Shown piece by piece: positions 1 through 64,000 of a stretch of DNA of 64,000 nt. Numbering within the stretch: the stretch's first letter is position 1; every line of letters starts with the position of its first letter. The notes beneath the pieces are model-generated. The model ran no database searches, was not told the origin of the DNA, and saw only the letters and a list, made by a program, of their open reading frames with translations. The translations under genes and the position numbers were made by a program. Origin of the DNA: a virus. Its lineage: Duplodnaviria; Heunggongvirae; Uroviricota; Caudoviricetes. Where the stretch lies: the IMG/VR virus record IMGVR_UViG_3300037455_000543, positions 59,136 to 123,135 of that record. One strand, written 5' to 3'.

Positions 1-2
1 GT

Positions 3-83
3 CTAATTGAGGCTCATCATTTAATTAAACAGAAATTGAAGGATATTTGCGGATGTGATGTCCTTTTTGATACAGAATATTAA
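3..83 (+). CDS. 3' end of a truncated CDS
   Basis: Open frame LIEAHHLIKQKLKDICGCDVLFDTEY* from window edge, ends 10 nt before next ATG. Confidence 0.4.
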   Translation, partial: LIEAHHLIKQKLKDICGCDVLFDTEY

Positions 84-92
84 AGGTTAAAT

Positions 93-377
93 ATGCGACA
101 TGTATTAAAAACTTTTGATCCATTATGGGAAGCTAGACTTATAGAAGATATTGTCAAGCATAGTAAAGGCGATATAGAAATAAGAGAAGATGAAAATGAC
201 CATTCTCCTATTATATACAGTAAAAAAGCACAAAGAGGTATTCATCTGGAATCTATAGTTGAAGTATGGCCAGTTGATACCATTGCAGAAAATATAATAG
301 ACCTTTTTGAAAGTGCTATTAATGCTGAAAACTATTTAGCTGGTCTTAATCATGTGTTAGACGATTTAAAGGAATAA
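93..377 (+). CDS. hypothetical protein
   Basis: 94-aa ORF, AAAGG SD-like site, in tightly packed + run. Confidence 0.75.
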   Translation: MRHVLKTFDPLWEARLIEDIVKHSKGDIEIREDENDHSPIIYSKKAQRGIHLESIVEVWPVDTIAENIIDLFESAINAENYLAGLNHVLDDLKE

Positions 378-412
378 AAATCATTATAAAGGCTTAATTA
401 TAAGAGGAAAAT

Positions 413-523
413 ATGACTTGGAAAGAAGTATTTAAAGATGCAATGCCATGGCTATTAATTGGTGGCTCATTACCACTTTTATTAGTTTTTGGCGTAGTTG
501 GCATTTTACAGCTATTAAGTTAA
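413..523 (+). CDS. small membrane protein (36 aa)
   Basis: Manually translated MTWKEVFKDAMPWLLIGGSLPLLLVFGVVGILQLLS; GAGG SD; one TM segment. Confidence 0.6.
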   Translation: MTWKEVFKDAMPWLLIGGSLPLLLVFGVVGILQLLS

Positions 524-535
524 AAGATAATAATT

Positions 536-685
536 ATGAAAACAGAATATGAACGTGAGCAAGAAAAAGATATGGAAGAATATAAGAAAATGAATCCTAG
601 CGATCCATATTGTAATTTCTATGTTCCTGGCTGGCAAGACGGTTCCTATCAAATTGGTGACTGGATATTTTCGCATCATTCATAA
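536..685 (+). CDS. small hypothetical protein (49 aa)
   Basis: Manually translated MKTEYEREQEKDMEEYKKMNPSDPYCNFYVPGWQDGSYQIGDWIFSHHS; fills the gap. Confidence 0.55.
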   Translation: MKTEYEREQEKDMEEYKKMNPSDPYCNFYVPGWQDGSYQIGDWIFSHHS

Positions 686-698
686 TAGAGGTAATATA

Positions 699-1055
699 AT
701 GAAAGTTACAGAAGAAGAACTTTTAAATACAGCGAAGAATGCATGTAATCAGGGTTTTCCATATTTTAAACATGGAATTTCTAGCACACCGCCGCAGTCT
801 ATTGAACGAGATCTTGAAGCAGCAGAACGAATTCGTAAAGTTTTACCGGACTGCTTTAGTGAAGTGAAATGCGATACATCTGATAATATCTGTGGCAATT
901 TTACATTTAAATGTAATATTCCTAATGAAAATCTTCCGAGTAAAAGAATCGAAGCTTATGTATATGTTAACCGATATGATGTTGAAACACATTTTATCAG
1001 TGTGCCAGTAGCTGAAGAATTTTTTAAACAATACATGGATAAAAAAGATGCTTGA
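699..1055 (+). CDS. hypothetical protein
   Basis: ORF 621..1055, start moved to ATG 699 behind GAGG SD. Confidence 0.7.
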   Translation: MKVTEEELLNTAKNACNQGFPYFKHGISSTPPQSIERDLEAAERIRKVLPDCFSEVKCDTSDNICGNFTFKCNIPNENLPSKRIEAYVYVNRYDVETHFISVPVAEEFFKQYMDKKDA

Positions 1056-1146
1056 TCCTACGCACTTTGCATTAGGGATGGGAATAGTTATTGGTGTTCC
1101 TACTCTGATAATTTTAATTTTTTGGTTTATAATTATAAAAATGTGA
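1048..1146 (+). CDS. small membrane protein (32 aa)
   Basis: MLDPTHFALGMGIVIGVPTLIILIFWFIIIKM, hydrophobic, overlaps upstream stop. Confidence 0.55.
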   Translation: MLDPTHFALGMGIVIGVPTLIILIFWFIIIKM

Positions 1147-1413
1147 GTGATTAAAATGTTACTTGGTGTAAATTTATACGATTTATCTAAACAGCTAAAA
1201 ACAGAAAAACCAAAAGAATCATTAGATACAACAGAAAAGCAAATGGCATGGTTAAAAGAAACTGTTATTAGACACCTTACTGAAACGTATGGTGTAGTTG
1301 ATAATATTGAAAATCTTATTACTATAAAATCTAATGATTTCAAAGATGGTAAGGGTGAATATTCTATATCATTTCATGCATTTTGTAACGAATTAAATAA
1401 GAGGAATAAATGA
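1147..1413 (+). CDS. hypothetical protein
   Basis: 88-aa ORF in coupled run. Confidence 0.7.
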   Translation: MIKMLLGVNLYDLSKQLKTEKPKESLDTTEKQMAWLKETVIRHLTETYGVVDNIENLITIKSNDFKDGKGEYSISFHAFCNELNKRNK

Positions 1414-1628
1414 AGCAGTATTTTATAGTTGATAAAGAAACAAAGCACATGGTCGGAAATAGCGTCTATGGAAGTGCTAAAATTGCAGATAAAGATATTG
1501 AAAAAATGGAAGGTGGTTTTAAAAAGTATGAAGTCTATGCATTTGATATAACTAATCTTACTAAAGACCTTATCGTTTATGCAATGACCAATGATAATCC
1601 ATGTGTTTATAAGCAGAGGACTAGATAA
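1410..1628 (+). CDS. hypothetical protein
   Basis: ATGA overlap with upstream gene, GAGG SD. Confidence 0.75.
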   Translation: MKQYFIVDKETKHMVGNSVYGSAKIADKDIEKMEGGFKKYEVYAFDITNLTKDLIVYAMTNDNPCVYKQRTR

Positions 1629-1846
1629 TGGATAGACATTATAGTTATGAAGAAGTAAAAGGTTTAAAGCGTCTATATGAAGACGATATTGAAGCCGGTG
1701 AAAAGTATTGTATTCCACTCCCTAGATGGTATGGCGGAGATTGGAGTGAACAACGATTTGATATTTTAGTAGCTGATAAGCCTATTAAGAAAAGCGGTAT
1801 CAGATTTGGACCGTATTTTAAAGTTTATTCAACGGCAGAACAATGA
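1628..1846 (+). CDS. hypothetical protein
   Basis: TAATG overlap. Confidence 0.75.
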   Translation: MDRHYSYEEVKGLKRLYEDDIEAGEKYCIPLPRWYGGDWSEQRFDILVADKPIKKSGIRFGPYFKVYSTAEQ

Positions 1847-2274
1847 TAAAATACAATTTTATAGAATATGATCATCGTAAGCTAAATCCTGGTGGTTTAG
1901 TCAATATGGTGTATAAGGTATATCCGAGTGGCAAGAAATGGCCAGTCGGGTATTATAGAACTATCTTTGAAGCAGAGATTGAAATTAGATATCTCGAATC
2001 AGCAGAAAAAGAAAACTATCCGATAACATACGAAGTCGAACAGGTTTCTGATTATAAGCTTGATGCACATATTCATGATAGAGCTAAAGAAAAAAGAGAC
2101 GAATTCGAAAAATATAGGCAATATCATCTTGCTGAAGAAAGACGCAAACAAGAACGAGAAAGAAGCTATATGAAATGGCGAAATGAAGTCTTGAAACCTT
2201 GGCTAGAAAAGAATCCAGGAAAAACAGAACATGATATGCCATTAACCTTGAGATTATTTCCGAGCTTATTTTAA
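1843..2274 (+). CDS. hypothetical protein
   Basis: ATGA overlap; charged coiled-coil C-half. Confidence 0.75.
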   Translation: MIKYNFIEYDHRKLNPGGLVNMVYKVYPSGKKWPVGYYRTIFEAEIEIRYLESAEKENYPITYEVEQVSDYKLDAHIHDRAKEKRDEFEKYRQYHLAEERRKQERERSYMKWRNEVLKPWLEKNPGKTEHDMPLTLRLFPSLF

Positions 2275-2276
2275 TT

Positions 2277-2483
2277 ATGATAGATAATGAATTGACAGAA
2301 AGAGTAGCATCTAAAATTCTACAAGCTAGATATGACATGTATATCTGGGCTTGGGTTAAAGGCGATGAATGGCTTAAAGCTCAAAATGAAAAATTGAAAG
2401 CAGAAAATAAACCAGAAATGTATGGCACTGTTGAAGAATATTATAACTATTATTTAAAATATTGGTGTACAGGACACGCATAG
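2277..2483 (+). CDS. hypothetical protein
   Basis: 68-aa ORF in coupled run. Confidence 0.7.
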   Translation: MIDNELTERVASKILQARYDMYIWAWVKGDEWLKAQNEKLKAENKPEMYGTVEEYYNYYLKYWCTGHA

Positions 2484-2484
2484 T

Positions 2485-2706
2485 ATGAAAATATCAGAAC
2501 TTATTGAGTTCTTAAATGAACAAAAAGAACAATATGGCGATATCGAAGTTTGGCATCATGATTATATTGATGATGACCAAGGTTTTATAAAATGTCCGCT
2601 CAATAAGGATATTTTTTATGTAGATAAAGATTTTTATCTGGCTGAAGACGGTTGTCATTATGATATAGCCGGTGGCAAAAAAGATATGTTAATAATTGAT
2701 TATTAA
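2485..2706 (+). CDS. small protein, KISELIxxL..YGDIxV family
   Basis: N-terminus MKISELIEFLNEQKEQYGDIEV resembles ORF 3283. Confidence 0.75.
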   Translation: MKISELIEFLNEQKEQYGDIEVWHHDYIDDDQGFIKCPLNKDIFYVDKDFYLAEDGCHYDIAGGKKDMLIIDY

Positions 2707-2720
2707 AATAAGGAATTAAT

Positions 2721-3200
2721 ATGGAATGGATTAAAGTAGAAGATAAATTACCTGAAAAAGGTCAATATGTTCTCGTTACATTTAAAAACGGTTTCGACAA
2801 TAAACCAAGTTATGGACTTGAAATTGCTGAATATTATGGTAATAATTCATGGGCATTAACTGACGGTGAATACGATGTTGCCGGACCTGTTATTGCATGG
2901 CAAGAATTACCAAAACCTTATATTGAACCTGGATTTAAGGATGCTAAGTTTAATACAATAGACAATCATTATTATCAAATGATAGTAGACGAAGAAGATA
3001 ATTGGCCAGAAGATTATTACATGGTTCAATATACTGGTATAGACGATGACAATAAAACATTTATACATAGAGATTATTATAGGACTGAAAAATTAGCATT
3101 AAATAGAGTAAGTGAACTTTATGATAATTGTAAAATTAAATATATTGCAGCTTATGCCTATGGCGGTAAAGAAATAAAAAGAATATCAAAACCGCAATAA
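2721..3200 (+). CDS. DUF551-like phage protein
   Basis: MEWIKVEDKLPE...VLV...VIAWQELPKPY, typical DUF551-type domain. Confidence 0.7.
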   Translation: MEWIKVEDKLPEKGQYVLVTFKNGFDNKPSYGLEIAEYYGNNSWALTDGEYDVAGPVIAWQELPKPYIEPGFKDAKFNTIDNHYYQMIVDEEDNWPEDYYMVQYTGIDDDNKTFIHRDYYRTEKLALNRVSELYDNCKIKYIAAYAYGGKEIKRISKPQ

Positions 3201-3282
3201 CAAATATTTAGAAAAATTTACGAATCTGGTTCGCCTTAACCAGATTTTTCTATATTTAATATACAAGTTAAGAGGAAATTCA

Positions 3283-3573
3283 ATGGCAAATATTGAAAAA
3301 GATTATAAGATGTATTTGAAAATCAGTGAATTGATTAAGGCACTGAATAAAGTCAAAAAAGAATATGGCGATATTCCAGTTGGCCATATCGATGGCGGAC
3401 TTGAGGTATATTGGAGTCCTAGAAAAATCAAAGAATGGGGCTCAGAAAAAGCTTTTAAAGATGTAGTTCGTGCAAGTAATATCCGTTACTGGGAAAAAGG
3501 TTCTCTTATGGTCGCAATTATAGATTTTCCAGGTTGGGGTTGGAAACCACTTAGTTGTAAGGATGATGACTAA
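3283..3573 (+). CDS. small protein, KISELIxxL..YGDIxV family
   Basis: LKISELIKALNKVKKEYGDIPV; GAGG SD. Confidence 0.75.
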   Translation: MANIEKDYKMYLKISELIKALNKVKKEYGDIPVGHIDGGLEVYWSPRKIKEWGSEKAFKDVVRASNIRYWEKGSLMVAIIDFPGWGWKPLSCKDDD

Positions 3574-3630
3574 TCATGAAAAGAACCGACATTTAAAATG
3601 AGAAAATTTTTCTAATGAAGTAGGAAATAA

Positions 3631-3873
3631 ATGACTCAAGAAGACTTTATGAAACTGTGTCGGGTATATCTTCCGAACTGTCATTTTAAGGACAAAGATA
3701 CTTGTGGTCTTTGTTGTTATAATAATGGCGATGATATTCATAATATCATAGTGGCATTATTACCGGATGGCAGGTTCGCGGTCTATGACAAGTGGCGGGA
3801 TATTACAGAAACATATGATATCGATTATGTGAAAGACTGGCTTGAACATTGTAGTTACAGGTATAAGAAATGA
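3631..3873 (+). CDS. hypothetical Cys-rich protein
   Basis: 80-aa ORF, AGGA SD. Confidence 0.75.
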   Translation: MTQEDFMKLCRVYLPNCHFKDKDTCGLCCYNNGDDIHNIIVALLPDGRFAVYDKWRDITETYDIDYVKDWLEHCSYRYKK

Positions 3874-4040
3874 CCATTAAAGAATTAACAGACGAATTAA
3901 AAAAATATCCTGAAGAAATGATGATTTTAGGCACAGATTCATTACATTGGGTTGATCCTAAAACATTTGAAACATTTTATATTTTGTATAATAGACCAAT
4001 TTTACCGTTTAATATATTAGAGAGTAATTATGACTACTGA
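3870..4040 (+). CDS. small protein, MT(V/I)xELIxxL family (56 aa)
   Basis: Manually translated MTIKELTDELKKYPEEMMI...; ATGA overlap. Confidence 0.65.
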   Translation: MTIKELTDELKKYPEEMMILGTDSLHWVDPKTFETFYILYNRPILPFNILESNYDY

Positions 4041-4515
4041 AGAAGCAGAAATTTCACGCAACAGAGCAAACGAAATCGAAAAATGGCTTAAAGAAGAATA
4101 TCCGAATATTCATGTAGAACACTTACGTGATTGTGGCACAAAGCTATTCTATTTTAAAGATCCGACCAGCGAATATAGATGTATCGGCATGATTCAGATT
4201 CCGATTAGCGTAATACATGAAGAAGTTAACCCGCAGAATGGCCATATACATTGCACATTCGCATATAAGAAAGTAATTTTTAATGCCATCGATGTAGAAT
4301 ATGACATGGAAATCTTCTGGAAGATTTTTGAGCATAATAAGCAGGTTATTAAAGATTATATCGAAAAGTCTTTAAAGGAACAGCTTGTTGGTATCATTAA
4401 ACCGCAGCACCCGGCATATACGATGGATGATGCCATAAATGACATAACAAAAGAACTACAAGACGAAATCGACAGAGAAACAATTAAAAAGATAATTGAA
4501 AAATTAAAAAAATGA
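4030..4515 (+). CDS. hypothetical protein
   Basis: 161-aa ORF. Confidence 0.75.
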   Translation: MTTEEAEISRNRANEIEKWLKEEYPNIHVEHLRDCGTKLFYFKDPTSEYRCIGMIQIPISVIHEEVNPQNGHIHCTFAYKKVIFNAIDVEYDMEIFWKIFEHNKQVIKDYIEKSLKEQLVGIIKPQHPAYTMDDAINDITKELQDEIDRETIKKIIEKLKK

Positions 4516-4673
4516 CAGTAGCACAACTCATTGAAAAACTTAAAGAAATGCCACAAGATATGGAAGTCTATGATTGGAATTACTATCCGGTTGAAGATCC
4601 AATTGTAAAAACCCTAGAATTATGGGCTACTGGTCCAAATGTTGAAGAAAAGACGGTAGTATTTTTTCCGTAG
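4512..4673 (+). CDS. small protein, MT(V/I)xELIxxL family (53 aa)
   Basis: Manually translated MTVAQLIEKLKEMPQDMEV...; ATGA overlap. Confidence 0.7.
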   Translation: MTVAQLIEKLKEMPQDMEVYDWNYYPVEDPIVKTLELWATGPNVEEKTVVFFP

Positions 4674-4676
4674 GAG

Positions 4677-4883
4677 ATGCATAGAAATATGACAGAAGAA
4701 GAGATGAAAAAGTATTCGTATGAAGAACTTTTAAACATGTATTTGCAATTAAAAGAAGAAATGGAAAAAAGAGGACTATATGAGGAGTATTTAGAAGAAA
4801 AAGGCGCCGGTGCAATAGAATTAGACAAAGCAATAAAAAAGTCTTTCGAAAATCTTTATATACCAATGGCCGAAAAGAAATAG
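4677..4883 (+). CDS. hypothetical protein
   Basis: 68-aa acidic helical ORF. Confidence 0.65.
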   Translation: MHRNMTEEEMKKYSYEELLNMYLQLKEEMEKRGLYEEYLEEKGAGAIELDKAIKKSFENLYIPMAEKK

Positions 4884-4910
4884 TATACTATGATATAATG
4901 GAGAATAAAT

Positions 4911-5060
4911 ATGACAGTTGAAGAACTTATAAAAGAATTAGAAAAATTCCCTAAGGATTTACCTGTTATCGATTTTGAACATGACTATATTACAGAAGTT
5001 AATTTAGCTTTAAAATATGACGAGGACAATGATTCTATAGAGGTAGTAAAGGTTTGGTAA
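4911..5060 (+). CDS. small protein, MT(V/I)xELIxxL family (49 aa)
   Basis: Manually translated MTVEELIKELEKFPKDLPV...; GGAG SD. Confidence 0.7.
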   Translation: MTVEELIKELEKFPKDLPVIDFEHDYITEVNLALKYDEDNDSIEVVKVW

Positions 5061-5061
5061 T

Positions 5062-5235
5062 ATGACAGTAAAAGAATTAAATAAAAAATTAGAAAAATAT
5101 ATTGATAAAGGTTTTGGCAATGCCGAATTAAAAACATCTGATCAAGGCGGAAATGACGGTGAAGTCTTAGGTGTTTATGATTATGATGATCCAAATGAAA
5201 ATGATGGCAAGGTTGTAGTTATTGAGATTGCATAA
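5062..5235 (+). CDS. small protein, MT(V/I)xELIxxL family (57 aa)
   Basis: Manually translated MTVKELNKKLEKYIDKGFGNAEL... Confidence 0.65.
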   Translation: MTVKELNKKLEKYIDKGFGNAELKTSDQGGNDGEVLGVYDYDDPNENDGKVVVIEIA

Positions 5236-5396
5236 TAAAAATATATAATGCATATTATTATGAAGTCAACTATTGATTCTGATTTTGGATTGATGCTTAA
5301 TTCTGGGCCTGATCATGGACCTCGTAGATTATCTTTAACATGTGCAGATTTGCAAGAAAATATTCAAGTATATATTCCAACTAAGGAAGAACTTAA

Positions 5397-5404
5397 TATA
5401 AATA
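5397..5404 (+). promoter_or_regulatory. T4-type late promoter TATAAATA (glycan operon 1)
   Basis: Exact TATAAATA 21 nt before ATG 5426. Confidence 0.65.
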
Positions 5405-5425
5405 AAAAGAATTGGTGAGATTATA

Positions 5426-6190
5426 ATGGATAATGTAAAAATTTATGTTTGTTGTCATAAAGATTATGATAATGTTGGTATTGATAATCCATGCTATAAA
5501 TTAATTACTAAAAATAATATAAAAAATAATTCAAAATTAAATATAATAAAAATAGATAAAAGCTTAGACGATAGAATGTGGTCTGAACTTTCTGCTATTT
5601 ATTATATTTGGAAGCACCAAGAATTATATGCTGATTGGATTGGTTTTAATCATTATAGACGTTATTTTGATTTTATGAATGTTGTTCCGCAACAATTTAC
5701 TAAACCAATTATACCTGAACATAGCACATTATTTTTTAATAATTATGCCATGTATGATGTTTGTCATAATAGTGCAGATTTACGTAAAGTATTAAACATT
5801 GTTGCAACAAAATATCAGAAATATTATAATGGCTTTATGTCAATGCTCGATAGCCATATATTATATTCTTATAATATGTTTGTATTACCGCTTAATATTT
5901 TTAAAGAATATTGTGAATTTATTTTTGGCGTTCTTGGCGAATTTGATAAAGAATTAAATATCAATAATGATTATGTATCTATGTTAAAACATATAGCAAA
6001 TCATAGAGAAGCTTATGTTGAACGTGATAATTATCCAAATAATACTTATGAATATCAAGCTAGAGTATTTGGATTTTTGGCCGAACGTTTAACTACTGCG
6101 TTTTTTATGAATTATATGATAAATTTTGGACAAAATGCTGTAGAAGAACGCAAAATTATTATAACAGAAAAAACTTATAATGTGATGTAA
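5426..6190 (+). CDS. DUF4422 glycosyltransferase (galactofuranosyltransferase-like)
   Basis: IYVCCHK, SELSAIYYIWK, IGFNHYRRYF, YNMFV, RVFGFLAERL motifs. Confidence 0.85.
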   Translation: MDNVKIYVCCHKDYDNVGIDNPCYKLITKNNIKNNSKLNIIKIDKSLDDRMWSELSAIYYIWKHQELYADWIGFNHYRRYFDFMNVVPQQFTKPIIPEHSTLFFNNYAMYDVCHNSADLRKVLNIVATKYQKYYNGFMSMLDSHILYSYNMFVLPLNIFKEYCEFIFGVLGEFDKELNINNDYVSMLKHIANHREAYVERDNYPNNTYEYQARVFGFLAERLTTAFFMNYMINFGQNAVEERKIIITEKTYNVM

Positions 6191-6191
6191 T

Positions 6192-6917
6192 ATGTACGAT
6201 ATTGTTTTATCATTCACTTCTTGGAAAGGTCGAATTTATGATGAATCTTTGATTACAGTATTGAATTCGATGCTTAATCAAACCACAACAAGAAACTATA
6301 AAGTTGTATTGGTATTGTCGACTGATGAATTTACAAATAAAGAAAAAGATTTACCTGCAAATTTGCTTAAAATAGCAGAAACTAATGATATATTTGAAAT
6401 TTTATGGACTAAAGAAAATACTAAAGCTTATAAAAAGTATTTTCCAACTCGCAGAAAATACCCAAATGAAAATATTTGTATATTAGATGATGATTCTGAA
6501 TTACATTCTGATTTTGTTAATGTAATGTGCACAATGCTTGATAAAAATCCTGGTAAAATGCTTATTGGCACGAATCATTTTTATCAAAATCAAAACACGA
6601 ATATTGTTCATGTACGATATGGCGCAGCTTGCTATCGACCTGATTCTTTGTATGATTTAGATGAGCATTTCGGAATGAAATACTTTAAAGATCATGATGA
6701 TGAATTATATCTATTGGCATCTGTTTTAAATGGAACACATTCAGTATGTTTTGATTGCCATGCATTAATAGATGTCGATAAATATCAGCAAGATAAAAGA
6801 CTAATGAATGTTGGCAATTTAGAATATGCACATATTGGTAGAATGTGGCTTGATTGTTTAGTCGATAATCCTGAATTGGCAATAATATATAATAAAAATA
6901 AAAATATTAAGAATTAA
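6192..6917 (+). CDS. GT-A fold glycosyltransferase-like protein
   Basis: SFTSWKGRI, AYKKYFP, ICILDDD (DxD) motifs. Confidence 0.7.
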   Translation: MYDIVLSFTSWKGRIYDESLITVLNSMLNQTTTRNYKVVLVLSTDEFTNKEKDLPANLLKIAETNDIFEILWTKENTKAYKKYFPTRRKYPNENICILDDDSELHSDFVNVMCTMLDKNPGKMLIGTNHFYQNQNTNIVHVRYGAACYRPDSLYDLDEHFGMKYFKDHDDELYLLASVLNGTHSVCFDCHALIDVDKYQQDKRLMNVGNLEYAHIGRMWLDCLVDNPELAIIYNKNKNIKN

Positions 6918-6919
6918 TT

Positions 6920-7582
6920 ATGAAAATTTATATAGTTGGAAGTTCAAAGAATATATTTCCACCAGAAGATAACATTCGTAAAAGGTTCTATGTTGATGAA
7001 ACACATGAAGGAGATAACATTGATAAGTTAAATCCTTGGTATTGCGAATTGACTGGTATGTATTATATGTGGAAGCACGAAAAAGAAGATATAGTAGGTC
7101 TTGAACATTATCGTAGAAATTTTATAGGTAAAAATGGTTTACTTAATGAAGATGAAATTAAAGAAATTCTAAAAGACAATGATGTAATTCTTTATCGCAT
7201 GGGTCTTAAACAAAATGCTATGCAGCACATGAATGGCGCAGGAAAAGGAACAGAACTTGCTTTAGGCCTTGCTAATCTTTATGCTAATTATGGTAAAGAT
7301 ATGGCAGATTATTTTTATAAGAATTTTATAGGTGACCATGTTTATTTAGGTAATATGTTTATATGTAAAAAAGAAATAGCTGATAAATTCTTTGATTTTA
7401 TATTTAATGGTATTCTTAAAGATTTTGATAAAATACATCAATTTAAGACTCCACGGATTGACGGATATATTTGCGAATACTTTATGGAACCTTGGTTTAG
7501 ATACAATGGATATAAAATATATAATTGTGAACGCCAAGTAATGGATAAAACATACACAAGAAGACTTCCTAATTGGGCATAA
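6920..7582 (+). CDS. DUF4422 glycosyltransferase (second paralog)
   Basis: NPWYCELTGMYYMWK, VGLEHYRR, GNMFICKK, RIDGYICE. Confidence 0.85.
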   Translation: MKIYIVGSSKNIFPPEDNIRKRFYVDETHEGDNIDKLNPWYCELTGMYYMWKHEKEDIVGLEHYRRNFIGKNGLLNEDEIKEILKDNDVILYRMGLKQNAMQHMNGAGKGTELALGLANLYANYGKDMADYFYKNFIGDHVYLGNMFICKKEIADKFFDFIFNGILKDFDKIHQFKTPRIDGYICEYFMEPWFRYNGYKIYNCERQVMDKTYTRRLPNWA

Positions 7583-8671
7583 ATGAAAACACATTATGAT
7601 ATAATTTTAGTTGGGACTGGACTTTTTAATGCTGTCCTTGCATATCGTTTAACAAGACTTGGAAAATCTGTCCTTGCAATTGAAAAAAGAAATCATATAG
7701 CTGGTAACTGCTATACTTATGAAAAAGACAATATTGATGTTCATCAATATGGAGCACACATTTTCCATACCTCTAATGAAGAAGTATGGAAGTTTGTAAA
7801 TCAGTTTGGTGAATTTAATAGCTTCGTCAATAGCCCGATTGCTAATTATAAGGATGAGATATACAACCTTCCATTTAATATGAATACATTTAATAGGTTG
7901 TATGGTGTTATCACTCCAGAACAAGCAAAGAATGCGATTATGAAGGAAACGCGGGACTGCTTTACTGATAATCCTAAGAATCTTGAAGAACAGGCTATTA
8001 ACTTGGTCGGAAAGAAGATGTATGTGAAGCTCATTAAAGGCTATACAGAAAAACAATGGGGAAGAAAATGCACAGAACTTCCGCCTGAGATTATCAAGCG
8101 TCTTCCTTTGAGATTTACGTACGACAATAATTATTTTAATGATAAGTATCAAGGCATTCCAGTTGAAGGCTATACAAAGCTTATCGAAAAGATGTTTGAC
8201 GGATGTGATATTCTTTTGGAAACCGATTTCCTCAAAGATAAGGAAAAATGGGAATCCATGTCTGATAAGATTTATTATTCTGGTTGTATTGATGAATACT
8301 ATGGATATTGCTATGGACCGCTTGAATATCGTTCTGTTCGATTTGAAACAGTTGAATATGACAAGGAAAACTATCAAGGTAATGCTGTTATAAACTATAC
8401 TTCTGACGAAGAACCTTTCACAAGAATTATTGAACACAAGTGGTTCAATAATAAAGGTAGTGATAAGACTATTGTTAGTCGAGAATATAGTTCTGAATGG
8501 AAGAAAGGTGAAGTTCCATATTATCCCGTAAATAATGAAAAAAATAATGCCTTATATCAAAAATATAAGAATATTAAAAACGATAAGACAATTATGGTTT
8601 CTCGCCTAGGCACATACCGTTATTTAGACATGGGTGACTGTATTGGAGAAGCATTAAATATAGAATTATAA
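7583..8671 (+). CDS. glf: UDP-galactopyranose mutase
   Basis: GTGLFNAV FAD loop, GNCY, HQYGAHIFHT, GYTEKQWG, YQGIP, LEYRS, RLGTYRYLDM. Confidence 0.97.
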   Translation: MKTHYDIILVGTGLFNAVLAYRLTRLGKSVLAIEKRNHIAGNCYTYEKDNIDVHQYGAHIFHTSNEEVWKFVNQFGEFNSFVNSPIANYKDEIYNLPFNMNTFNRLYGVITPEQAKNAIMKETRDCFTDNPKNLEEQAINLVGKKMYVKLIKGYTEKQWGRKCTELPPEIIKRLPLRFTYDNNYFNDKYQGIPVEGYTKLIEKMFDGCDILLETDFLKDKEKWESMSDKIYYSGCIDEYYGYCYGPLEYRSVRFETVEYDKENYQGNAVINYTSDEEPFTRIIEHKWFNNKGSDKTIVSREYSSEWKKGEVPYYPVNNEKNNALYQKYKNIKNDKTIMVSRLGTYRYLDMGDCIGEALNIEL

Positions 8672-8691
8672 AAATATTAAAAAATAAAGAG

Positions 8692-8720
8692 TTTACAGCG
8701 AGACAAAAATTTACTATATT
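8692..8720 (+). promoter_or_regulatory. sigma70-like early promoter
   Basis: TTTACA-17 bp-TATATT. Confidence 0.7.
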
Positions 8721-8762
8721 TTAATTGCGATGGGTGTCCGTCATAATATAAAGGAAAATTAA

Positions 8763-9173
8763 ATGGATCCGACAACATTAACAATTATTGCTATTATCTG
8801 CCCGATTTTAACAGGTATAGGTGGTGTATTTTTAGGTCATTATTTAGCGAGCAAACGAATAGATATAGAAATACAGAAACTTATAAAAAAAGACATTCAA
8901 ACAGAAAAACGGCATAAAGAAGAAAAATTTGAAAATGCTATACAATATTGGGGAATTTTAGGAAATTTCTCGGTTACTTCCAAAGATAAAAATGATAAAA
9001 AAGAATGGTCAATTTATGAAAAGTTTTATCTTATGGAATGTAAAGAACGAAAAGATTTATACCAATGGTTAAAGACTAATCAAATAATGGAAGTTTCTGA
9101 TTTTATCTATTGGCTTGACAAAAAAATCCCTCAATGGCAAGTCACTAGATTTTTAGAACCAATTAAACGATAA
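8763..9173 (+). CDS. membrane-anchored hypothetical protein
   Basis: N-terminal TM helix; own early promoter inside glycan cluster. Confidence 0.7.
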   Translation: MDPTTLTIIAIICPILTGIGGVFLGHYLASKRIDIEIQKLIKKDIQTEKRHKEEKFENAIQYWGILGNFSVTSKDKNDKKEWSIYEKFYLMECKERKDLYQWLKTNQIMEVSDFIYWLDKKIPQWQVTRFLEPIKR

Positions 9174-9205
9174 TAAAAAGGTTAGCAAAATGCTAACCTT
9201 CTTTT
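9174..9205. terminator. bidirectional intrinsic terminator
   Basis: AAGGTTAGCA-aaa-TGCTAACCTT flanked by A and T runs between convergent genes. Confidence 0.75.
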
Positions 9206-9821
9206 ATATATGTGTTATAATACCAGTTATACTTCGTTTATTATTTGTTTTTATATTTGCTATAATTTGTATTTGCTTAATATTCTTGATAACTTCTTCA
9301 GTTTTTACCTGTCCAGGATAACCTACTGGTATAATGTTAGAAATTATATCATTAAGATACTGTAAAGTGCCTTTGTTATTATGAAAAACATATTCATTAG
9401 CATTATGAACATTAGTTGATGTATGTAAATCTTCTATAATATATTGTCCGCCAGATTTTAAGCAGTCAAATAACATTTCAAATGATTTTATTTGATGTTC
9501 TATAATATGAGAGCCATCATCTACAATAATATCTATGTTTTTATTATTTGAGAGATTTGATAATTGTTCTATATTTCCTTGATCTAATAGTTTTACTTCT
9601 ATGTTAGAATTAAATGATAAATGAGATTTATCATTAATGTCATAACCAACTATTTTTGCGGTCGGATAATAGTCTGCCCACATTCTTAATGAAGCACCAT
9701 CTAGTACACCAATTTCCCATAGTTCATTAATGTTTTTATTTAATTCTTTTTCATAAGAATTACAAAAATCATGTAAATAAGCTTTATCAGTATTATATTT
9801 TATGCCTAATTCATTTAACAT
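9204..9821 (-). CDS. SAM-dependent sugar O-methyltransferase-like protein
   Basis: TDK..H, WEIGVLDGASLRMW, GYDI, DQG, DIIVDDGSH, YIIEDL (MycE/TylE-type pattern). Confidence 0.8.
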   Translation of the reverse strand: MLNELGIKYNTDKAYLHDFCNSYEKELNKNINELWEIGVLDGASLRMWADYYPTAKIVGYDINDKSHLSFNSNIEVKLLDQGNIEQLSNLSNNKNIDIIVDDGSHIIEHQIKSFEMLFDCLKSGGQYIIEDLHTSTNVHNANEYVFHNNKGTLQYLNDIISNIIPVGYPGQVKTEEVIKNIKQIQIIANIKTNNKRSITGIITHI

Positions 9822-9829
9822 ATTATCCC

Positions 9830-10489
9830 CTATTGTTCAAGTTTTTTCCAACTTACACCTTTAATGTGTCTAAAAAATGAATTGTCTTTAAAATAAACGA
9901 AGTTATATTTTGCGACATTTTCATAAAGGCCTCGTCCAGTATCATAGCACATTTGATGCGTTATATCCAAAAATTTATCTTCTGTTAAAAATTTTAAATT
10001 CATTTCTATGAATTTTTTACGATTTATAAAACAACAATGCGGAGCAACTCTAGGCATTCTTGTACTTCCTATATCTTCAGGAGTTATACAAGAATAAAAA
10101 GGCTGATTACTTTCAATTAAAAAATCAATTTTATCATCAAAAACTTCATTAATAATTACATCAGTATCAAATAAAAGAATAATATCAGCATTAGATATAT
10201 TGTAAATATAATTATCTACTGTATATGCATGATGAGCTGAACCATATAATGATGCTGACTTACGTAAATGAATTTTATTTTTTTCTTTTAATGTATTGAT
10301 AAAATTATTAGCTTCTTTATGAAAATTTATAATATTAAATAAACTATTATTATCTTCAAAATTAATTGGTCCATTATTTATAATTGTAATCTCAAATTGA
10401 TATTTTTTAATACATTTATATAAACCTATTATGAGCTGTTTTACATAATCTGGTGTATTAAAATTCACTGTTAATGCTTCTATTTTCAT
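9830..10489 (-). CDS. GT2-like glycosyltransferase
   Basis: Start moved to MKIEALTVNFNT; IINNG, HHAYTVD, LLFDTDV (DxD). Confidence 0.7.
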   Translation of the reverse strand: MKIEALTVNFNTPDYVKQLIIGLYKCIKKYQFEITIINNGPINFEDNNSLFNIINFHKEANNFINTLKEKNKIHLRKSASLYGSAHHAYTVDNYIYNISNADIILLFDTDVIINEVFDDKIDFLIESNQPFYSCITPEDIGSTRMPRVAPHCCFINRKKFIEMNLKFLTEDKFLDITHQMCYDTGRGLYENVAKYNFVYFKDNSFFRHIKGVSWKKLEQ

Positions 10490-10494
10490 ATATA

Positions 10495-10508
10495 TATTTA
10501 TATAAATA
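10495..10508. promoter_or_regulatory. overlapping divergent late promoters
   Basis: TATAAATA on - (10495-10502) and + (10501-10508) between divergent glycan operons. Confidence 0.7.
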
Positions 10509-10512
10509 AAAT

Positions 10513-11187
10513 ATGACATATACAATAATTCAAGCAGTGACAAATAGTTATGATAAAATTTTTGATTGTAATGATTTAAATGCAACAGAACGATTATTGT
10601 TTACCGATAATAAAACTAATGTAAAAAATTGGAATATCCAATATATAAAACCCGCAAAAGATTATCCATTTGATGATATTTTCAGTATTCGATGGAATCC
10701 ATTTAAATATACAAATACTGATTATGTAATATGGTTAGATGGTAGTATTAAAATAAATGGTAGTGTTAAAAAATATATTGATGAAATGATAAAAACAAAT
10801 AGTGATTTTGGTGTTCTTAAACATCCGTTTAGGAATAATATATTTGATGAATATCGTGAATGGTGCAAAATAAGAAATTATAATCAAACTATGGCATTTA
10901 AATGGTTAAATTATATTACAGAAAATGGTTGGAATCCTAAAAACATTGGATTATATCAAGTTAATGTATGTATATTTAAAAATACGGAAAGAATTAAGCA
11001 ATTTTGTTTAGACGCATGTAAAGAATTACATGTAATGGATAATAAACATTTTGAACGTTTAGATCAACCAATAATTACGTATTTGTTAAAAACTAAATAT
11101 AAAGATTTAAATATTTTAGAACTTAGTGAAAAAATGTATAAAAATTCGAAAGAATTAAAATGGGTTTATAAACATCCAAAAAGATAA
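10513..11187 (+). CDS. DUF616-like glycosyltransferase
   Basis: AVTNSYD, LLFTDN, IWLDGSI, KHPFRNNIFDE, RLDQPII. Confidence 0.75.
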   Translation: MTYTIIQAVTNSYDKIFDCNDLNATERLLFTDNKTNVKNWNIQYIKPAKDYPFDDIFSIRWNPFKYTNTDYVIWLDGSIKINGSVKKYIDEMIKTNSDFGVLKHPFRNNIFDEYREWCKIRNYNQTMAFKWLNYITENGWNPKNIGLYQVNVCIFKNTERIKQFCLDACKELHVMDNKHFERLDQPIITYLLKTKYKDLNILELSEKMYKNSKELKWVYKHPKR

Positions 11188-11208
11188 ATTAAATATTGGT
11201 ATAAAAAT

Positions 11209-12330
11209 ATGGAAAAACCAGTTATATTATTTGAAAGTATTCCAGATTTTACAGGTAGTTCATTATCATTATATAATGAGTTTATTAGGCGTGGTTTTGA
11301 TAAAAAATATGATTTATTGTGGACCGTCTCTAAAACAGCAAAACTAAACCCAAAATTTAGAACTGTTTCATTATTTAAAATGGAAAATAGCAATTTAATT
11401 GATAATACTATACAAAATCAAAATATACTAAAAAGAACAAAGCTTATAATAGATAGTAACAGGTTAATTAAAAAACCGTCAATTAATTCTTATAGAATAC
11501 ATGTAAGACATGGCTGTGCTTTTAAAGACTGTTCAAAAATATATTATAAAAATGTTGGAGAATTAGATGCTATAATTACGACATCAAAAGAAATGAAATC
11601 GATTGACCAAAAATTTTGGGCTTCATGTGTAAAAGATAAATTTATTATTACTGGTTTACCATCAACCGACCGTTTATTTAAACCAACTGACCTATATTCA
11701 AATGGATTTATTTATGAATTAACAAAAACTAATAATAAATTTACAAAAATTATTGGTTGGCTTCCTACATTTAGAACAGGTAAAAGCGGTATTTTTGCCG
11801 GAAAAAAATTTAAATTTGGAATACCAATTCTGTATAATCTTGAGGATTTAAAGGAAATTAATGAATATTTAAAACAGCAAAACATATTATTACTTATACA
11901 AATTCATCACTATCAAATGAAAGATTTTGTAGTTCCTGAATTATCAAATATAATTTATATAACTGAGCAAATTAAACAAAAATATAATATAACTACCCAT
12001 GATTTAATGCCTGCATTTGATGCATTAATTACAGATTATTCTGCTGCATACCATGAATATATTTTATTAGATAGACAAATAGGTTTAACCATAGATGATT
12101 TAGTTGAATATAGCAAAACTGAAGGTTTTTGTTATAATTATCTTGATTGGATAAAAGGTAAATATATATTGGATAAATCTGATTTACTGTCATTTATAAA
12201 TAATGTTATAACAGATAATGATACTGAAAAAGAAAAAAGAGAACAAAGTTTACATAAAATACATGATTTTATTGATGGAAACTCAACTAATAGGGTTATA
12301 GATTATTTAATAGTGAATGCAAAATTATGA
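11209..12330 (+). CDS. CDP-glycerol glycerophosphotransferase (TagB/TagF family)
   Basis: HVRHG..FK, ITGLPSTD, IGWLPTFR, IHHY, DALITDYSAAYHEYILLDR, DGNSTNRV. Confidence 0.85.
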   Translation: MEKPVILFESIPDFTGSSLSLYNEFIRRGFDKKYDLLWTVSKTAKLNPKFRTVSLFKMENSNLIDNTIQNQNILKRTKLIIDSNRLIKKPSINSYRIHVRHGCAFKDCSKIYYKNVGELDAIITTSKEMKSIDQKFWASCVKDKFIITGLPSTDRLFKPTDLYSNGFIYELTKTNNKFTKIIGWLPTFRTGKSGIFAGKKFKFGIPILYNLEDLKEINEYLKQQNILLLIQIHHYQMKDFVVPELSNIIYITEQIKQKYNITTHDLMPAFDALITDYSAAYHEYILLDRQIGLTIDDLVEYSKTEGFCYNYLDWIKGKYILDKSDLLSFINNVITDNDTEKEKREQSLHKIHDFIDGNSTNRVIDYLIVNAKL

Positions 12331-12962
12331 ATTTAATGGAATATCTATATAAAACTTATGGGCAAAAAAGAGTAGATGATATTCTTTATTATTTGCCAGC
12401 AGATAAAAATTATCAAATTCTAAAACAACATTTAGAATTAACAGAATATACTGAAGAAAATCTTTCTCACTATAAATCTTTAGTAATTTCGAAACTTGAA
12501 TGTAAAATATCAGACAAGCTTTTTCTTTATGATCTTTCAAATATTATAGCTAATACAGATTTTAAGTTTAAAGATTATAATACAATTATTACTTATGGAA
12601 CTTTTGATTTATTTCATATTGGTCATTTGAAATTACTTGAAAGAATTTCAAAGATGTGTAATAATTTAATCGTTGCAGTTTCTACCGATGAATTTAATGC
12701 ACTTAAGGGTAAGAAATGCATTATTCCTTTTGAACAAAGAGCTGCTATTGTTGCTGGATGCAAATATGTCACAAAAGTTATTCCTGAAACTTGCTGGGAA
12801 CAAAAAGAAAAAGACATTGAAAAATATAATGTAGATGCTTTTGTAATGGGAGATGATTGGAAAGGAAAATTTGATTTCTTAAAAGAAAAGTGCGAAGTAG
12901 TTTATCTGCCACGCACTCCTGATATTTCTACAACTTTATTAAAAACAACAATAGGTAAATAA
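12327..12962 (+). CDS. tagD: glycerol-3-phosphate cytidylyltransferase with ~80-aa N-terminal extension
   Basis: ITYGTFDLFHIGH, AVSTDEFN, MGDDWKGKFD, LPRTPDISTT. Confidence 0.9.
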   Translation: MNLMEYLYKTYGQKRVDDILYYLPADKNYQILKQHLELTEYTEENLSHYKSLVISKLECKISDKLFLYDLSNIIANTDFKFKDYNTIITYGTFDLFHIGHLKLLERISKMCNNLIVAVSTDEFNALKGKKCIIPFEQRAAIVAGCKYVTKVIPETCWEQKEKDIEKYNVDAFVMGDDWKGKFDFLKEKCEVVYLPRTPDISTTLLKTTIGK

Positions 12963-12965
12963 ATT

Positions 12966-13589
12966 ATGTTATGTGTATTAGGCTGTTTAGATACAAAATA
13001 TGGAAAAGAAATAGCAAATGAAATGTTAAACTGGTTAAAACCAGAACATGATGTTCTTGAAATACACCAAGAACCACCTGGAGAATTATTTGAATATCCT
13101 GCGATAAATTATGTTATAAAATTAGCAATTGATACAAATGAACCAGTATTATATGTACACACGAAAGGTGCAGGAAATCCAATACCGCCACAATATAAAA
13201 AATATATAATAAATAAAAATATTAATGTTCCCAAAACAGCGACTAAACAAGATTGTCAGAAAACAGTTAGAAACATGTGGAAACATGAATTTACTGGCGA
13301 AAGATTACAAAATTATTTAACAGCAATAAATACAAATAAACCAACAGTTGTATGTCCATTAACTGGTATTGAAAAAGTTACTTGGCAAAATGGGTGGATA
13401 ATTAATCCGGCAGCTGCAAAAATATTAAGAGAAAGTTTTCATTTTGATTCAAATAGATATTATTATGAAAATTTATTTTCAAAAACAAATATAAATGTTA
13501 TTGGCATGATTTCAAATACATGTAATCGTAAAGATAATTTATATTTAAAAAAAATGTGGAATATAATTTGGAAATTTTATAATATTTAA
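12966..13589 (+). CDS. glycan-cluster protein with YxHTKG motif
   Basis: LYVHTKG motif, seen in glycosyltransferase-like viral proteins; cluster context. Confidence 0.6.
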   Translation: MLCVLGCLDTKYGKEIANEMLNWLKPEHDVLEIHQEPPGELFEYPAINYVIKLAIDTNEPVLYVHTKGAGNPIPPQYKKYIINKNINVPKTATKQDCQKTVRNMWKHEFTGERLQNYLTAINTNKPTVVCPLTGIEKVTWQNGWIINPAAAKILRESFHFDSNRYYYENLFSKTNINVIGMISNTCNRKDNLYLKKMWNIIWKFYNI

Positions 13590-14197
13590 ATATTAAAAAA
13601 TTCTTTTATTATTTTTAAATTATTTTTTACGGTCGGTTCAGGATTTTCAATTCTATTTACTAAAATCGTTTTACAAAAATTATCATTTCTTTTTATATTT
13701 TTATTTTTTGTAATTATTATACGTTTATATTGACTATTACAATTAGCGATATCATTTAAATTATATTTTATATTAGAATTACCTAATGTTTCTTCTCTAA
13801 TTAAAAAACATGGTTCTTCTTTAAGGCTTAACATTCTTTTTGTGCGTTCAATATATTTTTCATTAACAAATTCCCAAATTTTATTATAGCAAATATCACC
13901 TGTCCAATGTTCTTCAATATCATATTTCTTTTTTTGAATAATTTGTGTTGCTGTTGGATCAAAAATATAATGAACATAATTAATTTCTATCTTATTATCT
14001 ATTCTTATAATAAATGTATTTGGTTTAATTTTTGATTTATCCATTTCATAATTAAACCAATTTATATTTTTAAAATTATTTAACACTTCATATATACTAT
14101 CATATGATGAAATCATCCAAATAAAAGGATTATTAAATTTATTATTGGTTTGCTGATATAATCTGCCACCACAACAATTATTAGAAATTACAAACAT
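13586..14197 (-). CDS. DUF1919-like polysaccharide biosynthesis protein
   Basis: ISNNCCGGRLYQ...FNNPF, YVHY, W...Y.ERTKRM. Confidence 0.75.
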   Translation of the reverse strand: MFVISNNCCGGRLYQQTNNKFNNPFIWMISSYDSIYEVLNNFKNINWFNYEMDKSKIKPNTFIIRIDNKIEINYVHYIFDPTATQIIQKKKYDIEEHWTGDICYNKIWEFVNEKYIERTKRMLSLKEEPCFLIREETLGNSNIKYNLNDIANCNSQYKRIIITKNKNIKRNDNFCKTILVNRIENPEPTVKNNLKIIKEFFNI

Positions 14198-14225
14198 TAT
14201 TTTCTCATTATTTCTTTTATGCTCA

Positions 14226-14540
14226 CTATTTCTTATCCAGCTTATGGATTAATTTTTCTATATATTTTTTAATATCTTCTTTATCCTGTTCAGAAGAAAA
14301 CCACTTGCCTTTACCATCGCAGCTTACACAAAGATCATCTTCGTCAAAGAAAATATCGCAAACAGTTAGTCTTTCATTAATGTCAGTAATCTTAATACTG
14401 TTACCGTCATACCAGGCAGTTCCGATTTTTTCTTCTCTAAGAGAATCATTTAAATATTGACAGAGGTCGTCATATCCTTCAATAGATTCTACAAGATAAC
14501 CGGCGGTTTTTAATGTATTGATTGCTTCATTTAGATTCAT
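14226..14540 (-). CDS. LNEA-motif late protein
   Basis: MNLNEAINTLKTAGYLVES. Confidence 0.8.
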   Translation of the reverse strand: MNLNEAINTLKTAGYLVESIEGYDDLCQYLNDSLREEKIGTAWYDGNSIKITDINERLTVCDIFFDEDDLCVSCDGKGKWFSSEQDKEDIKKYIEKLIHKLDKK

Positions 14541-14543
14541 GAT

Positions 14544-14897
14544 TTAACCTTCGCCCCATTTGCCAGGTTCAAACATATCGGCAGGTCTTTCATTTTCCGG
14601 TAAGCACTTACTCAAACAGTCATAGAAAGCGGCCAATGCTTCGGACGCAGCCAAGATATCTTGCTGTAAGAATTCAATATCTGACTTTTTTGCTAAAATG
14701 TCACCAGCTTTTAGGTTTCTCATCTTAGTCAGATAGCTCATATAATATTTCCAGTCCGGACAAAGATATTCGTCCGTAATATATTCTGACAAGTTTTGAA
14801 TCGATTTCACGTCTTCCTGGCTAACCTGATAACCATCGAGATCTTCTACCAAATAATCGTTCTTGGAAAGAACTTTTAATGCTTCGTCTAAATTCAT
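14544..14897 (-). CDS. LNEA-motif late protein
   Basis: MNLDEALKVLSKNDYLVED. Confidence 0.8.
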   Translation of the reverse strand: MNLDEALKVLSKNDYLVEDLDGYQVSQEDVKSIQNLSEYITDEYLCPDWKYYMSYLTKMRNLKAGDILAKKSDIEFLQQDILAASEALAAFYDCLSKCLPENERPADMFEPGKWGEG

Positions 14898-14909
14898 AAA
14901 TAAAACCCG

Positions 14910-14942
14910 TTTACAGTTCCATCGTTTTTTATTATATTTATA
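14910..14942. promoter_or_regulatory. overlapping early (+) and late (-) promoters
   Basis: TTTACA(14910)-17-TATATT(14933) on +; TATAAATA on - at 14935-14942. Confidence 0.7.
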
Positions 14943-14945
14943 ATT

Positions 14946-15257
14946 ATGATTCAGGAACAGGAAAAATTAGACAACGCCCTAGCGGTTATCAAGGATATTA
15001 AGGAAAGGGCTAAAACTAGACGACATCTATGGCTTCATTATCTTGAAACGAGCGGTAAAAATCCCAATGATCTCTGGATTTTGAGGATGACTGACGGTAA
15101 TTATGATGTCACAGATGATGGCGTATTCTATGTAATCTGGGATAACGGCGAATATTGCTACGCATTTATCCCCATGGATTTTGTTTTCATGACTGACAAG
15201 GAAATCGGCGAGATGATTACAAGGGACAGAACAGTCAAGCGTGAATGGGAGAAGTAA
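14946..15257 (+). CDS. hypothetical protein
   Basis: First gene after early promoter. Confidence 0.75.
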   Translation: MIQEQEKLDNALAVIKDIKERAKTRRHLWLHYLETSGKNPNDLWILRMTDGNYDVTDDGVFYVIWDNGEYCYAFIPMDFVFMTDKEIGEMITRDRTVKREWEK

Positions 15258-15712
15258 TGGTCGATATTAAAGATTTTATCAATAATATGTGCAATGACTC
15301 TAAAATCGTATATGTATTTGATGCAGTTCATGGCGCTAATGTAGAGGAATCAAAGAAGATTACTCTTGTAAATACTTCTTTACTCGATGACGTCATTCGT
15401 ATTCTTTATGGCATGGTGGAATGCTTTAAACCGGAAGTATTTCCAACAATGTCGATTATTCTCTATCATCCTGAACTCATGCATACTCAATGGGAATTAG
15501 ATAATGCTGAAGTTCAAAATTGTACTGGAATTCCAGCAAATGTAGGCCATATTATTAGCGGATATATGGGTGAAAGAAAAAATAAGCGTGCTGCATCTTT
15601 TAAATTTATGGACGATTTACTTAGTCAGTTAGAAAAACAAGGCGTAACAGTATATCGTCTTGCAGGCGATTACATGAAAGAACAAAATAAAAATAAAGAA
15701 GGTAATAATTAA
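15257..15712 (+). CDS. hypothetical protein
   Basis: TAATG overlap; ORF track start 15245. Confidence 0.7.
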   Translation: MVDIKDFINNMCNDSKIVYVFDAVHGANVEESKKITLVNTSLLDDVIRILYGMVECFKPEVFPTMSIILYHPELMHTQWELDNAEVQNCTGIPANVGHIISGYMGERKNKRAASFKFMDDLLSQLEKQGVTVYRLAGDYMKEQNKNKEGNN

Positions 15713-15714
15713 TT

Positions 15715-16200
15715 ATGAGTAATTATAGACGAGGTACTTATAAGAATGACAAGATGAAAGAATCCCTGATGGAGTTGGGTCGTCTCAGGGCGCAGAGAAA
15801 ACAGCTCGATAACCAGATTAACAAGATTCTGAAAGACGCTGATGATCCGGTTGACTTGGGTGACGGATTCTTCCAACGCAGAAACATTCTGTTCGTAGAT
15901 TTCTCTGAATTCCAAGAGGTATGTAGCAAAAACGATCTTGATGTTTCCATCGACGAAAACCTTGACATTTTACATGATACCAGTTTCCCGAGTAGCTGCA
16001 GTGAGATTAACGAACTGGATGAAGATTCTACCATCGATGCAGCAATTAAGTATCTGGATAATACGGTTGCTATGCTTAACATGTTCAGGGCAAATCTTGA
16101 CAGGGCAAAGGATTCAGGCTGCGAATACCTGGTCGACTACGGTTGCACCGAACCGAAGGATTTTGACTTCAACGACGACGATGACGATGACGATGATTAA
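15715..16200 (+). CDS. acidic hypothetical protein with poly-Asp tail
   Basis: Ends DFDFNDDDDDDDD; basic N-terminus. Confidence 0.75.
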   Translation: MSNYRRGTYKNDKMKESLMELGRLRAQRKQLDNQINKILKDADDPVDLGDGFFQRRNILFVDFSEFQEVCSKNDLDVSIDENLDILHDTSFPSSCSEINELDEDSTIDAAIKYLDNTVAMLNMFRANLDRAKDSGCEYLVDYGCTEPKDFDFNDDDDDDDD

Positions 16201-16522
16201 CGTAACATTGGAAAGAGAAAAGTTCATGATTGCCTGTCGTGCGTTTTTCCCAAATTGTGAATTCGCAGGACTGGACGAAAAAGGGCCAAACATTTTCATG
16301 AATGAAGTCGAATACGCTCCTGAAAAGCATGTCTGGGCAAGTCTCTATCTTAACCAGCCAGGCGATAAGCCAGGAAAACCAGTCTGGCTGGAAGAACCAG
16401 TCTATAAGCTGGCCTATGAAATCGACAAGCGAAGTTATGCTACACGAGAGAACGAAGTCTTTTTTGTGGATCTCAAAGCATTCTCAAATGCGCTTAAGGA
16501 ATTAAAAAAGGTTGACGGTTAG
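16193..16522 (+). CDS. hypothetical protein
   Basis: 3' part of ORF 15938; ATG 16193 overlaps upstream stop. Confidence 0.65.
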   Translation: MINVTLEREKFMIACRAFFPNCEFAGLDEKGPNIFMNEVEYAPEKHVWASLYLNQPGDKPGKPVWLEEPVYKLAYEIDKRSYATRENEVFFVDLKAFSNALKELKKVDG

Positions 16523-16540
16523 TCGGCCTTTTATTATATC
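16508..16540 (+). promoter_or_regulatory. terminator hairpin with embedded early-type promoter
   Basis: AAGGTTGAC-ggtta-GTCGGCCTT+T run; TTGACG(16512)-17-TATATC. Confidence 0.55.
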
Positions 16541-16560
16541 GCCTATTTTTTGAAAACTCT

Positions 16561-16568
16561 TATAAATA
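16561..16568 (+). promoter_or_regulatory. late promoter TATAAATA
   Basis: Exact match 19 nt before ATG 16588. Confidence 0.7.
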
Positions 16569-16587
16569 ATAAAAATAGGAGTTTCAA

Positions 16588-16851
16588 ATGAATTTAAACG
16601 AAGCCACTCAGCTTTTAAAGAAAAACGGATATATTGTTGAATCTGTTTTCGATGAACCACAATATAAAGAATGGTACGGAATTTTCCACGATAAACTTTT
16701 GGACGGTTTTGTAAGTCTGGAAATCGATGATAAATTTGAGCAGTTCTTAGAAGACCATAAGAACGAAATCCAGCGTGGCTTCCTTATGGGTAAACCGCCT
16801 AAGGCATTTTCTTATTCGATTCTCGATAAATATTTAAACGAGCTGCAATAG
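16588..16851 (+). CDS. LNEA-motif late protein
   Basis: MNLNEATQLLKKNGYIVES; AGGAG SD. Confidence 0.8.
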   Translation: MNLNEATQLLKKNGYIVESVFDEPQYKEWYGIFHDKLLDGFVSLEIDDKFEQFLEDHKNEIQRGFLMGKPPKAFSYSILDKYLNELQ

Positions 16852-16881
16852 AACAGAACGTAATTAATAATTATGCTTTTT

Positions 16882-16917
16882 AAAAGGGTTGACATTTAGT
16901 CGACCCTTTTCTATATT
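16882..16917 (+). promoter_or_regulatory. terminator/early-promoter module
   Basis: AAAAGGGTTGAC-attta-GTCGACCCTTTT; TTGACA(16889)-17-TATATT. Confidence 0.75.
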
Positions 16918-16924
16918 TAAAAAT

Positions 16925-17146
16925 ATGAAATTTAGACTATATGCTTATCGACGTTCAACTGGTGAAGGAATTATGAAAGAATATCGTAAATTCCTTGATG
17001 GCGCAATAGAAGCCAATAAGTTGAAGAAAGACCCAGATATTGTCTATGTAACGTTAGGAGAAATAACCAAAGACTATTCAGGAATAGTTACTGTAGGACC
17101 AAAACCAATCTTGTTTACCCCAATTGAAGAAAAATATTGGAACTAA
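16925..17146 (+). CDS. hypothetical protein
   Basis: Start moved to ATG 16925 after promoter. Confidence 0.7.
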   Translation: MKFRLYAYRRSTGEGIMKEYRKFLDGAIEANKLKKDPDIVYVTLGEITKDYSGIVTVGPKPILFTPIEEKYWN

Positions 17147-17158
17147 AAAGGAGCAAAA

Positions 17159-17572
17159 ATGTCTAAGACAATCGCAGTAAAACATGGAACTTATAAAAAC
17201 TATGACTACATGGTGTTAAATGCCCGTGGAACTCATTTTTGTGCTTATGTAAGACTTCCAGAATCTCATCCATTTTATAAGCTTCCGTATGATGCTATTG
17301 ATTTGGATTGCCATGGCGGTTTAACCTTCAGTGAAATGACAGACTTCGAGAATGTTCGTCTCAGAGTATGGGATCCTGGGTGTGGATTATGGTGGATCCC
17401 TGGCCGTTGGGAAGAAGAAAAAGTAAAGAAAGGTTACTGGATTGGCTGGGATTATTATCACGATGGTGATTTCTGTCCGGCGTTTCCAGAACGCGGCGGT
17501 AGAGAATGGACTGCTGATGAAATTGTTCTCGAAGCAAAAATGGTAATTGAAGAACTAATCAAGAAGGAATAA
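17159..17572 (+). CDS. conserved phage protein (HGGLTF/WIGWD motif)
   Basis: FCAYVRLP..HP, CHGGLTFS, WIGWDYYH: common phage family of unknown function. Confidence 0.75.
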   Translation: MSKTIAVKHGTYKNYDYMVLNARGTHFCAYVRLPESHPFYKLPYDAIDLDCHGGLTFSEMTDFENVRLRVWDPGCGLWWIPGRWEEEKVKKGYWIGWDYYHDGDFCPAFPERGGREWTADEIVLEAKMVIEELIKKE

Positions 17573-17575
17573 ATC

Positions 17576-17935
17576 ATGGCGGAAAGCTTAGGAAAAATAT
17601 TATTCAATAAAGCCAACGCGGTAAATGACCATATCGATGAAAAGAAGATTGACCTGCTTTATAAGTTGGCTATCAATATGGCTACTAAAGAAGCAAATGC
17701 CGGTAAATATTCAGTAAATATAACTATCAATCAACGCGAATATGACGATGAATGTCCTTATTTTGACTTTACCTATGATTCACCCCGTCTGTTCGATAAA
17801 GTCATCCCAGAAGTAGTTAAAAAGCTGAATAATGAAGATATAGTAGTTAGTGTACATAAGAGTCCAGAAGGTCAGGTATTTCATTGGATTATGACATTGA
17901 TGTTCGGCAAAGACCAAGTTAACAAGAAGAAATAG
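17576..17935 (+). CDS. hypothetical protein
   Basis: 119-aa ORF, AAGGA SD. Confidence 0.75.
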   Translation: MAESLGKILFNKANAVNDHIDEKKIDLLYKLAINMATKEANAGKYSVNITINQREYDDECPYFDFTYDSPRLFDKVIPEVVKKLNNEDIVVSVHKSPEGQVFHWIMTLMFGKDQVNKKK

Positions 17936-17945
17936 GAGTTTAATT

Positions 17946-18449
17946 ATGTCTGGAGTTACATATCTTGGTATATTAGCTGTAATATTTCTTATTACTGTAC
18001 TGTTAGTTTGCGTAGGCAGTGATGGTGAAGAAGCGGATTTTGATAAATTTTGCGAAGGCCATCCATTTATGGGCTTTTTTGTTATACTTAATTGTGTAAC
18101 ATTGACTTTTGGTTTTGTTATAGGTGCATTCTGGTTTATGTCTTATATTCTTTCACCTACCACAGAACCAAAATATACAACCGAATATGCTGTAAAGGAA
18201 CAACCTAAAAATAAGGCAGAAGTAGTTAAGGTTGTAAATGATGCAATCAAGGAAACAAATCGAAAAACAGATGAAAGCAAGTGGCTACTGGAAAACAAGA
18301 AAACTAAATTGACAGTAAAGGCTGAAATTGAGGAAGGTTCCAATATCAAGGAAGCAAAGCTGGAATTTGTTGTCGACAGCGTAACTGATAAAGATATTGA
18401 TTTTGCACATAATGCCATTGCTGGAATTGTAAGTCAAATTCAGGAATAA
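17946..18449 (+). CDS. two-TM membrane protein, paralog of 18451
   Basis: Two hydrophobic segments; C-terminal LLENKKTKLTVKAEIE module. Confidence 0.8.
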   Translation: MSGVTYLGILAVIFLITVLLVCVGSDGEEADFDKFCEGHPFMGFFVILNCVTLTFGFVIGAFWFMSYILSPTTEPKYTTEYAVKEQPKNKAEVVKVVNDAIKETNRKTDESKWLLENKKTKLTVKAEIEEGSNIKEAKLEFVVDSVTDKDIDFAHNAIAGIVSQIQE

Positions 18450-18450
18450 T

Positions 18451-19170
18451 ATGACAAATAATCAAAAAGAAATACTTTTTTACGTTATTTGTATTATAGT
18501 AGTTTTTATTTTTGCAAGTGTTAGTTATATTACAGAATTTTGGGATAATAAAGATGCAGAATTTAGAAATTCTGTAAGATATGTAGAAAAAGATAATTTT
18601 GGAAGACCAAGATATTATACTTATAAAAATATAGACCAAACTTGTGCTGAATATTATGGTTATTCAAGACCTGGCCGTACTATAAAAAGAGTAAAACATA
18701 TAGTACATCCAAGTTGGATAAAGTATCTTACTCTTTTTTATGATGATGAATCTGTTGTATGTTTTTATTATGATAGACCTGAAGTCACAGGCGAATTAGA
18801 GTTTATATTTGATAAATGGGATGATGAGCATGAACCATTACATGATAATAAAGTAATCGGCCGCATGAAAAAACCTCCGATTGAAAATAGAGATGCTTTT
18901 ATTAAATGCCTTGAACAAAATGAACCATTACAAGCCAGGGTTGAAGTAATAAATGCAGTAAATGATGCTATTAAGGAAAATAATCAGAAAATAGACGAAA
19001 CTAAACAATTATTGGAAAATAAGAAAACTAAGCTGACTGTAAAGGCAGAAATCGAAGACGGTTCTACTATTAAAGAAACAGAAATCGAATTTACTCTTGA
19101 CAGTTTAGGCGATAATGATATTGATTTAGCAAATCATGCTATACTTAACATTCTAACAAAAGAAGACTAA
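18451..19170 (+). CDS. single-TM membrane protein, paralog of 17946
   Basis: N-terminal TM; same C-terminal module. Confidence 0.8.
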   Translation: MTNNQKEILFYVICIIVVFIFASVSYITEFWDNKDAEFRNSVRYVEKDNFGRPRYYTYKNIDQTCAEYYGYSRPGRTIKRVKHIVHPSWIKYLTLFYDDESVVCFYYDRPEVTGELEFIFDKWDDEHEPLHDNKVIGRMKKPPIENRDAFIKCLEQNEPLQARVEVINAVNDAIKENNQKIDETKQLLENKKTKLTVKAEIEDGSTIKETEIEFTLDSLGDNDIDLANHAILNILTKED

Positions 19171-19171
19171 T

Positions 19172-19465
19172 ATGCAACCAGTAACAATCATAAAAACTAT
19201 TGACCGCCGAATTAGGCTGTATATCGAAGGCAAATATCTATGTGACCGTTTATCGATTAACGAGTGGAATGCATTATTTAGTCGATATGAAAATGATCCG
19301 GATTCCAAAATAATAAGCCATTTGGAAGAGTCTGAAAACGGTAAGGACTATGCTATAATAGAAACTACGTTAGGAACTGTATTATCAAAAAATGCTATTA
19401 TGGATTTGCAGTTTTTACGTGCCATAGAAGTCGATGGTAAATGGCAAACTGAATGTTTACACTAA
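19172..19465 (+). CDS. hypothetical protein
   Basis: 97-aa ORF. Confidence 0.7.
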   Translation: MQPVTIIKTIDRRIRLYIEGKYLCDRLSINEWNALFSRYENDPDSKIISHLEESENGKDYAIIETTLGTVLSKNAIMDLQFLRAIEVDGKWQTECLH

Positions 19466-19476
19466 AAGGAGAAAAA

Positions 19477-19779
19477 ATGATTAAAAATTTATGTGCAGTC
19501 TTAATTGCATTTTGTCTTGTAAGTCTTATGACAGGATGCGAATCTTATGAAGAACAACAGATTGTTCGGGTTGAGCATGCGAAAGCAAGGTTAATGCCAT
19601 TCGAATATATTAAGGACTTTAATATACAAGAAGACGGATATGATGAACATTTTCGTTTAATCTGTGACCATTCAACAGGTGTTGTATATCTTAAATATAG
19701 TGGTTGGCGTAGTGCTGGTTTAACTCCCTACCTTGATGAAAATCTTAACGTGGTTCGTTGTGATAAGACTATGAAATAA
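19477..19779 (+). CDS. putative lipoprotein, DUF6440-like
   Basis: Lipobox-like LMTGC; DHSTGVVYL...AGLTPYLDE; AAGGAG SD at ATG 19477. Confidence 0.65.
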   Translation: MIKNLCAVLIAFCLVSLMTGCESYEEQQIVRVEHAKARLMPFEYIKDFNIQEDGYDEHFRLICDHSTGVVYLKYSGWRSAGLTPYLDENLNVVRCDKTMK

Positions 19780-19787
19780 GGATTATT

Positions 19788-20267
19788 ATGGCTTATACAA
19801 AAGAAAATCTGGATAATTTTAAAAAGCTTAGTGATGAACTTTGTGCTGCACAAGATGCATTTACAAATCGTGCATGTGAAGTATTTCATCGTATTTTTAC
19901 TGAATATCTTTCTAAATACGATATTGCATCCAGTGAAGACGATACAATCGAATCTGCTTGTTTAGATAGGCTGGGAATAGCTAAACAACAGTATCATGAT
20001 TATATTGATGCAGAACTTGACGGAAAAGGCATTAGCATTAAAGCAACTGGCTGGTATGGCGATCATGATGAGACTTCATATTATTATATTGAAGACGCTG
20101 AATTCTTGTATGACGATGAAAAGCTGACACATTGGATTGGCTATATGTCGAATCTAGCTGAAGCACAGCTCAAAATTAAGAAAGATAGAGAAAAAGCAGA
20201 GCAAGAAGAAATTGAACGTAAAGAACGTGCAGAATATGAACGGTTAAAGGCTAAGTATGAGCAATAA
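19788..20267 (+). CDS. hypothetical protein
   Basis: C-terminal coiled coil ERAEYERLKAKYE. Confidence 0.75.
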   Translation: MAYTKENLDNFKKLSDELCAAQDAFTNRACEVFHRIFTEYLSKYDIASSEDDTIESACLDRLGIAKQQYHDYIDAELDGKGISIKATGWYGDHDETSYYYIEDAEFLYDDEKLTHWIGYMSNLAEAQLKIKKDREKAEQEEIERKERAEYERLKAKYEQ

Positions 20268-20293
20268 AGAATGGGAAATTAAAGGATAAGATA

Positions 20294-20539
20294 ATGATTT
20301 GTTTCAAAGTAACAAAGAAAGGAACTATCGAACTGGATGTATTAAAAACCGATTTCAAAGAACTTGAACAGTTTTCTAATTATCTTAAACGATTCTGTAA
20401 TTACCTTAAAAATACAGGCAATACCCGTGCTGATAACAACAGGTTTTGCCTGGAAGAACTTTGCATGGATGGTAACTTTACCGTAGACCGCTTTGATATC
20501 GAATCTGACGGCGCTACATTCCAGATTGAAAAACGTTAG
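20294..20539 (+). CDS. hypothetical protein
   Basis: 81-aa ORF, AAGGA SD. Confidence 0.7.
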   Translation: MICFKVTKKGTIELDVLKTDFKELEQFSNYLKRFCNYLKNTGNTRADNNRFCLEELCMDGNFTVDRFDIESDGATFQIEKR

Positions 20540-21054
20540 CCTACTATATCCTTAACTATATTAGCTATTGTTTTCTTATAATTATACATTCTCGGAAGAG
20601 TAAATCGTGTAGCTATTCGTCTGACACCAGGATAATGAATAGCTACATTTTTTTCCCAACCATTCAAAGTGCATGGTCCAACGCCTTCGAACTCAATCTT
20701 TCCAGGATTCCCGTTTATATATTTGCCAGGTTCTCTTTTAACATCACGTGTAATATTAATTCCAGGAATCTTCTTAGATAATCCATTTGCACAAGAACCG
20801 GTATATGCCGTGGCATGATAACCTTCAGGCAATGTTTCTTGTAATTCTTTTAACCAAAGGTCACGAGTCTTAGTAAGAGTCTCAAAGATACCATCTAAAG
20901 AAGAATCAGAATCTGTTTCTTCATGGAGCATTTCTCTTTGTTTTGCTATTTTACGAAGTTCTTCAGTACTATACTGCTCATTAGAGCCTAATGGTTCAAA
21001 CTCTTCATTTAACAAGCCAGCAGCTTGATTCATTGTCCATTCATTTAAATTCAT
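20536..21054 (-). CDS. LNE-motif late protein, paralog of 22209
   Basis: MNLNEWTMNQAAGLLNEE; shared C-terminal domain. Confidence 0.8.
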   Translation of the reverse strand: MNLNEWTMNQAAGLLNEEFEPLGSNEQYSTEELRKIAKQREMLHEETDSDSSLDGIFETLTKTRDLWLKELQETLPEGYHATAYTGSCANGLSKKIPGINITRDVKREPGKYINGNPGKIEFEGVGPCTLNGWEKNVAIHYPGVRRIATRFTLPRMYNYKKTIANIVKDIVG

Positions 21055-21082
21055 ATTTTTCACCTTTTATTAAATGTTTCTT

Positions 21083-21109
21083 TATTTATAGATAAAATTT
21101 CTATAAATA
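21083..21109. promoter_or_regulatory. divergent late promoters
   Basis: TATAAATA on - (21083-21090) and + (21102-21109). Confidence 0.75.
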
Positions 21110-21131
21110 ATATAAAATTAAGGAGATTTAA

Positions 21132-22142
21132 ATGAATTTAAACGAAGCTAGGCAAATTCTTAAGACAAACGGTTATTTGTTGCTGAAAGAACGTGAATAT
21201 ACAGACGATGAGGCTAGTAAGATATGGGATGCCCTCGTAGCCCTCAAGAACGAGTATGAAAGAAAGGGTTATACCGTACAGCTTGTCCCTACCGAGAATG
21301 TAAGTTATTATGCCAACCTTGGTTACGATCCGACAATCGGCACGGACTATTATTCTCGCCGTACGGCAGAACAGTATGCCTATAGGAAGGATGTGTTTAA
21401 GGATGGTATAAAGAATATCGTTAAGGACGGAGAGGTGCCTGGGAAGTTCCTGCTATGTATCAAGAAGGAGCCTACTGAGGAGTATAAGGAATACCTGAAA
21501 CGTCGTGGCGTAAGTTCCTATTTCCACAGGTTCGAGATATACATAGGATTTGAACTTTTGAATGGATTCAGCGGTGACGACTTGCACTGGAAAATAAAGA
21601 AGGAGTACTATAACGGTACAGTTGACGAGTTTATTTCCATGGTAAAGAAGAACGTGGTCGACACTGAGAAGGCTTGTAAGGTGCATAATTACCAGAATCT
21701 GAAGTCAAACCTCCCGGGTGTGGCCAAGGATGCTGAGAAAAAAGCTCAGAAACTGAACAAAAAACGAAAATATGACAGGGTAAGGGAGCTGATCCTAGAT
21801 AATCCATTGGATAATTTCGACTTGTGCAGGGAAATTGACGAGGATGCATTGAACAGGGTAATGATGGACCATTTGGTTGATGTGATTGACGAATATGTAC
21901 ATGACGAGTATAACGATGAGGATGGGGAAGTCAAGTGGTGGACCGACGGTGATGATGCATGGGACTATTTCGACGAAGACTTCTGTAAGTTCCTTGATGA
22001 TGAGTATAATGGTGACTTCCGTAAGTTCTGTGAAGAAAGCGAATTAATCGTGGACGGCCAGTTCGACTGGGATTATTTCAACGAATGGCTCGATGAATGG
22101 GACTGGGACAAACCGTCAGAACCTGACAATAATCCATATTAA
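21132..22142 (+). CDS. LNEA-motif late protein with acidic/aromatic C-terminus
   Basis: MNLNEARQILKTNGYLLLKE; D/E/W-rich last ~100 aa. Confidence 0.85.
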   Translation: MNLNEARQILKTNGYLLLKEREYTDDEASKIWDALVALKNEYERKGYTVQLVPTENVSYYANLGYDPTIGTDYYSRRTAEQYAYRKDVFKDGIKNIVKDGEVPGKFLLCIKKEPTEEYKEYLKRRGVSSYFHRFEIYIGFELLNGFSGDDLHWKIKKEYYNGTVDEFISMVKKNVVDTEKACKVHNYQNLKSNLPGVAKDAEKKAQKLNKKRKYDRVRELILDNPLDNFDLCREIDEDALNRVMMDHLVDVIDEYVHDEYNDEDGEVKWWTDGDDAWDYFDEDFCKFLDDEYNGDFRKFCEESELIVDGQFDWDYFNEWLDEWDWDKPSEPDNNPY

Positions 22143-22160
22143 TTATTAAGCTTAAAAATA

Positions 22161-22190
22161 AAAGGGTTGACAAATGTCAATCCTTTTTCT
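22161..22190. terminator. bidirectional terminator with palindromic TTGACA/TGTCAA stem
   Basis: AAAGGGTTGACA-aa-TGTCAATCCTTT then T run; no -10 at 17 bp. Confidence 0.75.
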
Positions 22191-22208
22191 TTTTCTGTAT
22201 TTTAATAT

Positions 22209-23078
22209 TTATCTTTTAATATATTTTTTAATAATATTTTTAACTGTTTTATCTATACTGGCTGTAGGCTTCCATATTTCTCTAGTTGGAAAACCTCGTG
22301 TTCCTGGTATACTAAATACTAACATAATATTATCACCTAAATCTTTACACCAGTCGCCACTATCTTTGTTTTCAAAATACATAAATAAAGGATTTTTTGC
22401 ACAAATCAATTCAATCTGGCCACTTGGTTTATAATTTCTATTATAAATGTCAATATTAGGAATATCGCGAGTAAGACCATTCCATGGAGTATCTTCAGAA
22501 ATATTTGGATTATAGATAGCTTCATGACCATCTGGCAGTTGCTTCTTAAATTCTTCATAGAATTGTTCTGCCAATTCATTTGATGTTATTTTTGTAGTAT
22601 TTTGAATTTGACTTTCGCTTGCTTTTTTAATATTATCTGCATTAAATTTTTCTATACCGTCACGTACTAATCGACCAAGGACTCTTACAATAACTTTAGC
22701 ATTTTCTTCAGGTGTATCAGGCGCAATACTAAATATAGCGCTATTTTTATTATCATCACATGCTTGAATACGCATATAATGATGGTCAGCAGTACATTCA
22801 TCTACTTCATATGCATCAACTCTATATTTTCCGCCGACTGAAAAATCAAAAAGGCTGATCCATTTACTCATTAAACCGCGACATACATTGATAGGAACAT
22901 TCTGTTTTGTGCCTTCGTTTTCTAATAAATCACAGAATAAACTATAGATATCCTCTTTTGAATATGTTTTATCTAGCCAATATTTGTCATCAAGCGGAAC
23001 TTTATCCAATATATCATTTGACATATCTTCATTTAATAAGTTAGCTGCTATAGCCATTACACGTTCGTTTAAATTCAT
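22209..23078 (-). CDS. LNE-motif late protein, paralog of 20536
   Basis: MNLNERVMAIAANLLNED. Confidence 0.8.
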   Translation of the reverse strand: MNLNERVMAIAANLLNEDMSNDILDKVPLDDKYWLDKTYSKEDIYSLFCDLLENEGTKQNVPINVCRGLMSKWISLFDFSVGGKYRVDAYEVDECTADHHYMRIQACDDNKNSAIFSIAPDTPEENAKVIVRVLGRLVRDGIEKFNADNIKKASESQIQNTTKITSNELAEQFYEEFKKQLPDGHEAIYNPNISEDTPWNGLTRDIPNIDIYNRNYKPSGQIELICAKNPLFMYFENKDSGDWCKDLGDNIMLVFSIPGTRGFPTREIWKPTASIDKTVKNIIKKYIKR

Positions 23079-23105
23079 ATTTTTTCACCTAATTATTTTA
23101 TAAAG

Positions 23106-23140
23106 TATTTATAAAAGGGTAATTTATATTACCCTTTATT
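23106..23140 (-). promoter_or_regulatory. late promoter abutting terminator hairpin
   Basis: TATAAATA on - at 23106-23113; hairpin AAAGGGTAA/TTACCCTTT 23114-23137. Confidence 0.65.
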
Positions 23141-23187
23141 TTTTATTAAAATTTCTTTACAGCTAACCATAAATTTTTCTTTTTATT

Positions 23188-24339
23188 TTAATATCCTGGT
23201 GGAAGTGTATATGCATCAAAGTCTAACTTAATTACATATCGTTTTGTTACTGAATCAGCTATTATTATTTGTTTTATAAATGGGACATTGTTTATTGCAC
23301 TCGTGCCATTTGGTGTAGCCAATGTGATTATATTATTGTTTGATGTAATATTAATTTTAATATATGGCTTATTATCAATTAATGTAATGTTTTCTGGCAT
23401 TGTTAATATGACAGTTCCACCCGCATTTGGACCTGTTCCTATCATATGACCATTGAATTCACATTTAATATTATTTCTAACTTCAGTACTAACTTTTACA
23501 TCTGTTGTAAATTCAACGGGAACAGAAACATAACCATGCTTTATCTCACTACTTGGTGCCCCTGTAGACCATGGAACAGAATCATAATCAAATATTAAAT
23601 TTATTGTATAACCAGATTGTGTTTTTATTGCAAGTGGTGTTTCTAAAATATCAGGTTTAATTATAAAATTAATTGGTCTATAACCATAGCCCACCATATC
23701 TGGCGCATTATAATCTGGTTCAATCCAATTTGTAAAATATGTTTTATATGTACTTTGGTTAACTGTTTTTCTATTATCATCTAATAAAATTATATGATCA
23801 AAAAGATCAAAATTTGTTAAATCTATTATTGAATAACTATTATGTTGCATTGATTCTTCGTCGGCATCACTATAAGAATCACTATAATAATAATTAGCAA
23901 AATTAATAATTTTTTCATTATAATCATTTGCATTAAATGATGTAGTATTAGTTATTAAAGCTGGAAAAAATTCAGTAACAATAGTTTCTTTTCCTGGAAC
24001 GTCATAATTAAATATTCCATAATTATTTAACTTCTGGATAAGTGCAGACAATGCATTATTATCTACTGGAGTAGTAGCTTGACTTTCACAGTTACATTGT
24101 TTTATATTAGAAATTGCAGAATTTAAGTCTTGTTGAGTAATGTAATTATTTAATGCAGACTTTAAAGCATAATCATTTAACTTAGACAAAATTTCATTAT
24201 AATTTGCCGTATTTGTAGGTGTAGTCGAATTACTAGGTTTATTAGTAGTATTACTTGTATTACTAGAAGTATTGCTGGTACCAGATTTAACTGTGGTAGG
24301 AATTTTTGGAATTTTTAAATTTGTAACTGCTCTTGCCAT
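23188..24339 (-). CDS. late protein with S/T/N-rich N-terminal linker (putative virion protein)
   Basis: TSNTSSNTSNTTNKPSNSTTPTNT; beta-rich C-terminal domain; late promoter. Confidence 0.75.
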   Translation of the reverse strand: MARAVTNLKIPKIPTTVKSGTSNTSSNTSNTTNKPSNSTTPTNTANYNEILSKLNDYALKSALNNYITQQDLNSAISNIKQCNCESQATTPVDNNALSALIQKLNNYGIFNYDVPGKETIVTEFFPALITNTTSFNANDYNEKIINFANYYYSDSYSDADEESMQHNSYSIIDLTNFDLFDHIILLDDNRKTVNQSTYKTYFTNWIEPDYNAPDMVGYGYRPINFIIKPDILETPLAIKTQSGYTINLIFDYDSVPWSTGAPSSEIKHGYVSVPVEFTTDVKVSTEVRNNIKCEFNGHMIGTGPNAGGTVILTMPENITLIDNKPYIKINITSNNNIITLATPNGTSAINNVPFIKQIIIADSVTKRYVIKLDFDAYTLPPGY

Positions 24340-24366
24340 AAATACTCCTTGTAAGTGGCCATATAT

Positions 24367-24415
24367 TATTTATAAAATATAATAGGTTGACATAAATTTT
24401 AAATTTTACTATATT
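24367..24415. promoter_or_regulatory. late (-) and early (+) divergent promoters
   Basis: TATAAATA on - 24367-24374; TTGACA(24387)-17-TATATT on +. Confidence 0.7.
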
Positions 24416-24422
24416 ATATAAT

Positions 24423-24812
24423 ATGAGTAGTTGGAAAGAATATTTTAAAGGTAAGTTTTACCTTGATGAAATGATTGACAGCATGGTTTTTTGTGACGAT
24501 ACTATGGTCACTAGTGAATGCGGTGATATAGAACCTGCCCGCGAAGATATGGTAGAACTCGTTAAGGCATTAAATGGTGAACCTTACTCACATGCTACAT
24601 TTGACAATCCATATTATAATGGCGATGGTGTTGTTTATTACACGGATAAAACTGATAAAGTCATTATGTTAAATATTCGAGGCTGGGGCTATTTGACAAG
24701 CAGCGGTCTAAGTGATGAAGATGCTGCGGCAGTCCAAGATTCATTTGGCCTCTATGTAGTAGATTGTATGATGCGTATTACAAATACACCGTTGGGTCAA
24801 GTTAATAATTAA
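24423..24812 (+). CDS. hypothetical protein
   Basis: 129-aa ORF after early promoter. Confidence 0.75.
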   Translation: MSSWKEYFKGKFYLDEMIDSMVFCDDTMVTSECGDIEPAREDMVELVKALNGEPYSHATFDNPYYNGDGVVYYTDKTDKVIMLNIRGWGYLTSSGLSDEDAAAVQDSFGLYVVDCMMRITNTPLGQVNN

Positions 24813-24828
24813 AAAGAGAAGAGTTATT

Positions 24829-25740
24829 ATGTTTGATTTTTTGAAAAAGTCTTTTCCAGAATTGAGAAAGGAATCTCCTTATTATATCCAGGCAATGGCG
24901 GGAATTATCACGAAACCGCACGATGTGCATGAACCGTTAGACGGGCAAGATGTCTTTCTCGAAGATTTCTTTATTGGTCAAATTAATCGTATGCCATCTG
25001 GCTTTGATCCGTTGGATTCATGCTATTACCGAGGATTCTATTTGCAACCGGTCAATAACGTAAAAAAGATAGCAGTCGATGAAATCTACAATAAAATCCA
25101 GAAAGCTATCGAAGATGAAGCTAATGCCGTTTATAGTCGTATCGACTTATGTATGGTAGATAAGTCGATTGTTGACGAAATTGCTGACAAGATGAATAAA
25201 ATTCAGTCGTCACGGGATAAATCTAATAAGATTAATCAAATCGTGATAGATAAGAATGAAGTTGCTATGCAGTTTTTCAATGAACTGACAGACCTTATCT
25301 TTGTCAATTTCCAGCAACTTTTTAAGGAAATGGAGAAAAAGGATATTTTCCCAAATATCTATCTGTATCTTAATGACCAACATAAATGTACAATAGAAAT
25401 CCGAACCGAAGAAGAAGGATATCCTGAAAAACACATAGTTACACGTATCTATTTTAATGACCGTTTAGGCCGTACTATGTATGCGACTAATAGGGAATGG
25501 CCTGAAAGAGATATCGGTAAATGTGCATTTAGCGATGATTTTGAGATGTACCCTGCAATCGAAGATTTGCGAAAGCATTATCAAGGTGATAATATTGCAT
25601 TATCGAATGATGACTTGAAGAAAGCTGTTATTAATGATATTGCAACGCACATCATTAAATGCTTAAATAATAAGATAGATTCTTATAACCATAGCATCTC
25701 GTCTTCAGAACAAAATTATAATATTCAAAAGGAAAACTAA
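24829..25740 (+). CDS. hypothetical protein
   Basis: 303-aa ORF. Confidence 0.8.
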   Translation: MFDFLKKSFPELRKESPYYIQAMAGIITKPHDVHEPLDGQDVFLEDFFIGQINRMPSGFDPLDSCYYRGFYLQPVNNVKKIAVDEIYNKIQKAIEDEANAVYSRIDLCMVDKSIVDEIADKMNKIQSSRDKSNKINQIVIDKNEVAMQFFNELTDLIFVNFQQLFKEMEKKDIFPNIYLYLNDQHKCTIEIRTEEEGYPEKHIVTRIYFNDRLGRTMYATNREWPERDIGKCAFSDDFEMYPAIEDLRKHYQGDNIALSNDDLKKAVINDIATHIIKCLNNKIDSYNHSISSSEQNYNIQKEN

Positions 25741-26435
25741 TGGACGAAGTAGAAGAATCTGTTAACGGAATGTGTGATTTGCTTGATAGCACATTCACCT
25801 ATATAAATCCAAATATGGAAGAACCGACTGATGAAGATGTTGCTAAGGAGCGTAAAGCTGCTTTTGCCAAAAGCACAGTCAAGACATTAAAGGAACAACA
25901 TAAAGTTAAACTTCATGATTTCTTTTATAATCTTGAAGAATACTGTCAGCGTGGCAAACGACATTTGCCGGATTTCGCCAGCGACTATTTTGAGTGGGTT
26001 CGTGATTATATTGACATTCTTGAAAAGAAGAATGAAGAACTTGAAAAGGGAATCAAGACCCAAAATGAAAAGAAATACATGTATCGTGTAGAAGTTATTT
26101 ATGAACATGATATGGACACTGAACATCGGCAGGTTTATTTCGGTCCTGACGTCAAGCAAGCTCGTAAAGAATTCATGAATTATTTTAATTTCTTTGATAC
26201 TACTGGCGACGAACTTTATTATTTCCCACTGGAAGAAGTCATCGGTAGTAGAGAAGAACAAAGAAAATATACTGGTCTTGAATTGCAACAAAAATTCTTG
26301 GATATGTTCAATCAACATATTAGAGAAAATAAATCTATCGATTTTAGCTGTGACTGCGATAATTTTGCTACCGAATGTGGTCAAGATGTCGGTGATGGAT
26401 TAGTTGGTTGTAAAGTAGATATATTAGAGGTATAA
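25740..26435 (+). CDS. hypothetical protein
   Basis: 231-aa ORF, TAATG overlap. Confidence 0.8.
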   Translation: MDEVEESVNGMCDLLDSTFTYINPNMEEPTDEDVAKERKAAFAKSTVKTLKEQHKVKLHDFFYNLEEYCQRGKRHLPDFASDYFEWVRDYIDILEKKNEELEKGIKTQNEKKYMYRVEVIYEHDMDTEHRQVYFGPDVKQARKEFMNYFNFFDTTGDELYYFPLEEVIGSREEQRKYTGLELQQKFLDMFNQHIRENKSIDFSCDCDNFATECGQDVGDGLVGCKVDILEV

Positions 26436-26436
26436 A

Positions 26437-26592
26437 ATGAAAAAGCAATACATAAAACCCGCTATGGAAATTCTGGAAGCTGATGTTCAGTCTCAGTTGC
26501 TGGCAGGTTCCAGTGACCCTTGGTGGAAAGAACCTGACCCTCCTGAAGAAGGTTGTGAAAGCTCATGGCATTGTGGCGGTTGGGGTAATTAA
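26437..26592 (+). CDS. RiPP-precursor-like peptide (51 aa)
   Basis: Manually translated MKKQYIKPAMEILEADVQSQLLAGSSDPWWKEPDPPEEGCESSWHCGGWGN; GAGG SD; absent from ORF track. Confidence 0.75.
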   Translation: MKKQYIKPAMEILEADVQSQLLAGSSDPWWKEPDPPEEGCESSWHCGGWGN

Positions 26593-26604
26593 TAACGAAT
26601 AACA

Positions 26605-26640
26605 ATAAGGGTTTACAAAAACCCTTTATTTTTTTATATT
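26605..26640 (+). promoter_or_regulatory. terminator/early-promoter module
   Basis: ATAAGGGTTT-ac-AAAAACCCTTTAT+T run; TTTACA(26612)-17-TATATT. Confidence 0.8.
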
Positions 26641-26647
26641 ATAAAAT

Positions 26648-27055
26648 ATGAGAAAATATTTAGCACATTTAGTCTGGTTAATTCCACTTATCGCATGGAT
26701 GTCATGCTCTGTCATTGCATATACTCATGATAATGAGCATATCGCAAAGGGTGAATGTTTAAAAACTTATACACAGGAGCATTGGCATAAGCATTCTGCA
26801 CCGACATATACCACGCATACTGTAATGCTTTATAATGACAATGCCTATGTAGTAGACGGTGGTTGCGATGTTGCTGCAATTTCATGGAGAGATGAACATC
26901 AAATTATCTATGGATTGGGCATTCTTGGTGTTTTACCATGGGGACTATTCGCCATATTTATCGTTGCCTTTATCTGTGCGGCTTTTGTACTATTATATGA
27001 CATAATTCGTGGCGACGGAAAGAAGAAGAAAAAGAAAGAAAAAGAAAAGGAATAA
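26648..27055 (+). CDS. membrane protein
   Basis: N-terminal and C-terminal hydrophobic segments, Lys-rich tail. Confidence 0.75.
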   Translation: MRKYLAHLVWLIPLIAWMSCSVIAYTHDNEHIAKGECLKTYTQEHWHKHSAPTYTTHTVMLYNDNAYVVDGGCDVAAISWRDEHQIIYGLGILGVLPWGLFAIFIVAFICAAFVLLYDIIRGDGKKKKKKEKEKE

Positions 27056-27057
27056 AA

Positions 27058-27363
27058 ATGTCTAAACCAGTCTCTAAAACAATTTCTAAAAAGTGTCCGT
27101 TATGTCAAGACCCATCTGGAACAGGTAGCTACGAGAAAACATATTATCCAAAAGATACCTTTATGGGTGGATATGTAGGCACATGGTTATCTAAAAATTT
27201 TCGCCTTACTGGAAACAGTCTTACCGTCACTGTTGAGGCTATGCATCAGTCTGAAAGCGATATTTATTACGATTCTGATAATTTCGACAATCCTTCTATA
27301 TCCATGAAATTTAATATATCCACTTGTCCAGTATGTCGTCGAAAAATCAATACTATAAAGTGA
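27058..27363 (+). CDS. zinc-finger-like protein
   Basis: CPLC ... CPVC pairs. Confidence 0.7.
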   Translation: MSKPVSKTISKKCPLCQDPSGTGSYEKTYYPKDTFMGGYVGTWLSKNFRLTGNSLTVTVEAMHQSESDIYYDSDNFDNPSISMKFNISTCPVCRRKINTIK

Positions 27364-27385
27364 ACTATTTACAATCGGAAAAGAA

Positions 27386-27631
27386 ATGACAACGATTACT
27401 TTTAAGAGTTCAATTTGGACTGATTATTATAAGGAACACAGTATCAAGGAACTTGCTGAAGCACTTACCGAAAAATTATATGATTCTACTTCTATCTCTA
27501 CGGCAAGTCATAGAATTATGATTACACCATATCTTACGCCAGATGATATCAAGAAACTGATTGAATTCTTCGAAGAGCATAATGCTTGGCAGACTATTGA
27601 TGGCATGTATATTAACGTTGATGAAGAATAA
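27386..27631 (+). CDS. hypothetical protein
   Basis: 81-aa ORF. Confidence 0.7.
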   Translation: MTTITFKSSIWTDYYKEHSIKELAEALTEKLYDSTSISTASHRIMITPYLTPDDIKKLIEFFEEHNAWQTIDGMYINVDEE

Positions 27632-28356
27632 TGAACTATCTCCAATTACACGATAATGGAAAACTCGGTGTAGATGAACGTAAACTCGCTGATTATTTCG
27701 GTGAGGGTAATTATACTACGTTCTATAAGAAGCATCTTCTTCAGAATAGAATTAAATTGACCGATGACGATTTTATTGCTGGCGAAATTCCGGTTATTTT
27801 TAATGCAATGAAAAAACTCGGAATTGACTACAAGCATGAAGACTATCCTAAGGCATTGGAGAAGTATCTTTATCGTAGAACTTGGGAAACAAAACTAGGC
27901 TACATGAAAGATAAGGTATTTAATGATTATCTTGTCGATCCTGTTTTTATTAAGCCTAAGGACAAGCTCAAGAAATTTACAGGATTTGTCCTATCTTCGA
28001 GAGATGATTGGCTTTTGACTGAAGGTGCAAGCGACGGAACGAACATTATTTGTTCTGAACCGGTAAAATTTGTCTCGGAGTATCGTATTCCAGTCATAAA
28101 CGGCGTTATAAGGGATTATTGTCATTACTTTAGTAATTCTATCATGGTAGACAAAAACGAGGTCCAGAAGATGGTTATGGACTATACAGACGCACCCAGT
28201 GCGTATTGTCTTGATGTTGGAGTATTAGATACTGGCGAAACCGCCCTGATTGAAATAAATGATGCTTTTGCATGCGGTAGCTATACAATGAGTAATGAAG
28301 TATATTCTGAGCTTCTTATTACAAGATGGAATGAATTGAAGAGCCAAAAATGCTAA
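27631..28356 (+). CDS. ATP-grasp domain protein (DUF4343/R2K-like)
   Basis: DYPKAL, VFIKP..KKFTGFV, SEPVKFVSEYR, YCLDVG, LIEINDAF. Confidence 0.8.
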   Translation: MNYLQLHDNGKLGVDERKLADYFGEGNYTTFYKKHLLQNRIKLTDDDFIAGEIPVIFNAMKKLGIDYKHEDYPKALEKYLYRRTWETKLGYMKDKVFNDYLVDPVFIKPKDKLKKFTGFVLSSRDDWLLTEGASDGTNIICSEPVKFVSEYRIPVINGVIRDYCHYFSNSIMVDKNEVQKMVMDYTDAPSAYCLDVGVLDTGETALIEINDAFACGSYTMSNEVYSELLITRWNELKSQKC

Positions 28357-28601
28357 ACGAAGAAAAAACATTTATAATGAAAAAGGACAATTTTATTATT
28401 TGTCCACATTGTAAAAATGATAAGGAGTTTAAGCTTATTGCTGATAAGCTTGAACCTGGTATATATGAAATGAAAATTGGATGTGGCAAATGTAGCTGGA
28501 TTTCTGACGATATCTATGAAGATTGTGGCTATTTTCCAAATATGTCAACCGAAATGATTACATATTGTGTTCATGATTTACATGAACAACAAAAGGATTA
28601 A
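28350..28601 (+). CDS. zinc-ribbon protein
   Basis: CPHC ... CGKC. Confidence 0.7.
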   Translation: MLNEEKTFIMKKDNFIICPHCKNDKEFKLIADKLEPGIYEMKIGCGKCSWISDDIYEDCGYFPNMSTEMITYCVHDLHEQQKD

Positions 28602-28604
28602 CTA

Positions 28605-29153
28605 ATGAAAAATTATAATATGTTTAAAGATTTTAAATTTGAATCTCCAGTTACTGCTGATACTGGCATTCAATTAAAACGTGGATTTTCTTTTACATAC
28701 TACCTATATGGTGTGTATAAGATAATGGAACATATCGATAGATTTAATGGTTTAAATAATATTATTTCATTACGTGAAATGGTTGCAGCATATGACGGCT
28801 GGTCTGGTGATCGACTACCACATACATATCTGGATCGCTGCAATTTTATTTTGAATTTCAATTCTACTGCTGAACGTGACGCTGCAATTCCTGTATTGAA
28901 GAAACTGTGTAGTGAATTAAGAATACGTTATAGAACAGAACAATTTTTTATGGGAATGGATTTTGCGAATTTTTCACATATGGATATCTTCCCATGCAGG
29001 GCATATAAGGAAACGAATGAATATAGGAAAAGGTATAAATTTATGACAGCAGATGAAGTCATGCGTATGGAATTCTTCAAGGATATCCGCAGAGAAAGAG
29101 AATATGAAAAGAAACAGTTGGAAGAATATGAAAAGTCCAAGCAAGTAGGCTAA
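28605..29153 (+). CDS. hypothetical protein
   Basis: 182-aa ORF. Confidence 0.75.
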   Translation: MKNYNMFKDFKFESPVTADTGIQLKRGFSFTYYLYGVYKIMEHIDRFNGLNNIISLREMVAAYDGWSGDRLPHTYLDRCNFILNFNSTAERDAAIPVLKKLCSELRIRYRTEQFFMGMDFANFSHMDIFPCRAYKETNEYRKRYKFMTADEVMRMEFFKDIRREREYEKKQLEEYEKSKQVG

Positions 29154-29177
29154 TATACAAAATAAGGAAAATTATTA

Positions 29178-29912
29178 ATGTTTAATTGGTTTAAGAAAAG
29201 AAAAGCTAAAGAAGATACGTCAAATCCATTGCATAACACCTATGGATATGATAAAACAATCAAAGTTAATGGCGAAACTGCCAGGTTTACAGATCATTTT
29301 CATTTAAATACAAATCGTGATATTTGTATGCTTTCGACAAGTACTATTTTAAATCATCCGTTATTTAATGAAATAAAATTCGGAACGGTTAGTTTAGAGA
29401 AAAATGTAAGCAACTGTACATTGGTTGAAGCACTTTCTAAATGTCGAAGCATTTATCATGAATACATTTATGGCACGATTGACACCAAGTTGATTGATGA
29501 AGTTATTAAAGATACACAATCTATTGTTGACTCATTAGAAAAACTTATTAATTCTGAATATAATGATAAAGTGCTATTTGATAATCCTTATGTTAAAGGC
29601 TATTTGTGTGTAAGTCGTTGTTCAAACATTTCTATTGATATTAGACCATATCAAGTTGATGATTATGTTAATTATTTAAAGGAACATAATTATACTGAAT
29701 ATATTGATGAATATAGAAAGTATATTATCGAAGCATTGGCAAGCGAAGTTAAAAGCAATAACATTCAATATGATCAGCCTAAGGCAAATGTCAGTCTATA
29801 TACTAAATGGAAAGTATCTTACATAGCACAGCTAGAACGCAAAAAGAAAAATGAAGAATATAAGAAAATTATTAGTGAAATATCGGCAGCTTATAGTGCA
29901 GGTATAAGGTAA
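29178..29912 (+). CDS. hypothetical protein
   Basis: 244-aa ORF, AAGGA SD. Confidence 0.75.
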   Translation: MFNWFKKRKAKEDTSNPLHNTYGYDKTIKVNGETARFTDHFHLNTNRDICMLSTSTILNHPLFNEIKFGTVSLEKNVSNCTLVEALSKCRSIYHEYIYGTIDTKLIDEVIKDTQSIVDSLEKLINSEYNDKVLFDNPYVKGYLCVSRCSNISIDIRPYQVDDYVNYLKEHNYTEYIDEYRKYIIEALASEVKSNNIQYDQPKANVSLYTKWKVSYIAQLERKKKNEEYKKIISEISAAYSAGIR

Positions 29913-29921
29913 AAAACCGGG

Positions 29922-29950
29922 TTTACAATAATTTAATCTTTTTCTATATT
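29922..29950 (+). promoter_or_regulatory. sigma70-like early promoter
   Basis: TTTACA-17-TATATT. Confidence 0.7.
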
Positions 29951-29957
29951 TAATATT

Positions 29958-30338
29958 ATGACAATACCTGTATTTCTTTTACTGTTCGTACTAATACTTA
30001 TACTTGTTATTGCATTAGTATGTATTACTGCAGATGATGATCCAGCTTTGGCGACGATACTCTTTTTCCTCGGCATGGTTGGCCTATTATCTTATTGTCA
30101 TTTAACACCGTCTACGTCTGTCATGAAAGAGACCAGATATAAAAATATTCTCGCTGATAGACCAAAATGTATGGATGATTCAGAGCAAGCTGAAACTGTA
30201 GAGTGCTTAAATGATTACAAGGCTTGGTTAGAAGATTCATTATATGCTGTGCATAAACTTGATAGCATAAAAGCTGTTAAGGATTCTATCAAAGAAAATA
30301 TTAATTTTATAAAAGGGAATAAAACAAATGGCAACTGA
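29958..30338 (+). CDS. two-TM membrane protein
   Basis: Two N-terminal hydrophobic helices. Confidence 0.75.
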   Translation: MTIPVFLLLFVLILILVIALVCITADDDPALATILFFLGMVGLLSYCHLTPSTSVMKETRYKNILADRPKCMDDSEQAETVECLNDYKAWLEDSLYAVHKLDSIKAVKDSIKENINFIKGNKTNGN

Positions 30339-30759
30339 ATTAAATCATGTTATTGAATTTGAAGTCGGTGACTGGTCAAAGGATGGTCATAATCAGAGCG
30401 ATACTTTTTTAATCAAATCAAATTATTCAGGCGATGAAATCGATGAAGGTTTCGAACGTTTGAAAAAAGAAAAACACATTGATTTTAAGAAAGTTTGTCA
30501 CGATTATGAAGATAGCGAAATTAAAAATGATGTTTTAGTCAAGCTTATTAAATTAGGTGTTCTTACACAAGAAGAAGTTGATGAAGCTTTAAACGACTAT
30601 GATGGCCGTTATTGCGTAGATAGTGCATTGGATTTAGCTGCAATTGCACTTGATACTCTACATGCTTTTGACCCAGAGTTTGAATGGGAAGAATTTATTA
30701 TTCCAAATAAAGAATCTTGTCAAGCACTTACAGGTATCGGTTACGGTTGCTATTGGTAA
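30328..30759 (+). CDS. acidic hypothetical protein
   Basis: GDWSKDGHNQ...CHDYED...GIGYGCYW. Confidence 0.75.
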   Translation: MATELNHVIEFEVGDWSKDGHNQSDTFLIKSNYSGDEIDEGFERLKKEKHIDFKKVCHDYEDSEIKNDVLVKLIKLGVLTQEEVDEALNDYDGRYCVDSALDLAAIALDTLHAFDPEFEWEEFIIPNKESCQALTGIGYGCYW

Positions 30760-30771
30760 TAAGGTATTATA

Positions 30772-31398
30772 ATGGACGAAATTAAAGAAAGATTTGACCA
30801 AATTATATCTAGTCAAATTGATGCATTAAAAAATAATGTTGAATTTCATTATAGATTATTCAATGAATTTTTTGCAGCGATTAAACAAGATTCAGATTTC
30901 AAAGTTGTAGAAACTTTTCCTGAAGCTAACTCTTGTTATGTAGGGTTTTTATTTACCTATAAAGATTTTAAAGATTATATTTGTGAGGTAATATACAATC
31001 CAGGACAGGCAAATGTTAGACTTAGATTATGCATTATAGCTAAAAAAGATGACATGGATTTTAATTATTTTGCACCTACACTTAACGGCGAAATTTTAAA
31101 ATATTACTGGATTAATGAGTTTCGTGAAGGTCAAACAGAAGAATCCAGACTTAAAGAAGCGATTACATTTACCAAAGAAACAATCGAAGAACATCATAAG
31201 ACAAAAATCCGTCAAGAACATGATTATCTAACTGATCTGGAATTTAGAGCAAAAGTTCAAAAACTGATGCATCCAACAGATGATTATTTGTTTGTCGATC
31301 CGATTACGTGTGAACAAGGAAATCTTTGGTTCTATAATAAACTCGTAGAAAAAATTAAAGCACATCCGAAAATCTGGAAATGGTTTTTTACTGTATAA
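30772..31398 (+). CDS. hypothetical protein
   Basis: 208-aa ORF. Confidence 0.75.
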   Translation: MDEIKERFDQIISSQIDALKNNVEFHYRLFNEFFAAIKQDSDFKVVETFPEANSCYVGFLFTYKDFKDYICEVIYNPGQANVRLRLCIIAKKDDMDFNYFAPTLNGEILKYYWINEFREGQTEESRLKEAITFTKETIEEHHKTKIRQEHDYLTDLEFRAKVQKLMHPTDDYLFVDPITCEQGNLWFYNKLVEKIKAHPKIWKWFFTV

Positions 31399-31409
31399 AG
31401 GAGTAATAA

Positions 31410-32135
31410 ATGGGTATTATATCATGGTATCACCATAGAAAGTTCAAGAAAGTCGAACAGGAACTTTTAAACAAGACACTTAAAGAATGGACTGACGAAC
31501 ATGGTCGTCAACATAAAATCAATGTCAATGAATATTTTAGGATAGAGTTTATAAAAGATCCTGAAGATTCAGGCTGCGATAAAATTGCATTATATTGGAA
31601 AGATTTTGAAAATTCTCTCGATATTTCTCTTGACTTAGATAAGTATTTTAATCAAGAGGTAATTTCATGGCATTATTGTCATTTTCCGGTTTATAAACTT
31701 GTCGGTTATGTTTTTGAAGACATCGAAAAGAATTTTAAAAAGTTTGACGGCATTAAAAATGTATTAATCGATAATACTTATTTAAAGAACTATAGAATTT
31801 ATAATCAGGGTTCTTGGAAGTCAAACGTTGCATATTCTACAATAGTTCATTTACAGCCATATTTCTTTGCTGATTATATTAAAGACATTAAAGAATATTA
31901 TAAATCAAGTAAAAATTTTACAGAAGATATTATTGATAAGTATAGAACGAGATGTCTTGAAGAATTTGCAAAATATAAGACAGTCAATGCAGATGAACCT
32001 GATATTGAAACTTATACTATCGAATCATGGTATAGTCATGTCTATAAGCCAAGTGTAGACTTGGAAGCAAGAACAAAAGAATGTCAAGCTACTATTGACG
32101 AAATTAACAAAATTAAAGAAAAGAAAAATAAGTAA
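31410..32135 (+). CDS. hypothetical protein
   Basis: 241-aa ORF, AAGGAG SD. Confidence 0.75.
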   Translation: MGIISWYHHRKFKKVEQELLNKTLKEWTDEHGRQHKINVNEYFRIEFIKDPEDSGCDKIALYWKDFENSLDISLDLDKYFNQEVISWHYCHFPVYKLVGYVFEDIEKNFKKFDGIKNVLIDNTYLKNYRIYNQGSWKSNVAYSTIVHLQPYFFADYIKDIKEYYKSSKNFTEDIIDKYRTRCLEEFAKYKTVNADEPDIETYTIESWYSHVYKPSVDLEARTKECQATIDEINKIKEKKNK

Positions 32136-32178
32136 CATTAAAAATCAAAAGGCGGCGGGATAAAAGGAGTAATATAAT

Positions 32179-33393
32179 ATGTACGGAAAAAAGCTAGCCT
32201 ATACGGTTAAAATTAAGGACATTAAACCCATTGAAGGTGCTGACAAGATTGAGTTGGCAACTGTAATGGATTATACAGTCGTCGTGAAGAAGAATGAATT
32301 TCAGCCTGGCGATATCGCTATGTATATTGAAGTTGATTCTGTCTTACCAGATGGATTGGATCCTGTCCTTAAGCAGAAGTATGAAGATATAAAGAGCGGT
32401 AAGGATTTACCTAATGCAACCAAGGATGAAATAAAGGCTGCATTGGAGGCTGTTCAAGCACAGTCCAAATATCCGTATTTCGAATTCCTTAGAGATAAGA
32501 AGTTCAAGATTAAGTCTATGAAGCTTTCCAAGTTCGGAGTAATTTCTCAAGGTATCTTGTTCAGACTCGATACTGTAGGTATTACAGAAAAGCTTGGAAC
32601 TGACGTTGACCTTTCCAATCGTTTCAATGTTACCGAAATTGTTCAGGATGCTGAAGAAGCAGGTCTTGTTCAAGAACCGAGAAACAAGTTCTTCAAGTTT
32701 ATGATGAAGTTTGCTTGGTTCCGCAAGTTGAAGCTCGGTGTAAAGTTCAAGTGCGACTGGAAGAATGAATGGCCAGGTAAATCTGATGAAGAAAACGTCC
32801 AGAAGATTTTCTCTAAGATGAAGTCGCAATATGGTGACAAGGAATGGGTAGCTACTGAAAAGCTCGAAGGACAGAACATTACAGTTTATTCTTATACTAC
32901 TAGAGGTTGGTTCGGTAGAAAGAAGAAGAAAATTGGCGTATGTTCGAGAACTCGTTGCTTGCCTGAAAAGGGCTTTGGCGCTCCGTTCTGGAATACTGTA
33001 AAGAGACTTCGTTACGATGAAAAGGTAAAGAAGATTCCTGGTGAATGGTTCTGCCGTGGTGAACATATCGGTCCTGGTATTCAAGGCAACATCTATAACT
33101 TGCCGAGAACTGAAATTCGTTTCTTCGATTTCTACCAGAAGAAGGATGGTAAGTTCGTAAAACTTAACTTCGAAGAGTCTATTGAATTCTCTAAGAAGTG
33201 GGACCTTCCGTTTGTGCCTGTTCTCGATGAACATTATGTTCTTCCGGAAACTGCACAGAAAATGTTGGAACAGTCTGATAAGAACACTGTCTTTGGCAAC
33301 AACCTTAACCACAAGCGTGAAGGTTTTGTCTTGAGACTTCGTGATGACTACAACGTTTCTTTCAAGGTCAAGAACCCGTTCTATTCAATCTAA
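32179..33393 (+). CDS. RNA ligase, DRB0094 family (N-terminal OB/tRNA-binding-like domain)
   Basis: IKPIEGADKIE, YIEVDSVLP, ATEKLEGQN (motif I), RGEHIGPGIQGN, FFD, REGFV, SFKVKN. Confidence 0.88.
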   Translation: MYGKKLAYTVKIKDIKPIEGADKIELATVMDYTVVVKKNEFQPGDIAMYIEVDSVLPDGLDPVLKQKYEDIKSGKDLPNATKDEIKAALEAVQAQSKYPYFEFLRDKKFKIKSMKLSKFGVISQGILFRLDTVGITEKLGTDVDLSNRFNVTEIVQDAEEAGLVQEPRNKFFKFMMKFAWFRKLKLGVKFKCDWKNEWPGKSDEENVQKIFSKMKSQYGDKEWVATEKLEGQNITVYSYTTRGWFGRKKKKIGVCSRTRCLPEKGFGAPFWNTVKRLRYDEKVKKIPGEWFCRGEHIGPGIQGNIYNLPRTEIRFFDFYQKKDGKFVKLNFEESIEFSKKWDLPFVPVLDEHYVLPETAQKMLEQSDKNTVFGNNLNHKREGFVLRLRDDYNVSFKVKNPFYSI

Positions 33394-33419
33394 TTAAACA
33401 TAATAACTTCAAATAATAT

Positions 33420-33454
33420 AAAGGGTTTACAAAAACCCTTTATTTTTTTATCTT
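33420..33454 (+). promoter_or_regulatory. terminator/early-promoter module
   Basis: AAAGGGTTT-ac-AAAAACCCTTT+T run; TTTACA(33426)-17-TATCTT. Confidence 0.75.
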
Positions 33455-33462
33455 TCGATAGA

Positions 33463-34068
33463 ATGAAAAAAGATCCTGAACATTTAGAACAAGTCGCTAA
33501 TCTATTTAAAACGTATATCCCTTATACTGACGGTAAGATTACCCGGTTTTTTGCGCCATATGATGGTAGGGCTAATATTCATGTTAATGAATCAAATATA
33601 GTTTATAGCGGTGTACCTATTTACACAATGTTTCCTTCTGACAAATATTATACAACAGATAAATATACTACCGATACTAATGGCTTTATGTTAAAGTCAA
33701 ACATTAAAAATACTGAAAACGTCAAGAAAGGTGATTTAATCTGTATCGTTGTTGAACCGTATAGCAAGAATATTCAAAAATCTATAAAAGATTACTTCAT
33801 GATAGAACCTAAAATTGCTGACTTAAGAAGGGAAATCGACGAAGTTAAACATGGGAATTATGGACTGCCTAGAATAAATACATCATTTTTAAATTATATT
33901 CATTCTATTGCGCCAGACTTCTTAAAACCGAATGCAGACGAAATTAATAAAAGTGTTGCCAGGTTAACTAACGATATAGAAAAATGTAAATCGGAAAAAA
34001 CAAAACTTTGTAATAAGTTAAAACAATATTATTCTACTGAAATTTCAAAATTGAGGCAATATCTATGA
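33463..34068 (+). CDS. hypothetical protein
   Basis: 201-aa ORF with C-terminal coiled coil. Confidence 0.75.
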   Translation: MKKDPEHLEQVANLFKTYIPYTDGKITRFFAPYDGRANIHVNESNIVYSGVPIYTMFPSDKYYTTDKYTTDTNGFMLKSNIKNTENVKKGDLICIVVEPYSKNIQKSIKDYFMIEPKIADLRREIDEVKHGNYGLPRINTSFLNYIHSIAPDFLKPNADEINKSVARLTNDIEKCKSEKTKLCNKLKQYYSTEISKLRQYL

Positions 34069-34367
34069 TTTCAACTATGTTTCAAGCTGTTTTATTTGGC
34101 ATCATGTTTGCAGTTTTAATTATCTTATTAGGTGGTTTTATAATGGCCACAATATGGTTATCACTCGATTTATTATTCGGCGATTATCGTAACTGGAAAG
34201 CTATTGGTAGATTTTTTGTAAAAATTGGACATGGATTTAAAATAACAGCAATCTGGATATTTGAAAAAGTAGCTTATTTATTGGGAACAAAACAAAGAAA
34301 TAAAAAAGAAAGACAGTATAGAATTAATACACTGTCTAATAGATTTATGAACTTTAATAAGCTTTAA
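34065..34367 (+). CDS. membrane protein
   Basis: Long N-terminal hydrophobic segment; ATGA overlap. Confidence 0.7.
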   Translation: MISTMFQAVLFGIMFAVLIILLGGFIMATIWLSLDLLFGDYRNWKAIGRFFVKIGHGFKITAIWIFEKVAYLLGTKQRNKKERQYRINTLSNRFMNFNKL

Positions 34368-34933
34368 GTTAATTTATCGAATATTTCTCGATTATTCTTT
34401 TCATAAACAAAAATAATCTTCGTTTCAGGATTGCCAAGAATAATCGGCAAATAACATTTTGTGAACTGAGCAAATTGTTCGTCAGTCATTAAATCTAAAC
34501 CGATGTAAAGAATAAGGTCATACGGTCTTGAACAAATACATCCGTCCAACAATGTGCCACATGATATACATACATTATTGCTGAGAACTATAAAATCAGG
34601 ACCTTCTGCAATAATCGAAATATAATTTTCCTTTATTTCGCTAATACGCGTGACAGCAAAGTTGATGTATGATTTAATGGTTGAAAAGAATGACTTGACT
34701 GATATATCTTTCGGTGCGCCTACAACTATATTTTTCTGTGAACTTGTCAATGCATACCAGACTAGGTAAAATTCAGGTTCAGCTAGGCCCATATATTTAT
34801 CTTTTAACTGTATGCAATTATGTTGTTTGGTCTTGAATTTATTTATTAGCATTCTTGGTTCACCGAACAATATAGAGCCAAACAGGCCTTCAATCATATT
34901 TTCCGGTTCTTTTAGCATGTCATCTAATGTCAT
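34364..34933 (-). CDS. degenerate terminase-ATPase-like late protein
   Basis: LVWYAL...KNIVVGAPK...IVLSNNVCI...DLILYIG...F...LPII...TKIIFV recalls T4 gp17-type ATPase without Walker motifs. Confidence 0.5.
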   Translation of the reverse strand: MTLDDMLKEPENMIEGLFGSILFGEPRMLINKFKTKQHNCIQLKDKYMGLAEPEFYLVWYALTSSQKNIVVGAPKDISVKSFFSTIKSYINFAVTRISEIKENYISIIAEGPDFIVLSNNVCISCGTLLDGCICSRPYDLILYIGLDLMTDEQFAQFTKCYLPIILGNPETKIIFVYEKNNREIFDKLT

Positions 34934-34951
34934 TTTCACCTCTTATTACCG

Positions 34952-34984
34952 TTTACAAAATTAGATAATTTTATTATATTTATA
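34952..34984. promoter_or_regulatory. overlapping early (+) and late (-) promoters
   Basis: TTTACA(34952)-17-TATATT; TATAAATA on - at 34977-34984. Confidence 0.7.
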
Positions 34985-35010
34985 TACAAAAATTAATTAG
35001 GAAAAATTTA

Positions 35011-35766
35011 ATGTTAAAAAGAACAAGAAAAACATATATCGTATCTGATTTGCACTTCGACCATGCAAATATTGTCAGATATTGCAATAGGCCATATCAT
35101 GTAGAACCGCCTAACAGTAATCCTATCAATAAGCCTGCAGTCGAAGCGATGAACGAAGATATTTTGAAGCAATTCGACCGTCTTCCAGAAGATTGCGATA
35201 TCTGGAACCTTGGCGATGTATTCTTCGCTGGTTCTAGGTTTAAGGATTATCGTAAGCCTGAAAAGATTGCCGAATTGAAAGATAGGGTTGCTCGTATGAA
35301 GCAAGGTAATCGTAAGTTATTCCTTGTCTTGGGCAATCATGACGATGTTCATCTGCATAATAAAGACCGCATTGAATATTATTATGACCTTGGATTTGAC
35401 AAGGTTTATGATACGCCGGTTATTCTTGAAAATAAGTATATCTTATCTCATGAACCGTTGTATATTAAGCCTGGTTCAGATTTTATCAATCTCTATGGCC
35501 ATACGCATGATCTTGCAATCCAGGAAGATTATTTCTGCTATGACTACGAGAACTATGCTATGGAATGCAGAGTATTTGATAAGGCTGGTCAAGAACATCC
35601 ACCCATTCAGAAGCGTTATCCAGATCGCATTATTGATTTAAAGAATTATAAGAATGTATGCTTGGATCATAATAACGGCATTCTCGAATGGACAGGAGAT
35701 TATTTTAAACAGGCTACGCTTTGCTGGCCAAATAAGGAAGAAAAGAATGAAAACGAAAAGAACTAA
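35011..35766 (+). CDS. calcineurin-like metallophosphoesterase
   Basis: SDLHFDH, LGDV, GNHD, SHEP, GHTH. Confidence 0.9.
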   Translation: MLKRTRKTYIVSDLHFDHANIVRYCNRPYHVEPPNSNPINKPAVEAMNEDILKQFDRLPEDCDIWNLGDVFFAGSRFKDYRKPEKIAELKDRVARMKQGNRKLFLVLGNHDDVHLHNKDRIEYYYDLGFDKVYDTPVILENKYILSHEPLYIKPGSDFINLYGHTHDLAIQEDYFCYDYENYAMECRVFDKAGQEHPPIQKRYPDRIIDLKNYKNVCLDHNNGILEWTGDYFKQATLCWPNKEEKNENEKN

Positions 35767-36214
35767 CACATTTGAAACTAACTCATCTTCGGTACATACA
35801 TTGACTATTGCATCTGCTGAAGATTTTGAAAAGTTCGAAAACTGCGATATGCTTTTGAACTATGAAACTTTGGTTCCTGCAGAAGATGTCTATAAAGAGA
35901 TGATGGAAACTCTTGCTGAAGCCGAAGATAAAATGACAGAGGATTACCGTAAGACTTATAAGGATTCTCTTACATTTGAAAAGTTCAAGGAAGTACTTAA
36001 GGGCCTCAGTGATACCGATTTGTCTTGGCATAATCGCGACAAAGCATATAATAATATCAACGATGACTACAGTGCTGTTATCGGCGGAATGCGTGAAGAT
36101 GTAACTACGCTTGACTGCCTCGGTAATGAATATTATGAAACTTATGTCGAAAGATATAAAACAAAGTCCGGTGACGAAATCGTTGCATTTGGTTACTTCG
36201 GAAGAGACGGCTAA
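35747..36214 (+). CDS. FETNSSS-motif protein 1
   Basis: MKTKRTNTFETNSSSVH; start moved to ATG 35747. Confidence 0.8.
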   Translation: MKTKRTNTFETNSSSVHTLTIASAEDFEKFENCDMLLNYETLVPAEDVYKEMMETLAEAEDKMTEDYRKTYKDSLTFEKFKEVLKGLSDTDLSWHNRDKAYNNINDDYSAVIGGMREDVTTLDCLGNEYYETYVERYKTKSGDEIVAFGYFGRDG

Positions 36215-36217
36215 TTT

Positions 36218-36724
36218 ATGAAAACCATTAGATTTAATACGTTCGAAACTAATTCTAGTTCTTGCCACGTAGTGACTGTATTGTCTGACTATGAAATCGA
36301 AGAGATAAAGAATGGCGAATCTTTACTTGCGATCTATAAGAGTCAGAATGAAAAGACAATTACTAAAATGTTTGACAATTTTAGATTTAGATACGAAATT
36401 GAACGATTTCAATTTAGTTATGATTATTCGAAAGACGAACCCAAATATATCGATATTCCTCGTGAAACCATGAAGGAACTTTGCGATAAGATTTGGAAAT
36501 TACTTGTCGAAGATTCCAAAAATCCGGTTGAACAATTTACTGTTAAACTCGATGCTATCTTTGCCGAATACAAGTTGGATGAAGATTTTGTCGATTCTGT
36601 AAAAAGCTTTGTAAGTTATTTCGCAGGTAAGTCTGCGCTTGATCATATTTTTGAACGTTTGCAGAAGTATAAAATGCCTAATGGTGATGAAATGAATATC
36701 AGTTGCGTAGAAATGGAGTGCTAG
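36218..36724 (+). CDS. FETNSSS-motif protein 2
   Basis: MKTIRFNTFETNSSSCH. Confidence 0.85.
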   Translation: MKTIRFNTFETNSSSCHVVTVLSDYEIEEIKNGESLLAIYKSQNEKTITKMFDNFRFRYEIERFQFSYDYSKDEPKYIDIPRETMKELCDKIWKLLVEDSKNPVEQFTVKLDAIFAEYKLDEDFVDSVKSFVSYFAGKSALDHIFERLQKYKMPNGDEMNISCVEMEC

Positions 36725-36725
36725 T

Positions 36726-37184
36726 ATGAAAACGATTAGAAATAATACATTTGAAACTAATTCAAGTTCTTGTCATGTTCTTACTGTCGCTGATCAGGCT
36801 GAATATGATTTGGTCAAGAATAATCAGGCAGTAATTTATGTTCCTGTCTATCATTCTCAATCTGAAGATGTTTATGAGTCTGTAATTCTTACTAAGGAAG
36901 GTTTTCTTTCTGTTATAGAAAAACAGGTCGGTGAACAGTATGAAGCCTATTCTACATTCTTTGAAGAATCATGGAATATCATGTTTATGCCTGGCTGTTA
37001 TGATGAACAGCTCGAAGAACTTGCAGTAAAATATAAGGTTCCATGTGATATCAAGCAAAAAGTAGAAGATATTATTTGGCACAGCACTCATGAAGAAGGT
37101 CAGATTGAAATTCTTGATGATGCAATTAAGAAGGAAGTTAACGGTTCTACCGTATATGTAAGTTGTTGGTCTAAATACTGCTAA
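36726..37184 (+). CDS. FETNSSS-motif protein 3
   Basis: MKTIRNNTFETNSSSCH. Confidence 0.85.
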   Translation: MKTIRNNTFETNSSSCHVLTVADQAEYDLVKNNQAVIYVPVYHSQSEDVYESVILTKEGFLSVIEKQVGEQYEAYSTFFEESWNIMFMPGCYDEQLEELAVKYKVPCDIKQKVEDIIWHSTHEEGQIEILDDAIKKEVNGSTVYVSCWSKYC

Positions 37185-38005
37185 TGAGATATTTGTATAA
37201 TATGGAAATTGATAGAGAAATCACAGAACTTGGTCATCGATTGAAAAATATCGAAGAAAGCATCGATCATATCAGAGAATGTACCGAAGCAGAAATTGCT
37301 AAATGTGAGCAAGCTATTGATGACCGTATTGCTTATAATGCATATTATAGTCGTTTTGATCAACCCGCATTTTTAACGACAGACCGTGGATTTTATTGGG
37401 AATGGAAACCTGCTAAAAAAGAGTTTCGTGATTACAAACTTAATAAAATCTATAATTTCTTTATCAGTTATGATGCAAATGATGACGGTATACGTATAAA
37501 GTGGCTTCCATTAGTTGAACGTATCAGGCATATCTGTGTAGACATTGGTAATGTATATTTTAACCATCATGAATCTATCATCGGTGAACATTGCCGTAGT
37601 ATCTATATTGATAGGCCAACATTGATTAAGAACATATTTGTAAAACGCGAACAGGTTGTTAATCAAGGTGATGATGTCTATTCCGTTGAATATATCGATA
37701 TCGATTCTAAGCTAGAAGAAATCTTGAATGATTCAAAACTGGAATATTTGCCGTATGATAAATTTATAAAGCTGAATAAGTTTTATAACTGGTGTAAAGA
37801 AACTAATCGCCATGCTATTCTTGCGGCAAAAACAATATGTGATTATCCAAGAATGTTAAATTCTACTGTTCAATTTGAAGAATTGTATAAAGATGCAATT
37901 GATTGCTATAAGACATATAATCCGCAATGTCTTATTAATGAAAATACAAGGACATATAGAAATAGGCATGGACATCTAAGACCAGGAGTAACTGTAAGAA
38001 TGTAG
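37184..38005 (+). CDS. hypothetical protein
   Basis: 273-aa ORF, TAATG overlap. Confidence 0.75.
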   Translation: MRYLYNMEIDREITELGHRLKNIEESIDHIRECTEAEIAKCEQAIDDRIAYNAYYSRFDQPAFLTTDRGFYWEWKPAKKEFRDYKLNKIYNFFISYDANDDGIRIKWLPLVERIRHICVDIGNVYFNHHESIIGEHCRSIYIDRPTLIKNIFVKREQVVNQGDDVYSVEYIDIDSKLEEILNDSKLEYLPYDKFIKLNKFYNWCKETNRHAILAAKTICDYPRMLNSTVQFEELYKDAIDCYKTYNPQCLINENTRTYRNRHGHLRPGVTVRM

Positions 38006-38035
38006 GTTTACAAAAACCTGCATTTTTTCTATATT
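38001..38035 (+). promoter_or_regulatory. terminator/early-promoter module
   Basis: TGTAGGTTT-acaa-AAACCTGCA+T run; TTTACA(38007)-17-TATATT. Confidence 0.75.
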
Positions 38036-38042
38036 ATAAGAT

Positions 38043-39332
38043 ATGGTATTTGAAACTTTTGATAAAACTGTTGCATCTGGTATGGACCTCTGCCGAGTAA
38101 TCGTTCAGAAGGGTTATGAAGCCTATCTCGTTGGTGGTTGCGTTCGTGATATGATTATGCAAAGACTTGGTATGAGTGACAAGACTGATATTCATGATGT
38201 CGATATTGCTACTAACATGCCTATTGAACAGCTTCAACATAACTTCAAGACTGCAAGTAACAATGGTGAAGCTCATGGCACCATTCTTGTAGAACATGAT
38301 GGTATCTATTTCGAAGTTACTCAGTTCAGAACTGATGGCATCTATTCTGATGGTCGTCACCCTGATTCTGTAACTTTTACTAAGTCTTTCAAGGAAGATA
38401 CTGCTCGTCGTGACTTTACTATCAATGCTATGGGTCTTGACTGCAACGGTATTGTAATTGACCATCACAACGGTATTAAGTGCCTTCAGAATAAGGTTAT
38501 CAATACTGTTGGTGATCCGGTTGAACGTTTTAGTGAAGATGCACTCCGTATTCTCCGCGCATATCGCTTTGCTGCAAGGTATAAGTTCGATATTACTCCT
38601 GAGATTCGTGAAGCTATTCGTAAGACTAAGTATAAGCTCGCAGATATCGCAATGGAACGTGTTTCTGATGAACTTAAGAAGTGCATGTCTTATGGCTATA
38701 CTGAAATCGCCGCTATGGTCAGAATGATGAATACTGACGGTATTTTCCAGATTATCGATCCTAAGGGCTATATTAACCCCATCGAAGCTGAAAATATGCT
38801 TAGTACTCGTGCGGTTCGATTCGTAAATGGTATGGGTAGTAATTATACACCTCTTGGTTCGCTCATATGCATGCTCTGGGGCTCTGATTTAAAAAATGCG
38901 TATCAACACTATAAGTTAGAACACGACGTCTTCAGATGCGCCCAATGGTGCTTTAATCATCTTGATGCATATCATGTATTTGGTGAAGATATTGTTCTGG
39001 CGGTAGAAATGGTCGATAGCAGGTATTTTAACCAGCTTAGAGAGCTTGACGATGCCGTAACTGGTCATCTGATTGACCTCGCCACCTATAAAAAGGTCGG
39101 TCATATTGCAGATTTTGTAAAGACTTATACACAGGATCGTGTTCTCTCTTCTGCCATTGCGAAGTGCGGTTATCAAGGTAAGGCATTTGGTGAAATGCTT
39201 TATAAATTAAAACTTTGGCATTATACACGTCTTAGCGATAACTGTTATTATGAAGATGACGTTATCCTTGAACACCGTGCAATCGAATATATCAAGTCAT
39301 TGGAGGAAGTTAAGAATGCAAAAGAAGGTTAA
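38043..39332 (+). CDS. cca: class II tRNA nucleotidyltransferase (CCA-adding enzyme/poly(A) polymerase family)
   Basis: YLVGGCVRD, DVDIATN, HGT, RRDFTINAM, RFSEDALRILRAYRF. Confidence 0.88.
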   Translation: MVFETFDKTVASGMDLCRVIVQKGYEAYLVGGCVRDMIMQRLGMSDKTDIHDVDIATNMPIEQLQHNFKTASNNGEAHGTILVEHDGIYFEVTQFRTDGIYSDGRHPDSVTFTKSFKEDTARRDFTINAMGLDCNGIVIDHHNGIKCLQNKVINTVGDPVERFSEDALRILRAYRFAARYKFDITPEIREAIRKTKYKLADIAMERVSDELKKCMSYGYTEIAAMVRMMNTDGIFQIIDPKGYINPIEAENMLSTRAVRFVNGMGSNYTPLGSLICMLWGSDLKNAYQHYKLEHDVFRCAQWCFNHLDAYHVFGEDIVLAVEMVDSRYFNQLRELDDAVTGHLIDLATYKKVGHIADFVKTYTQDRVLSSAIAKCGYQGKAFGEMLYKLKLWHYTRLSDNCYYEDDVILEHRAIEYIKSLEEVKNAKEG

Positions 39333-39558
39333 GTTTACGATTGAATGCGAAATGGAAGAGAGATGGAAAGACTATTTCCTTTCATTTCTTAAAACCATGG
39401 AATTCTTTGGCCAGGCAGGCCATTCTGAACTTCTTGGTTTTTATTCTGATGGTGACGGCGACTTCAGGCCCAAGTTCGATTTCAAAGGAACCGAATATAC
39501 GCCTAAGGAGTCAATTCTCAGCAAGGAAATGTCAGTTAACTTCTTCGATGCTGGCTAA
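39316..39558 (+). CDS. conserved phage hypothetical protein
   Basis: FTIECEMEERW...GHSELLGFYSDGDGDFRPKF; GGAGG SD at ATG 39316. Confidence 0.75.
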   Translation: MQKKVKFTIECEMEERWKDYFLSFLKTMEFFGQAGHSELLGFYSDGDGDFRPKFDFKGTEYTPKESILSKEMSVNFFDAG

Positions 39559-39560
39559 AA

Positions 39561-39568
39561 TATAAATA
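39561..39568 (+). promoter_or_regulatory. late promoter TATAAATA
   Basis: Exact match upstream of 39660-40703 unit. Confidence 0.65.
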
Positions 39569-39659
39569 ATACATGAAATGTATTAGTTTATAAAATAAAA
39601 ATAACTGTATCGTCACAAGCGATATAGTTTCTTTTATTTTGTGGCAAAGGAAATTTAAT

Positions 39660-40163
39660 ATGGTAGTTCATAAGAAAGGTCATAAGAATAGCAAGGGCGA
39701 AAAAGCCGAATGGTGTATTGTTTCCCATAAAACCGGAAAAATTCTAAGTTCCCATAAGTCAAAAGCCGCAGCAAAAGCACATTTACAGCAAATGCATATA
39801 TTCAAAGAAGCACAAGATACAATCGATATGCTTGTAAACGATTTTAAAATCAATGCTTTGCTTGAACAGATGAATAACTGGGAAGTCAAAACCATGGGTT
39901 ATGAAAAATACTTGTCTATCCAGGTAAACCCAAATCTTGAACTTTATGTTTCAGTTAGCTGGGATGGAAGAGGAGAGGAATATTTTACCGTCGGAAACGA
40001 AAATGTCCCTGATGAAAGTTTTGCCTGCAGAACTGTCGCTGATGTCGCTGAAAAGCTTGAACAATACCTTGATAAACAGGGAAGTCTTATGGAAAGTATA
40101 ATGTCGCTTGATGAAGCATTTACTGTATTGAATGAAAACGGTTATATTACTGAAGCTAGGTAG
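39660..40163 (+). CDS. late protein with basic His/Lys N-domain and C-terminal LDEA motif
   Basis: KKGHKNSKGEKAEWCIVSHKTGKILSSHKSK; C-terminus SLDEAFTVLNENGYITEAR; AAAGGA SD at ATG 39660. Confidence 0.75.
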   Translation: MVVHKKGHKNSKGEKAEWCIVSHKTGKILSSHKSKAAAKAHLQQMHIFKEAQDTIDMLVNDFKINALLEQMNNWEVKTMGYEKYLSIQVNPNLELYVSVSWDGRGEEYFTVGNENVPDESFACRTVADVAEKLEQYLDKQGSLMESIMSLDEAFTVLNENGYITEAR

Positions 40164-40166
40164 TTT

Positions 40167-40703
40167 ATGACAAACAAGAAGTTAACAGAAAATTTTAGTT
40201 TAAATGAATTCATAAAGACTGACCCTACTGACTACCAGCTCCAGTTGCTTCAGTTATTGGCTGACAATTTACAGTCAGTAAGAAACTTCCTTCAAGAATT
40301 CGCATTGCCGAAAAAGACTGTATCTATCAGTATTAATTCAGGTGTTAGAACTCAGGCTGACTATGAACGCCTGATTAAAAATGGCTATAATCCTAGTAAG
40401 ACATCTGACCATTTTTGCGGATATCAGCTTCTGGCAAAACCTACTCTTGGTGCAGCAGATATCAGTGTAAAAAACTGTTCCCTTTCCTTGAAAGAAATCG
40501 CAGCAAAGATTATCGAATGGGATAAAAATGGGCTTGTTCATTTCGGTCAGGTAATCTACGAGAAAAATCCAAAAACCGGTAGCGAATGGATCCATCTCGG
40601 AAATGACCCGCATCAGATATTCAATTTCAACATCGTGGTTGAAAGAAATAAATACTTGATGTCGTTGGATAACGGTAAAACCTATAAAGCATTCAAACTA
40701 TAA
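40167..40703 (+). CDS. peptidase M15A (candidate endolysin)
   Basis: LTENFSLNEF, ISINSGVR, SKTSDH, GAADI, WIHLG zinc ligands. Confidence 0.85.
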   Translation: MTNKKLTENFSLNEFIKTDPTDYQLQLLQLLADNLQSVRNFLQEFALPKKTVSISINSGVRTQADYERLIKNGYNPSKTSDHFCGYQLLAKPTLGAADISVKNCSLSLKEIAAKIIEWDKNGLVHFGQVIYEKNPKTGSEWIHLGNDPHQIFNFNIVVERNKYLMSLDNGKTYKAFKL

Positions 40704-40741
40704 TTGTCACAGTCCTTTTTGGGCACGTTTCAATTGTGACA

Positions 40742-40768
40742 GCACTAGACTTCGGTCTAGTGTTTTTT
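40742..40768 (+). terminator. intrinsic terminator with cUUCGg tetraloop
   Basis: GCACTAGAC-TTCG-GTCTAGTGT-TTTTT. Confidence 0.9.
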
Positions 40769-40773
40769 ATAGG

Positions 40774-40802
40774 TTTACAAAAATAAAATCGTTTACTATC
40801 TT
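40774..40802 (+). promoter_or_regulatory. sigma70-like early promoter
   Basis: TTTACA-17-TATCTT. Confidence 0.7.
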
Positions 40803-40808
40803 TATAAC

Positions 40809-41957
40809 ATGTATATACCGAAATTAGAAGATTATTATAAAGCAGTTGAAGACGGATTATTGTCAAAGCACGAAACCACCGACCTTGTTGGTTTCAAGTA
40901 CAATATTCATACGACTTTTAACAAATTGTGGAATGACGTTACGATTAACGCACGTGGTATTACTTTTGATAAGCATACCGGTGAAATTGTTGCACGCCCT
41001 TTCCGTAAGTTCTTCAATCATTCGGAATTTATTACTATTGACCATGTAACAACGGAGCTTTATGACATTGTTCCTCAAGAATATCGTCCGAATTTGTCTG
41101 GCGCTTTCAGAGTTATGGATAAGCTTGATGGTTTCCTCGCTATTACGTTCTATAACAAATATCTCGGTGAATGGCAAATCAAGACTGGTGGCTCATTCAT
41201 AGCAAAACAGTCTGATTGGGCACAAGATTGGTTTAAAGAACATGTTAACGACACCAAGATGGATAAGGCTAATACTTATCTATTTGAAGGAATTTGGTCT
41301 GGTGACAGACATGTAGTCAAATATGATTACGAAGCACTTAAGCTGTTAGCAGTTATTCCTAATGCGACTGGTAACGAATTGCCGTTAAAGGATATTCGTC
41401 AGGCTGCGGAAGATATGGGTGTTCAGATGGCAGAAGTCAAGAACTATACTAACTTCCAGGATATGCTTAAGGAAGTTGCTGACTATCCGTCAACACTTGA
41501 AGGTGTTGTAGTTACGTTCGATAACGGTTATAAGTGCAAGGTAAAAGGAATTCAATACTGTGAAATGTTCATGGTGTTGAACAACTTGACAGAAAGAGAA
41601 ATCTTTATGCGTTACGATCCTGTCAAGGATATCGTATATGCAAATGTCAATCCGTGCAATGGTTATAAACCGTTGAATGACGAAGTTCTTGTAGTTCCTG
41701 AAGAATTACCGGAAATTTCTGAATATGTCAAGGTTCTTAAGACCAGACAACATGTGTTGGTCGAAACCGTGTTATCTATGGCAAAGGAAATCGACAAGAC
41801 TGGAGTTGACGGTAAGGAACTTTACGATACGGTATGCAAGCGTTGGGAAAATAAGAAAGAATTTATTGGACCGACGATGAGTGCAATTAAATCATTACGT
41901 AAAGGCGATGAAGTATTTGCAGCTACTAAGATTGCATTAAAAAAATTACTTCGTTAA
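40809..41957 (+). CDS. RNA ligase, T4 Rnl1/RnlA-like
   Basis: ARGITFD, ARPFRKFFN, MDKLDGFL, TYLFEGI, EGVVV, KCKVKG. Confidence 0.88.
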   Translation: MYIPKLEDYYKAVEDGLLSKHETTDLVGFKYNIHTTFNKLWNDVTINARGITFDKHTGEIVARPFRKFFNHSEFITIDHVTTELYDIVPQEYRPNLSGAFRVMDKLDGFLAITFYNKYLGEWQIKTGGSFIAKQSDWAQDWFKEHVNDTKMDKANTYLFEGIWSGDRHVVKYDYEALKLLAVIPNATGNELPLKDIRQAAEDMGVQMAEVKNYTNFQDMLKEVADYPSTLEGVVVTFDNGYKCKVKGIQYCEMFMVLNNLTEREIFMRYDPVKDIVYANVNPCNGYKPLNDEVLVVPEELPEISEYVKVLKTRQHVLVETVLSMAKEIDKTGVDGKELYDTVCKRWENKKEFIGPTMSAIKSLRKGDEVFAATKIALKKLLR

Positions 41958-41968
41958 AAGGGGAACTT

Positions 41969-42154
41969 ATGGAACCTGAAACAATTTATGTAATTATGCG
42001 GTCGTTCTACATTGATAGTGAAGAACACCGTGAAGTTGTTACCGCCCGCAGGGATGAAAAGGAAGCCGAAACCTTGTGTAATCAATGGAATCAGGAAGCC
42101 AAAGAGTCCAATGAAGACGAAGACTATTGGTATAGTGAAACCGAACTTTCGTAA
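41969..42154 (+). CDS. hypothetical protein
   Basis: 61-aa acidic ORF. Confidence 0.7.
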   Translation: MEPETIYVIMRSFYIDSEEHREVVTARRDEKEAETLCNQWNQEAKESNEDEDYWYSETELS

Positions 42155-42167
42155 ACAATACTTTAAC

Positions 42168-42497
42168 ATGAAGTTTTTTGAAAAATTAAAAGAACATTTT
42201 TTCAAAGCATTTGAGGATGATATGCCTATTATTGAATTTGTAAGTTATACTGGTGAATGGCCATGTTTGTGTTTCGGAACATTGACCATCAAGGTTGATG
42301 GAAAGGAATATGAAATTGACCATTTAATATCTGGCGGACATGTCTGGTTTGACGATGATTGGGGTGATCATGTCTCATCAGGTCCTTGGTCTATTGATGA
42401 AGATGATATACCGGAAGAAATTCGCCAATATAAGGATGAAATTGAAAAGGTAGTAAATGATAATGTTCCGTGGGGTTGCTGCGGAGGTTGTGTTTAA
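42168..42497 (+). CDS. conserved phage protein (VPWGCCGGCV)
   Basis: YTGEWPCLCFGTL...SGG...GPWS...NVPWGCCGGCV; start moved to ATG 42168. Confidence 0.75.
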   Translation: MKFFEKLKEHFFKAFEDDMPIIEFVSYTGEWPCLCFGTLTIKVDGKEYEIDHLISGGHVWFDDDWGDHVSSGPWSIDEDDIPEEIRQYKDEIEKVVNDNVPWGCCGGCV

Positions 42498-42506
42498 GGA
42501 GGAACT

Positions 42507-42797
42507 ATGTTAAAGAACATCATGGGTATCGTAGCATTCTGTTTGGGCTTTGCTTTTGCGCAACTGTCCGAAGAGATGAAAATTAATCTCAACATGCCTA
42601 TTGACATTAAGGACACAGCTGAGATAAACTATGTTCCTGAGTCAATTACCAAGGCACTGGATAACATGAGAGTCCAGCCTAGACAGAAACATATCATTCT
42701 AAGGCATAATTATTTTGATATTATTGAGCGTTATCTGGAAACAGATACTCTTGACCATTATTGGTATTGGAACTATAAACTGATTATCAATTTTTAA
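42507..42797 (+). CDS. secreted hypothetical protein
   Basis: Signal-peptide-like MLKNIMGIVAFCLGFAFA; AAGGAGG SD. Confidence 0.7.
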   Translation: MLKNIMGIVAFCLGFAFAQLSEEMKINLNMPIDIKDTAEINYVPESITKALDNMRVQPRQKHIILRHNYFDIIERYLETDTLDHYWYWNYKLIINF

Positions 42798-43013
42798 ATG
42801 AGATATTTTATGTGTCCAGTGATAGAAAAATTATTGAGTAATTTATCGCCTAAAAATCGCGAAAAATGGCTTAAACTGTTAAATGAGCCGCAGCCGATTT
42901 ATCATGAACTTTATTCAGTCAATGGTAAACGAGTTTATGGAACTTATTGGGTAGAATATCCGAAAAAGAACAGCCTCGGTAATGTAAATGAATATTTTTA
43001 TAAGGATAAATAA
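42798..43013 (+). CDS. hypothetical protein
   Basis: 71-aa ORF. Confidence 0.65.
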   Translation: MRYFMCPVIEKLLSNLSPKNREKWLKLLNEPQPIYHELYSVNGKRVYGTYWVEYPKKNSLGNVNEYFYKDK

Positions 43014-43321
43014 TGCAAGTATCTGTATCGATTTATGGCACAGCTAAATCTGTATCGCCGGATATTATGGCAAATTTCACATTGAGTGAACATATGCAAA
43101 ATGGCAAATGGTCCTATGGAATCAGAGATTTCAGTTACGATATGCGTAATGAACTTATTGACGAAATAGATGAATCTCGCATGGTCGACAGAATTAAAGA
43201 AAAAATATGTACTTTGATTAATTCACCAGTTGGACCGATGTGGGTAAAGTCACCAGTATTGCGTATATATTACAATCCTGATGACCTCGGAAATGTTACA
43301 GTCAAAAGTTCTTTTGGTTAA
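43013..43321 (+). CDS. hypothetical protein
   Basis: TAATG overlap. Confidence 0.7.
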   Translation: MQVSVSIYGTAKSVSPDIMANFTLSEHMQNGKWSYGIRDFSYDMRNELIDEIDESRMVDRIKEKICTLINSPVGPMWVKSPVLRIYYNPDDLGNVTVKSSFG

Positions 43322-43502
43322 GTAATATTTCTACCATGCGCTGAGCAACATCAGTTCTGATTTTTTCATCCTGAAATATTTCCACAGGCATTTTGTGTCT
43401 TAACATGTCCTGTGCGACAAATGTAAGCCTATCGTCATACGGTAGGTCTTTTATTTTAGTATATTCTTCCATCAATGTTTTGTAAAAACTATAACCTTCC
43501 AT
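43302..43502 (-). CDS. small late protein
   Basis: 66-aa ORF directly behind - strand TATAAATA. Confidence 0.6.
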   Translation of the reverse strand: MEGYSFYKTLMEEYTKIKDLPYDDRLTFVAQDMLRHKMPVEIFQDEKIRTDVAQRMVEILLNQKNF

Positions 43503-43506
43503 GCAG

Positions 43507-43518
43507 TATTTATAAATA
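43507..43518. promoter_or_regulatory. palindromic bidirectional late promoter TATTTATAAATA
   Basis: Self-complementary 12-mer gives TATAAATA on both strands, 4 nt from each ATG. Confidence 0.7.
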
Positions 43519-43522
43519 ATAT

Positions 43523-44467
43523 ATGAATGAAACTGAATTATTTGAAAAATACAAGCAATGGCAGAAATTACTGAATGAAACTAGGGCATTGGATGTCAAT
43601 GAACTTGTCGAATTCTATAAAAATAAGATTTTAAAACTGATTAAACAGAAAGTTTATAATTTCTTGGATCTCTTATGGGATGGAAAGCCAGTTCCAAAAG
43701 TCATGAAAATCCATATTCCTAATCTTATGGCGCCTACTACATTCCGTAAAGATCCTGTAAGAATGAAAGGCCTTTTAGTAAAGATTTATTTCGATACTAA
43801 CAGACTTCGTGATGACTATACTAAGGAAAAAGGTCCAGGAATGGGCGCAATGTATGCCAGTGCATCCGGTGACACAAACCCAGGTTTTGAAGGCGAGCTC
43901 GATCCAGTTCCATTAATGATGAATCTTCCACAGATTTATGGCAAGAACTACTGTAAAAAAGTTAAAGGTGGTTATGTCCTTGAATTTGCCGATATGGTCG
44001 ATGATTTTGGCACCGTCAATGATACGCCTGAAGAAATAGTTGAAGCAATCATGGACGAATACTTCAGAGACTATTTTGCAGAAGTATTGACTCATGAACT
44101 TACCCACTTTGTTCAGTCAAATAACTACTACCTCGACGGAACAGAGAATGCACGTGAATACGATGCTGCTGAAGTTCTTAGAAATGGCCAATATTTAATT
44201 GATACTCTTGAAGTTGAAGCAAGATTACATCAGAAAATGCCTGCATATGTAGATTCAATCCTTAGAGCAAAAAATATCACGCCTATCGCAAAAACGATAA
44301 CAGATAACTTGTTTATGAAGAAAATGAAGAGTGCACCTAGAGACATACAGCAAAAATATTTTAACATGGTATTACGTCTATGTCAAGCAGTCAAGTCTAT
44401 TCCTGGCATAACAAGATATAATTACAATACGCCGAAAATGCGTCGAATGTTACACGACAAAATATAA
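43523..44467 (+). CDS. late protein with HExxH zincin-like motif
   Basis: EVLTHELTHFVQ ... EVEARL; N-terminal LFE/LLNE. Confidence 0.7.
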   Translation: MNETELFEKYKQWQKLLNETRALDVNELVEFYKNKILKLIKQKVYNFLDLLWDGKPVPKVMKIHIPNLMAPTTFRKDPVRMKGLLVKIYFDTNRLRDDYTKEKGPGMGAMYASASGDTNPGFEGELDPVPLMMNLPQIYGKNYCKKVKGGYVLEFADMVDDFGTVNDTPEEIVEAIMDEYFRDYFAEVLTHELTHFVQSNNYYLDGTENAREYDAAEVLRNGQYLIDTLEVEARLHQKMPAYVDSILRAKNITPIAKTITDNLFMKKMKSAPRDIQQKYFNMVLRLCQAVKSIPGITRYNYNTPKMRRMLHDKI

Positions 44468-44470
44468 ATA
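44463..44470 (+). promoter_or_regulatory. late promoter TATAAATA
   Basis: Exact match 20 nt before ATG 44491. Confidence 0.7.
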
Positions 44471-44490
44471 TATTAAAAGGAGGCTATAAC

Positions 44491-44550
44491 ATGGCTAAGA
44501 AAGAAACAAAGCAGAATGTACCACCTTGGGCAAAGGGCGGAAAGGTCTAA
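44491..44550 (+). CDS. 19-aa basic microprotein
   Basis: MAKKETKQNVPPWAKGGKV; AAGGAGG SD; own promoter and terminator. Confidence 0.65.
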   Translation: MAKKETKQNVPPWAKGGKV

Positions 44551-44585
44551 TCCTTACGCATAAAGTTTGAGAATGCATTCAATTT

Positions 44586-44608
44586 GACCGGTTTTTACCG
44601 GTCTTTTT
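44586..44608 (+). terminator. intrinsic terminator
   Basis: GACCGG-ttttta-CCGGTC-TTTTT. Confidence 0.75.
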
Positions 44609-44619
44609 CATTAAATAGG

Positions 44620-44648
44620 TTTACAAACCTCATAAAATATATTATATT
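44620..44648 (+). promoter_or_regulatory. sigma70-like early promoter
   Basis: TTTACA-17-TATATT. Confidence 0.7.
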
Positions 44649-44669
44649 TCATATTGTTGAGGTGTATTG

Positions 44670-44909
44670 ATGTATTTGAAGACTACTTCGCGTATTCAGA
44701 ATCTTTGGGATAAGGCACAACTGCAGCGTAAAGATAACTTTAATTTGACCATGAAGAACGGCAAGAAATATATTGTTAAAAATTACTCTGCAAACAGTAG
44801 CTTTACCATATTTGACTGTAATCATAAAATTTTAGCATACGATATTTCCAATATTGATGATTTAGCTAATTGTATTTTGTCTATCAGTAAATCAAAGGAC
44901 GACGAATGA
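44670..44909 (+). CDS. hypothetical protein
   Basis: ~79-aa ORF, GAGGTG SD. Confidence 0.7.
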   Translation: MYLKTTSRIQNLWDKAQLQRKDNFNLTMKNGKKYIVKNYSANSSFTIFDCNHKILAYDISNIDDLANCILSISKSKDDE

Positions 44910-45265
44910 AAAAACTGTTACTTATCCTCGTTTTCACAATAAGTGCATTTGCGAATGATGACTACTGTCAAAAACTCTATGATGGTTTCAAGTCCGTATT
45001 GGAACCGCAGATGACTTCCTTATGTTCTACCAATGTCCCAGGGACATTCACTTACAGTTTTTATTTTGTCGATGATAGCAGTTTCACTGATATGAAACTG
45101 GTTTTTTCAGTTAATGGAATTAACCACCTCTATCAAAGAAATGTTGAAAAAATACCATTTACAGATACTGACTGTATTACTAATTTTGAAGACACCAAGA
45201 CAATTTTGAGTACATTGTTTATTACACATACATGCAGTAAGGAATATAAAAATTTAAGGAAATAA
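44906..45265 (+). CDS. secreted hypothetical protein
   Basis: Signal peptide MKKLLLILVFTISAFA; four Cys. Confidence 0.75.
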   Translation: MKKLLLILVFTISAFANDDYCQKLYDGFKSVLEPQMTSLCSTNVPGTFTYSFYFVDDSSFTDMKLVFSVNGINHLYQRNVEKIPFTDTDCITNFEDTKTILSTLFITHTCSKEYKNLRK

Positions 45266-45266
45266 T

Positions 45267-45518
45267 ATGTCCGTCAAAAAATACGTAATTTATGAAAAAA
45301 ATTTAGGTAAATATGCAAAGCGAGTTGATACTGATGCATATTATACACTTGGCAATTATAACTCCATGATTGCCCAATTATTGGACTATGCTTTTGACGG
45401 GTTAGAACATACAAAATATGAACTTGGTTATATTGCTCGTAGAGGAGCAAAGAAAGGTCATGTATTTGAAATTCATGAATTGAACATTGAAACAGATGAA
45501 AAGGTGATTGATGGCTAA
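45267..45518 (+). CDS. hypothetical protein
   Basis: 83-aa ORF. Confidence 0.7.
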   Translation: MSVKKYVIYEKNLGKYAKRVDTDAYYTLGNYNSMIAQLLDYAFDGLEHTKYELGYIARRGAKKGHVFEIHELNIETDEKVIDG

Positions 45519-46116
45519 GCTTTATTTTATCAGACATGCGATGACTGATGCTAACCAGTCTGGTTCGATGGTGAAGAATTATGATGATACTCATATTCTA
45601 CCGTTCGATGTCGAAGACTGGAAGAAACGTATCGGTAAGCATATTAATTATAACAAAATGACGGATTTGATTATGACGTCTCCTGCAGCTCGATGCGTAG
45701 AAACTGCGAACTGCATTTTCGGCAATGATTCTGAAATTTTTTATAATGCTAACTTGAAAGAATTTGATTGCGAAGGTCTTGGTGATTTGAAATTTTGGGA
45801 AATCGACGAAAAGACATTCAATGAAAAGACTGGGCTGACCAATGCCGACATGGATTTGCAGATCGATGTCTTAATTGACGCATTCAAGGAAGCTGAAAGA
45901 ATTTGTAATTGTAAGAAGATTATCTGTTTCAGCCATGGAATGGTAATCAGATATATCTATCATTATTTCAATAATAATAAAAAGATTTCGCCTTATGACG
46001 TTATTAACAGCAAGGGTTTTACCTTTGCTAATCTCGACATGTTGGAAGTAGACACTGAAACTGGAAAGACCGAAGTATATAGATTTAAAGAACCGGTCAA
46101 TCATAAAGCTAATTAA
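45511..46116 (+). CDS. histidine phosphatase family protein
   Basis: YFIRHAMT, TSPAARCVET, NLKE, FSHGMVI. Confidence 0.85.
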   Translation: MAKLYFIRHAMTDANQSGSMVKNYDDTHILPFDVEDWKKRIGKHINYNKMTDLIMTSPAARCVETANCIFGNDSEIFYNANLKEFDCEGLGDLKFWEIDEKTFNEKTGLTNADMDLQIDVLIDAFKEAERICNCKKIICFSHGMVIRYIYHYFNNNKKISPYDVINSKGFTFANLDMLEVDTETGKTEVYRFKEPVNHKAN

Positions 46117-46127
46117 GAGAAATAAAT

Positions 46128-47255
46128 ATGAATCAAAAAACGGGTTATTTTTTCGTCAAGAATACACATCATAAGAAACTTACATCGTTAAATATTATTT
46201 ATCATACTGGTCCATCATACGAAGCAAGAGGCCGAAGAGGTGTTGCACACCTGATGGAACACATGATTACAAAATGTATAGATAAATATCAGCCTCAATT
46301 TACAAAAGACTGTATAACATTTAATGCGATGACTTCGACAAATTATATACAGGTTTATTTTACCGGAATTTCTGAAAAACTTACACCTGAACTTAAGCAG
46401 CAACTTGTAAAAGAACTTTTGCATAGTTTTGACAATTTGTCCAAGGAAGATTATAAGATTGAACAGGATGTCGTATTGCAGGAAATTTCTGACGATTTTG
46501 ATTCTCCAGATGACGGCTTCTTTTCAAATATTCTTTACAATTACTATAATGTAACTTTACCTCTTGGAACACCGAAAGATGTGGGTAATTTTACATATGA
46601 ACAGGCTAAGGAACTTGCCGAAAATTTCTTCAATAGACCTGCAGCCATTATTGAACGTGGTGACGAACCGACTGATTTTAGTTTTGTAGAATATAATACT
46701 GATGAACCTTTCCCGATTCTTATCTGGTATAAGGAACGTAATAGAAAGGTCATGGAAGAAGCAGAATCAAATAAATGCATTATCTATGCGATTAATAGAA
46801 AACTCATTAAGAAAACTGACTATATCTTTATGAAAATTGGTTTATTGATGCTTGCTGATGGTGAATCTGATTGTCCTCTGTTTGATGAAATCAGGAATAA
46901 GCGAGGACTAAGTTATTATGCATATGGCGATTTGCTAAAATTCGATAAGACAAGTCTTATGTATCTTACCGCAAGCACAGATAAAGAAAAGGCGGAAGAA
47001 CTTAAAACGATAATGATGGATATCTGTCGCAATGTCAAGAACTATCTGACCAAGGAAAGATACGATAATATTATTGAAATGCTTACGACTAAACGTAAGA
47101 TGAATAGATATACGAATTGGGATAAGGTAGATGAATATATTTTGCCAATGATGCCTCGGTTAAATAAGAAGTCAATGAAATTGCTTTCATATGATAGGGT
47201 TGTAGGAACAATGGAAAAGTATTTCTACAGTCTTGAATTCTTTACCAAAGAATAG
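46128..47255 (+). CDS. peptidase M16 (insulinase family)
   Basis: RGVAHLMEHM (HxxEH), NAMTS, VVLQE, LFDEIRNKRGLSY. Confidence 0.9.
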   Translation: MNQKTGYFFVKNTHHKKLTSLNIIYHTGPSYEARGRRGVAHLMEHMITKCIDKYQPQFTKDCITFNAMTSTNYIQVYFTGISEKLTPELKQQLVKELLHSFDNLSKEDYKIEQDVVLQEISDDFDSPDDGFFSNILYNYYNVTLPLGTPKDVGNFTYEQAKELAENFFNRPAAIIERGDEPTDFSFVEYNTDEPFPILIWYKERNRKVMEEAESNKCIIYAINRKLIKKTDYIFMKIGLLMLADGESDCPLFDEIRNKRGLSYYAYGDLLKFDKTSLMYLTASTDKEKAEELKTIMMDICRNVKNYLTKERYDNIIEMLTTKRKMNRYTNWDKVDEYILPMMPRLNKKSMKLLSYDRVVGTMEKYFYSLEFFTKE

Positions 47256-47257
47256 TA

Positions 47258-47286
47258 TTTACAATTTGACATAAATTTACTATATT
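47258..47286 (+). promoter_or_regulatory. sigma70-like early promoter
   Basis: TTTACA-17-TATATT. Confidence 0.7.
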
Positions 47287-47310
47287 TGACAAAAAACAAA
47301 GGAGTTTCAA

Positions 47311-48435
47311 ATGAAATATCTTATTGGTGGCGCATTCGACCCGATTACACATGCTCATGAAGCAATTATTAAGGCAGTAAGCAAAAAGCTTCGCAAAGAT
47401 GACCAGCTGTTTGTTCTTGTTTCCAATACCGATGAAAAGAATTATAAGACGCCGGTTGACGAACGTATTGCAATGGTGAATGTAGCTTTACATGCAAGAA
47501 ATATCAAGGCCGAAATCTGTAAGCAGAATGTTCGTACTTATGAATACATTATGCATGCTTTCGGTCCTAATGATAAGGATATTACTATCGTTATCGGTGA
47601 AGACGAATGGAAAGCACTGGTCGACGGTAAGTGGAAGTTTGGTAAGCAACTATTGAATAACTATCAATTCCGTGTTGTTCCTCGTTCTAATAGCAATGGC
47701 GTTATTCCTGGTAAATATGCCGAATATGAAAATATGAAGGTTTTGCTCGGAGTCAATACCGAAGGTATTTCCAGTAGCGAAGCACGTAAGATTTTCTATC
47801 GTAATCCTGAATGTCATTACAAGGATGTGAAGCAGTATATCAGCAAGCCGGTTTTTGAATATATCCGTAAGGAAGGCGAACTGACTGATGATCGTGATAT
47901 GCCTATCAAGTCTAACAGTCTTTATGACCAGAACCCGACTAATTATGATGAACTTGAAAAGCAGTGGATTGAAAACTACAAGAAGCAAGGCTGGGGAAAG
48001 TTCGCAAATACTGTCGATATTGTCGGTATTTCCGGTGAAGAAGTTCTGTTGATTCGCCGTAAGAAACCGCCTTACATGAATTACTTCTGCACTCCTGGTG
48101 GATTCTTTAATCCGGTCGACTATATCAACAAGGAAACTAAACTTCCTGAAAAGGCTGATGCTTCTTTGGAACATGCCGCACAGCGTGAATTCCGTGAAGA
48201 AACTTCTCTTAATTTGCCGGTTGAAAAGTTTATTCAGATTAAGACGTATAGTCATATGTTTGACCCGCGTCTCCGTATCATCGATACTGCCGTTTCCGTC
48301 AAGGTAACTGGTAAGGAAAAGAAACTTGCCAAGGCTGGTGACGATGCTAAGGATGCTGCTTGGTTCAACATCAACGAATTGCCTAAGATGGGATTCCATC
48401 ACGAAAAGATTATTGAAGATTACCTTAATAAATAA
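47311..48435 (+). CDS. bifunctional NadD-like (N)MN adenylyltransferase / Nudix ADP-ribose pyrophosphatase
   Basis: GGAFDPITHAH, ISSSEAR (NadD-type); PGG...AAQREFREET Nudix box, DPR. Confidence 0.88.
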   Translation: MKYLIGGAFDPITHAHEAIIKAVSKKLRKDDQLFVLVSNTDEKNYKTPVDERIAMVNVALHARNIKAEICKQNVRTYEYIMHAFGPNDKDITIVIGEDEWKALVDGKWKFGKQLLNNYQFRVVPRSNSNGVIPGKYAEYENMKVLLGVNTEGISSSEARKIFYRNPECHYKDVKQYISKPVFEYIRKEGELTDDRDMPIKSNSLYDQNPTNYDELEKQWIENYKKQGWGKFANTVDIVGISGEEVLLIRRKKPPYMNYFCTPGGFFNPVDYINKETKLPEKADASLEHAAQREFREETSLNLPVEKFIQIKTYSHMFDPRLRIIDTAVSVKVTGKEKKLAKAGDDAKDAAWFNINELPKMGFHHEKIIEDYLNK

Positions 48436-48442
48436 GGTCATT

Positions 48443-48697
48443 ATGAAAAATATCATTAAACATGTTCGTGTGTGGGTAGCTACAATACTTATGTTCCCAT
48501 TCGTGGTAGTTGCCTGCTTAATATCGCTTCTAAGCTTAGTGTTGTTTTCACTTGCGATGGGGCTTATCAAGATTCCTCAAGTGATTGGCTATCTCATTGG
48601 TCCAAAAATCACCCCTGCGGATGGGAAGCGATACAAGAACTGGCTAGTGCGTTTCTTGGATTATATACTTAATAAAGCCGACTGGCCAAACAGATAA
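48443..48697 (+). CDS. membrane protein
   Basis: Long hydrophobic segment; start moved to ATG 48443. Confidence 0.65.
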   Translation: MKNIIKHVRVWVATILMFPFVVVACLISLLSLVLFSLAMGLIKIPQVIGYLIGPKITPADGKRYKNWLVRFLDYILNKADWPNR

Positions 48698-48716
48698 ATT
48701 CTGAATTTTCTTTAGC

Positions 48717-48752
48717 AAGACCGTAGAAACCTACGGTCTTTTATTATAAATA
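48717..48752 (+). promoter_or_regulatory. terminator followed by late promoter
   Basis: AAGACCGTAG-aaac-CTACGGTCTT-TT, then TATAAATA 48745-48752. Confidence 0.75.
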
Positions 48753-48779
48753 TAATAAAACTAACGTTAGAGGAAATTT

Positions 48780-50213
48780 ATGAATAAAATGAAACTTTTT
48801 GAAATGGCTAAGGCTGCTCAAGAACGTATGCTTGACAGACTTCCAGTTAATAAGAAATATATTTTCTTAATTGGCCGTTTTCTTGAATTGCATGGCGATC
48901 ATAATACAATGACTCGCCTCAAACAGTATCTTGAATCTCGTCTTTCTCCTGAAGAATTCAATATGGATAATATTTGCGGTGTATTTGGCGTAGATCCTGC
49001 TGCAAAACATACTGATGCTGGAACAAGAAACAATGAAAATTCTTTCGCAAGTGTTTTTCATGCACGTTTTGAAACACTCTATAATAACATGAAGAATTCC
49101 TTAGCTCGTTCAAAAGACGATATCGATAAGAACTATGTCGATAAGGTTCTCGATTTCTATTCTGCCGTTTATAATCATGAAAATCCGCAAGAAGCCTATG
49201 ATAGACTCAATATGGGTCCGGTAATTGACTGGATTAAAGATAACAAAACTGAAGCAGAAGAACGTTTTGGTCGTCGTTGGGATAAGATTCAGCGTGTTCT
49301 TGCACAATGGCTCGATGACAACTATGAAGGTTCTACCGCTCAAGCTGTAGCTAATTTCTGGGCATGGTGGCGTCAAACTAAAGATGAAAACCCGGATGCA
49401 TTAATGCCTATCGCATTAGCACAAAGATTGGCAAGAGTATTCTGTGAAGAAAATTCTCGTGAAGTTCTTGGTAATTTCCATAACTTCGTATTAAAGAAAG
49501 TATTGGTTACATTGACCGCTGATGACAACGGTGTTCCTGGTGCACTTAAGGCTAAAGTTGGTCAGGCTGTTCGTGACGGTGAAGAATTAGGCCGTATGAC
49601 TGATTACTGCCGTAACCTCGTCAATACCTGGTTCGGAACTGAAGAACCTACAGACGAACAACTTGAAGCAATGCGTAATCGTGGTAACGACGAAGGAAAT
49701 AATGCCAATGTTGTCAATGAAGAAAACTACGAAGATACAATAGGTGATATTCTTGACCCTGCTGATACTGCTAAGCTCTCTTATGCAATGGGTGCTATCC
49801 ATCCAGATGATATACCTGTTACACTTGGAGAACTTGCTGAACAATTAAAAGAGTATATAGATTATGATAAAGTTGGTAAAGTTGATCGTGCGACTGTAAA
49901 AGCTGCATTTATGCATTTCCGCGAGAAAGTAACTTCTAAGGATTTTAGAATCGGTAATGAAATTATTGTTAATGAAAGACTTATAAATTCTATCCAGGAA
50001 TTCTATAATAACTATAAAAATATTTTCAAAATCGGTCTTACTCAAAATGGTTTATTCAAAATCTTCGACGGCCTCTTGACCCATTATTACGAACAGCGTA
50101 CTAAGGAAATTGATGATGAATGGGGCAATAAACAATATGATGATGTTCCAGATGATTATGAACTTGAAGAAGCATTAAGAGTTCTTCATCAAAATGGCTT
50201 CATGATTGACTAA
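48780..50213 (+). CDS. late protein with C-terminal LEEA motif (putative capsid-internal protein)
   Basis: MNKMKLFE...; C-terminus ELEEALRVLHQNGFMID. Confidence 0.8.
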   Translation: MNKMKLFEMAKAAQERMLDRLPVNKKYIFLIGRFLELHGDHNTMTRLKQYLESRLSPEEFNMDNICGVFGVDPAAKHTDAGTRNNENSFASVFHARFETLYNNMKNSLARSKDDIDKNYVDKVLDFYSAVYNHENPQEAYDRLNMGPVIDWIKDNKTEAEERFGRRWDKIQRVLAQWLDDNYEGSTAQAVANFWAWWRQTKDENPDALMPIALAQRLARVFCEENSREVLGNFHNFVLKKVLVTLTADDNGVPGALKAKVGQAVRDGEELGRMTDYCRNLVNTWFGTEEPTDEQLEAMRNRGNDEGNNANVVNEENYEDTIGDILDPADTAKLSYAMGAIHPDDIPVTLGELAEQLKEYIDYDKVGKVDRATVKAAFMHFREKVTSKDFRIGNEIIVNERLINSIQEFYNNYKNIFKIGLTQNGLFKIFDGLLTHYYEQRTKEIDDEWGNKQYDDVPDDYELEEALRVLHQNGFMID

Positions 50214-50221
50214 ATAAAATT

Positions 50222-50290
50222 AAAGAGGATTTCAAAATCCTCTTTTTTAATAGTAATAAAAAGGCGATTTTTGAATCGCCTTATTTTTAT
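50222..50290. terminator. two hairpin terminators between convergent late genes
   Basis: AAAGAGGAT/ATCCTCTTT and AAGGCGATT/AATCGCCTT. Confidence 0.8.
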
Positions 50291-52023
50291 TAGATTTCTT
50301 CCCAGATTTCTATGAAGCTTCCGCCTTCATTAGGTCTGCGTTCATTGAAATCGCCTGGTTTATAATCGAAGACAATCGGATCTTCTGTATCATTCAGCTT
50401 TTCAAGTGCAGCTTCCTTAGTAGGTGCAGCAACAACAACGTTATCTGTGATTGCTGGATTTACATTACCGTTTTCGTCAACTGGGTGATAGTATACACGC
50501 CATTCCTTAGGTCTTGCCATACGGTGAACAGGTCCATTAATTCTTCTTGGTTCTCTGTTTCTCGGTCTTTCACCAGCCGGTTCTTCAGCCGGAGCTTCTT
50601 CAGCAGGTGCTTCTTCTCTTGCAGGAGCTTCTTCAGCAGGTTCTTCAGCCGGAGCTTCCTCACCAGCAGCAGGAATGTCAGCAAACAATTCTTGATATTC
50701 TGCTGGAAGCGGACCAGGTTTTTCATTATCGATTAAACCATGTCCCTGTCTAACGGCAATTTCTTTTTCTTCAGGTTCATTTGGTCTAATTTCAACGAAT
50801 GTAAAGACATTATCAAACTTTTCATCAATTTGATCTTTTACCCATTGAGAAAGACCATTTGCATTATTACAAATATATTGAACATAAATTTTTGCGGTAT
50901 CACCATCAAAATCAGCAGTCAAAGCAATCTTGTTACCTTCAGGGTCATAGTCATCAACCGCTGCTTTAAGTGATTCATATGCTTCTCTAATATTTGCAGT
51001 TTCTTCACCGCCTTCAGTATCAATTTCAACAGCAACCGTTCTTGTAGTTACTCGAACATTTACTTCTGCTGGAGCTTCAGCTGCCGGTCTTTCTTGTCTT
51101 GCTGGTGCTGCAGGTGCTGCAGGTTCTTCATGTGCAGGTTGTGCTTGCTGTGCAGGTTGACCGCCAAGTCTGTGACCACGTGGGTTCGGGTTATCGCCGC
51201 CTCTACCAGTCGGTTGCGGAGGAACAGCGCCATTAATCTTACCGTCTGCTGCAACTGTAATAGCATCCTGATGGTGAGTATCTGTAAGTATCTGGTTAAG
51301 AGAATTAATAAACGATCTTAACTTAGCTTTACCGCGTTCCGGTGCATCAGGAATGAAAGAAGCGAAACCATAAATGAACTTCTTAACCTTATCTGGGTCA
51401 CGTTCCAAAACGTGGTTTGATTTAGCAGATGCATAACAATTCTTAAATGCATTACATCTTGCAAAGGCTGCAGGGTCCATGCCGCGGAATTCATTTGCTT
51501 CGTTAAGCATAAAACCATGCTGACCAAGAACTTCAACTGCTTCTCTGATTTCCTCATCACTTGGATAATATTCATTATTCATATCATCATAAAGATCAGT
51601 TTCTTCATCAGAGTAATCATCAGGAATTCTGCCGTCGTCTTCAGGTTCTTCAAAACCATTAAGCTTTCCTAAATTTTCATCTTCCGGATAATCATCATAG
51701 TTTTCTTCGTCTTCTTGTTCTTCGTCGCCGATATAATCGTTTTCATTATCCAATCTTTGTGATTCTTCATAGATAGCGTCAACGAGCTTATCAACTGCCT
51801 TAGTTGGTTCTATGCCATCTTCATAATATGAATTAATGATATCGGCATACCATTCGTCTTGCATCAATTCATCAATAGACTGATAATTTTCATCGTCTTT
51901 ATATGTATCAGCCCATAAGTCATTTAACTTGGCTACGTAATCTTCAAACGAACCAGTTGCCTGTTCTTTCAAGACATACAAACCATGTTGCTTAATTATT
52001 GATTTAGCTTCATTAATTGTCAT
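50290..52023 (-). CDS. acidic low-complexity late protein with two LNEA-type motifs
   Basis: MTINEAKSIIKQHGLYVLKE; internal EIREAVEVLGQHGFMLNE; EEAPAEEP repeats. Confidence 0.85.
   Translation of the reverse strand: MTINEAKSIIKQHGLYVLKEQATGSFEDYVAKLNDLWADTYKDDENYQSIDELMQDEWYADIINSYYEDGIEPTKAVDKLVDAIYEESQRLDNENDYIGDEEQEDEENYDDYPEDENLGKLNGFEEPEDDGRIPDDYSDEETDLYDDMNNEYYPSDEEIREAVEVLGQHGFMLNEANEFRGMDPAAFARCNAFKNCYASAKSNHVLERDPDKVKKFIYGFASFIPDAPERGKAKLRSFINSLNQILTDTHHQDAITVAADGKINGAVPPQPTGRGGDNPNPRGHRLGGQPAQQAQPAHEEPAAPAAPARQERPAAEAPAEVNVRVTTRTVAVEIDTEGGEETANIREAYESLKAAVDDYDPEGNKIALTADFDGDTAKIYVQYICNNANGLSQWVKDQIDEKFDNVFTFVEIRPNEPEEKEIAVRQGHGLIDNEKPGPLPAEYQELFADIPAAGEEAPAEEPAEEAPAREEAPAEEAPAEEPAGERPRNREPRRINGPVHRMARPKEWRVYYHPVDENGNVNPAITDNVVVAAPTKEAALEKLNDTEDPIVFDYKPGDFNERRPNEGGSFIEIWEEI
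50575..50670 (-). repeat. tandem imperfect coding repeats (EEAPA/EEPA)
   Basis: Repeated ttcttcagc/ttcttcagccggagc units encoding EEAPAEEPAEEAPAREEAPAEEAPAEEPA. Confidence 0.8.
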
Positions 52024-52047
52024 AAATCCTCTAAATTACTTTTATAT

Positions 52048-52055
52048 TATTTATA
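52048..52055 (-). promoter_or_regulatory. late promoter TATAAATA
   Basis: Exact match upstream of 52023. Confidence 0.7.
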
Positions 52056-52069
52056 ACCAAAAATAAGAA

Positions 52070-52096
52070 AAATACCCTGTCAAACAAGGTATTTTA
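52070..52096. terminator. terminator hairpin
   Basis: AAAATACC...GGTATTTT. Confidence 0.6.
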
Positions 52097-52114
52097 GACT
52101 TAATTCTGAATTTC

Positions 52115-52729
52115 TTACTTTAATCTATTGGCCAAATCTCTGATATTTCCACCGTTCTTCAAGAAATCAGTTACACTCATACCGAGACCTGCCCTTCTAG
52201 CTATTTCTGTAGTGCGTTTCGGTGTTCCTCTTCTGTTTTTCAACGGATCTCTTTGACCAATAGCATTTCTATTAATACCTGCTGCCATATCACGGGCACG
52301 GGCATTAGATACTTCATATTTATCGTAATTTTCTTTCAACCAAGTAATAAGCTGGTCAAGGCCTCTTGTGAATGTATCAGTTGTTGTATAGAACGTATCA
52401 GCTTGTAAAACAACAGGTTTCTTGGAACCGTCTTTCAATGTCTTAATAAAAACTCTCGCATTACTGTTATCGCATACGGACAATGTTCCATCATTATTAA
52501 TCTTGATTTCAAACTGGTATGCGCCACGTCCGCCCTTACGTGTAAGCTGTATTTTATTTGCAGAACGACCATTTGTCGGAGACGGAATATAGATATCACC
52601 CATGTCACGTCTAATTCTATTACAAATCCAGTTTGTCATTGTCTGATTATATGCTTCATCAGCCTTTTCATTAATAATAAAATCTATAAGGCTATGCTTT
52701 TTTACGTTCTTATATACAATATTTGACAT
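52115..52729 (-). CDS. basic late protein
   Basis: IINE near N-terminus; Arg-rich C-terminus; TATAAATA at 52749-52756. Confidence 0.75.
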   Translation of the reverse strand: MSNIVYKNVKKHSLIDFIINEKADEAYNQTMTNWICNRIRRDMGDIYIPSPTNGRSANKIQLTRKGGRGAYQFEIKINNDGTLSVCDNSNARVFIKTLKDGSKKPVVLQADTFYTTTDTFTRGLDQLITWLKENYDKYEVSNARARDMAAGINRNAIGQRDPLKNRRGTPKRTTEIARRAGLGMSVTDFLKNGGNIRDLANRLK

Positions 52730-52748
52730 GAACCCTCTCTTTTTATTA

Positions 52749-52807
52749 TATTTATAAGTTCAAAATTAAAAATAATAGTTTACAATAATTCCTATTTTTA
52801 TTATATT
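52749..52807. promoter_or_regulatory. late (-) and early (+) divergent promoters
   Basis: TATAAATA on - 52749-52756; TTTACA(52779)-17-TATATT. Confidence 0.7.
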
Positions 52808-52813
52808 TGTTAT

Positions 52814-53599
52814 ATGACACAATTTGTTTTAATTACTGGCTATATGGGTTGTGGAAAGTCGACTGTTTCCAATATCCTACGTGACAAGTCATTTTACGTC
52901 CTCGATATGGATTCGACGATTAAATTCTTGTATAATAAAGACGTTGGAACAAAAGATCTTCTATGTCAAGTCTTTGGTCATAATGCACTTAAACCCTATG
53001 ACAAAGAACTGAGGACTTGCCTACCAAATATGGAATATCTGCGACAAGAAATGTTTAAACCAGAAAATGCAGAAAAACGCAAATTGTTAATGCACCGTAT
53101 TTTAAATGAACGACTACATCCAGGTATCTTTTTTGAAGGATATGATGATATTCATCGTAAACCGATTGTATTCGTTGAAGCTGCATTAACTGAATCTGTC
53201 CCGGAATTTATAGACATATTTGGAGTAAAGCATGTTATCAATGTTCAATGTGCTGACCATCTTAGACGACAACGTTTACATGAACGAGGAATGACTGATG
53301 AAGATATTGATACTCGTTCCAGACTTCAAAGTTGGCCAGTTTTGCCTAATAGTGTAATTACACACTCAATTACAAATGACCAATCAATAGACGTATTGAG
53401 ACAACAGATAGATACTCTACTTGGTGATAAAAATTTTATCTACGACACTACTAGGCTGGAATTCTTTAAAGAAGTACTTCCAAGAATTCCTACATATGCA
53501 GTCAATAATGCAATTTGTAGTGCGTTTAAATCGGCAAAGGGTTGTAAGAATTGTCCATTCCCATGTGAAGAATGGTTAAATAAAAAGGATAAGACATGA
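52814..53599 (+). CDS. coaE: dephospho-CoA kinase-like P-loop kinase with C-terminal Cys cluster
   Basis: ITGYMGCGKSTV, DMD, VEAA, RRQRLHERG...SRLQ; tail CxxxxxxxCxxCPFPC. Confidence 0.65.
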   Translation: MTQFVLITGYMGCGKSTVSNILRDKSFYVLDMDSTIKFLYNKDVGTKDLLCQVFGHNALKPYDKELRTCLPNMEYLRQEMFKPENAEKRKLLMHRILNERLHPGIFFEGYDDIHRKPIVFVEAALTESVPEFIDIFGVKHVINVQCADHLRRQRLHERGMTDEDIDTRSRLQSWPVLPNSVITHSITNDQSIDVLRQQIDTLLGDKNFIYDTTRLEFFKEVLPRIPTYAVNNAICSAFKSAKGCKNCPFPCEEWLNKKDKT

Positions 53600-53756
53600 A
53601 GTTCACGCTAAACATTCCATTTGAAAAACTTAAAATAACAGATGAAGAATTAGCGAAGAGACAGGAACTCATTAAAAAGCATACCGATGAAAATGGTAAG
53701 GTAGATTTATATCTTGTATTTAAAGATTTTTATGAATGGTTAAATAAAAAGGATAA
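53570..53756 (+). repeat. 23-bp perfect direct repeat pair
   Basis: GAATGGTTAAATAAAAAGGATAA at 53570-53592 and 53734-53756. Confidence 0.9.
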
Positions 53757-53775
53757 AAATGACGAATCAATTTGA
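53596..53775 (+). CDS. small hypothetical protein (59 aa) between direct repeats
   Basis: MKFTLNIPFEKLKITDEELAKRQELIKKHTDENGKVDLYLVFKDFYEWLNKKDKNDESI; ATGA overlap. Confidence 0.65.
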   Translation: MKFTLNIPFEKLKITDEELAKRQELIKKHTDENGKVDLYLVFKDFYEWLNKKDKNDESI

Positions 53776-55096
53776 ATTCATTAAAAATTATATGCAGAGC
53801 TTGTCAGTTTGTAAGACTGAACGAGAATGGGTGCAAGAAGCAGAAACAATCGCTGTCCAGCATGGATTCTCAAAGTTCAATGCTAATACCAAATATGAAC
53901 CGGGCGATAAGGTTTATTTTGTAAATCGCAAGAAAAACTTCGCTGCATTCGTATATGGTAAATATAATATTTCTGCAAACTTGCTCGGTGCTCATATCGA
54001 CTCTCCGAGAATCGACGTGAAGCAACAGCCTTTATATGAATCTGATGGCGTTGCATATTTCGATACTCAATATTATGGTGGTATCAAGAAGTATCAGTGG
54101 ACTACTATTCCGCTCGCAATTCATGGTGTAGTATATAAGGCAAATGGTGATGAAATTAGCGTAAATATTGGCGAAAAGCCGAATGACCCTGTTTTCTGCA
54201 TTACTGACCTTCTTCCTCATCTTGGTCGAACAGCAATGAGCAAGGCTACTGCCGAAGAATTTATCAAGGGCGAAAAACTCGATATTATTGTCGGAACTAC
54301 GCCGATAACGACTAATAACAATGATACTCTCAAGCTTGATGAAAAGGAACCTGTAAAGAAATTCGTTCTTAACTATCTTAAAGAAAACTGGTTAATCGAA
54401 GACGAAGAAGATTTCTGTTCTGCCGAACTTGAAATTGTTCCTGCTGGCCCTGCAAGATTTAGCGGTCTTGACAAGTCTCTTGTTGCTGGTTACGGTCAGG
54501 ATGATAGAGTATGCGCATATACCTCTTTAATGGCTCTTATGGACCTCCAGGACGTCCCGGAACATACGGCAGGTGTAATACTAGTAGACAAGGAAGAAAT
54601 TGGTTCCTGCTGCGCTACAGGCGCGAAATCTCGCTGGTTTGAAGATGTTCTTAGAATGGTTTTCGATTCTCCGAATGAAGGAATGTTTGCAACAAGTCTC
54701 TATAATACCAAAATGCTTTCTTCCGACGTAACTGCTGCTTTTGACCCGCTTTACGGTGATGCCTATGATAAGAAGTCATCTGCAAAGTTTGGAAAGGGAA
54801 TTATGTTCTCCAAGTATAACGGCGGTCGAGGCAAGTCCGGTGGCGCTGATGCAAATCCGGAATTTATTGCCTATGTTCGCGGTTTGATGAAGGAAAATAA
54901 CTGCAAGTATCAGTTTGATTCTATGGGCAAGGTTGACCAAGGCGGTGGCGGAACTATTGCATCTATGGTTTCTGATTTGAATATCAATGTGCTTGATGCT
55001 GGTGTTCCTGTTCTCAATATGCACTCTCCGATGGAACTCGCTCATGTCGATGACATCTATGCTGCATATCTTGCATATATGGCATTCATTAAGTAA
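53759..55096 (+). CDS. M18 family aminopeptidase
   Basis: GAHIDSPR, YYGGIKKYQW, GQDDRVC, DKEEIGS, SSDV, GGGTI, MHSP. Confidence 0.92.
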   Translation: MTNQFEFIKNYMQSLSVCKTEREWVQEAETIAVQHGFSKFNANTKYEPGDKVYFVNRKKNFAAFVYGKYNISANLLGAHIDSPRIDVKQQPLYESDGVAYFDTQYYGGIKKYQWTTIPLAIHGVVYKANGDEISVNIGEKPNDPVFCITDLLPHLGRTAMSKATAEEFIKGEKLDIIVGTTPITTNNNDTLKLDEKEPVKKFVLNYLKENWLIEDEEDFCSAELEIVPAGPARFSGLDKSLVAGYGQDDRVCAYTSLMALMDLQDVPEHTAGVILVDKEEIGSCCATGAKSRWFEDVLRMVFDSPNEGMFATSLYNTKMLSSDVTAAFDPLYGDAYDKKSSAKFGKGIMFSKYNGGRGKSGGADANPEFIAYVRGLMKENNCKYQFDSMGKVDQGGGGTIASMVSDLNINVLDAGVPVLNMHSPMELAHVDDIYAAYLAYMAFIK

Positions 55097-55117
55097 AATA
55101 TTTTTAACATTTAATAT

Positions 55118-55159
55118 AAACTGAAACATATTTACAAGTGTTTCAGTTTTTTCTATATT
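55118..55159 (+). promoter_or_regulatory. terminator/early-promoter module
   Basis: AAACTGAAACA-tatttacaag-TGTTTCAGTTT; TTTACA(55131) in loop-17-TATATT. Confidence 0.75.
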
Positions 55160-55165
55160 TAGACT

Positions 55166-56158
55166 ATGAATTTAGAAGAATTTAAAAAAGAACAAGAAAA
55201 ACTAATTTGTAAACCGGTTCTATCTGTCTATAAGAACGGTAATCACTATGTTGCAATTTTTGCTGATGGAACGAAGATTAAGGAAACAGTCGATCCGGAA
55301 GCTGACCATTTTACACATGAATTCGCAGAAAACAGTGACATTAAGATTACTGACTACTGTGATGGCGGTTGTGTTTATTGTCATGAAAACTCCACTATCA
55401 AGGGAATTCATGGTGACTTGAAGAAAATCGAACCTATGCTTGATACTCTCCATGAAGGAACTGAAATGGCAGTCGGCGGCGGTAATGCTCTTGCTCATCC
55501 TGACCTTATCTGGTTCCTTGAAAAGTTGAAGTCAAAGAGTGTTATTGCGAATATCACGATTAACCAAAGACATCTCCAGCCTTATAAGGATTTAATCTGT
55601 AAGCTCGTTGCCGAAAAGTTGGTTAACGGCATTGGTGTTTCACTGACTGATTCTTCAAATGTTGATGACTTCAAGTTTATTGACACTCTTGGTGAAAATG
55701 TCGTTATCCATACGATTGCAGGTATTCTTACAGAAAAAGATATTGAATGCCTCAAGCATAGGAAAGTTCTTATTCTCGGTTACAAGGACCTTAGACGTGG
55801 ACATACGTTGCTTGAAAAGGAATCTGAAAGTATCAAGAAGAATATTGAATGGCTCAAGGGATTCCTGCCGATTATGAGACATATCTGCAAGGTTATTTCG
55901 TTCGACTGTCTCGGTATCGAACAGATTGACCCGAAGAAGATTTTCAATATGACGGATGAAATGTATAATTCCTTATTCCAAGGTTCAGATACCGATGTAA
56001 CGGATAGCGAAGGAAATATTACATGTTCTACATTCTATATCGACGTTCCGAACATGACTGTTGCAAGAATGAGCACTGCAGCACTCGACCAAAGATTCAA
56101 GTTCGACGGAACGGAAAATGTTCGTGACCTGTTCAAGATTTCAACCAAAGGATGGTAA
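55166..56158 (+). CDS. radical SAM protein
   Basis: KITDYCDGGCVYCHE (CxxxCxxC), GGGN, ANITIN; no SPASM Cys cluster visible. Confidence 0.9.
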   Translation: MNLEEFKKEQEKLICKPVLSVYKNGNHYVAIFADGTKIKETVDPEADHFTHEFAENSDIKITDYCDGGCVYCHENSTIKGIHGDLKKIEPMLDTLHEGTEMAVGGGNALAHPDLIWFLEKLKSKSVIANITINQRHLQPYKDLICKLVAEKLVNGIGVSLTDSSNVDDFKFIDTLGENVVIHTIAGILTEKDIECLKHRKVLILGYKDLRRGHTLLEKESESIKKNIEWLKGFLPIMRHICKVISFDCLGIEQIDPKKIFNMTDEMYNSLFQGSDTDVTDSEGNITCSTFYIDVPNMTVARMSTAALDQRFKFDGTENVRDLFKISTKGW

Positions 56159-56161
56159 TTT

Positions 56162-56917
56162 ATGAAAACTATAAGACTTTGCACATTTGAAACAAACTCG
56201 TCTTCAATGCATGCGATTATTATTCCGGAACGCTCTTTTAATGCACATAAGCATTTGAAAGATATTGTATTCCAATACAATATGGATTTTAGTGAAAGAG
56301 CATTGTATATCCGTAATAAGCCGGAAGAAAAAGCGTCTTATGTATTTCAGCTTATCGTCGGGCAAATTAATTCGTATTTTGTTCCGGTTACAAAAGATGA
56401 CGTTGAAATCCCTGGTGCTGTAACTCATAATGAAAGAGTAATCAAGATGTTTACCGACTGGATGGAACAGTTCAAGGCAGAAGTTCTTGAATGGGAAAAG
56501 ATCAATGTCTCCTTCGGCGGATATGTTATTTCTCGTGAATATACCAATTACAAGGGTGAAGTCGTAAGACAATATCATATTCAAGAACCTGAAGGAACTT
56601 ATGCATCCACTGGTTGTTATGGCCACAAGGGTGTAAACGGTGTTTTGCTTTCACGCCTGTTTGACCGTTTTGACAAGGCAGTAGAAAATATCGATTCTCC
56701 TGACTGGGATAAGCCAGAAGAAATCGAAAAGCGTAACAAAAATTGGGACGCATCCATGTTCTATATTATCAATTTTGTTTTTGACCCGAATGCTGTTATT
56801 ATTCAGTATACTGATGAATACAGTGATGAAGGTCTTGTTGAAATGAAACAGAAAATTAGAGAATATATGGAAATGAATGATTACCGTTGTAATGTTATTT
56901 GGCCTATTGGAGGCTAG
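56162..56917 (+). CDS. FETNSSS-motif protein 4
   Basis: MKTIRLCTFETNSSSMH; 3 nt after radical SAM stop. Confidence 0.85.
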   Translation: MKTIRLCTFETNSSSMHAIIIPERSFNAHKHLKDIVFQYNMDFSERALYIRNKPEEKASYVFQLIVGQINSYFVPVTKDDVEIPGAVTHNERVIKMFTDWMEQFKAEVLEWEKINVSFGGYVISREYTNYKGEVVRQYHIQEPEGTYASTGCYGHKGVNGVLLSRLFDRFDKAVENIDSPDWDKPEEIEKRNKNWDASMFYIINFVFDPNAVIIQYTDEYSDEGLVEMKQKIREYMEMNDYRCNVIWPIGG

Positions 56918-56919
56918 TA

Positions 56920-57642
56920 GTGAAAATCTATAGTAAATTCCAGGATTATTATGATTCTGCTTTGGGTTCTTTTATAGAATCCGAAGTAGTTTATAATCGT
57001 TCTCAAGAAACTGACATTATTTCTTTAATGGATATTCCTGACCTTGGCGAGGAATTCTTTCCGAAGTTTACGGATCATGAAGACTCGTCTTTTCCGGATC
57101 GTCCACAAAATAATATTGTAATCCTTGTCGGTTTCTGTGGAAAATACTATTATGGTTTACATTACGATTACTTTCCTGGAATTGCAAACGATAGTGATTA
57201 TTTTAACTATTGCAAAGAAGCGCATAAGTATATTTCTTTCGAAACATTTAAAGACTATAGAACTCATCCATGGCAAGGTTTATCTGATAAATTTAAATTT
57301 AAGTACAGTCGGTATCTTGATTTAAAAAATCCAGAAGAAACCGATTGGTGGAAAGATGAGGCCTTCATTAAATATGGTCCTGTATTCTCTGTGTTTTATC
57401 CATTACATCATAAGTATGCAAAAGAACCTGCGAAAATCAGGATTGTAAAAAATCCATGTCTCAAAGATTTAAACTTTGTTCAAGTAATGGATCCTTTTAC
57501 ATGTCTTTATAATATAAATGAATGGTTAGATACACATGCAAGGCCTGATGATGCCATCGTTCCTGTTGGCGATGATATCACTCGTTTACAGGCATATGGT
57601 TTTGACAAGAAAACATCTTTTAGGAAAGCAAAAGAAAAATAA
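56920..57642 (+). CDS. conserved phage protein (KIxSKFxDYYD family)
   Basis: GTG start after GGAGG; KIYSKFQDYYD, VGFCGK, NPCLKDLNF, GFDKKTSFR. Confidence 0.75.
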   Translation: MKIYSKFQDYYDSALGSFIESEVVYNRSQETDIISLMDIPDLGEEFFPKFTDHEDSSFPDRPQNNIVILVGFCGKYYYGLHYDYFPGIANDSDYFNYCKEAHKYISFETFKDYRTHPWQGLSDKFKFKYSRYLDLKNPEETDWWKDEAFIKYGPVFSVFYPLHHKYAKEPAKIRIVKNPCLKDLNFVQVMDPFTCLYNINEWLDTHARPDDAIVPVGDDITRLQAYGFDKKTSFRKAKEK

Positions 57643-57691
57643 CGACTTTTAGAAAATTATTTTCATATATAGAATAGAAAGGTTGAGAACA

Positions 57692-57766
57692 ATGATTAAT
57701 TTTAACTATAACAGAATTTCATCATCAAGCGAATCGCACGAGCGGTTTTGCTTTGTTATAGTGTAA
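57692..57766 (+). CDS. possible 24-aa peptide
   Basis: MINFNYNRISSSSESHERFCFVIV after GAAAGG SD-like site. Confidence 0.35.
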   Translation: MINFNYNRISSSSESHERFCFVIV

Positions 57767-57794
57767 ATTAAATTTTACAAAATTTAACGATTAT

Positions 57795-57829
57795 AGACCG
57801 CTTACAAAAGCGGTCTTTTTTTCTATATT
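57795..57829 (+). promoter_or_regulatory. terminator/early-promoter module
   Basis: AGACCGCTT-acaa-AAGCGGTCT+T run; CTTACA(57801)-17-TATATT. Confidence 0.7.
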
Positions 57830-57856
57830 TAACAGTGAAAATTAAAAGGTTCAGTA

Positions 57857-58033
57857 ATGAGAAAAAAGAAAACATTAAAAATTCAAACCTTTACTAATCC
57901 TGAAAATATAGGATTGTATCTGGAAACAAATCAGATTACTCGTGACGACGTTTTGACCGTGACTGAGAGCGTGAAAGAAATAGAATCAACGCACGCAAAA
58001 ATTCAACAATTTACTTTATTCTACTGGGCTTAA
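57857..58033 (+). CDS. small hypothetical protein (58 aa)
   Basis: MRKKKTLKIQTFTNPENIGLYLETNQITRDDVLTV...; AAAGG SD. Confidence 0.6.
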   Translation: MRKKKTLKIQTFTNPENIGLYLETNQITRDDVLTVTESVKEIESTHAKIQQFTLFYWA

Positions 58034-58057
58034 AAAATTTAAAAAGGAAAAATAAAA

Positions 58058-58648
58058 ATGAACAAGAAACTCTTAATCCTCATCGACTGTCAGAACGATT
58101 TTATTACTGGCACTCTTGCAAATCCTCGCGCCGAAGCAAAGATTGCAAACATCGTAAAGAAAGTAAAGGAACACGACGGTATCGTTATCGCAACTCACGA
58201 TACTCACTTTACCAAGCTTCAGGTTGAATCTGCTTGGCCTCCTGCTGAAGGAAAGGCATATGAAGATACTATGGAAGGTCAGATTCTCAAGACTGTCCAC
58301 TGTATCAAGCTTACTGAAGGTTGGGAAATTCAAAAGGATATTCTCGCAGCTTGTCATGAAAAGAATGGCACCAATGGTCCGACTAAGTTCCACTGCATTG
58401 ACAAGTATACGTTCGGTTGGGATGGTTGGAAGGAATACCTCAAGGCCTTCGATTTTGACGAAATTGAACTTTGTGGTTTTGTCGCTGGTATTTGCGTAGA
58501 TTCCAATGCAACTATTCTTCGTGCACTTTTCCCGAACATGAAGATTACTGTTGATGCTGCTTGCACTGCTGGTTTCGGACCTGACGATGAAAAGGCTGCT
58601 TACACCTGCATGAAGATGAAAGAAATTGACGTTATTAACGAGGACTAA
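58058..58648 (+). CDS. pncA: nicotinamidase (isochorismatase family)
   Basis: ILIDCQNDF, ATHDTH, VHC, DKYTFG, CGFVAGICV. Confidence 0.88.
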   Translation: MNKKLLILIDCQNDFITGTLANPRAEAKIANIVKKVKEHDGIVIATHDTHFTKLQVESAWPPAEGKAYEDTMEGQILKTVHCIKLTEGWEIQKDILAACHEKNGTNGPTKFHCIDKYTFGWDGWKEYLKAFDFDEIELCGFVAGICVDSNATILRALFPNMKITVDAACTAGFGPDDEKAAYTCMKMKEIDVINED

Positions 58649-58649
58649 T

Positions 58650-58967
58650 ATGACCGTTGAAATTAAGAAATATAAAAAGAAACCGGTTCAAGTCGAAGCT
58701 GTTCAGATTCCGGATCTCGATGATGCTGAAAATGTAGCGGATATTCTTGACTGGGGTGACGGTCATATCCGTTATGATGATGAAACTTATCCGATGTCAG
58801 GACCTGTTCTTGGTATCGAAACAAAGTCAGGTCATCATTATGCCATCCCGGGTGACTGGATTATTAAAGGAATCGATGGTACGTTTTATGCAACTACTAA
58901 TGAAACTTTCCAGAAACTTTATGAACAGGATAATGGTGATTCAGGCATGGGATGTATCACATGGTAG
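58650..58967 (+). CDS. conserved phage protein (KKPVxVEA/PGDWII family)
   Basis: KKKPVQVEAVQ...PGDWIIKGIDGTFY. Confidence 0.75.
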   Translation: MTVEIKKYKKKPVQVEAVQIPDLDDAENVADILDWGDGHIRYDDETYPMSGPVLGIETKSGHHYAIPGDWIIKGIDGTFYATTNETFQKLYEQDNGDSGMGCITW

Positions 58968-59149
58968 ATTGGGAAGGCTTAACACCTAATAGTATTCGTG
59001 ATTACTATGATGCATATCGAAAAAGAAAAGATTCTATCGGATATAATAAATGGAAATACGAATATAGCAAATTACCTGAAGACTTAACACTCTTCGAAGA
59101 TTTTAAAAACAAAAACAAAACAAACACAAACAATAAAGAGGAAAATAAT

Positions 59150-59788
59150 ATGTTTGATTTTAACTTTGGCAATATGTTTAACGGTATGTTTGGCAAGCTC
59201 GAAAAGGGCAAGTGTGCATTCGCTATGAATGGCGGTATCGCAGTCAAGACATCCAATGGCTTCAAGACTTACAATGTCAAGAAGCAGCGTCTCACCAACG
59301 TCACTAACTTCTGTTTTGACGGTGCAGACTTCTTCTTCGTCCTTCCGACCGCTAAGGTCGCTGTCGGTGACGTTATTCTCGTCGGTGGCAAGCCGAAGTG
59401 CGTTATCGAAGTTGGTAAGGCATCGATTAAGGTTATCGACTATGAAAATAGCGAAATCCGTGAAATCGTTCCGGAACGTCACATCTTCATGGGCGCTACC
59501 GTGTTCTACGGCAAGATCACCAGCCCATTCGGTAATGGTATCGCTGGTAAGGGCAAGGGTATCATGGCCAAGATGATGCAGCTCATGATGATGAAGAGCA
59601 TGATGGGTGGCAATGGCAGTGATGGTAATGGCCTGATGCAGATGATGATGATGCAGAATATGTTCGGCGGTGCTGCAACTGACGGCAATATGTTCGAAAA
59701 CATGTTCGACATCCAGATTGATGAAGACGTTGCCGGTGCTGTAAATCCGGACGACGGCGATGAAGACGAAGATACAGAGGAAAACTAA
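59150..59788 (+). CDS. Met/Gly-rich hypothetical protein upstream of vWA gene
   Basis: GAGG SD at ATG 59150; MMQLMMMKSMMGG..MQMMMMQNMFGG; acidic tail. Confidence 0.8.
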   Translation: MFDFNFGNMFNGMFGKLEKGKCAFAMNGGIAVKTSNGFKTYNVKKQRLTNVTNFCFDGADFFFVLPTAKVAVGDVILVGGKPKCVIEVGKASIKVIDYENSEIREIVPERHIFMGATVFYGKITSPFGNGIAGKGKGIMAKMMQLMMMKSMMGGNGSDGNGLMQMMMMQNMFGGAATDGNMFENMFDIQIDEDVAGAVNPDDGDEDEDTEEN

Positions 59789-59802
59789 AAGGAGGTTAAC
59801 CT

Positions 59803-60690
59803 ATGGGTGGCGGAAGCTTTGATTATTCCAGCTATAAATCTTATTCCAGAAGCTGCGGTAAGGTCCTTGATTCTCGTGGTTATGTAACTAAGGGTCAGAC
59901 ATTTGATCGTTCCTACATGGCAAGTGAACTTGATCCGAAGAATGTTATTCGTGAATGTTGCAATTCCAAGGAACATCCGAATACACTTCCGGTCATTCTC
60001 GCACTTGACGTTACCGGTTCTATGGGTACGGCTTGTAAGAGAACTGCAGAAGCACTTGGTCCTATCGTATTGAATTTGCTCGAAAAGTATAAGGATCGCG
60101 ATATTGAATTCCTTATCATGGGTATCGGTGACGTTGAATGCGACTCCTGCCCGATTCAGGCATCTCAGTTCGAATCTGATGTCCGTATCTCTAAGGATAT
60201 TGACAAGATTTATATGGAACACGGCGGCGGTGGAAACCAGTATGAATCCTATTCTGCTGCATGGTATTTCGGTCTCAATCAGACCAAGCTTGATTGCTAT
60301 GACAAGCAAGGTCGAAAGGGTATCATTATTACCATGGGTGATGAACCGTTAAATCCGTATCTCGAACGTGCAGGTCTTAACGAAGCAACTGGTCATTCTA
60401 ACCAGTCTCGTGTAGATACCAAGGATCTCTATGCTAAGGCTAAGGATAAGTTCGATATTTATCATATCGCTGTAGATGACAATGCTACATGCTATAGAAG
60501 CTATGCAAACCAGATTGAAAAGACTTTCGGTCAGCTTCTTGGCGATAATCTGAAGGTTGCATCGATTAATACCTTGCCTACCATTATCGAAGACTGCATT
60601 AAGCAGACAATCGAACATAATGGTGGTGGTACTACTACTGAAGCACCTAAGAAGACGCAGCTTAACGAAAACGGCGAAATTACTTGGTAA
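59803..60690 (+). CDS. von Willebrand factor A domain protein
   Basis: MGGGSF start, LDVTGSMG (MIDAS), GGGNQYESY, MGDEP. Confidence 0.88.
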   Translation: MGGGSFDYSSYKSYSRSCGKVLDSRGYVTKGQTFDRSYMASELDPKNVIRECCNSKEHPNTLPVILALDVTGSMGTACKRTAEALGPIVLNLLEKYKDRDIEFLIMGIGDVECDSCPIQASQFESDVRISKDIDKIYMEHGGGGNQYESYSAAWYFGLNQTKLDCYDKQGRKGIIITMGDEPLNPYLERAGLNEATGHSNQSRVDTKDLYAKAKDKFDIYHIAVDDNATCYRSYANQIEKTFGQLLGDNLKVASINTLPTIIEDCIKQTIEHNGGGTTTEAPKKTQLNENGEITW

Positions 60691-60694
60691 CTTT

Positions 60695-60729
60695 AAGGGG
60701 TTGAAAAACCCCTTTATTTTTTCTATATT
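60695..60729 (+). promoter_or_regulatory. terminator/early-promoter module
   Basis: AAGGGGTT-gaaa-AACCCCTT+T run; TTGAAA(60701)-17-TATATT. Confidence 0.7.
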
Positions 60730-60738
60730 TAAATTTGT

Positions 60739-61863
60739 ATGACGATTGGTAGAATTATAGTAGGTAGTTCCTACGGCGATGAAGGTAAAGGTACTGTTAC
60801 AGCATTCTATACAAAGAAAGCTGTCGGTAAGGTATTGAATGTTCTAACGAATGGTGGCGCACAAAGAGGACATTCAGTAATATCTGATAATGGCGATTTT
60901 ACTTTCAAACATTTCGGTTCTGGAACATGCTACGGTGCAGACAGTTATTTTTCTCAATTCTTTATCCTTAATCCGATGCAATTCGACAAGGAAAGAAAAC
61001 AGCTGTCTGACAAGCTACCATTCTTTAATAATCTTAATTTTTATCGTCATGAAGACTGTATGTGGTCTACTCCGTTTGACCAGATGTTTAACCTCGCTAT
61101 TGAAGTAAGCAGAGGAAAAGATAGACATGGTTCCTGTGGAATGGGTATCTGGGAAACGGTATTAAGATACAGTAAGATGAAAACATATACACTTGATGAA
61201 TTCTGCTATCTTCCTAAAGAATTCAAAGTTAAGTATCTTAAAGATATTAAACTGTATTTTGAAAACAGGGGTGTAAAACTTCCTAAAGAACTTGTAGAAC
61301 CATGGAACAGTGATTTTCTTATTGAACACTTTATCCAGGATTGCCATACATTAAGATTTATGGCTAAACCTGTAAAGTCGATTACCGAAATCTATCATGA
61401 CTATCAAGAAGTAATCTGTGAAAACGGACAAGGATTGTTATTAAATTCCAATCCGTTCGATGACCATACTACTCCTAGCAATACTGGTTCTCATGATGGT
61501 ATGGCTATTCTTGCAAGTGGACTTAATCTTCCGAATGACGCTATCACGGTTCATTATGTGACAAGACCTTATCTTACAAGACACGGTGACGGCTATCTAA
61601 TTGGTGAAACCGACAAGAATCACATTGCTAGTTCTGTTCCTGAAGATAGAACGAACCATTATAATGATACACAGGGGCATTTTAGATATGCCGCTTTGGA
61701 TATCAATGATTTGGCTAGCAGAATTGGATTTGACTTCATGAGACCGTATGCTGGTGATTTCAAGGTAGAAGTAACGCATTGTGATGAAATGGATCGCGTT
61801 ACTGAATTTGAAAGGCATTTCGGTAAACAAAGAATTCATACATTCGAGTCTCCGAAGGTTTAA
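60739..61863 (+). CDS. purA: divergent adenylosuccinate synthetase-like protein
   Basis: GDEGKG, GGAQRGH, ENGQGLLL, YVTRPYLTRHG; Asp-binding loop atypical. Confidence 0.75.
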   Translation: MTIGRIIVGSSYGDEGKGTVTAFYTKKAVGKVLNVLTNGGAQRGHSVISDNGDFTFKHFGSGTCYGADSYFSQFFILNPMQFDKERKQLSDKLPFFNNLNFYRHEDCMWSTPFDQMFNLAIEVSRGKDRHGSCGMGIWETVLRYSKMKTYTLDEFCYLPKEFKVKYLKDIKLYFENRGVKLPKELVEPWNSDFLIEHFIQDCHTLRFMAKPVKSITEIYHDYQEVICENGQGLLLNSNPFDDHTTPSNTGSHDGMAILASGLNLPNDAITVHYVTRPYLTRHGDGYLIGETDKNHIASSVPEDRTNHYNDTQGHFRYAALDINDLASRIGFDFMRPYAGDFKVEVTHCDEMDRVTEFERHFGKQRIHTFESPKV

Positions 61864-61867
61864 TATA

Positions 61868-61903
61868 AAAGGGGTTTACAAAAACCCTTTTATTTTTTAT
61901 ATT
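61868..61903 (+). promoter_or_regulatory. terminator/early-promoter module
   Basis: AAAGGGGTTT-ac-AAAAACCCTTTT; TTTACA(61875)-17-TATATT. Confidence 0.75.
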
Positions 61904-61930
61904 TGATTAAAATTAAAAAGGATATTAAAA

Positions 61931-63157
61931 ATGACAAAACATCTTCCCCAAATTATCACGCATTTGACCGACAATGACTTCTATAAGTACACTATGGGTC
62001 AAATGTTTGTTCATCAGTTCCACGATATGAAGGTTGAATGGACCTACAAGAACAGAGATCCTGAACGTAAGTTTACTCGTGAGATGATTGATGAAATCAA
62101 TTATCAGATTGACCTTTACTCCAAGCTCCGCTATACTCCATGGGAACTTGAACACTTCGGTAAGATTGATTTCATGAACCATGACTATGTTGGTTTCTTG
62201 AAGCGTTATAGTATTGACCGTAATGAAATCACTTGCGTGTATGACGAAAAGATTCAGCAGCCGGAAATTCACTTCCGTGGTTATAACATCGACGTTTCTT
62301 ATCATGAAGTGCCGGTTATGTCCATTGTTTCTGAAGTCTGGTTCCGTATGACCTATACTCCGGAGGAACAGGCTAAGATTATCGAAGATGCAAAGCAGCG
62401 CTTCATTGAAAAGGTTGATAAGCTCATCAAGGGTGAAATCAAGATTGGCGCATTTAGCGAATTCGGTACTCGCCGTAGATTCTGTAAGGAATTCCAAGAA
62501 TGGGCACTTCGCTATATCAGCCAGTTCCAGTTCAAGGGTACTAAGTTTGTCGGTACTTCTAACGTGTATTTCAGCTTCCTGTTCGGAACTAAGCCGATTG
62601 GAACTATGGCTCACGAAGCCATCGAGCTCGTTGGTCAGGGTCTGCCGATTCATAACCCGGCTTACTCCAACCACTACATGATGAAGCACTGGATTAAGGA
62701 ATACGGTGTTAAGAATGGTATCTATCTTACCGACTGTATCACCACTGATTGCTTCCTCAAGGACTTTACGACTGAATATGCAACGTTGTTCAGCGGCGTA
62801 AGACATGACTCGGGCGATCCGATTGCCTGGGGCGAAAAGATGCTTGCTCACTATATGAAGGTTGGCGTTCCATATGCAAACAAGACTCTCTTGTTCTCGG
62901 ATAGCTTGGACTTCCAGCGTGCAGAAGTTATCTATCAGCGTTTTGCACTCCGTTGTAATGTTGCTTTCGGTATCGGTACCTGGTTGCTCAATGATACTGG
63001 TTGGTTCAAGCCGATGAACCAGGTTATCAAGCTGACCGAAGTAAACGGAATTCCGGTTTGTAAGATCAGCGATGCTGCTGGTAAGTTCATGGGTAAGAGC
63101 GAAGAATATCGCGATTATCTCCAGCGTGCAATCGATTGGCGCGTAAATCACGACTAA
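61931..63157 (+). CDS. pncB: nicotinate phosphoribosyltransferase
   Basis: DNDFYKYTM, EFGTRRR, GTSNV, GTMAHE, RHDSGDP, FSDSL, FGIGT, KISD. Confidence 0.95.
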   Translation: MTKHLPQIITHLTDNDFYKYTMGQMFVHQFHDMKVEWTYKNRDPERKFTREMIDEINYQIDLYSKLRYTPWELEHFGKIDFMNHDYVGFLKRYSIDRNEITCVYDEKIQQPEIHFRGYNIDVSYHEVPVMSIVSEVWFRMTYTPEEQAKIIEDAKQRFIEKVDKLIKGEIKIGAFSEFGTRRRFCKEFQEWALRYISQFQFKGTKFVGTSNVYFSFLFGTKPIGTMAHEAIELVGQGLPIHNPAYSNHYMMKHWIKEYGVKNGIYLTDCITTDCFLKDFTTEYATLFSGVRHDSGDPIAWGEKMLAHYMKVGVPYANKTLLFSDSLDFQRAEVIYQRFALRCNVAFGIGTWLLNDTGWFKPMNQVIKLTEVNGIPVCKISDAAGKFMGKSEEYRDYLQRAIDWRVNHD

Positions 63158-63165
63158 TAATTAAG

Positions 63166-63197
63166 TAAACCCTATTTTGGGGATAGGGTTTATTTTT
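63166..63197 (+). terminator. intrinsic terminator
   Basis: TAAACCCTAT...ATAGGGTTTA+T run after pncB. Confidence 0.75.
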
Positions 63198-63207
63198 AGG
63201 ATTTAAT

Positions 63208-63345
63208 ATGAAAAAGTTACTTAAAATTTTCGGCACAATTCTTGGTATTACCGTTGTTGGTGGGTTAGTTTATAAAGAACGTGAAACCATTGCCGATTTA
63301 CAAAAAAGACTAGTAGAAATGAGACATTTTACGGTTAAGAAGTAA
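63208..63345 (+). CDS. small membrane protein (45 aa)
   Basis: MKKLLKIFGTILGITVVGGLVYKERE...; AGGA SD. Confidence 0.6.
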   Translation: MKKLLKIFGTILGITVVGGLVYKERETIADLQKRLVEMRHFTVKK

Positions 63346-63418
63346 ATATACTTTTACATTTCGACCGTGAAATGTTTTCTATATTTGTACTATAAAGTTT
63401 AAAAGAAAAGGATAATAT

Positions 63419-64000
63419 ATGAAAGAATTGACAGAAAACGTAGTTAAGTGGACCAAGGAAACCTTTGACAAGCTCGGCAAGACTGATGCTGTATTAGGAA
63501 TTTCTGGTGGTAAGGATTCTAGTGTAGTTGCGGCTATTTGTGTCGCTGCACTTGGTAAGGAACATGTTCACGGTGTTTTACTTCCATGCGGTATTCAGAA
63601 GGATATTTCTGACTCCTATAAGCTGGTTGACCATCTTGGTATCGATTATGATGTTCAGGATATTGAAACTCTTGTAAAAGAATCTCTTGCTCTTGTTCCT
63701 GGTGCTGACAAGTCTTATGATGCAAAGACTAACGTAGGTGCAAGACTTCGTACTAACCAGATTATGGTTACTGCACAGACAAATAACTGGTTGATGGCTA
63801 ATACTTGTAACAGGTCGGAAAATTGCTGCGGATATGCTACGTTATGGGGTGATTCGTGTGGTTCTTTTGCTCCAGTTGATATGTTAACAACTGAAGAAAT
63901 TATTGAAATCGGTGATGACCTTGGTCTTCCGTATGAACTTACTCATAAGACTCCTATTGATGGCCTTCAGCCTTTAACTGATGAAGATAAACTTGGTTTT
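63419..64000 (+). CDS. nadE: NH3-dependent NAD+ synthetase (truncated by window edge)
   Basis: Manually translated: LGISGGKDSSV, NVGARLR, NRSE..GYATLWGD, KTPIDGL; not in ORF track. Confidence 0.93.
   Translation, partial: MKELTENVVKWTKETFDKLGKTDAVLGISGGKDSSVVAAICVAALGKEHVHGVLLPCGIQKDISDSYKLVDHLGIDYDVQDIETLVKESLALVPGADKSYDAKTNVGARLRTNQIMVTAQTNNWLMANTCNRSENCCGYATLWGDSCGSFAPVDMLTTEEIIEIGDDLGLPYELTHKTPIDGLQPLTDEDKLGF

Follow-up and report, generated by a model that had tools for sequence, protein, structure and literature searches.

A glycan locus behind late-type promoters in a 424-kb T4-like phage, possibly for decoration of its own virions

We have identified a glycan locus in the complete 424-kb genome of a phage, in which four operons (5397-14942 of the 64,000-nt stretch analysed, hereafter the window) hold about 9 kb of sugar-chain enzymes and stand behind late-type promoters. 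The leading reading, to which we assign a probability of roughly 0.4, is that a late glycan would be built on the phage's own particles. An initial annotation of this DNA had proposed a late polymer of galactofuranose and glycerol-phosphate on the virion. Its cluster is real, with gene families, operon layout and promoter sites all re-found, and its interpretation held for the late-type promoters, the pairing of donor makers with transferases and the disfavouring of DNA glycosylation; an acceptor, however, was not found among the capsid, sheath, portal and neighbouring proteins. The phage is called T4-like on the basis of its Gp23 capsid protein, homologues of T4 gp43, gp44, gp17, gp18, gp20, gp21 and gp23, a gp55-like sigma candidate and a gp45-like clamp. 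Features of the locus are listed in Table 1.

Table 1. Features of the glycan locus, in window positions
Feature	Operon	Position	Strand	Evidence or remark
TATAAATA late-type promoter	A	5397..5404	+	21 nt, then ATG 5426; GGTGAG Shine-Dalgarno
GT111/DUF4422 glycosyltransferase 1	A	5426..6190	+	PF14393, 110 bits
GT-A fold glycosyltransferase, 241 aa	A	6192..6917	+	AF2 model, pLDDT 85
GT111/DUF4422 glycosyltransferase 2	A	6920..7582	+	PF14393, 110 bits
UDP-galactopyranose mutase (Glf)	A	7583..8671	+	PF03275, E 1.6e-76, plus NAD_binding_8 domain
Early-type promoter GTTTACA-N15-CTATATT		8691-8719	+	Own promoter of the 136-aa protein gene
136-aa protein, one N-terminal membrane helix		8763-9173	+	Behind early-type promoter
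Bidirectional terminator hairpin		9178..9200	.	Separates convergent operons A and B
Class-I SAM-dependent methyltransferase	B	9204..9821	-	phrog_21658, E 7e-28; weak Pfam methyltransferase matches
GT2-like glycosyltransferase candidate, 219 aa	B	9830..10489	-	ESM-Atlas neighbours only
Overlapping divergent TATAAATA pair	B/C	10495..10508	.	5 nt (minus) and 4 nt (plus) from ATGs
TOD1/MUCI70 (DUF616-like) glycosyltransferase-like protein	C	10513..11187	+	PF04765, 21.8 bits vs cut-off 21.4
TagB/TagF-family CDP-polyol phosphotransferase	C	11209..12330	+	PF04464 (Glyphos_transf), E 4e-33, full length
Glycerol-3-phosphate cytidylyltransferase (TagD-like)	C	12327..12962	+	TIGR01518, E 1e-47, 161.4 vs 165.4 bits
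YVHTKG-motif protein, 207 aa	C	12966..13589	+	Motif at residues 65-70
DUF1919 protein	D	13586..14197	-	PF08942, 24.4 bits vs cut-off 25 bits
Two small resident MNL(N/D)EA (LNEA) proteins, 104 and 117 aa	D	14226..14897	-	Normal phage G+C; first in DUF1919 unit
TATAAATA late-type promoter	D	14935..14942	-	37 nt ahead of ATG 14897

The octamer TATAAATA, taken initially for the T4 late promoter, was re-found by sequence at 5397(+), 10495(-)/10501(+) (overlapping) and 14935(-), upstream of all four operons. Genome-wide, 94 of 125 copies are intergenic, in a genome that is 10% intergenic, and 81 lie correctly oriented no more than 60 nt upstream of a gene start; for 55 permuted octamers the median proportion so placed was 10%. 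The signal is positional, without raw-count enrichment in the window (19 copies observed vs 13.6 by chance, no excess). The octamer also precedes the portal, prohead-protease, terminase-fragment and uvsW genes and the scaffold/capsid operon. Both its placement and the structural genes behind it support the reading, drawn from sequence, that it acts like a T4-type late promoter in this phage. A second, early-type class (GTTTACA-N14/15-TWCTATATT; 54 copies in the genome) clusters where TATAAATA is scarce. In a scan of the window, no early-type promoter was found ahead of any glycan operon, nor was one found inside the islands of four related phages, which likewise stand behind TATAAATA. The early-type promoter between operons A and B serves the 136-aa membrane protein gene, which is probably a resident early gene and not a glycan enzyme.

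These motifs suggest that the island is expressed late. The initial claim of late timing stands in that the glycan operons have the late-type promoter class only, but it is weakened for operon A, whose TATAAATA copy sits within an ORF of 52-56 aa that closes a co-directional early gene array of about 24 kb, such that early read-through is possible. Late-type promoters alone serve three of the four operons, and the same pattern was seen in five phages. The divergent pair lies so close to its start codons that the mRNAs would be leaderless; in the related phage L090 an overlapping divergent TATAAATA pair also fronts a TagF-like gene. In operon D, neither a promoter of its own nor a terminator was found between the LNEA genes and DUF1919, so the co-transcription proposed initially is plausible.

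Sequence matches support the proposal that donor makers are paired with matching transferases, Glf with GT111 and the TagD-like with the TagF-like enzyme. The predicted product of Glf, which is 80% identical to its counterpart in relative G001 and 72% to that in L091, is UDP-galactofuranose. The first GT111 enzyme is a predicted galactofuranosyltransferase that aligns with WbbM (6U4B; E 2.6e-10), HYRR motif included, and has a 56% identical orthologue in G001; the second is 42-46% identical to island genes of G001 and L091. The TagD-like enzyme, with CDP-glycerol as its predicted product, matches B. subtilis TagD (1COZ; E 4e-46) with HxGH and RTxxISTT motifs, carries an N-terminal extension of about 85 aa and has an L090 orthologue 60% identical across its full length. 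The TagF-like protein matches TarL (8VA1; E 7e-11) with PTFR, His and DYS..EY motifs aligned, and homologues 52-58% identical to it occur on other phage contigs of 346-428 kb. Galactofuranose plus glycerol-phosphate is the glycan chemistry that these matches point to.

The remaining proteins are assigned with varying confidence. The 241-aa protein has only sub-threshold GT25/GT2 Pfam matches; the best Foldseek PDB matches of its model were 6p61, TarP, RmlT, TarS and SpsA (E about 3e-8), and its family has paralogues in each related island and an invariant DD/DxD-like Asp pair (alignment A3). The GT2-like candidate is a lead only: the nearest ESM-Atlas clusters are viral GT2 (score 0.98), with PF00535 on 20-58% of members, and a Pfam search gave no match to the protein itself. 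Its start was moved from TTG 10585 to ATG 10489. A 31% identical homologue of the TOD1-like protein adjoins a TagF-like gene in L091. The YxHTKG motif noted initially is real (YVHTKG); the protein bearing it is probably glycan-related, with viral clusters as Atlas neighbours, a weak RgpF lead and homologues in L090 and L097. DUF1919 scores below threshold itself, yet its homologues (42 in number) carry PF08942; its AF2 model (pLDDT 94) has one specific structural match, the uncharacterised 2g6t (Z 13). The supposed sugar O-methyltransferase is indeed a class-I SAM methyltransferase, but the specificity for a sugar oxygen goes beyond the match, and it may act as a glycan O-methylase or chain cap. 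Methyltransferases take part in the O-glycosylation of mycobacteriophage virions.

Among the phages compared, the locus is hypervariable yet always present. The relatives' capsid proteins are 91-94% identical, while their syntenic glycan sets differ: G001 carries Glf, SDR, a TarI-like enzyme, Stealth and three GT111 genes; G002 has GT2_4, GT4, DUF1919-like and rhamnosyltransferase-like genes; L090 has a TupA-like ATP-grasp, TagF, DUF1919 and TagD; and L091 has TagF, TarI-like, SDR, GT111, GT-A and Glf. The most widely shared families are DUF1919 (homologues in all four, hence in all five phages with this one), Glf and the GT-A family. That the enzyme sets differ at one syntenic site makes a strain-specific glycan probable. 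Contigs of other huge phages hold the closest homologues of the island genes, at 50-80% identity, and Atlas neighbour clusters are 86-100% viral; both indicate phage lineages and not recent loans from hosts.

Under the leading reading, phage Glf would convert host UDP-galactose to UDP-galactofuranose for transfer by the two GT111 enzymes, the TagD-like enzyme would make CDP-glycerol from host glycerol-3-phosphate and CTP, and the TagF-like enzyme would add glycerol-phosphate from it. Three or four more transferases, GT-A-type or unassigned, would add host-supplied sugars; the candidates are the 241-aa GT-A, GT2-like and TOD1-like proteins and perhaps the YVHTKG protein. DUF1919 may participate as well, and the SAM methyltransferase would modify or cap the product. 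Assembly would be cytoplasmic, on an acceptor present late in infection, since every enzyme is soluble (no membrane segment was found in any island enzyme) and neither an exporter nor an enzyme for priming a lipid carrier is encoded by the phage. A membrane-helix scan of the 424-kb genome found no priming transferase, flippase, exporter or ligase; only two ORFs reach six or more predicted helices, one an MFS transporter and the other uncharacterised. A cytoplasmic acceptor fits these observations, the most likely being one or more of the virion proteins.

Virion glycosylation occurs in mycobacteriophages (Freeman et al. 2023, via PMC12619734), where, in the account given by the latter source, soluble glycosyltransferases encoded by the phage likewise modify its structural proteins within the cytoplasm. 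Other enzyme families are involved there, and the glycan of the 424-kb phage is predicted from its genes. C-terminal tails of capsid and tail-tube subunits are glycosylated in that account, whereas here neither Ser/Thr/Gly-rich C-terminal tags nor a recurring C-terminal motif was found on capsid, sheath, portal or neighbouring structural proteins. The one late fibre-like protein that is rich in Ser/Thr (window 23188-24339) lacks a homologue in the three large relatives. Precedent for a cytidylyltransferase, TagF-like phosphotransferase and methyltransferase acting with a glycosyltransferase on a protein-linked sugar comes from the C. difficile flagellin type A glycan (CD0240-CD0244; PMC10714395), which is also phosphodiester-linked and cytoplasmic. 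The likeness is at family level only: that system is bacterial, its proposed donor is CDP-threonine rather than CDP-glycerol, and it is without a galactofuranose module.

A serious alternative, held somewhat less probable than the leading reading, is that the enzymes instead elongate or decorate a lipid-linked glycan of the host (O-antigen, capsule or a teichoic-acid-like polymer) at the inner membrane face, for display by the host's priming enzyme and ABC exporter, thereby blocking adsorption of competing phages or preventing loss of progeny on cell debris. Lipid-linked acceptors at that face are usual for GT111, TagF-like, Stealth and TarI/J enzymes, and the host could provide priming and export. 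Among the closest structural neighbours of the GT-A protein are three glycosyltransferases of wall teichoic acid: TarP, which is prophage-encoded, TarS and RmlT. The GT111 (WbbM), TagF/TarL and TagD families here, and Stealth and TarI-like in relatives, belong to ABC-transporter-dependent surface polymers (PMC12269835). Wall teichoic acid and group-2 capsule synthesis (TagD/TagF, TarI/J/L, Stealth) and the Klebsiella O2a and Kingella galactans (Glf with GT111 WbbM/PamA; PMC12269835) share families and donor-transferase pairings with the island; unlike it, they depend on a lipid-linked primer (TagO/TagA/TagB or WecA) and on an ABC exporter, which the phage does not encode. Surface-antigen loci also show serotype-like polymorphism of the kind seen between these close relatives, and polymorphic "LPS/capsule" clusters of P-SSM2-type T4-like jumbo cyanophages were read as host-surface remodelling (Iyer et al. 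2021, PMC7824862). Those clusters likewise combine NDP-sugar makers with several glycosyltransferase families in a large T4-like phage, vary among close relatives and have functions predicted from genes. They differ in that the island here is of galactofuranose and polyol-phosphate type (Glf/GT111; TagD or TarI-like with TagF-like; Stealth) and stands behind a defined late promoter class with the early class absent, which argues against the cyanophage reading of pseudolysogeny or anti-superinfection. Superinfection exclusion is usually early, as with T4 imm; the late-only promoters of three of the four operons, the lack of priming and export genes and the old phage lineages of the genes, which are not copies of host loci, speak against it.

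A different cytoplasmic target is doubtful. The glycan might be attached to a non-virion protein, either one from the host or an adhesin that the phage exports, or might be made as a free or lipid-bound polymer that ties up carriers or precursors of the host at a late stage of infection. Soluble enzymes and the failure to find an acceptor would suit such a target, but no sequence feature indicates one, and clade-wide conservation with diversification argues for an externally selected function.

Very unlikely is a sugar or sugar-phosphate chain borne by a modified DNA base and added before packaging; the initial annotation, too, had found DNA modification a poorer fit than the virion. Glf is tied to a T4-like DNA glycosylation pathway with late transfer before packaging: RB69 and DLP3 carry arabinosyl-5-hydroxycytosine and the Glf-bearing Rhizobium phage RL38J1 galactose-glucose chains on 5-hydroxycytosine (PMC13326640), and these T4-like phages likewise combine Glf or another NDP-sugar maker with several late transferases. 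The thymidylate-synthase homologue has Asp at the dCMP-selecting position (PYDIASY), so cytosines are probably modified. This sole homologue, however, keeps Leu143 (ALPPCH) and Asp169 (RSSD), diagnostic residues (PMC13326640) that predict a methyl product, 5-methyl-dCMP, without the hydroxymethyl or hydroxy signatures, and such a base would offer no hydroxyl acceptor. Neither a TET/JBP dioxygenase nor a T4 alpha-glucosyltransferase homologue was found; the synthase gene is about 270 kb away from the island, and its neighbours are Rad50/Mre11-like genes, not a kinase or a GT-B transferase. To our knowledge, all DNA glycosyltransferases are GT-B enzymes, whereas the island holds GT111, GT-A and polyol-phosphate transferases and does not cluster with nucleotide enzymes.

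If the leading reading of a virion-borne glycan is true, the particles of this phage would carry a teichoic-acid-like sugar coat, and one that is strain-specific, since the set of enzymes here changes from one related phage to the next.

The virus record is complete at 424,163 bp, with direct terminal repeats and a G+C content of 35%. Its major capsid protein belongs to the Gp23 family and its genome encodes homologues of T4 gp43, gp44, gp17, gp18, gp20, gp21, gp4, gp14 and UvsW; it is therefore a T4-like megaphage. No GenBank phage gave a megablast match to the glycan island (window 5397-14942) or to 20 kb of the window, and an Rfam search of window positions 1-20000 returned nothing. Matches to the T4 gp17 large terminase are divided among three distant ORFs of the genome (G000 8644-9570, minus strand; 185460-186380 and 239806-240864, plus strand), each preceded by the late-type promoter motif TATAAATA. 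An adenylosuccinate-synthetase-like protein is encoded at window 60739-61863 (+) and matches the PHROG family '2-aminooxy adenylosuccinate synthetase' (E 9e-43). Either a PurA-like or a PurZ-like enzyme is possible, with a potential bearing on 2-aminoadenine DNA.

The glycan genes lie in four operons: A (GT111/GT-A/GT111/Glf), B (GT2-like/methyltransferase), C (TOD1-like/TagF-like/TagD-like/YVHTKG protein) and D (two LNEA proteins and DUF1919). Searches against Pfam, NCBIfam, PHROG and PDB bore out the ten glycan genes listed in the initial annotation, with small corrections and with most of the weaker assignments standing up, and the YxHTKG protein was confirmed by its motif.

Features of the glycan island in window coordinates, with the match or prediction for each
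Feature	Coordinates	Strand	Match or prediction
GT111/DUF4422 gene 1	5426-6190	+	PF14393, 110 bits (cut-off 25)
241-aa protein	6192-6917		GT-A fold, predicted (pLDDT 85)
GT111/DUF4422 gene 2	6920-7582	+	PF14393, 110 bits (cut-off 25)
Glf	7583-8671	+	PF03275 positions 1-203 of 203, E 1.6e-76
219-aa protein	10489 (start ATG)		Resembles viral GT2 clusters
TagB/F-family enzyme	11209-12330	+	PF04464 positions 13-365 of 367, E 4e-33
TagD-like cytidylyltransferase	12327-12962	+	TIGR01518, E 1e-47
YVHTKG protein	12966-13589		YVHTKG motif

The first GT111/DUF4422 sequence aligns with the solved GT111 domain of WbbM (6U4B; E 2.6e-10), including its HYRR motif. WbbM is the sole characterised member for GT111 Galf transfer (PMC12269835), and co-transcription with Glf makes a circumstantial case that the pair moves Galf from UDP-Galf. 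In Glf, an FAD/NAD(P)-binding Rossmann domain (PF13450, E 1.9e-18) lies ahead of the GLF domain, and the protein also matches phrog_9677 (E 7e-133). The TagB/F-family enzyme keeps the PTFR, His and DYS..EY motifs when aligned to TarL (8VA1), and its NCBIfam scores for TarL (47.8 bits), TarF (38.7) and TarB (17.7) are all far under the equivalog cut-offs. It may be a polymerase (TagF/TarL), a primase (TagB) or an enzyme that transfers single units. The TagD-like enzyme scores 161.4 bits, 4 bits under the TIGR01518 equivalog cut-off of 165.4, and aligns over its full length with 1COZ (E 4e-46). Both of its nucleotide-binding motifs, FHIGH and RTPDISTT, are present (reference motifs HxGH and RTxGISTT), and it bears an extra N-terminal extension of ~85 aa that is kept in one relative. 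Structural neighbours of the 241-aa protein include TarP, TarS, RmlT and SpsA. The TOD1/MUCI70 and DUF1919 matches stand at Pfam thresholds and homologues back both; in a fold search, the sole specific match of DUF1919 was to an uncharacterised structure, the rest being generic flavodoxin-like folds (Z ≤8.0). The methyltransferase is a class-I SAM enzyme, with a sugar as its putative substrate. A bidirectional terminator at 9178-9200 divides operon A from operon B, and the island genes have a G+C content of 20-29% (Glf, 33%), against 32-39% for the two LNEA genes and 35% for the genome.

At least 13 otherwise unrelated proteins of this genome begin M(N/T/E/D/K)(L/I)(N/D/T/S)EA...L(K)..G (window 14226-14897, 16588, 21132, 50290 and elsewhere), and they are often the first gene behind a late promoter. 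Because LxE is the cleavage motif of the T4 prohead protease, this start may tag the proteins for processing or targeting.

T4-type late promoters are recognized by TATAAATA lying ~10 nt before transcription begins, in front of genes for virion structural proteins, and the regulon depends on the gp55 sigma factor, the gp33 co-activator and the gp45 clamp. The motif occurs 19 times in the window against 13.6 expected, a count that is unremarkable by itself; the copies at the island operons are at 5397, 10495/10501 and 14935. Genome-wide, 94 of the 125 copies fall in the ~10% of DNA outside the ORF set, and 81 of 125 are correctly oriented within 60 nt upstream of a gene start, compared with a median of 10% for 55 permuted A5T3 octamers. 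Genes preceded by the motif include those for the portal, the gp21-like protease, the three terminase fragments and uvsW, as well as the first gene of the scaffold/capsid operon. Single-sequence searches with T4 gp55 and gp45 gave no match; PHROG profiles identified a gp55-like sigma candidate (E 4.6e-7, in a search whose control also picked up bacterial sigma factors) and a gp45-like clamp (E 3.4e-9).

A second, early-type class, GTTTACA-N14/15-T(A/T)CTATATT, has 54 strict copies in the whole genome, clustered in stretches poor in TATAAATA (G000 10-41, 275-330 and 380-424 kb). Copies in the window lie at 8691, 14909, 26611, 29921, 34951, 38006, 44619, 52778 and 61874. The island region holds only the first two, which belong to a gene for a 136-aa membrane protein and to the first gene past the island, respectively; operons B, C and D therefore carry the late-type signal only. 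Operon A also has a late-type TATAAATA, but is the last part of a ~24-kb run of co-directional genes starting at an early-type promoter, and early read-through into it is possible. The late timing proposed in the initial annotation retains late-class promoters on all four operons, with the qualification that operon A may be read early as well; by analogy with T4 biology, we infer that the island would be expressed late. A sigma70-like early promoter considered for operon A (TTGAGA-16-TATAAT, 5222-5249) was rejected as lying off the phage's own early consensus, and this AT-rich DNA has many sigma70-like matches (123 against 88 expected).

In ~30 genes of the genome, TATAAATA lies merely 4-5 nt ahead of the ATG with no Shine-Dalgarno sequence (e.g. 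window 10495/10501 and 43507/43511), which implies leaderless late mRNAs. Many early-type copies have an ATG 7-9 nt past TATATT, and the early mRNAs would be leaderless too. A leaderless-type TATAAATA also precedes the gene for a 381-aa MFS-family transporter (G000 31686-32831, minus strand), a late membrane transporter being unusual phage cargo. The palindromic sequence TATTTATAAATA is common to the divergent gene pairs at G000 32838/32842, 102642/102646, 215861/215865, 232020/232024 and 256344/256348.

IMG/VR scans for close relatives drew a blank with the TagF-like protein, the first GT111 protein and the 161-aa protein encoded upstream, and the 239-aa protein encoded downstream picked out a single truncated contig. 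A search with the capsid protein yielded 78 related contigs, among them records of 415,750, 411,059 and 291,102 bp. In one relative (G001), the capsid protein is 94% identical and the DNA directly upstream of the island 88-94% identical, while Glf is 77% and the first GT111 protein 68% identical. Island comparison revealed no counterpart there of the TagF, TagD, methyltransferase, GT2-like or TOD1-like genes; in their place are an SDR epimerase, an IspD/TarI-like cytidylyltransferase, a Stealth protein and three GT111 genes. A third gene set (GT2_4, GT4, DUF1919-like and rhamnosyltransferase-like genes) occupies the syntenic place in G002, another related phage (capsid 91%). The best TagF-like homologues (52-58% identical) are on two more phage contigs, 346 and 428 kb long, where the gene is partnered either by TagD, DUF1919 and a TupA-like ATP-grasp gene or by TarI-like, SDR, GT111, GT-A and Glf genes; more distant homologues occur in phage-like contexts too. 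The islands of all four relatives have a low G+C content, lie behind TATAAATA and contain no early-type promoter; in one relative, an overlapping divergent TATAAATA pair precedes the TagF-like gene, as at 10495/10501. The island is thus a clade-conserved feature whose modules come from a phage-borne pool and whose content varies between strains. A multi-transferase block at a syntenic place, with content that varies among close relatives, is what marks a hypervariable glycan island. Such islands are an already known kind of feature in large T4-like phages; what is new here is the teichoic-acid-like modules (Galf with glycerol- or ribitol-phosphate, or Stealth), together with clean promoter-class evidence.

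Three small tandem paralogues (53, 49 and 57 aa), which start MTV(A/E/K)(Q/E)L(I/N)(E/K)KLE(K), lie directly upstream of the island at window 4512-5235 (+). Identity to G001 is 88-94% over the DNA at 4902-5264, far higher than in the island itself, and the paralogue stretch may act as a conserved flank at which recombination exchanges cassettes. The DUF1919 gene of the 428-kb relative occupies two overlapping frames (pieces 71% and 58% identical; L091 12795-13426, L092 5679-6310) and is probably a frameshifted pseudogene, so that DUF1919 would be dispensable in some islands.

We favor the phage's own virion as the target of the glycan, at a probability of about 0.4. No island enzyme has a membrane segment, and a membrane-helix scan of the whole genome found no candidate priming transferase, flippase, ABC exporter or ligase; the only ORFs with at least six predicted helices encode the MFS transporter and one unknown protein. 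Late-class promoters, soluble enzymes and the lack of priming and export genes together point to a late-made acceptor in the cytoplasm, most simply a virion protein. A bacterial precedent for the island's cytidylyltransferase, TagF-like enzyme and methyltransferase is the flagellin pathway of C. difficile, in which such a set acts on a protein-bound sugar (PMC10714395). Virion glycosylation is established in mycobacteriophages, as PMC12619734 summarises. In that system the glycan is carried on Ser/Thr-rich C-termini of the capsid or tail-tube protein, whereas the capsid, sheath, portal and neighboring structural proteins of this phage have ordinary C-termini with no Ser/Thr-rich extensions. 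No C-terminal motif was enriched among the structural proteins checked. The sole Ser/Thr-rich late protein (window 23188-24339, minus strand) was set aside as an acceptor candidate, being strain-specific with no homologue in three large relatives. Close to the N-terminus of this fibre-like protein of 383 aa is a Ser/Thr/Asn-rich stretch of 30 residues (18/30 Ser or Thr), and the protein could bind a receptor in a strain-specific way or accept the glycan. Likewise rejected was a protein of 1089 aa whose gene shares a transcript with the TagF-like gene of the distant phage L096, since this genome has no homologue of it.

Remodelling of the host envelope stays alive as an explanation provided that the host contributes priming and export, and we regard it as somewhat less likely than the virion target. 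The island's enzyme families natively serve lipid-linked surface polymers (PMC12269835), and for that reason Iyer et al. interpreted comparable clusters of cyanophages in this way (PMC7824862). An ABC-transporter-dependent pathway calls for a priming phosphoglycosyltransferase and an ABC-2/Wzm-Wzt or TagGH exporter; the membrane-helix scan showed neither in the phage genome, nor any flippase or ligase candidate, and the host may supply them.

Glycosylation of the phage DNA has a recent parallel in a T4-like Rhizobium phage, whose Glf has been tied to galactose-glucose chains on 5-hydroxycytosine, with such transfers occurring late (PMC13326640, published in 2026). In that work a hydroxylated acceptor base goes with a thymidylate synthase carrying N177D plus either L143D/E (hydroxymethyl, the T4 type) or D169N (hydroxy, the type of RB69 and RL38J1). 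The sole homologue here (G000 341900-342748; 5900-6748 of the stretch L093) shares ~50% identity with cellular ThyA. Its residue at the N177 position is Asp (PYDIASY), which indicates dCMP specificity, and it keeps Leu143 and Asp169; under the same criteria this N177D-only signature predicts 5-methyl-dCMP and no hydroxylated base (PMC13326640). The enzyme is a natural equivalent of the dCMP-methylating N229D mutant of L. casei, and on that ground the phage DNA may carry 5-methylcytosine instead of cytosine. With that predicted methyl product, with no TET/JBP dioxygenase or T4 alpha-glucosyltransferase homologue found in the genome and with no nucleotide-kinase or GT-B genes adjoining the thymidylate synthase gene, DNA glycosylation has a low probability. 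The earlier judgement that DNA modification fits less well gains from this signature, with methylated cytosine now a sequence-based prediction. The virion-glycan reading of the initial annotation is partly supported by late control, paired donor and transferase genes, enzyme solubility and the thymidylate synthase signature, the virion itself still being a hypothetical target.

More broadly, and more doubtfully than for this one phage, T4-like gut megaphages of roughly 350-430 kb might coat their virions with a serotype-like, teichoic-acid-like glycopolymer of Galf and glycerol- or ribitol-phosphate, made by late genes, assembled in the cytoplasm and varied by cassettes swapped between strains. 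Such a coat, if real, would be the first case of a virus particle bearing a polyol-phosphate glycopolymer, and would parallel in phages the clade-specific fibril glycans that giant viruses carry. Glycan blocks are frequent in large phages, and we know of no experiment that has shown what they decorate. With two sharp promoter classes, the late class alone on the glycan operons, and alternative cassettes, these phages form a natural series for a direct test of the target. For glyco-engineering with Galf and polyol-phosphate, the island would be a source of compact, soluble enzymes. If the product is on the particle, phage 'serotypes' of teichoic-acid-like polymers would change views of phage recognition and would bear on how phages are detected by hosts, protists and animal immune systems in the gut.

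Follow-up and report, generated by a model that had tools for sequence, protein, structure and literature searches.

Tag copies in the window

The window, by which we mean the whole 64,000-nucleotide stretch of viral DNA that was analysed, contains seven genes whose proteins carry between them eight full copies of one peptide tag, together with two genes that begin with variant leaders. It belongs to an uncultured 424-kb phage related to T4, in which the same 18-residue peptide recurs on about two dozen otherwise unrelated, putatively late proteins, and its position varies among the start, the middle and the end of the protein. All the copies that the first-pass annotation had named, the variant leaders included, were recovered at their genes.

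Five of the window copies are N-terminal. On the minus strand, the 117-aa protein of gene 14544 (14544-14897) starts with MNLDEALKVLSKNDYLVE (14844..14897), and the late-promoter box TATAAATA lies 45 nt upstream. This gene is the first of a unit that runs on into gene 14226, located 3 nt downstream in the same TATAAATA unit, and the 104-aa protein of the latter (14226-14540, minus strand) starts with MNLNEAINTLKTAGYLVE (14487..14540), which ends in LVE and scores 20.2 bits against the tag profile. The top profile match (25.5 bits) comes from the plus-strand gene 16588 (16588-16851, 87 aa), with TATAAATA 27 nt upstream and the tag MNLNEATQLLKKNGYIVE at 16588..16641. In two longer proteins the N-terminal tag runs into a putative cut site, namely MNLNEARQILKTNGYLLLKE (21132..21191) on the 336-aa plus-strand protein at 21132-22142 and MTINEAKSIIKQHGLYVLKE (51964..52023) on the 577-aa minus-strand protein at 50290-52023. 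The latter protein has a second, internal tag at residue 159 (EEIREAVEVLGQHGFMLNE, residues 157-175, 51499..51555, minus strand).

Two plus-strand genes carry the tag at the other end of the protein. In the 167-aa product of gene 39660 (39660-40163), the near-C-terminal copy MSLDEAFTVLNENGYITE (40101..40154) is immediately preceded by LME and followed by AR and the stop codon; the TATAAATA box of this gene, at 39562-39569 on the plus strand, lies about 95 nt upstream. The 477-aa protein of gene 48780 (48780-50213) ends with YELEEALRVLHQNGFMID (50157..50210), which is directly followed by the stop codon and has no Glu after it.

The variant leaders, of the form MNLNE..AAxLLNE, are 17 residues long and open two minus-strand genes with late promoters: MNLNEWTMNQAAGLLNE (21004..21054) on the 172-aa protein at 20536-21054, and MNLNERVMAIAANLLNE (23028..23078) on the 289-aa protein at 22209-23078, which is a weak paralogue of the former. 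The tag profile gives no score to the leader of the 20536 protein, which is a different leader.

Carriers in the genome and in other phages

The earlier estimate of about ten carriers is right for the window and too low for the genome, where about twice as many are present. At a threshold of at least 14 bits, the tag profile matched 22 times in the 424-kb genome and never in 20 shuffled proteomes. In addition, a strict pattern matched the proteins of the genome 16 times, compared with a mean of 0.53 and a maximum of 3 in 200 shuffles, and the whole-genome total is about 22-26 tags. About two thirds of the copies are N-terminal, and the remainder are C-terminal (window genes 39660 and 48780; genome genes 148492, 269705 and 342917) or internal (the 50290 protein; genome genes 155996 and 231469). 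The consensus of 96 pooled unique tags is MNLNEAKQILKNNGY(I/L)(V/L).

As had been claimed, the rest of the proteins are mostly unrelated: all-against-all BLASTP aligned little outside the 17-20 tag residues, apart from weak extended similarity among a few small carriers, and searches of the carriers against Pfam and PHROG matched no family. The claim that all of these genes sit in TATAAATA units was also essentially correct, with the box within 60 nt upstream of 16 of the 20 carriers compared with 89 of 687 genes overall (Fisher p = 5.6e-12). By the promoter box alone, the carriers are taken to be expressed late.

Among other phages, a 165-kb relative gave 13 tag-profile matches, 10 of which were of at least 10 bits on called genes, and a 33-kb relative gave four. 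A pattern scan of IMG/VR found 28 matches in 25 loci; (L/I)xE follows 26 of these matches, and many of them lie behind TATAAATA. In T4, neither the genome, searched at E up to 10, nor gp67, gp68, gp21, gp22, gp23 and gp24 gave a match to the profile. Window 14000-23200 had no megablast match in the phage collection, and related-locus searches with single carriers gave no relatives. Fragments of Listeria phages retrieved by tblastn with one 20-residue tag had E of at least 2 only and were judged to be chance.

Fusion, fission and conservation at the tag

The point at which genes fuse and split coincides exactly with the tag. There are three orthologue pairs in which a tag that is C-terminal and lacks the Glu in one phage corresponds to an internal tag with Glu in another. 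Genome gene 269705 reads GYIVSK and stops, and its counterpart in the relative G001 reads GYLVE and continues with FRD; genome gene 148492 reads GYIVK and stops, and its G001 counterpart reads GYIVE and continues with RKG. The 167-aa protein of window gene 39660 compares with forms of 272-282 aa in relatives, and its tag is internal in G002 (gene 5569-6417), P0015 and P0016, where ITE and then about 105 further residues follow. The basic module at the N-terminus of the 39660-family proteins was considered as a common receptor for the tag, and was dropped because it occurs once in the genome. Moreover, the cargo that starts with FRDASQ occurs as a standalone protein with an N-terminal tag in L042, L054 and L057. 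The C-terminal tag of the 48780 protein is kept in its G001 and G002 orthologues.

No other part of the orthologues is as well conserved as the tag, which stays invariant when identity has fallen to 28-34%, also in cases where the adjacent domain has been swapped. In the 21132 protein, M1, N2, L3, E5, A6, L10, G14, L18 and E20 do not vary among orthologues, even at 34% identity. In the 50290 protein, E5, A6, G14 and E20 of the N-terminal tag are invariant in 11 homologues, and E161, A162, L166, G170, E175 and A176 of the internal tag are invariant too.

A putative cleavage site and the head machinery

Whether a tag is followed by (L/I)xE depends on its position in the protein. In the pooled set of 96 unique tags, this motif occurs after 79 of the 88 tags that have downstream protein and after 2 of the 8 C-terminal tags, and its Glu is located at +4, +5 or +6 from the conserved Gly. 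In three genomes, (L/I)xE within 10 residues of the Gly was found in 25 of 29 N-terminal or internal tags compared with 2 of 8 C-terminal tags, against a background of 9.8%; the strict motif is missing in four of the 29, and three of these four have V/M-x-E. The variable spacing of the Glu is a better fit to a selected cut site than to a fixed structural position. Y-(I/L)-V-E might in part have been inherited as a motif and not selected independently as a site. At its start the tag carries another protease-type site, h-x-E-A, so that such sites flank it on both sides. The position-dependent Glu offers a simple rule, which splits the presumed binding part of the tag from the presumed cutting part.

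The phage encodes a gp21-type prohead protease (Peptidase_S77, PF03420; genome 186991-187659; 101.7 bits) and a gp22 scaffold homologue (genome 200759-201736). The scaffold homologue has 17 (L/I)xE sites in 325 aa, a density of 5.2% compared with a background of 1.28%; among the matches listed, T4 gp22 matches 67 of 150 of its relatives, and the scaffold relatives are rich in LNEA- and LDEA-type sites. In the major head protein, the N-terminal stretch ends with LTE54, a putative propeptide site, and DF follows.

Models of the tag

In two AlphaFold2 models, tag residues 3-12/13 are predicted as a helix of low pLDDT, separate from the folded cargo. The predicted helix covers residues 3-12 of the 21132 protein, in which residues 14-20 have pLDDT below 50, and residues 156-168 at the internal tag of the 50290 protein, also with pLDDT below 50. 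The modelled tag is a free helix, and the residues that come after it have low confidence, with values for the putative cut-site stretch below 50 as well. Pairing of the two tags of the 577-aa protein was also considered and rejected, AlphaFold2 not packing them together. A PDB fold search with the model of the 21132 cargo found no match at E of 0.001 or less, and an ESM Atlas search with the 477-aa carrier, for which the Atlas model is poor (pLDDT 0.43), found no usable match.

A probable capsid-targeting tag that may work at any position

The proposal of the first-pass annotation that a portable, position-independent tag is joined to a gp21-type (L/I)xE site is supported by the protease, the scaffold, the capsid sites, the late carriers, the site rule, the conservation and the modelled free helix, and the interpretation as a whole is partly upheld. 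From its sequence context, the tag most likely loads its carriers into the capsid as the targeting sequence (CTS) of T4 does, and we give a probability of about 0.6 to a T4-style capsid-targeting propeptide working at any position. Core binding, packaging, cleavage and injection are what we infer from these observations and from the fusion and fission of genes at the tag.

According to this model, the tag would be an amphipathic helix of about 12 residues with a conserved face of M1, L3, A6, I9 and L10 and a cap at G14, followed by an aromatic-hydrophobic stretch of Y15, I/L16 and V/L17. It would bind a component of the prohead core and bring the attached protein into the assembling head. When a polypeptide lies downstream, the tag would run into (L/I)xE 4-6 residues past the Gly, and the gp21-type prohead protease may cut after this site and release the cargo. 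The h-x-E-A at the start of the tag may be a second site, of a type that is abundant in the scaffold. A cassette able to work at either terminus or between two domains would be the difference from T4, and a tag between two domains could therefore load two cargoes.

The internal proteins of T4 have propeptides of 10-19 residues, which serve in core targeting and are cut after L/I-x-E, and Alt undergoes C-terminal processing as well (PMC9026906, PMC5694885, PMC3012670). The carriers of the T4 CTS are IPI, IPII, IPIII and Alt (PMC9026906, PMC3012670). Like the CTS, our tag is a short peptide common to otherwise unrelated, fast-changing proteins, is encoded by predicted late genes of a phage whose head machinery includes a gp21-type protease and a gp22 scaffold, ends with L/I-x-E, and is of near length (18-20 residues compared with 10-19). 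Some features count against the CTS reading. The tag has no sequence likeness to MKTYQEFIAE, and would therefore be CTS-like in its working rather than a homologue. Its conserved helix is longer and has a Gly-Tyr cap, and it is also found C-terminally, between domains and sometimes twice in one protein, whereas to our knowledge the T4 CTS, reportedly the subject of work by Mullaney and Black in 1996, has been described at N-termini only; we know of no experimental precedent for internal or C-terminal targeting tags in T4-like phages. In addition, the genome has about 22-26 presumed carriers, which are mostly acidic (median pI 4.8 compared with 5.7 for the genome), and IPII and IPIII of T4 are basic.

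In giant phages such as phiKZ, 201phi2-1 and SPN3US, a gp21-like protease cuts many internal head proteins after Glu. Their propeptides are believed to direct proteins to the prohead, some cut sites are redundant, and paralogues can have conserved N-termini in common (PMC5694885, PMC10052503). Glu-directed, gp21-like processing of internal head proteins is the likeness to our system, in which it is a prediction. However, giant-phage propeptides are mostly longer than 100 residues and family-specific, whereas the tag is one short cassette on unrelated proteins, and the cut motifs differ. Cargo-loading peptides of encapsulins are short, usually terminal, and suffice to bring a variety of cargo into a shell of the HK97 fold; they bind the shell directly and are not removed by a protease, and their analogy to the tag is functional only.

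If the capsid-targeting reading is right, the head-packed and probably injected proteins of this jumbo phage could be listed from its sequence alone, and the same could be done for many uncultured relatives. The candidate set is about 3% of the phage genes, all of which have no known function. The T4 targeting idea would then cover another peptide, internal and C-terminal positions, and two-product, polyprotein-like carriers; since the general phenomenon is already known from T4, the advance would lie in variant and scope rather than in kind. An anti-defence effector role of the carriers, which had also been suggested, found no support, as the carriers belong to no family and the one folded cargo has no known fold. 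More tentatively, and at somewhat below even odds, the 18-residue tag may be a true position-independent loading cassette bracketed by protease sites, with single genes delivering one or two mature head proteins and a rumen/gut phage lineage reshuffling its injected set by fusion and fission at the tag. In that case, 20-25 packaged proteins per phage would be readable from sequence, and the tag would provide a packaging handle for either end of a protein.

Other explanations

The two bracketing sites, the many LNEA/LDEA-type sites of the scaffold relatives and the tags between domains would also be expected if the tag were a processing junction only, that is, an exosite or recognition element for the prohead protease or another late protease, with head entry provided separately. 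We consider this unlikely. Cutting alone can hardly account for the conservation of C-terminal tags that no further protein follows, and genome gene 269705 and a 26%-identical relative keep a C-terminal tag without flanking (L/I)xE. Moreover, the conserved 12-residue helix exceeds the needs of a cut site, because T4-type proteases need L/I-x-E alone (PMC9026906).

Virion and assembly genes of every kind, and not head genes alone, are driven by late promoters, and the carriers are dispersed across the genome, which would suit docking to some other late assembly or hub (tail, baseplate, chaperone or compartment) in which the Glu is structural or coincidental. This is rather improbable, since the Glu depends on downstream protein and its spacing is variable, which points to a Glu-specific head protease. 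Degenerate copies of the tag adjoin the protease gene (genome 187729) and the scaffold gene (genome 201875), and the structural proteins that were identified, namely the major head protein, the portal and the tail sheath, all lack the tag.

It is very unlikely that the peptide is no tag at all, but a common helix-Gly-aromatic-strand block, like those in the PASTA helix-strand, at the beginning of HicA or in a stretch of substrate-binding proteins, which recurs as a stable piece of many small folds. In favour of this idea, the matches of the tag profile in the PDB were all weak and generic, for example a UBA-domain segment and FNLKEAKRLVKESGY in AccA, and one degenerate copy, in genome gene 201875, matched PASTA below threshold (20.3 bits compared with the 23.2 cut-off) over 36 residues of a domain of about 65, full tags matching nothing. 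The HicA toxin is a dsRBD-like helix-three-strand-helix with its catalytic His in G-S-H after the first strand, and the spacing E-x4-L-x3-G-aromatic also fits its first helix and strand. However, none of 19 carriers matched HicA at E up to 0.1-1, the residues downstream of the tag differ among carriers and contain no G-S-H, and tags are found at C-termini too. We take the HicA, PASTA and UBA likenesses to be generic supersecondary-structure matches. A common block would hardly give 22 copies in one genome against none in shuffles, placed at extreme termini and modelled with low confidence outside the cargo fold of proteins that match no Pfam family, and it would leave the late-promoter link and the cut-site rule without reason.

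Finally, fusion and fission exactly at the tag could be served by a nucleotide-level element (recombination linker, translation enhancer or recent duplication) instead of a peptide signal, and Repoila et al. reportedly proposed in 1994 that conserved flanks help the exchange of T-even internal-protein genes, but we give this explanation hardly any credence, as internal and C-terminal copies occur, nucleotide identity between copies has a mean of 56%, and codon choice at identical tag residues is as by chance (0.49 observed compared with 0.46 expected), which largely refutes conservation at the DNA level. Because the tag is invariant among distant orthologues and its codon choice is random, selection acts on it at the protein level.

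The tag and its carriers

Copies of the tag, a peptide of about 18 residues of the LNEAxxxLxxxG(Y/F) type common to otherwise unrelated proteins, were found at every gene for which the first-pass annotation had claimed one. Genes of the window are named here by window position, and genome positions are those of the whole record. By a strict pattern, the window has 8 copies and the proteins of the genome have 16, compared with a mean of 0.53 and a maximum of 3 in shuffled proteomes. The tag profile (alignment A1) gave 22 genome copies of at least 14 bits versus none in 20 shuffles, and about 26 when weaker matches were counted too. The 96 unique copies collected from the phage and related genomes give M-N-L-N-E-A-K-Q-I-L-K-N-N-G-Y-(I/L)-(V/L) as the consensus, with A6, L10, E5, G14, L3 and Y15 near-fixed. 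About two thirds of the tags begin at the initiator Met, five or six lie at the protein end, and several have an internal position, such as the second one of the 577-aa protein 50290-52023. Genes were called greedily as longest ORFs with an ATG start, and a few starts may be wrong.

Little except the tag was alignable by BLASTP between carriers, the proteins bearing it. They range from 87 to 577 residues and are mostly acidic (median pI 4.8 vs 5.7 for the genome), and none of 19 carriers had a convincing Pfam or PHROG family match. The label of anti-defence effector, proposed earlier for these proteins, is unsupported because none of the cargoes has a recognisable function. The late-promoter box TATAAATA lies within 60 nt upstream of 16 of 20 carrier genes but of 89 among all 687 genes (odds ratio 32.5, p = 5.6e-12), and from this distribution the motif is not equally common on early genes. 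The tag is absent from the head protein, portal and tail sheath. Genes 14226 and genome 149275, which have no box nearby, are each downstream of a tagged gene in one unit (14544 and 148923, respectively); gene 39660 has its box about 95 nt upstream, and genome gene 148492 has CATAAATA.

In two relatives of 165 and 33 kb, the tag profile gave 13 matches (10 of them of at least 10 bits on called genes) and 4 matches, respectively. T4 has no copy of the tag, and a PDB search with it returned generic helix-Gly-aromatic matches only. The exact pattern MNLNEAxxxLxxxGY matched 28 times at 25 IMG/VR loci, for a roughly estimated chance expectation well under one; (L/I)xE, the T4-type prohead protease site, came next in 26 of the 28, TATAAATA stood ahead of many, and the cargoes had 88-428 residues.

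Two further sets of genes have other leaders. Genes 20536-21054(-) and 22209-23078(-) encode weak paralogues (25% identical across their last 120 residues) which, alone genome-wide, share a different 17-residue leader, MNLNE....AAxLLNE. Outside the window, three paralogues of about 950 aa with a late promoter (genome 266790-269654(+), 292747-295578(-) and 295642-298467(-)) start with MKNLLLE, MNKLLLE and MSMILNE and continue with a conserved SIDNESRK-like stretch; their leaders may represent a second, T4-like short type.

The head module

The record has 424,163 bp with direct terminal repeats and a G+C content of 35%, and a T4-type head module in it is confirmed. This comprises a Peptidase_S77 prohead protease (genome 186991-187659(+); PF03420, 101.7 bits), the major head protein (genome 199355-200674(-); phrog_138 at 1.9e-63, PF07068 at 228.6 bits) and the portal protein (genome 208020-209633). 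Immediately upstream of the head protein gene, a 325-aa coiled-coil protein (genome 200759-201736) has 151 relatives, with T4 gp22 matching 67 of the 150 listed, and is the scaffold. Its 17 (L/I)xE triplets occupy 5.2% of positions versus 1.28% proteome-wide. The head protein carries LTE54 followed by DF, and the N-terminus of the protease, MEAKKLLNE-QAIAE-SKVINE, has three cut-type sites among the first 20 residues and faintly resembles the tag. T4 gp21 cuts after L/I-x-E (PMC9026906), and the sites in all three proteins form a pattern compatible with predicted gp21-like cutting.

Degenerate tags followed by IxE also occur in a 107-aa Cys-rich protein divergent from the protease gene (genome 187729-188052(-)) and in a 194-aa protein upstream of the scaffold gene (genome 201875-202459(-)). 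In another 194-aa protein (genome 217968-218552(+)), the stretch after LDE15 repeats that after LTE54 of the head protein, DF.(Q/M)GVG.P.GLDQGIPHGGD, and is followed by a K/R run and LHE.

The putative cut site and its dependence on position

The rule governing the cut site is the most telling result. In the genome and the two relatives, (L/I)xE falls within 10 residues past the Gly in 25 of the 29 tags that have polypeptide after them (background 9.8%), and in 28 of 29 when V or M is accepted at the first position; among C-terminal tags it follows in only 2 of 8, both with a few extra residues beyond the Glu. Pooling 96 unique tags, some of them orthologous and thereby not wholly independent, gave a site in 79 of 88 with downstream protein versus 2 of 8 at the C-terminus. 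The Glu lies 4, 5 or 6 residues past the Gly (YLVE, YQVINE and YLLLKE are examples). Found only where cargo could be released, and at a distance that varies, it looks like a selected cut site rather than part of a fold. C-terminal tags retain G-Y-(I/N)-(V/I) without the Glu, and this stretch is therefore part of a putative binding element. At the other end, the h-x-E-A start resembles sites abundant in scaffold proteins (LNEA, LDEA, INEA), and thus two potential cuts bracket each tag.

Relation to T4 and alternative explanations

The targeting-propeptide principle is textbook knowledge for T4. Internal proteins and Alt carry propeptides of 10-19 residues that confer affinity for the prohead core, and cleavage after L/I-x-E takes them off. 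Apart from the propeptide, nothing is conserved across this very diverse protein set, and Alt is trimmed at its C-terminus too (PMC9026906, PMC3012670, PMC5694885). The tag and the T4 capsid-targeting sequence are alike in being short conserved peptides that sit on diverse proteins and end at L/I-x-E. With a probability of about 0.6, we suggest that the tag system is a lineage-specific version of the T4 propeptide system, in which the targeting element would have turned into a cassette that works wherever it is placed. New are the peptide itself, its C-terminal and between-domain use, a Glu whose presence depends on the position of the tag, and the joining and splitting of genes at the tag.

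The foremost alternative, itself unlikely, is a pure processing junction. A docking peptide for another late assembly comes next and is likewise improbable. A generic fold element is very unlikely, and a DNA-level element even less likely. The leftover probability goes to an explanation outside those considered.

Conservation and modelled structure

AlphaFold2 placed a tag helix at residues 3-13 and 156-168 of the 577-aa protein and 3-12 of a 336-aa protein, with a tag pLDDT of about 40-60, both tags in or beside low-confidence stretches, higher values in the cargo domains, and below 50 at residues 14-20, the span of the putative cut site. A predicted helix with a low-confidence site would be expected of a partner-folded peptide that exposes its site to the protease. 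The two tags of the 577-aa protein, each with its following Glu, do not vary across 11 homologues (28-98% identity), and in 8 homologues of the 336-aa protein M1, N2, L3, E5, A6, L10, G14, L18 and E20 are invariant, even in three with the next 180 residues replaced. Codon choice at identical residues is random (0.49 vs 0.46 expected), so the peptide, rather than DNA or RNA, is under selection.

Fusion and fission at the tag

The product of gene 39660 stops two residues past the tag (GYITEAR), and relatives 89-92% identical to it (G002 gene 5569-6417, P0015 and P0016) continue for about 105 more residues past ITE. The 118-aa product of genome gene 148492, which ends in GYIVK, corresponds to residues 1-118 of a 283-aa protein in the relative G001, where the tag is internal and GYIVE is followed by RKG. 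Similarly, genome gene 269705 (428 aa, ending GYIVSK) has 26% identity to a 531-aa G001 protein with GYLVE then FRDASQ, and three other IMG/VR contigs encode the FRDASQ cargo by itself, preceded by an N-terminal tag. What a family of 160 proteins has in common with the 39660 protein is limited to its N-terminal ~50 residues, a basic module that in many members is followed directly by tag, (L/I)xE and unrelated cargo. If cut off, this module would yield a basic peptide of ~50 residues. It occurs once in the genome and had no Pfam, PHROG or PDB match.

This module (window 39660-39815 of the gene for a 167-aa protein, reading MVVHKKGHKNSKGEKAEWCIVSHKTGKILSSHKSK..) has about 75% identity across over 100 protein clusters drawn from many contigs, usually with tag and variable cargo next. 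Nearby, a small ORF at window ~39332-39557(+), containing KFTIECEMEERWKDYFLSFLKTMEFFGQ, was missed by ATG-only gene calling and is conserved in G002 (80 aa, gene 5262-5504).

Other repeated sequences

Six small proteins of 49-96 aa at window 2485-5235 (genes 2485, 3283, 3870, 4512, 4911 and 5062) share the N-terminal pattern MT(V/I)xELIxxLxK(F/Y)PxD, with a seventh at genome 47434; no TATAAATA box stands in the 60 nt upstream of any of these genes. Neighbouring membrane-anchored proteins at window 17946-18449 and 18451-19170 have a nearly identical C-terminal stretch of ~70 residues, ..VNDAIKE.N.K.DE.K.LLENKKTKLTVKAEIE.GS.IKE.., and three paralogues at window 36218-37184 and 56162-56917 start with MKTIR.(N/C)TFETNSSS.H.

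Follow-up and report, generated by a model that had tools for sequence, protein, structure and literature searches.

In the SuiB/SuiA and SkfB/SkfA systems a radical-SAM (rSAM) enzyme equipped with SPASM or twitch cysteines acts on short peptides whose genes adjoin that of the enzyme, and one enzyme serves several substrates that have a conserved N-terminal piece in common. Other rSAMs act on proteins: anSMEcpe and AtsB, which have two auxiliary clusters, turn a Ser or Cys within a short motif, (C/S)-x-(P/A)-x-R, near the protein N-terminus into a catalytic residue, and the small single-cluster enzymes PflA and NrdG likewise take a protein as substrate. Among viruses, gp128 of Microcystis phage Ma-LMM01 (phrog_16999, annotated 'Fe-S oxidoreductase') and its Lak homologues belong to the same family as the enzyme described here (37-40% identity), and the same N-terminal tag is found on neighbouring ORFs (gp130 in Ma-LMM01), the existing descriptions being annotation labels only. 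No published function or pairing for gp128/gp130 or the Lak homologues was found in the literature searched, and searches for the FETNSSS tag, phage-encoded radical SAM and huge-phage radical SAM gave nothing relevant. An earlier, sequence-only reading of the DNA analysed here knew of no assigned function for such a pair, and we found no paper on it.

The locus lies in a rumen phage genome of 424 kb, which carries one copy of a module consisting of an rSAM enzyme and proteins that begin with a common tag. Within the window (the whole stretch of DNA that was analysed, 64,000 nucleotides) a six-frame regular-expression scan gave exactly four tagged ORFs, all opening MKT(K/I)RxxTFETNSSSxH and all at the positions reported by the sequence-only reading. 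Together with their neighbours they are arranged as follows.

34952..34980, plus strand: promoter-like TTTACA-N17-TATATT, preceding the unit of the phosphoesterase and copies 1-3 (putative function)
35011..35766, plus strand: metallophosphoesterase, first gene of unit 1 (PF00149, E 2.5e-6; phrog_547, E 7e-28)
35747..36214, plus strand: tagged copy 1, 155 aa, with the body of a large 'FGxYGRDG-end' cluster (cluster 1, 65 members)
36218..36724, plus strand: tagged copy 2, 168 aa
36726..37184, plus strand: tagged copy 3, 152 aa
55131..55159, plus strand: promoter-like TTTACA-N17-TATATT, preceding the rSAM gene (from the motif count)
55166..56158, plus strand: radical-SAM enzyme, 330 aa (PF04055; phrog_16999; C65/C69/C72)
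56162..56917, plus strand: tagged copy 4, 251 aa, related to but diverged from the main body family

A fifth tagged ORF, copy 5 (181 aa), lies outside the window on the minus strand at G000:C1:343682-344227, so that the family, earlier counted as having four members, has five in this genome; a profile search with the tag alone extended it to 7,438 viral protein clusters (50% identity) in which the tag is N-terminal. Numbered from the ORF start, all five copies have R5, an aromatic residue at position 9, E10, T11, N12, S13, S14 and H17. The Ser codons of the four copies in the window do differ, as had been noticed (TCA-TCT-TCG, TCT-AGT-TCT, TCA-AGT-TCT and TCG-TCT-TCA), and include TCN/AGY switches. 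The start of copy 4 at 56162, 3 nt past the rSAM stop at 56158, and the position of the tandem copies behind a metallophosphoesterase were likewise borne out, the latter by the PF00149 match. The phosphoesterase is context rather than a conserved module partner, as it is missing among the genes that recur around 30 rSAM loci. It, a 273-aa ORF (37184-38005) and a phrog_4243 ORF are local neighbours only. In one relative (L007) the orthologue of copy 2 lies immediately 3' of the rSAM gene.

The sequence TTTACA-N17-TATATT occurs 11 times exactly in the window, always on the plus strand, against 0.13 expected. The 'early promoter' that had been proposed thus belongs to a genuine motif class standing ahead of both units, and expression from these sites may be early, which is the part of the proposal that is inferred. 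A terminator-like hairpin (55118-55149) overlaps the site in front of the rSAM gene, and the late promoter TATAAATA is absent from the plus strand just upstream of the rSAM and tagged genes.

The enzyme was recognised by PF04055 (32.9 bits, cut-off 29.5) and by phrog_16999 (E 9.8e-41; residues 52-316 on profile positions 8-279 of 288), and has the cluster motif C65-x3-C69-x2-C72. In 18 diverse homologues these three are the only invariant cysteines, C248 and C287 being restricted to close relatives; the enzyme family has neither the conserved auxiliary-cluster cysteines of SPASM/twitch enzymes such as SuiB, SkfB, CteB and anSME, the SPASM cluster having been noted as absent in the sequence-only reading, nor a conserved Cys that could act as hydrogen donor, as in EpeE. 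The AlphaFold2 model (pLDDT 91) has an N-terminal beta-hairpin domain, a partial TIM barrel and a C-terminal domain that lacks cluster cysteines. The leading Foldseek matches of this model, and almost all of its leading VIA matches, were rSAM enzymes (Z 10-18). By its predicted fold the enzyme is most akin, among solved structures, to rSAMs that modify peptides and proteins: SuiB (Z 18.4 over 280 residues), SkfB (18.1 over 269), EpeE (16.0), PqqE (15.8) and anSME (14.5). The SuiB and SkfB alignments reach into the N-terminal domain of the modelled phage enzyme, so the likeness takes in that domain as well as the rSAM core. As the enzyme lacks both the auxiliary clusters and the EpeE-type donor, the chemistries of these structural relatives are not simply transferable to it, and its sequence identity to SuiB and SkfB is 11-13%. 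The protein library holds more than 1,000 members of the family; a few database entries are named 'organic radical activating enzyme'. The phage enzyme is like PflA and NrdG in having a single cluster, but the structural match to PFL-AE reached a Z of only 11.3, the NrdG2 model TIGR02495 scored 17.2 bits (E 0.0024) against a cut-off of 131, and the invariant part of the tag has no Gly of the kind that glycyl-radical-enzyme activases act upon. A separate NrdG-like gene is apparently present in the phage genome, to go by its motif.

The tag has the consensus R-x3-[FWY]-E-T-N-S-S-[ST]-x-H, of which R5, E10, T11, N12, S13, S14 and H17 are invariant. When proteins were anchored on TNS[ST][ST].H alone, R at -6 and E at -1 were present in 252/252 and an aromatic residue at -2 in 251/252. 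Its place in the protein is also fixed: the tag F is ORF residue 9 or 10 in 241/250, and among the top 150 profile matches all but about six have the tag within residues 1-34. Two proteins that seemed to carry two tags (P0241 and P0242) were rejected as fusions, as each looks like two neighbouring ORFs called as one. There is no P/A-x-R following a Ser in the tag, which differs in this from the anSME motif. The proteins that carry it, here called clients, are 90-300 aa long and in this unlike the short peptides of SuiB and SkfB; none above 317 aa was found in the search, which is weak evidence. They are acidic in 97% of cases and their bodies fall into many families, 94 diverse clients having 9% identity per column with the invariant columns confined to the tag.

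The main client family has further invariant polar residues (W44, Y58, D139, H140, S142, N178, D179 and N180) and is represented at no fewer than 45 of 75 enzyme loci. Copies 1-3 have the tag without these remaining motifs, as do about 30 other body clusters: in hhalign the three copies have residues 1-25 alone in common with the main family and no match beyond residue 25. The divergence after about 25 residues proposed earlier for all four copies in the window therefore holds for these three and fails for copy 4, which has about 66-72 residues in common with the main family (hhalign 98.4% over residues 1-66) and retains degenerate forms of its later motifs, GCYGH and IIQxTDE.

Pfam, PHROGs and NCBIfam gave nothing credible for the clients, nor did a sequence search of the PDB with the client profile give any match. 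Client bodies have no known fold, again in contrast to the anSME substrates: that predicted for copy 5 found no PDB match with Foldseek at E <= 0.001 and a best VIA wide Z of 3.5; in AFDB and BFVD it matched uncharacterised proteins alone, probably of the same family. A feature search of the Atlas with copy 4 gave no usable match. A relation to Tad2, raised by an ESM-Atlas shape match to a 261-aa viral cluster with a Tad2-like domain (TM 0.58), was dropped as unsupported: PF11195 found nothing in the phage, and Tad2-like ORFs above the cut-off were present in 3/50 tag-bearing records, in 0/3 of which they were fused to or adjoined the tag.

Enzyme and tag are linked in both directions. A tagged ORF lies near 75/82 related rSAM loci (29/33 viral loci and 46/49 from MAGs or genomes), all but one on the strand of the enzyme and most of them adjacent to it; the loci where none was seen are mostly on cut contigs. 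Conversely, of the viral stretches found by the DNA pattern of the tag, 86/118 hold the enzyme. When 26 records with enzyme-negative stretches were searched whole, 17/26 encoded the enzyme elsewhere, among them 8/8 of those that were at least 90% complete; motif proteins without the enzyme, had they been common, would have spoken against a dedicated pair, and in complete genomes they are not. Over the 5 kb flanking the enzyme gene on each side at 30 loci, the enzyme and the tagged proteins were the only conserved families, with no third conserved gene. Carriers include Lak megaphages, Ma-LMM01, many Firmicutes-labelled MAG contigs and two archaeal MAG contigs. In GenBank phages, megablast of both regions and tblastn of copy 4 had no match and tblastn of copy 5 matched Lak phages alone with weak E-values, these searches being too insensitive for counting. 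These results support the conclusion, already drawn from the single locus, that enzyme and motif proteins form a dedicated pair, here across unrelated phage lineages. Counting against maturation of the clients by the enzyme, besides its lack of auxiliary clusters and of an EpeE-type donor, are two records of some size, 74% and 76% complete, that bear the tag and in which no enzyme was found, and the distance of 19-228 kb that separates 4/5 clients from the enzyme in the rumen phage genome.

The same data bear on the idea that the N-terminus is a signal for virion packaging or protease processing and that the rSAM gene is adjacent through co-regulation only. The internal proteins of T4 carry a 10-residue capsid-targeting sequence, MKT...E, which is cut after the Glu, and the tag also opens MKT, has an invariant Glu at residue 10 and stands on diversified small proteins. 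The T4 sequence, however, is an approximately 10-mer ending in (L/I)-x-E and restricted to T4-like phages, whereas phages with no relation to T4 carry the tag, and its module is present in all of the carriers listed above; the invariant residues of the tag run seven positions beyond Glu10, and the residue three before that Glu is mostly V (177 of 252 clients) or T (46) in place of L or I, with I in 11. With the near-complete linkage to one enzyme family, this makes a packaging or processing signal very improbable indeed.

A complex of the enzyme with 4Fe-4S, SAM and copy 5 was predicted alongside 3 controls, and gave an ipSAE of 0.87 compared with 0.01 for the best control. In calibration the mark was reached by 58/80 solved complexes and 2/110 mismatched pairs, counts that are rough because custom alignments and riding ligands were used here. 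The runs had at least 68% of contacts in common, with a partner pLDDT of at least 71. In the monomer model of copy 5 the body is well defined (pLDDT 89) and tag residues 1-13 are disordered (pLDDT <50); in the predicted complex residues 1-23 alone touch the enzyme, residues 1-7 pair with strand 34-41 of its N-terminal hairpin, F9 and E10 lie against strands of the barrel interior, and the tag reaches into the barrel. Recognition of the motif by the enzyme, as the sequence-only reading had suggested, is thus what the model predicts. By hand count, 18/36 invariant enzyme residues fall in the 67-residue predicted interface, which is weak evidence since barrel-lining residues are conserved in every rSAM.

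Two further explanations can be weighed against this model. One holds that FETNSSSxH, together with GW, DHQS and NDN, marks a small family of enzymes in which the tag itself is a catalytic or ligand-binding motif, and that the rSAM works in the same pathway without contact. The enzyme-like invariant polar residues of the main family and its presence at so many enzyme loci fit this, but the body clusters that have the tag without the other motifs do not, nor do the disorder of the tag in the monomer model, its placement on the rSAM and into its barrel in the co-fold, and its fixed position relative to the ORF start; we regard this explanation as quite improbable. The other takes the tag to be a docking leader only, with the modified site in the variable body, or supposes that the clients serve as adaptors or gates and that the enzyme has a small molecule or nucleic acid as its true substrate. 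RiPP leaders are likewise conserved and bind by strand addition, much as residues 1-7 are predicted to do, and conservation of the enzyme far exceeds that of the client bodies (relatives with differing clients have enzymes 65-70% identical). Yet no body residue outside the tag is common to the 94 diverse clients, for docking alone the invariant E-T-N-S-S plus H would be needlessly long and strict, and the model sets F9 and E10 against strands of the barrel interior, and we therefore think a docking role alone unlikely.

The reading that we favour, and consider fairly probable, is that of a two-component viral protein-maturation module in which the rSAM enzyme modifies the N-terminal tag of its clients. 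The data establish the linkage, the make-up of the tag and the class of the enzyme, and provide a predicted interface; binding in the cell, a chemistry, a target residue and a biological role we infer along the following lines. The enzyme would capture the free N-terminus of each client; residues 1-7 (M-K-T-I-R) would add an extra strand to its N-terminal beta-hairpin, and residues 8-17 (x-F-E-T-N-S-S-S-x-H) would enter the partial TIM barrel through its open end to sit beside SAM and the [4Fe-4S] cluster, where the 5'-deoxyadenosyl radical would take a hydrogen from one tag residue and so bring about a covalent change. The conserved piece, at the extreme N-terminus, would then probably contain the target itself, which, like its being borne by viruses, sets the module apart from SuiB and SkfB, as does the folded body of the one client modelled. 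The ancestral client was probably a small acidic 'DH...NDN' protein, represented here by copy 5, with copy 4 as a degenerate form; in it the modified tag may complete the conserved polar site, and copies 1-3 would be later clients that retain the tag alone. On the sequence-only reading the modification would create a cofactor or active site, and the clients would be candidate effectors. We suggest more tentatively that the enzyme equips the N-terminus of the client with a novel protein-derived group, and that in thousands of small acidic viral proteins this group is the functional part. Candidate groups arising from aromatic-E-T-N-S-S-S-x-H would be an aldehyde, a dehydro or pyruvoyl residue, or a cross-link.

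The module is apparently a widespread and undescribed two-part viral system, present in rumen and gut phages of huge size, in cyanophages and on archaeal MAG contigs, with clients that have no Pfam model. If the maturation reading is right, it would be among the larger uncharacterised phage enzyme-substrate systems. It would represent new radical-SAM chemistry on whole proteins carried out without auxiliary clusters, a virus-specific, single-cluster form of rSAM protein maturation with no described counterpart, and it would open a way into the study of many small acidic phage proteins whose role is unknown.

Translation and a six-frame regular-expression scan of the window bore out the four tagged ORFs of the sequence-only reading, each of which starts MKT(K/I)RxxTFETNSSSxH, and these were the only tag matches in the window. 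The family had been described as four-membered, and this held for the window, but a scan of the whole viral record (424,163 bp, with direct terminal repeats) added a fifth copy. The radical SAM ORF with a CxxxCxxC motif and the start of copy 4 just past its stop codon were likewise confirmed. The genes concerned (window positions unless stated) were:

35747-36214: tagged copy 1, 155 aa
36218-36724: tagged copy 2, 168 aa
36726-37184: tagged copy 3, 152 aa
55166-56158: radical SAM enzyme, 330 aa, C65-x3-C69-x2-C72, passing Pfam PF04055 and matching phrog_16999 at E 1e-40
56162-56917: tagged copy 4, 251 aa, starting 3 nt past the radical SAM stop
343682-344227 of the whole record (G000:C1; L005:3683-4228 in the stretch covering it), minus strand, outside the window: tagged copy 5, 181 aa, of the main family of client bodies (DH...NDN)

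Alignment of the first 84 nt verified that the three Ser codons differ among copies, TCN/AGY switches included, and the tag is therefore conserved at the peptide level. Among 252 unique ORFs retrieved with the anchor TNS[ST][ST].H only, Arg at -6 and Glu at -1 were invariant (252/252 each), position -2 was aromatic in 251 (Phe in 249), the third Ser was Ser in 246 and Thr in 6, and any residue could precede the His. The tag Phe lay at ORF residue 9 or 10 in 241 of 250. A 34-column tag profile run against 1.84 billion representative proteins matched 7,438 clusters at E <= 0.001 (778 at E <= 1e-10), and in the best 150 of the 7,438 the tag occupied residues 1-34, about six excepted; two double-tagged matches each appear to be a pair of adjacent ORFs predicted as a single protein. 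That the tag is a packaging or processing signal of the T4 type seems highly improbable.

Exact copies of TTTACA-N17-TATATT number 11 in the window, where chance alone would give 0.13, and the motif is, on this sequence evidence, a putative phage promoter class:

8692, 14910, 26612, 29922, 34952, 38007, 44620, 47258, 52779, 55131 and 61875, all on the + strand: TTTACA-N17-TATATT sites

The site at 34952 lies upstream of a phosphoesterase gene and copies 1-3, that at 38007 within the terminator-like hairpin closing this unit, and that at 55131 upstream of the enzyme and copy 4; at both 38007 and 55131 the -35 hexamer sits under a terminator-like hairpin. Sites 26612 and 61875 open with the same TTTACAAAAACC as site 38007. 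Because both units carry the same motif and no late-type TATAAATA was found ahead of the genes of either, they probably belong to one temporal class. The single early promoter proposed for the enzyme and copy 4 stands as a promoter-like site, its 'early' timing being inferred. Flanking the two units are two ORFs judged from their translations: one of 429 aa (38043-39332), resembling a CCA-adding tRNA nucleotidyltransferase, and one of 445 aa (53759-55096), resembling an aminopeptidase. Copy 5 is the second gene after a 174-aa ORF, itself behind TTGACG-N17-TATATT, and precedes a 103-aa ORF that we presume from its look to be SpoVG-like. A separate CxxxCxxC ORF with an NrdG-like motif (VSGCRNHCKGCFN) lies outside the window on the minus strand of the record, at about 151748; it is the candidate gene for an anaerobic ribonucleotide reductase activase, which this phage probably encodes as well.

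The pairing of enzyme and tag is general, the linkage being seen in both directions. Enzyme homologues 37-40% identical occur in Lak megaphages and Microcystis phage Ma-LMM01; in Lak-B7 four tagged ORFs directly follow the enzyme gene, and in Ma-LMM01, where gp128 is the enzyme, the tag is carried by gp130, encoded two genes farther upstream. Searching IMG/VR with an enzyme profile yielded 33 loci among the matches listed; 28 of these had one or more FETNSSSxH ORFs in the same orientation no more than 10 kb away, as a rule next to the enzyme gene. One further locus had a PETNSSSSH variant on the opposite strand, another record had a tag about 37 kb off, two loci were cut by contig ends, and the one locus at which the tag was absent belongs to a record 8% complete. 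In a collection of species genomes, where the loci were mostly on gut or rumen MAG contigs, adjacent tags were found at 46 of 49 enzyme loci among the matches listed, the remaining three being truncated matches. In the reverse direction, a DNA search with a degenerate tag pattern gave at least 118 viral stretches, and the enzyme was present in 86 of the 118 listed. When 26 records with an enzyme-less stretch were searched whole, 17 encoded it elsewhere, including all eight that are at least 90% complete, which speaks against motif proteins being common in complete genomes that lack the enzyme; the nine in which it was not found are 3-76% complete. When every ORF lying 5 kb or less from the enzyme gene was clustered, for 30 loci, only the enzyme and tagged ORFs proved conserved.

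The module was also present on two Methanomassiliicoccaceae MAG contigs (L199, L201) and in the complete chromosome of the spirochaete Breznakiella homolactica (L203, 266389-283248), which may represent archaeal viruses and a prophage, respectively. In a close relative (L007:10995-12236) the copy 2 orthologue separates the enzyme gene from the copy 4 orthologue, and another relative (L082:1145-2571) has three tandem tagged ORFs similar in size to copies 1-3, to which they may be orthologous; clients thus seem to move within these genomes.

Beyond the tag the clients are diverse, 246 bodies falling into 33 BLAST clusters. The largest (117 members, copy 5 among them) is invariant, besides the tag, at G43, W44, Y58, D139, H140, S142, N178, D179 and N180, and at least 45 of 75 enzyme loci have a client of this main family. 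Copy 1 falls in the next-largest cluster, of 65 members, and copies 2 and 3 in small ones. The divergence noted after about 25 aa holds for copies 1-3, which have residues 1-25 and nothing more in common with the main family, but not for the copy 4 family, which aligns with it over residues 1-66 (98.4% probability) and retains GCYGH and IIQxTDE; we read these as degenerate forms of the main family's GYIDHQS and IVIDNDNH. Client bodies are acidic throughout (median pI 4.39; 97% below 5.5), and no credible Pfam domain was found in 94 diverse clients. The AF2 model of copy 5 (pLDDT 89; residues 1-13 below 50) had no recognisable solved structural relative. A shape search of the ESM Atlas with this model (me5b81507d0b6) gave a TM of 0.58 over 132 residues to a 261-aa viral cluster, 97% of whose members carry the Tad2-like domain PF11195; a Tad2 link was not supported, no tag-Tad2 fusion or adjacency being found in 50 records. 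A tag that is itself an active-site motif of the clients, with the enzyme acting elsewhere in the same pathway, is an improbable alternative.

Among 18 enzyme homologues (36-69% identity) only three of 36 invariant positions are Cys, and an auxiliary cluster is therefore absent, in agreement with the absence of a SPASM cluster noted earlier. The AF2 model (pLDDT 91) was nearest to SuiB (Z 18.4 over 280 residues, N-terminal domain included), followed by SkfB (18.1), by EpeE, BlsE, viperin and PqqE (about 16), and by ChlB and anSME (14.5); PFL-AE scored 11.3. The lack of an auxiliary cluster and of a conserved Cys donor sets the enzyme apart from the anSME, sactipeptide, streptide and EpeE mechanisms and argues against their simple transfer.

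The complex prediction proposed for enzyme and paralogue was run with copy 5, 4Fe-4S and SAM, alignments being supplied for both proteins, and gave an ipSAE of 0.87 (three runs, 0.85-0.88) compared with 0.01 for the best of three controls. In calibration, 58 of 80 solved complexes attained the threshold mark, as did 2 of 110 mismatched pairs, counts that apply only roughly here because of the supplied alignments and added ligands. The runs had at least 68% of contacts in common, with partner pLDDT of at least 71. Contact was limited to copy 5 residues 1-23: residues 1-7 lay against enzyme residues 34-41 and 268-272, and F9 and E10 touched the barrel strands (residues 100, 102, 127, 129, 155 and 180). 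By hand count, the 67-residue enzyme interface includes 18 of the 36 invariant residues. The prediction supports binding of the tag by the enzyme; that the tag serves solely as a docking leader we consider unlikely.

No paper was found in the literature with the motif or describing the pairing. The best-supported reading, which we regard as reasonably probable, is a predicted one: the enzyme would capture the free N-terminus of each client and alter one residue of the tag's invariant stretch, possibly by redox-neutral or reductive radical chemistry on a Ser, Thr, Asn or aromatic residue.
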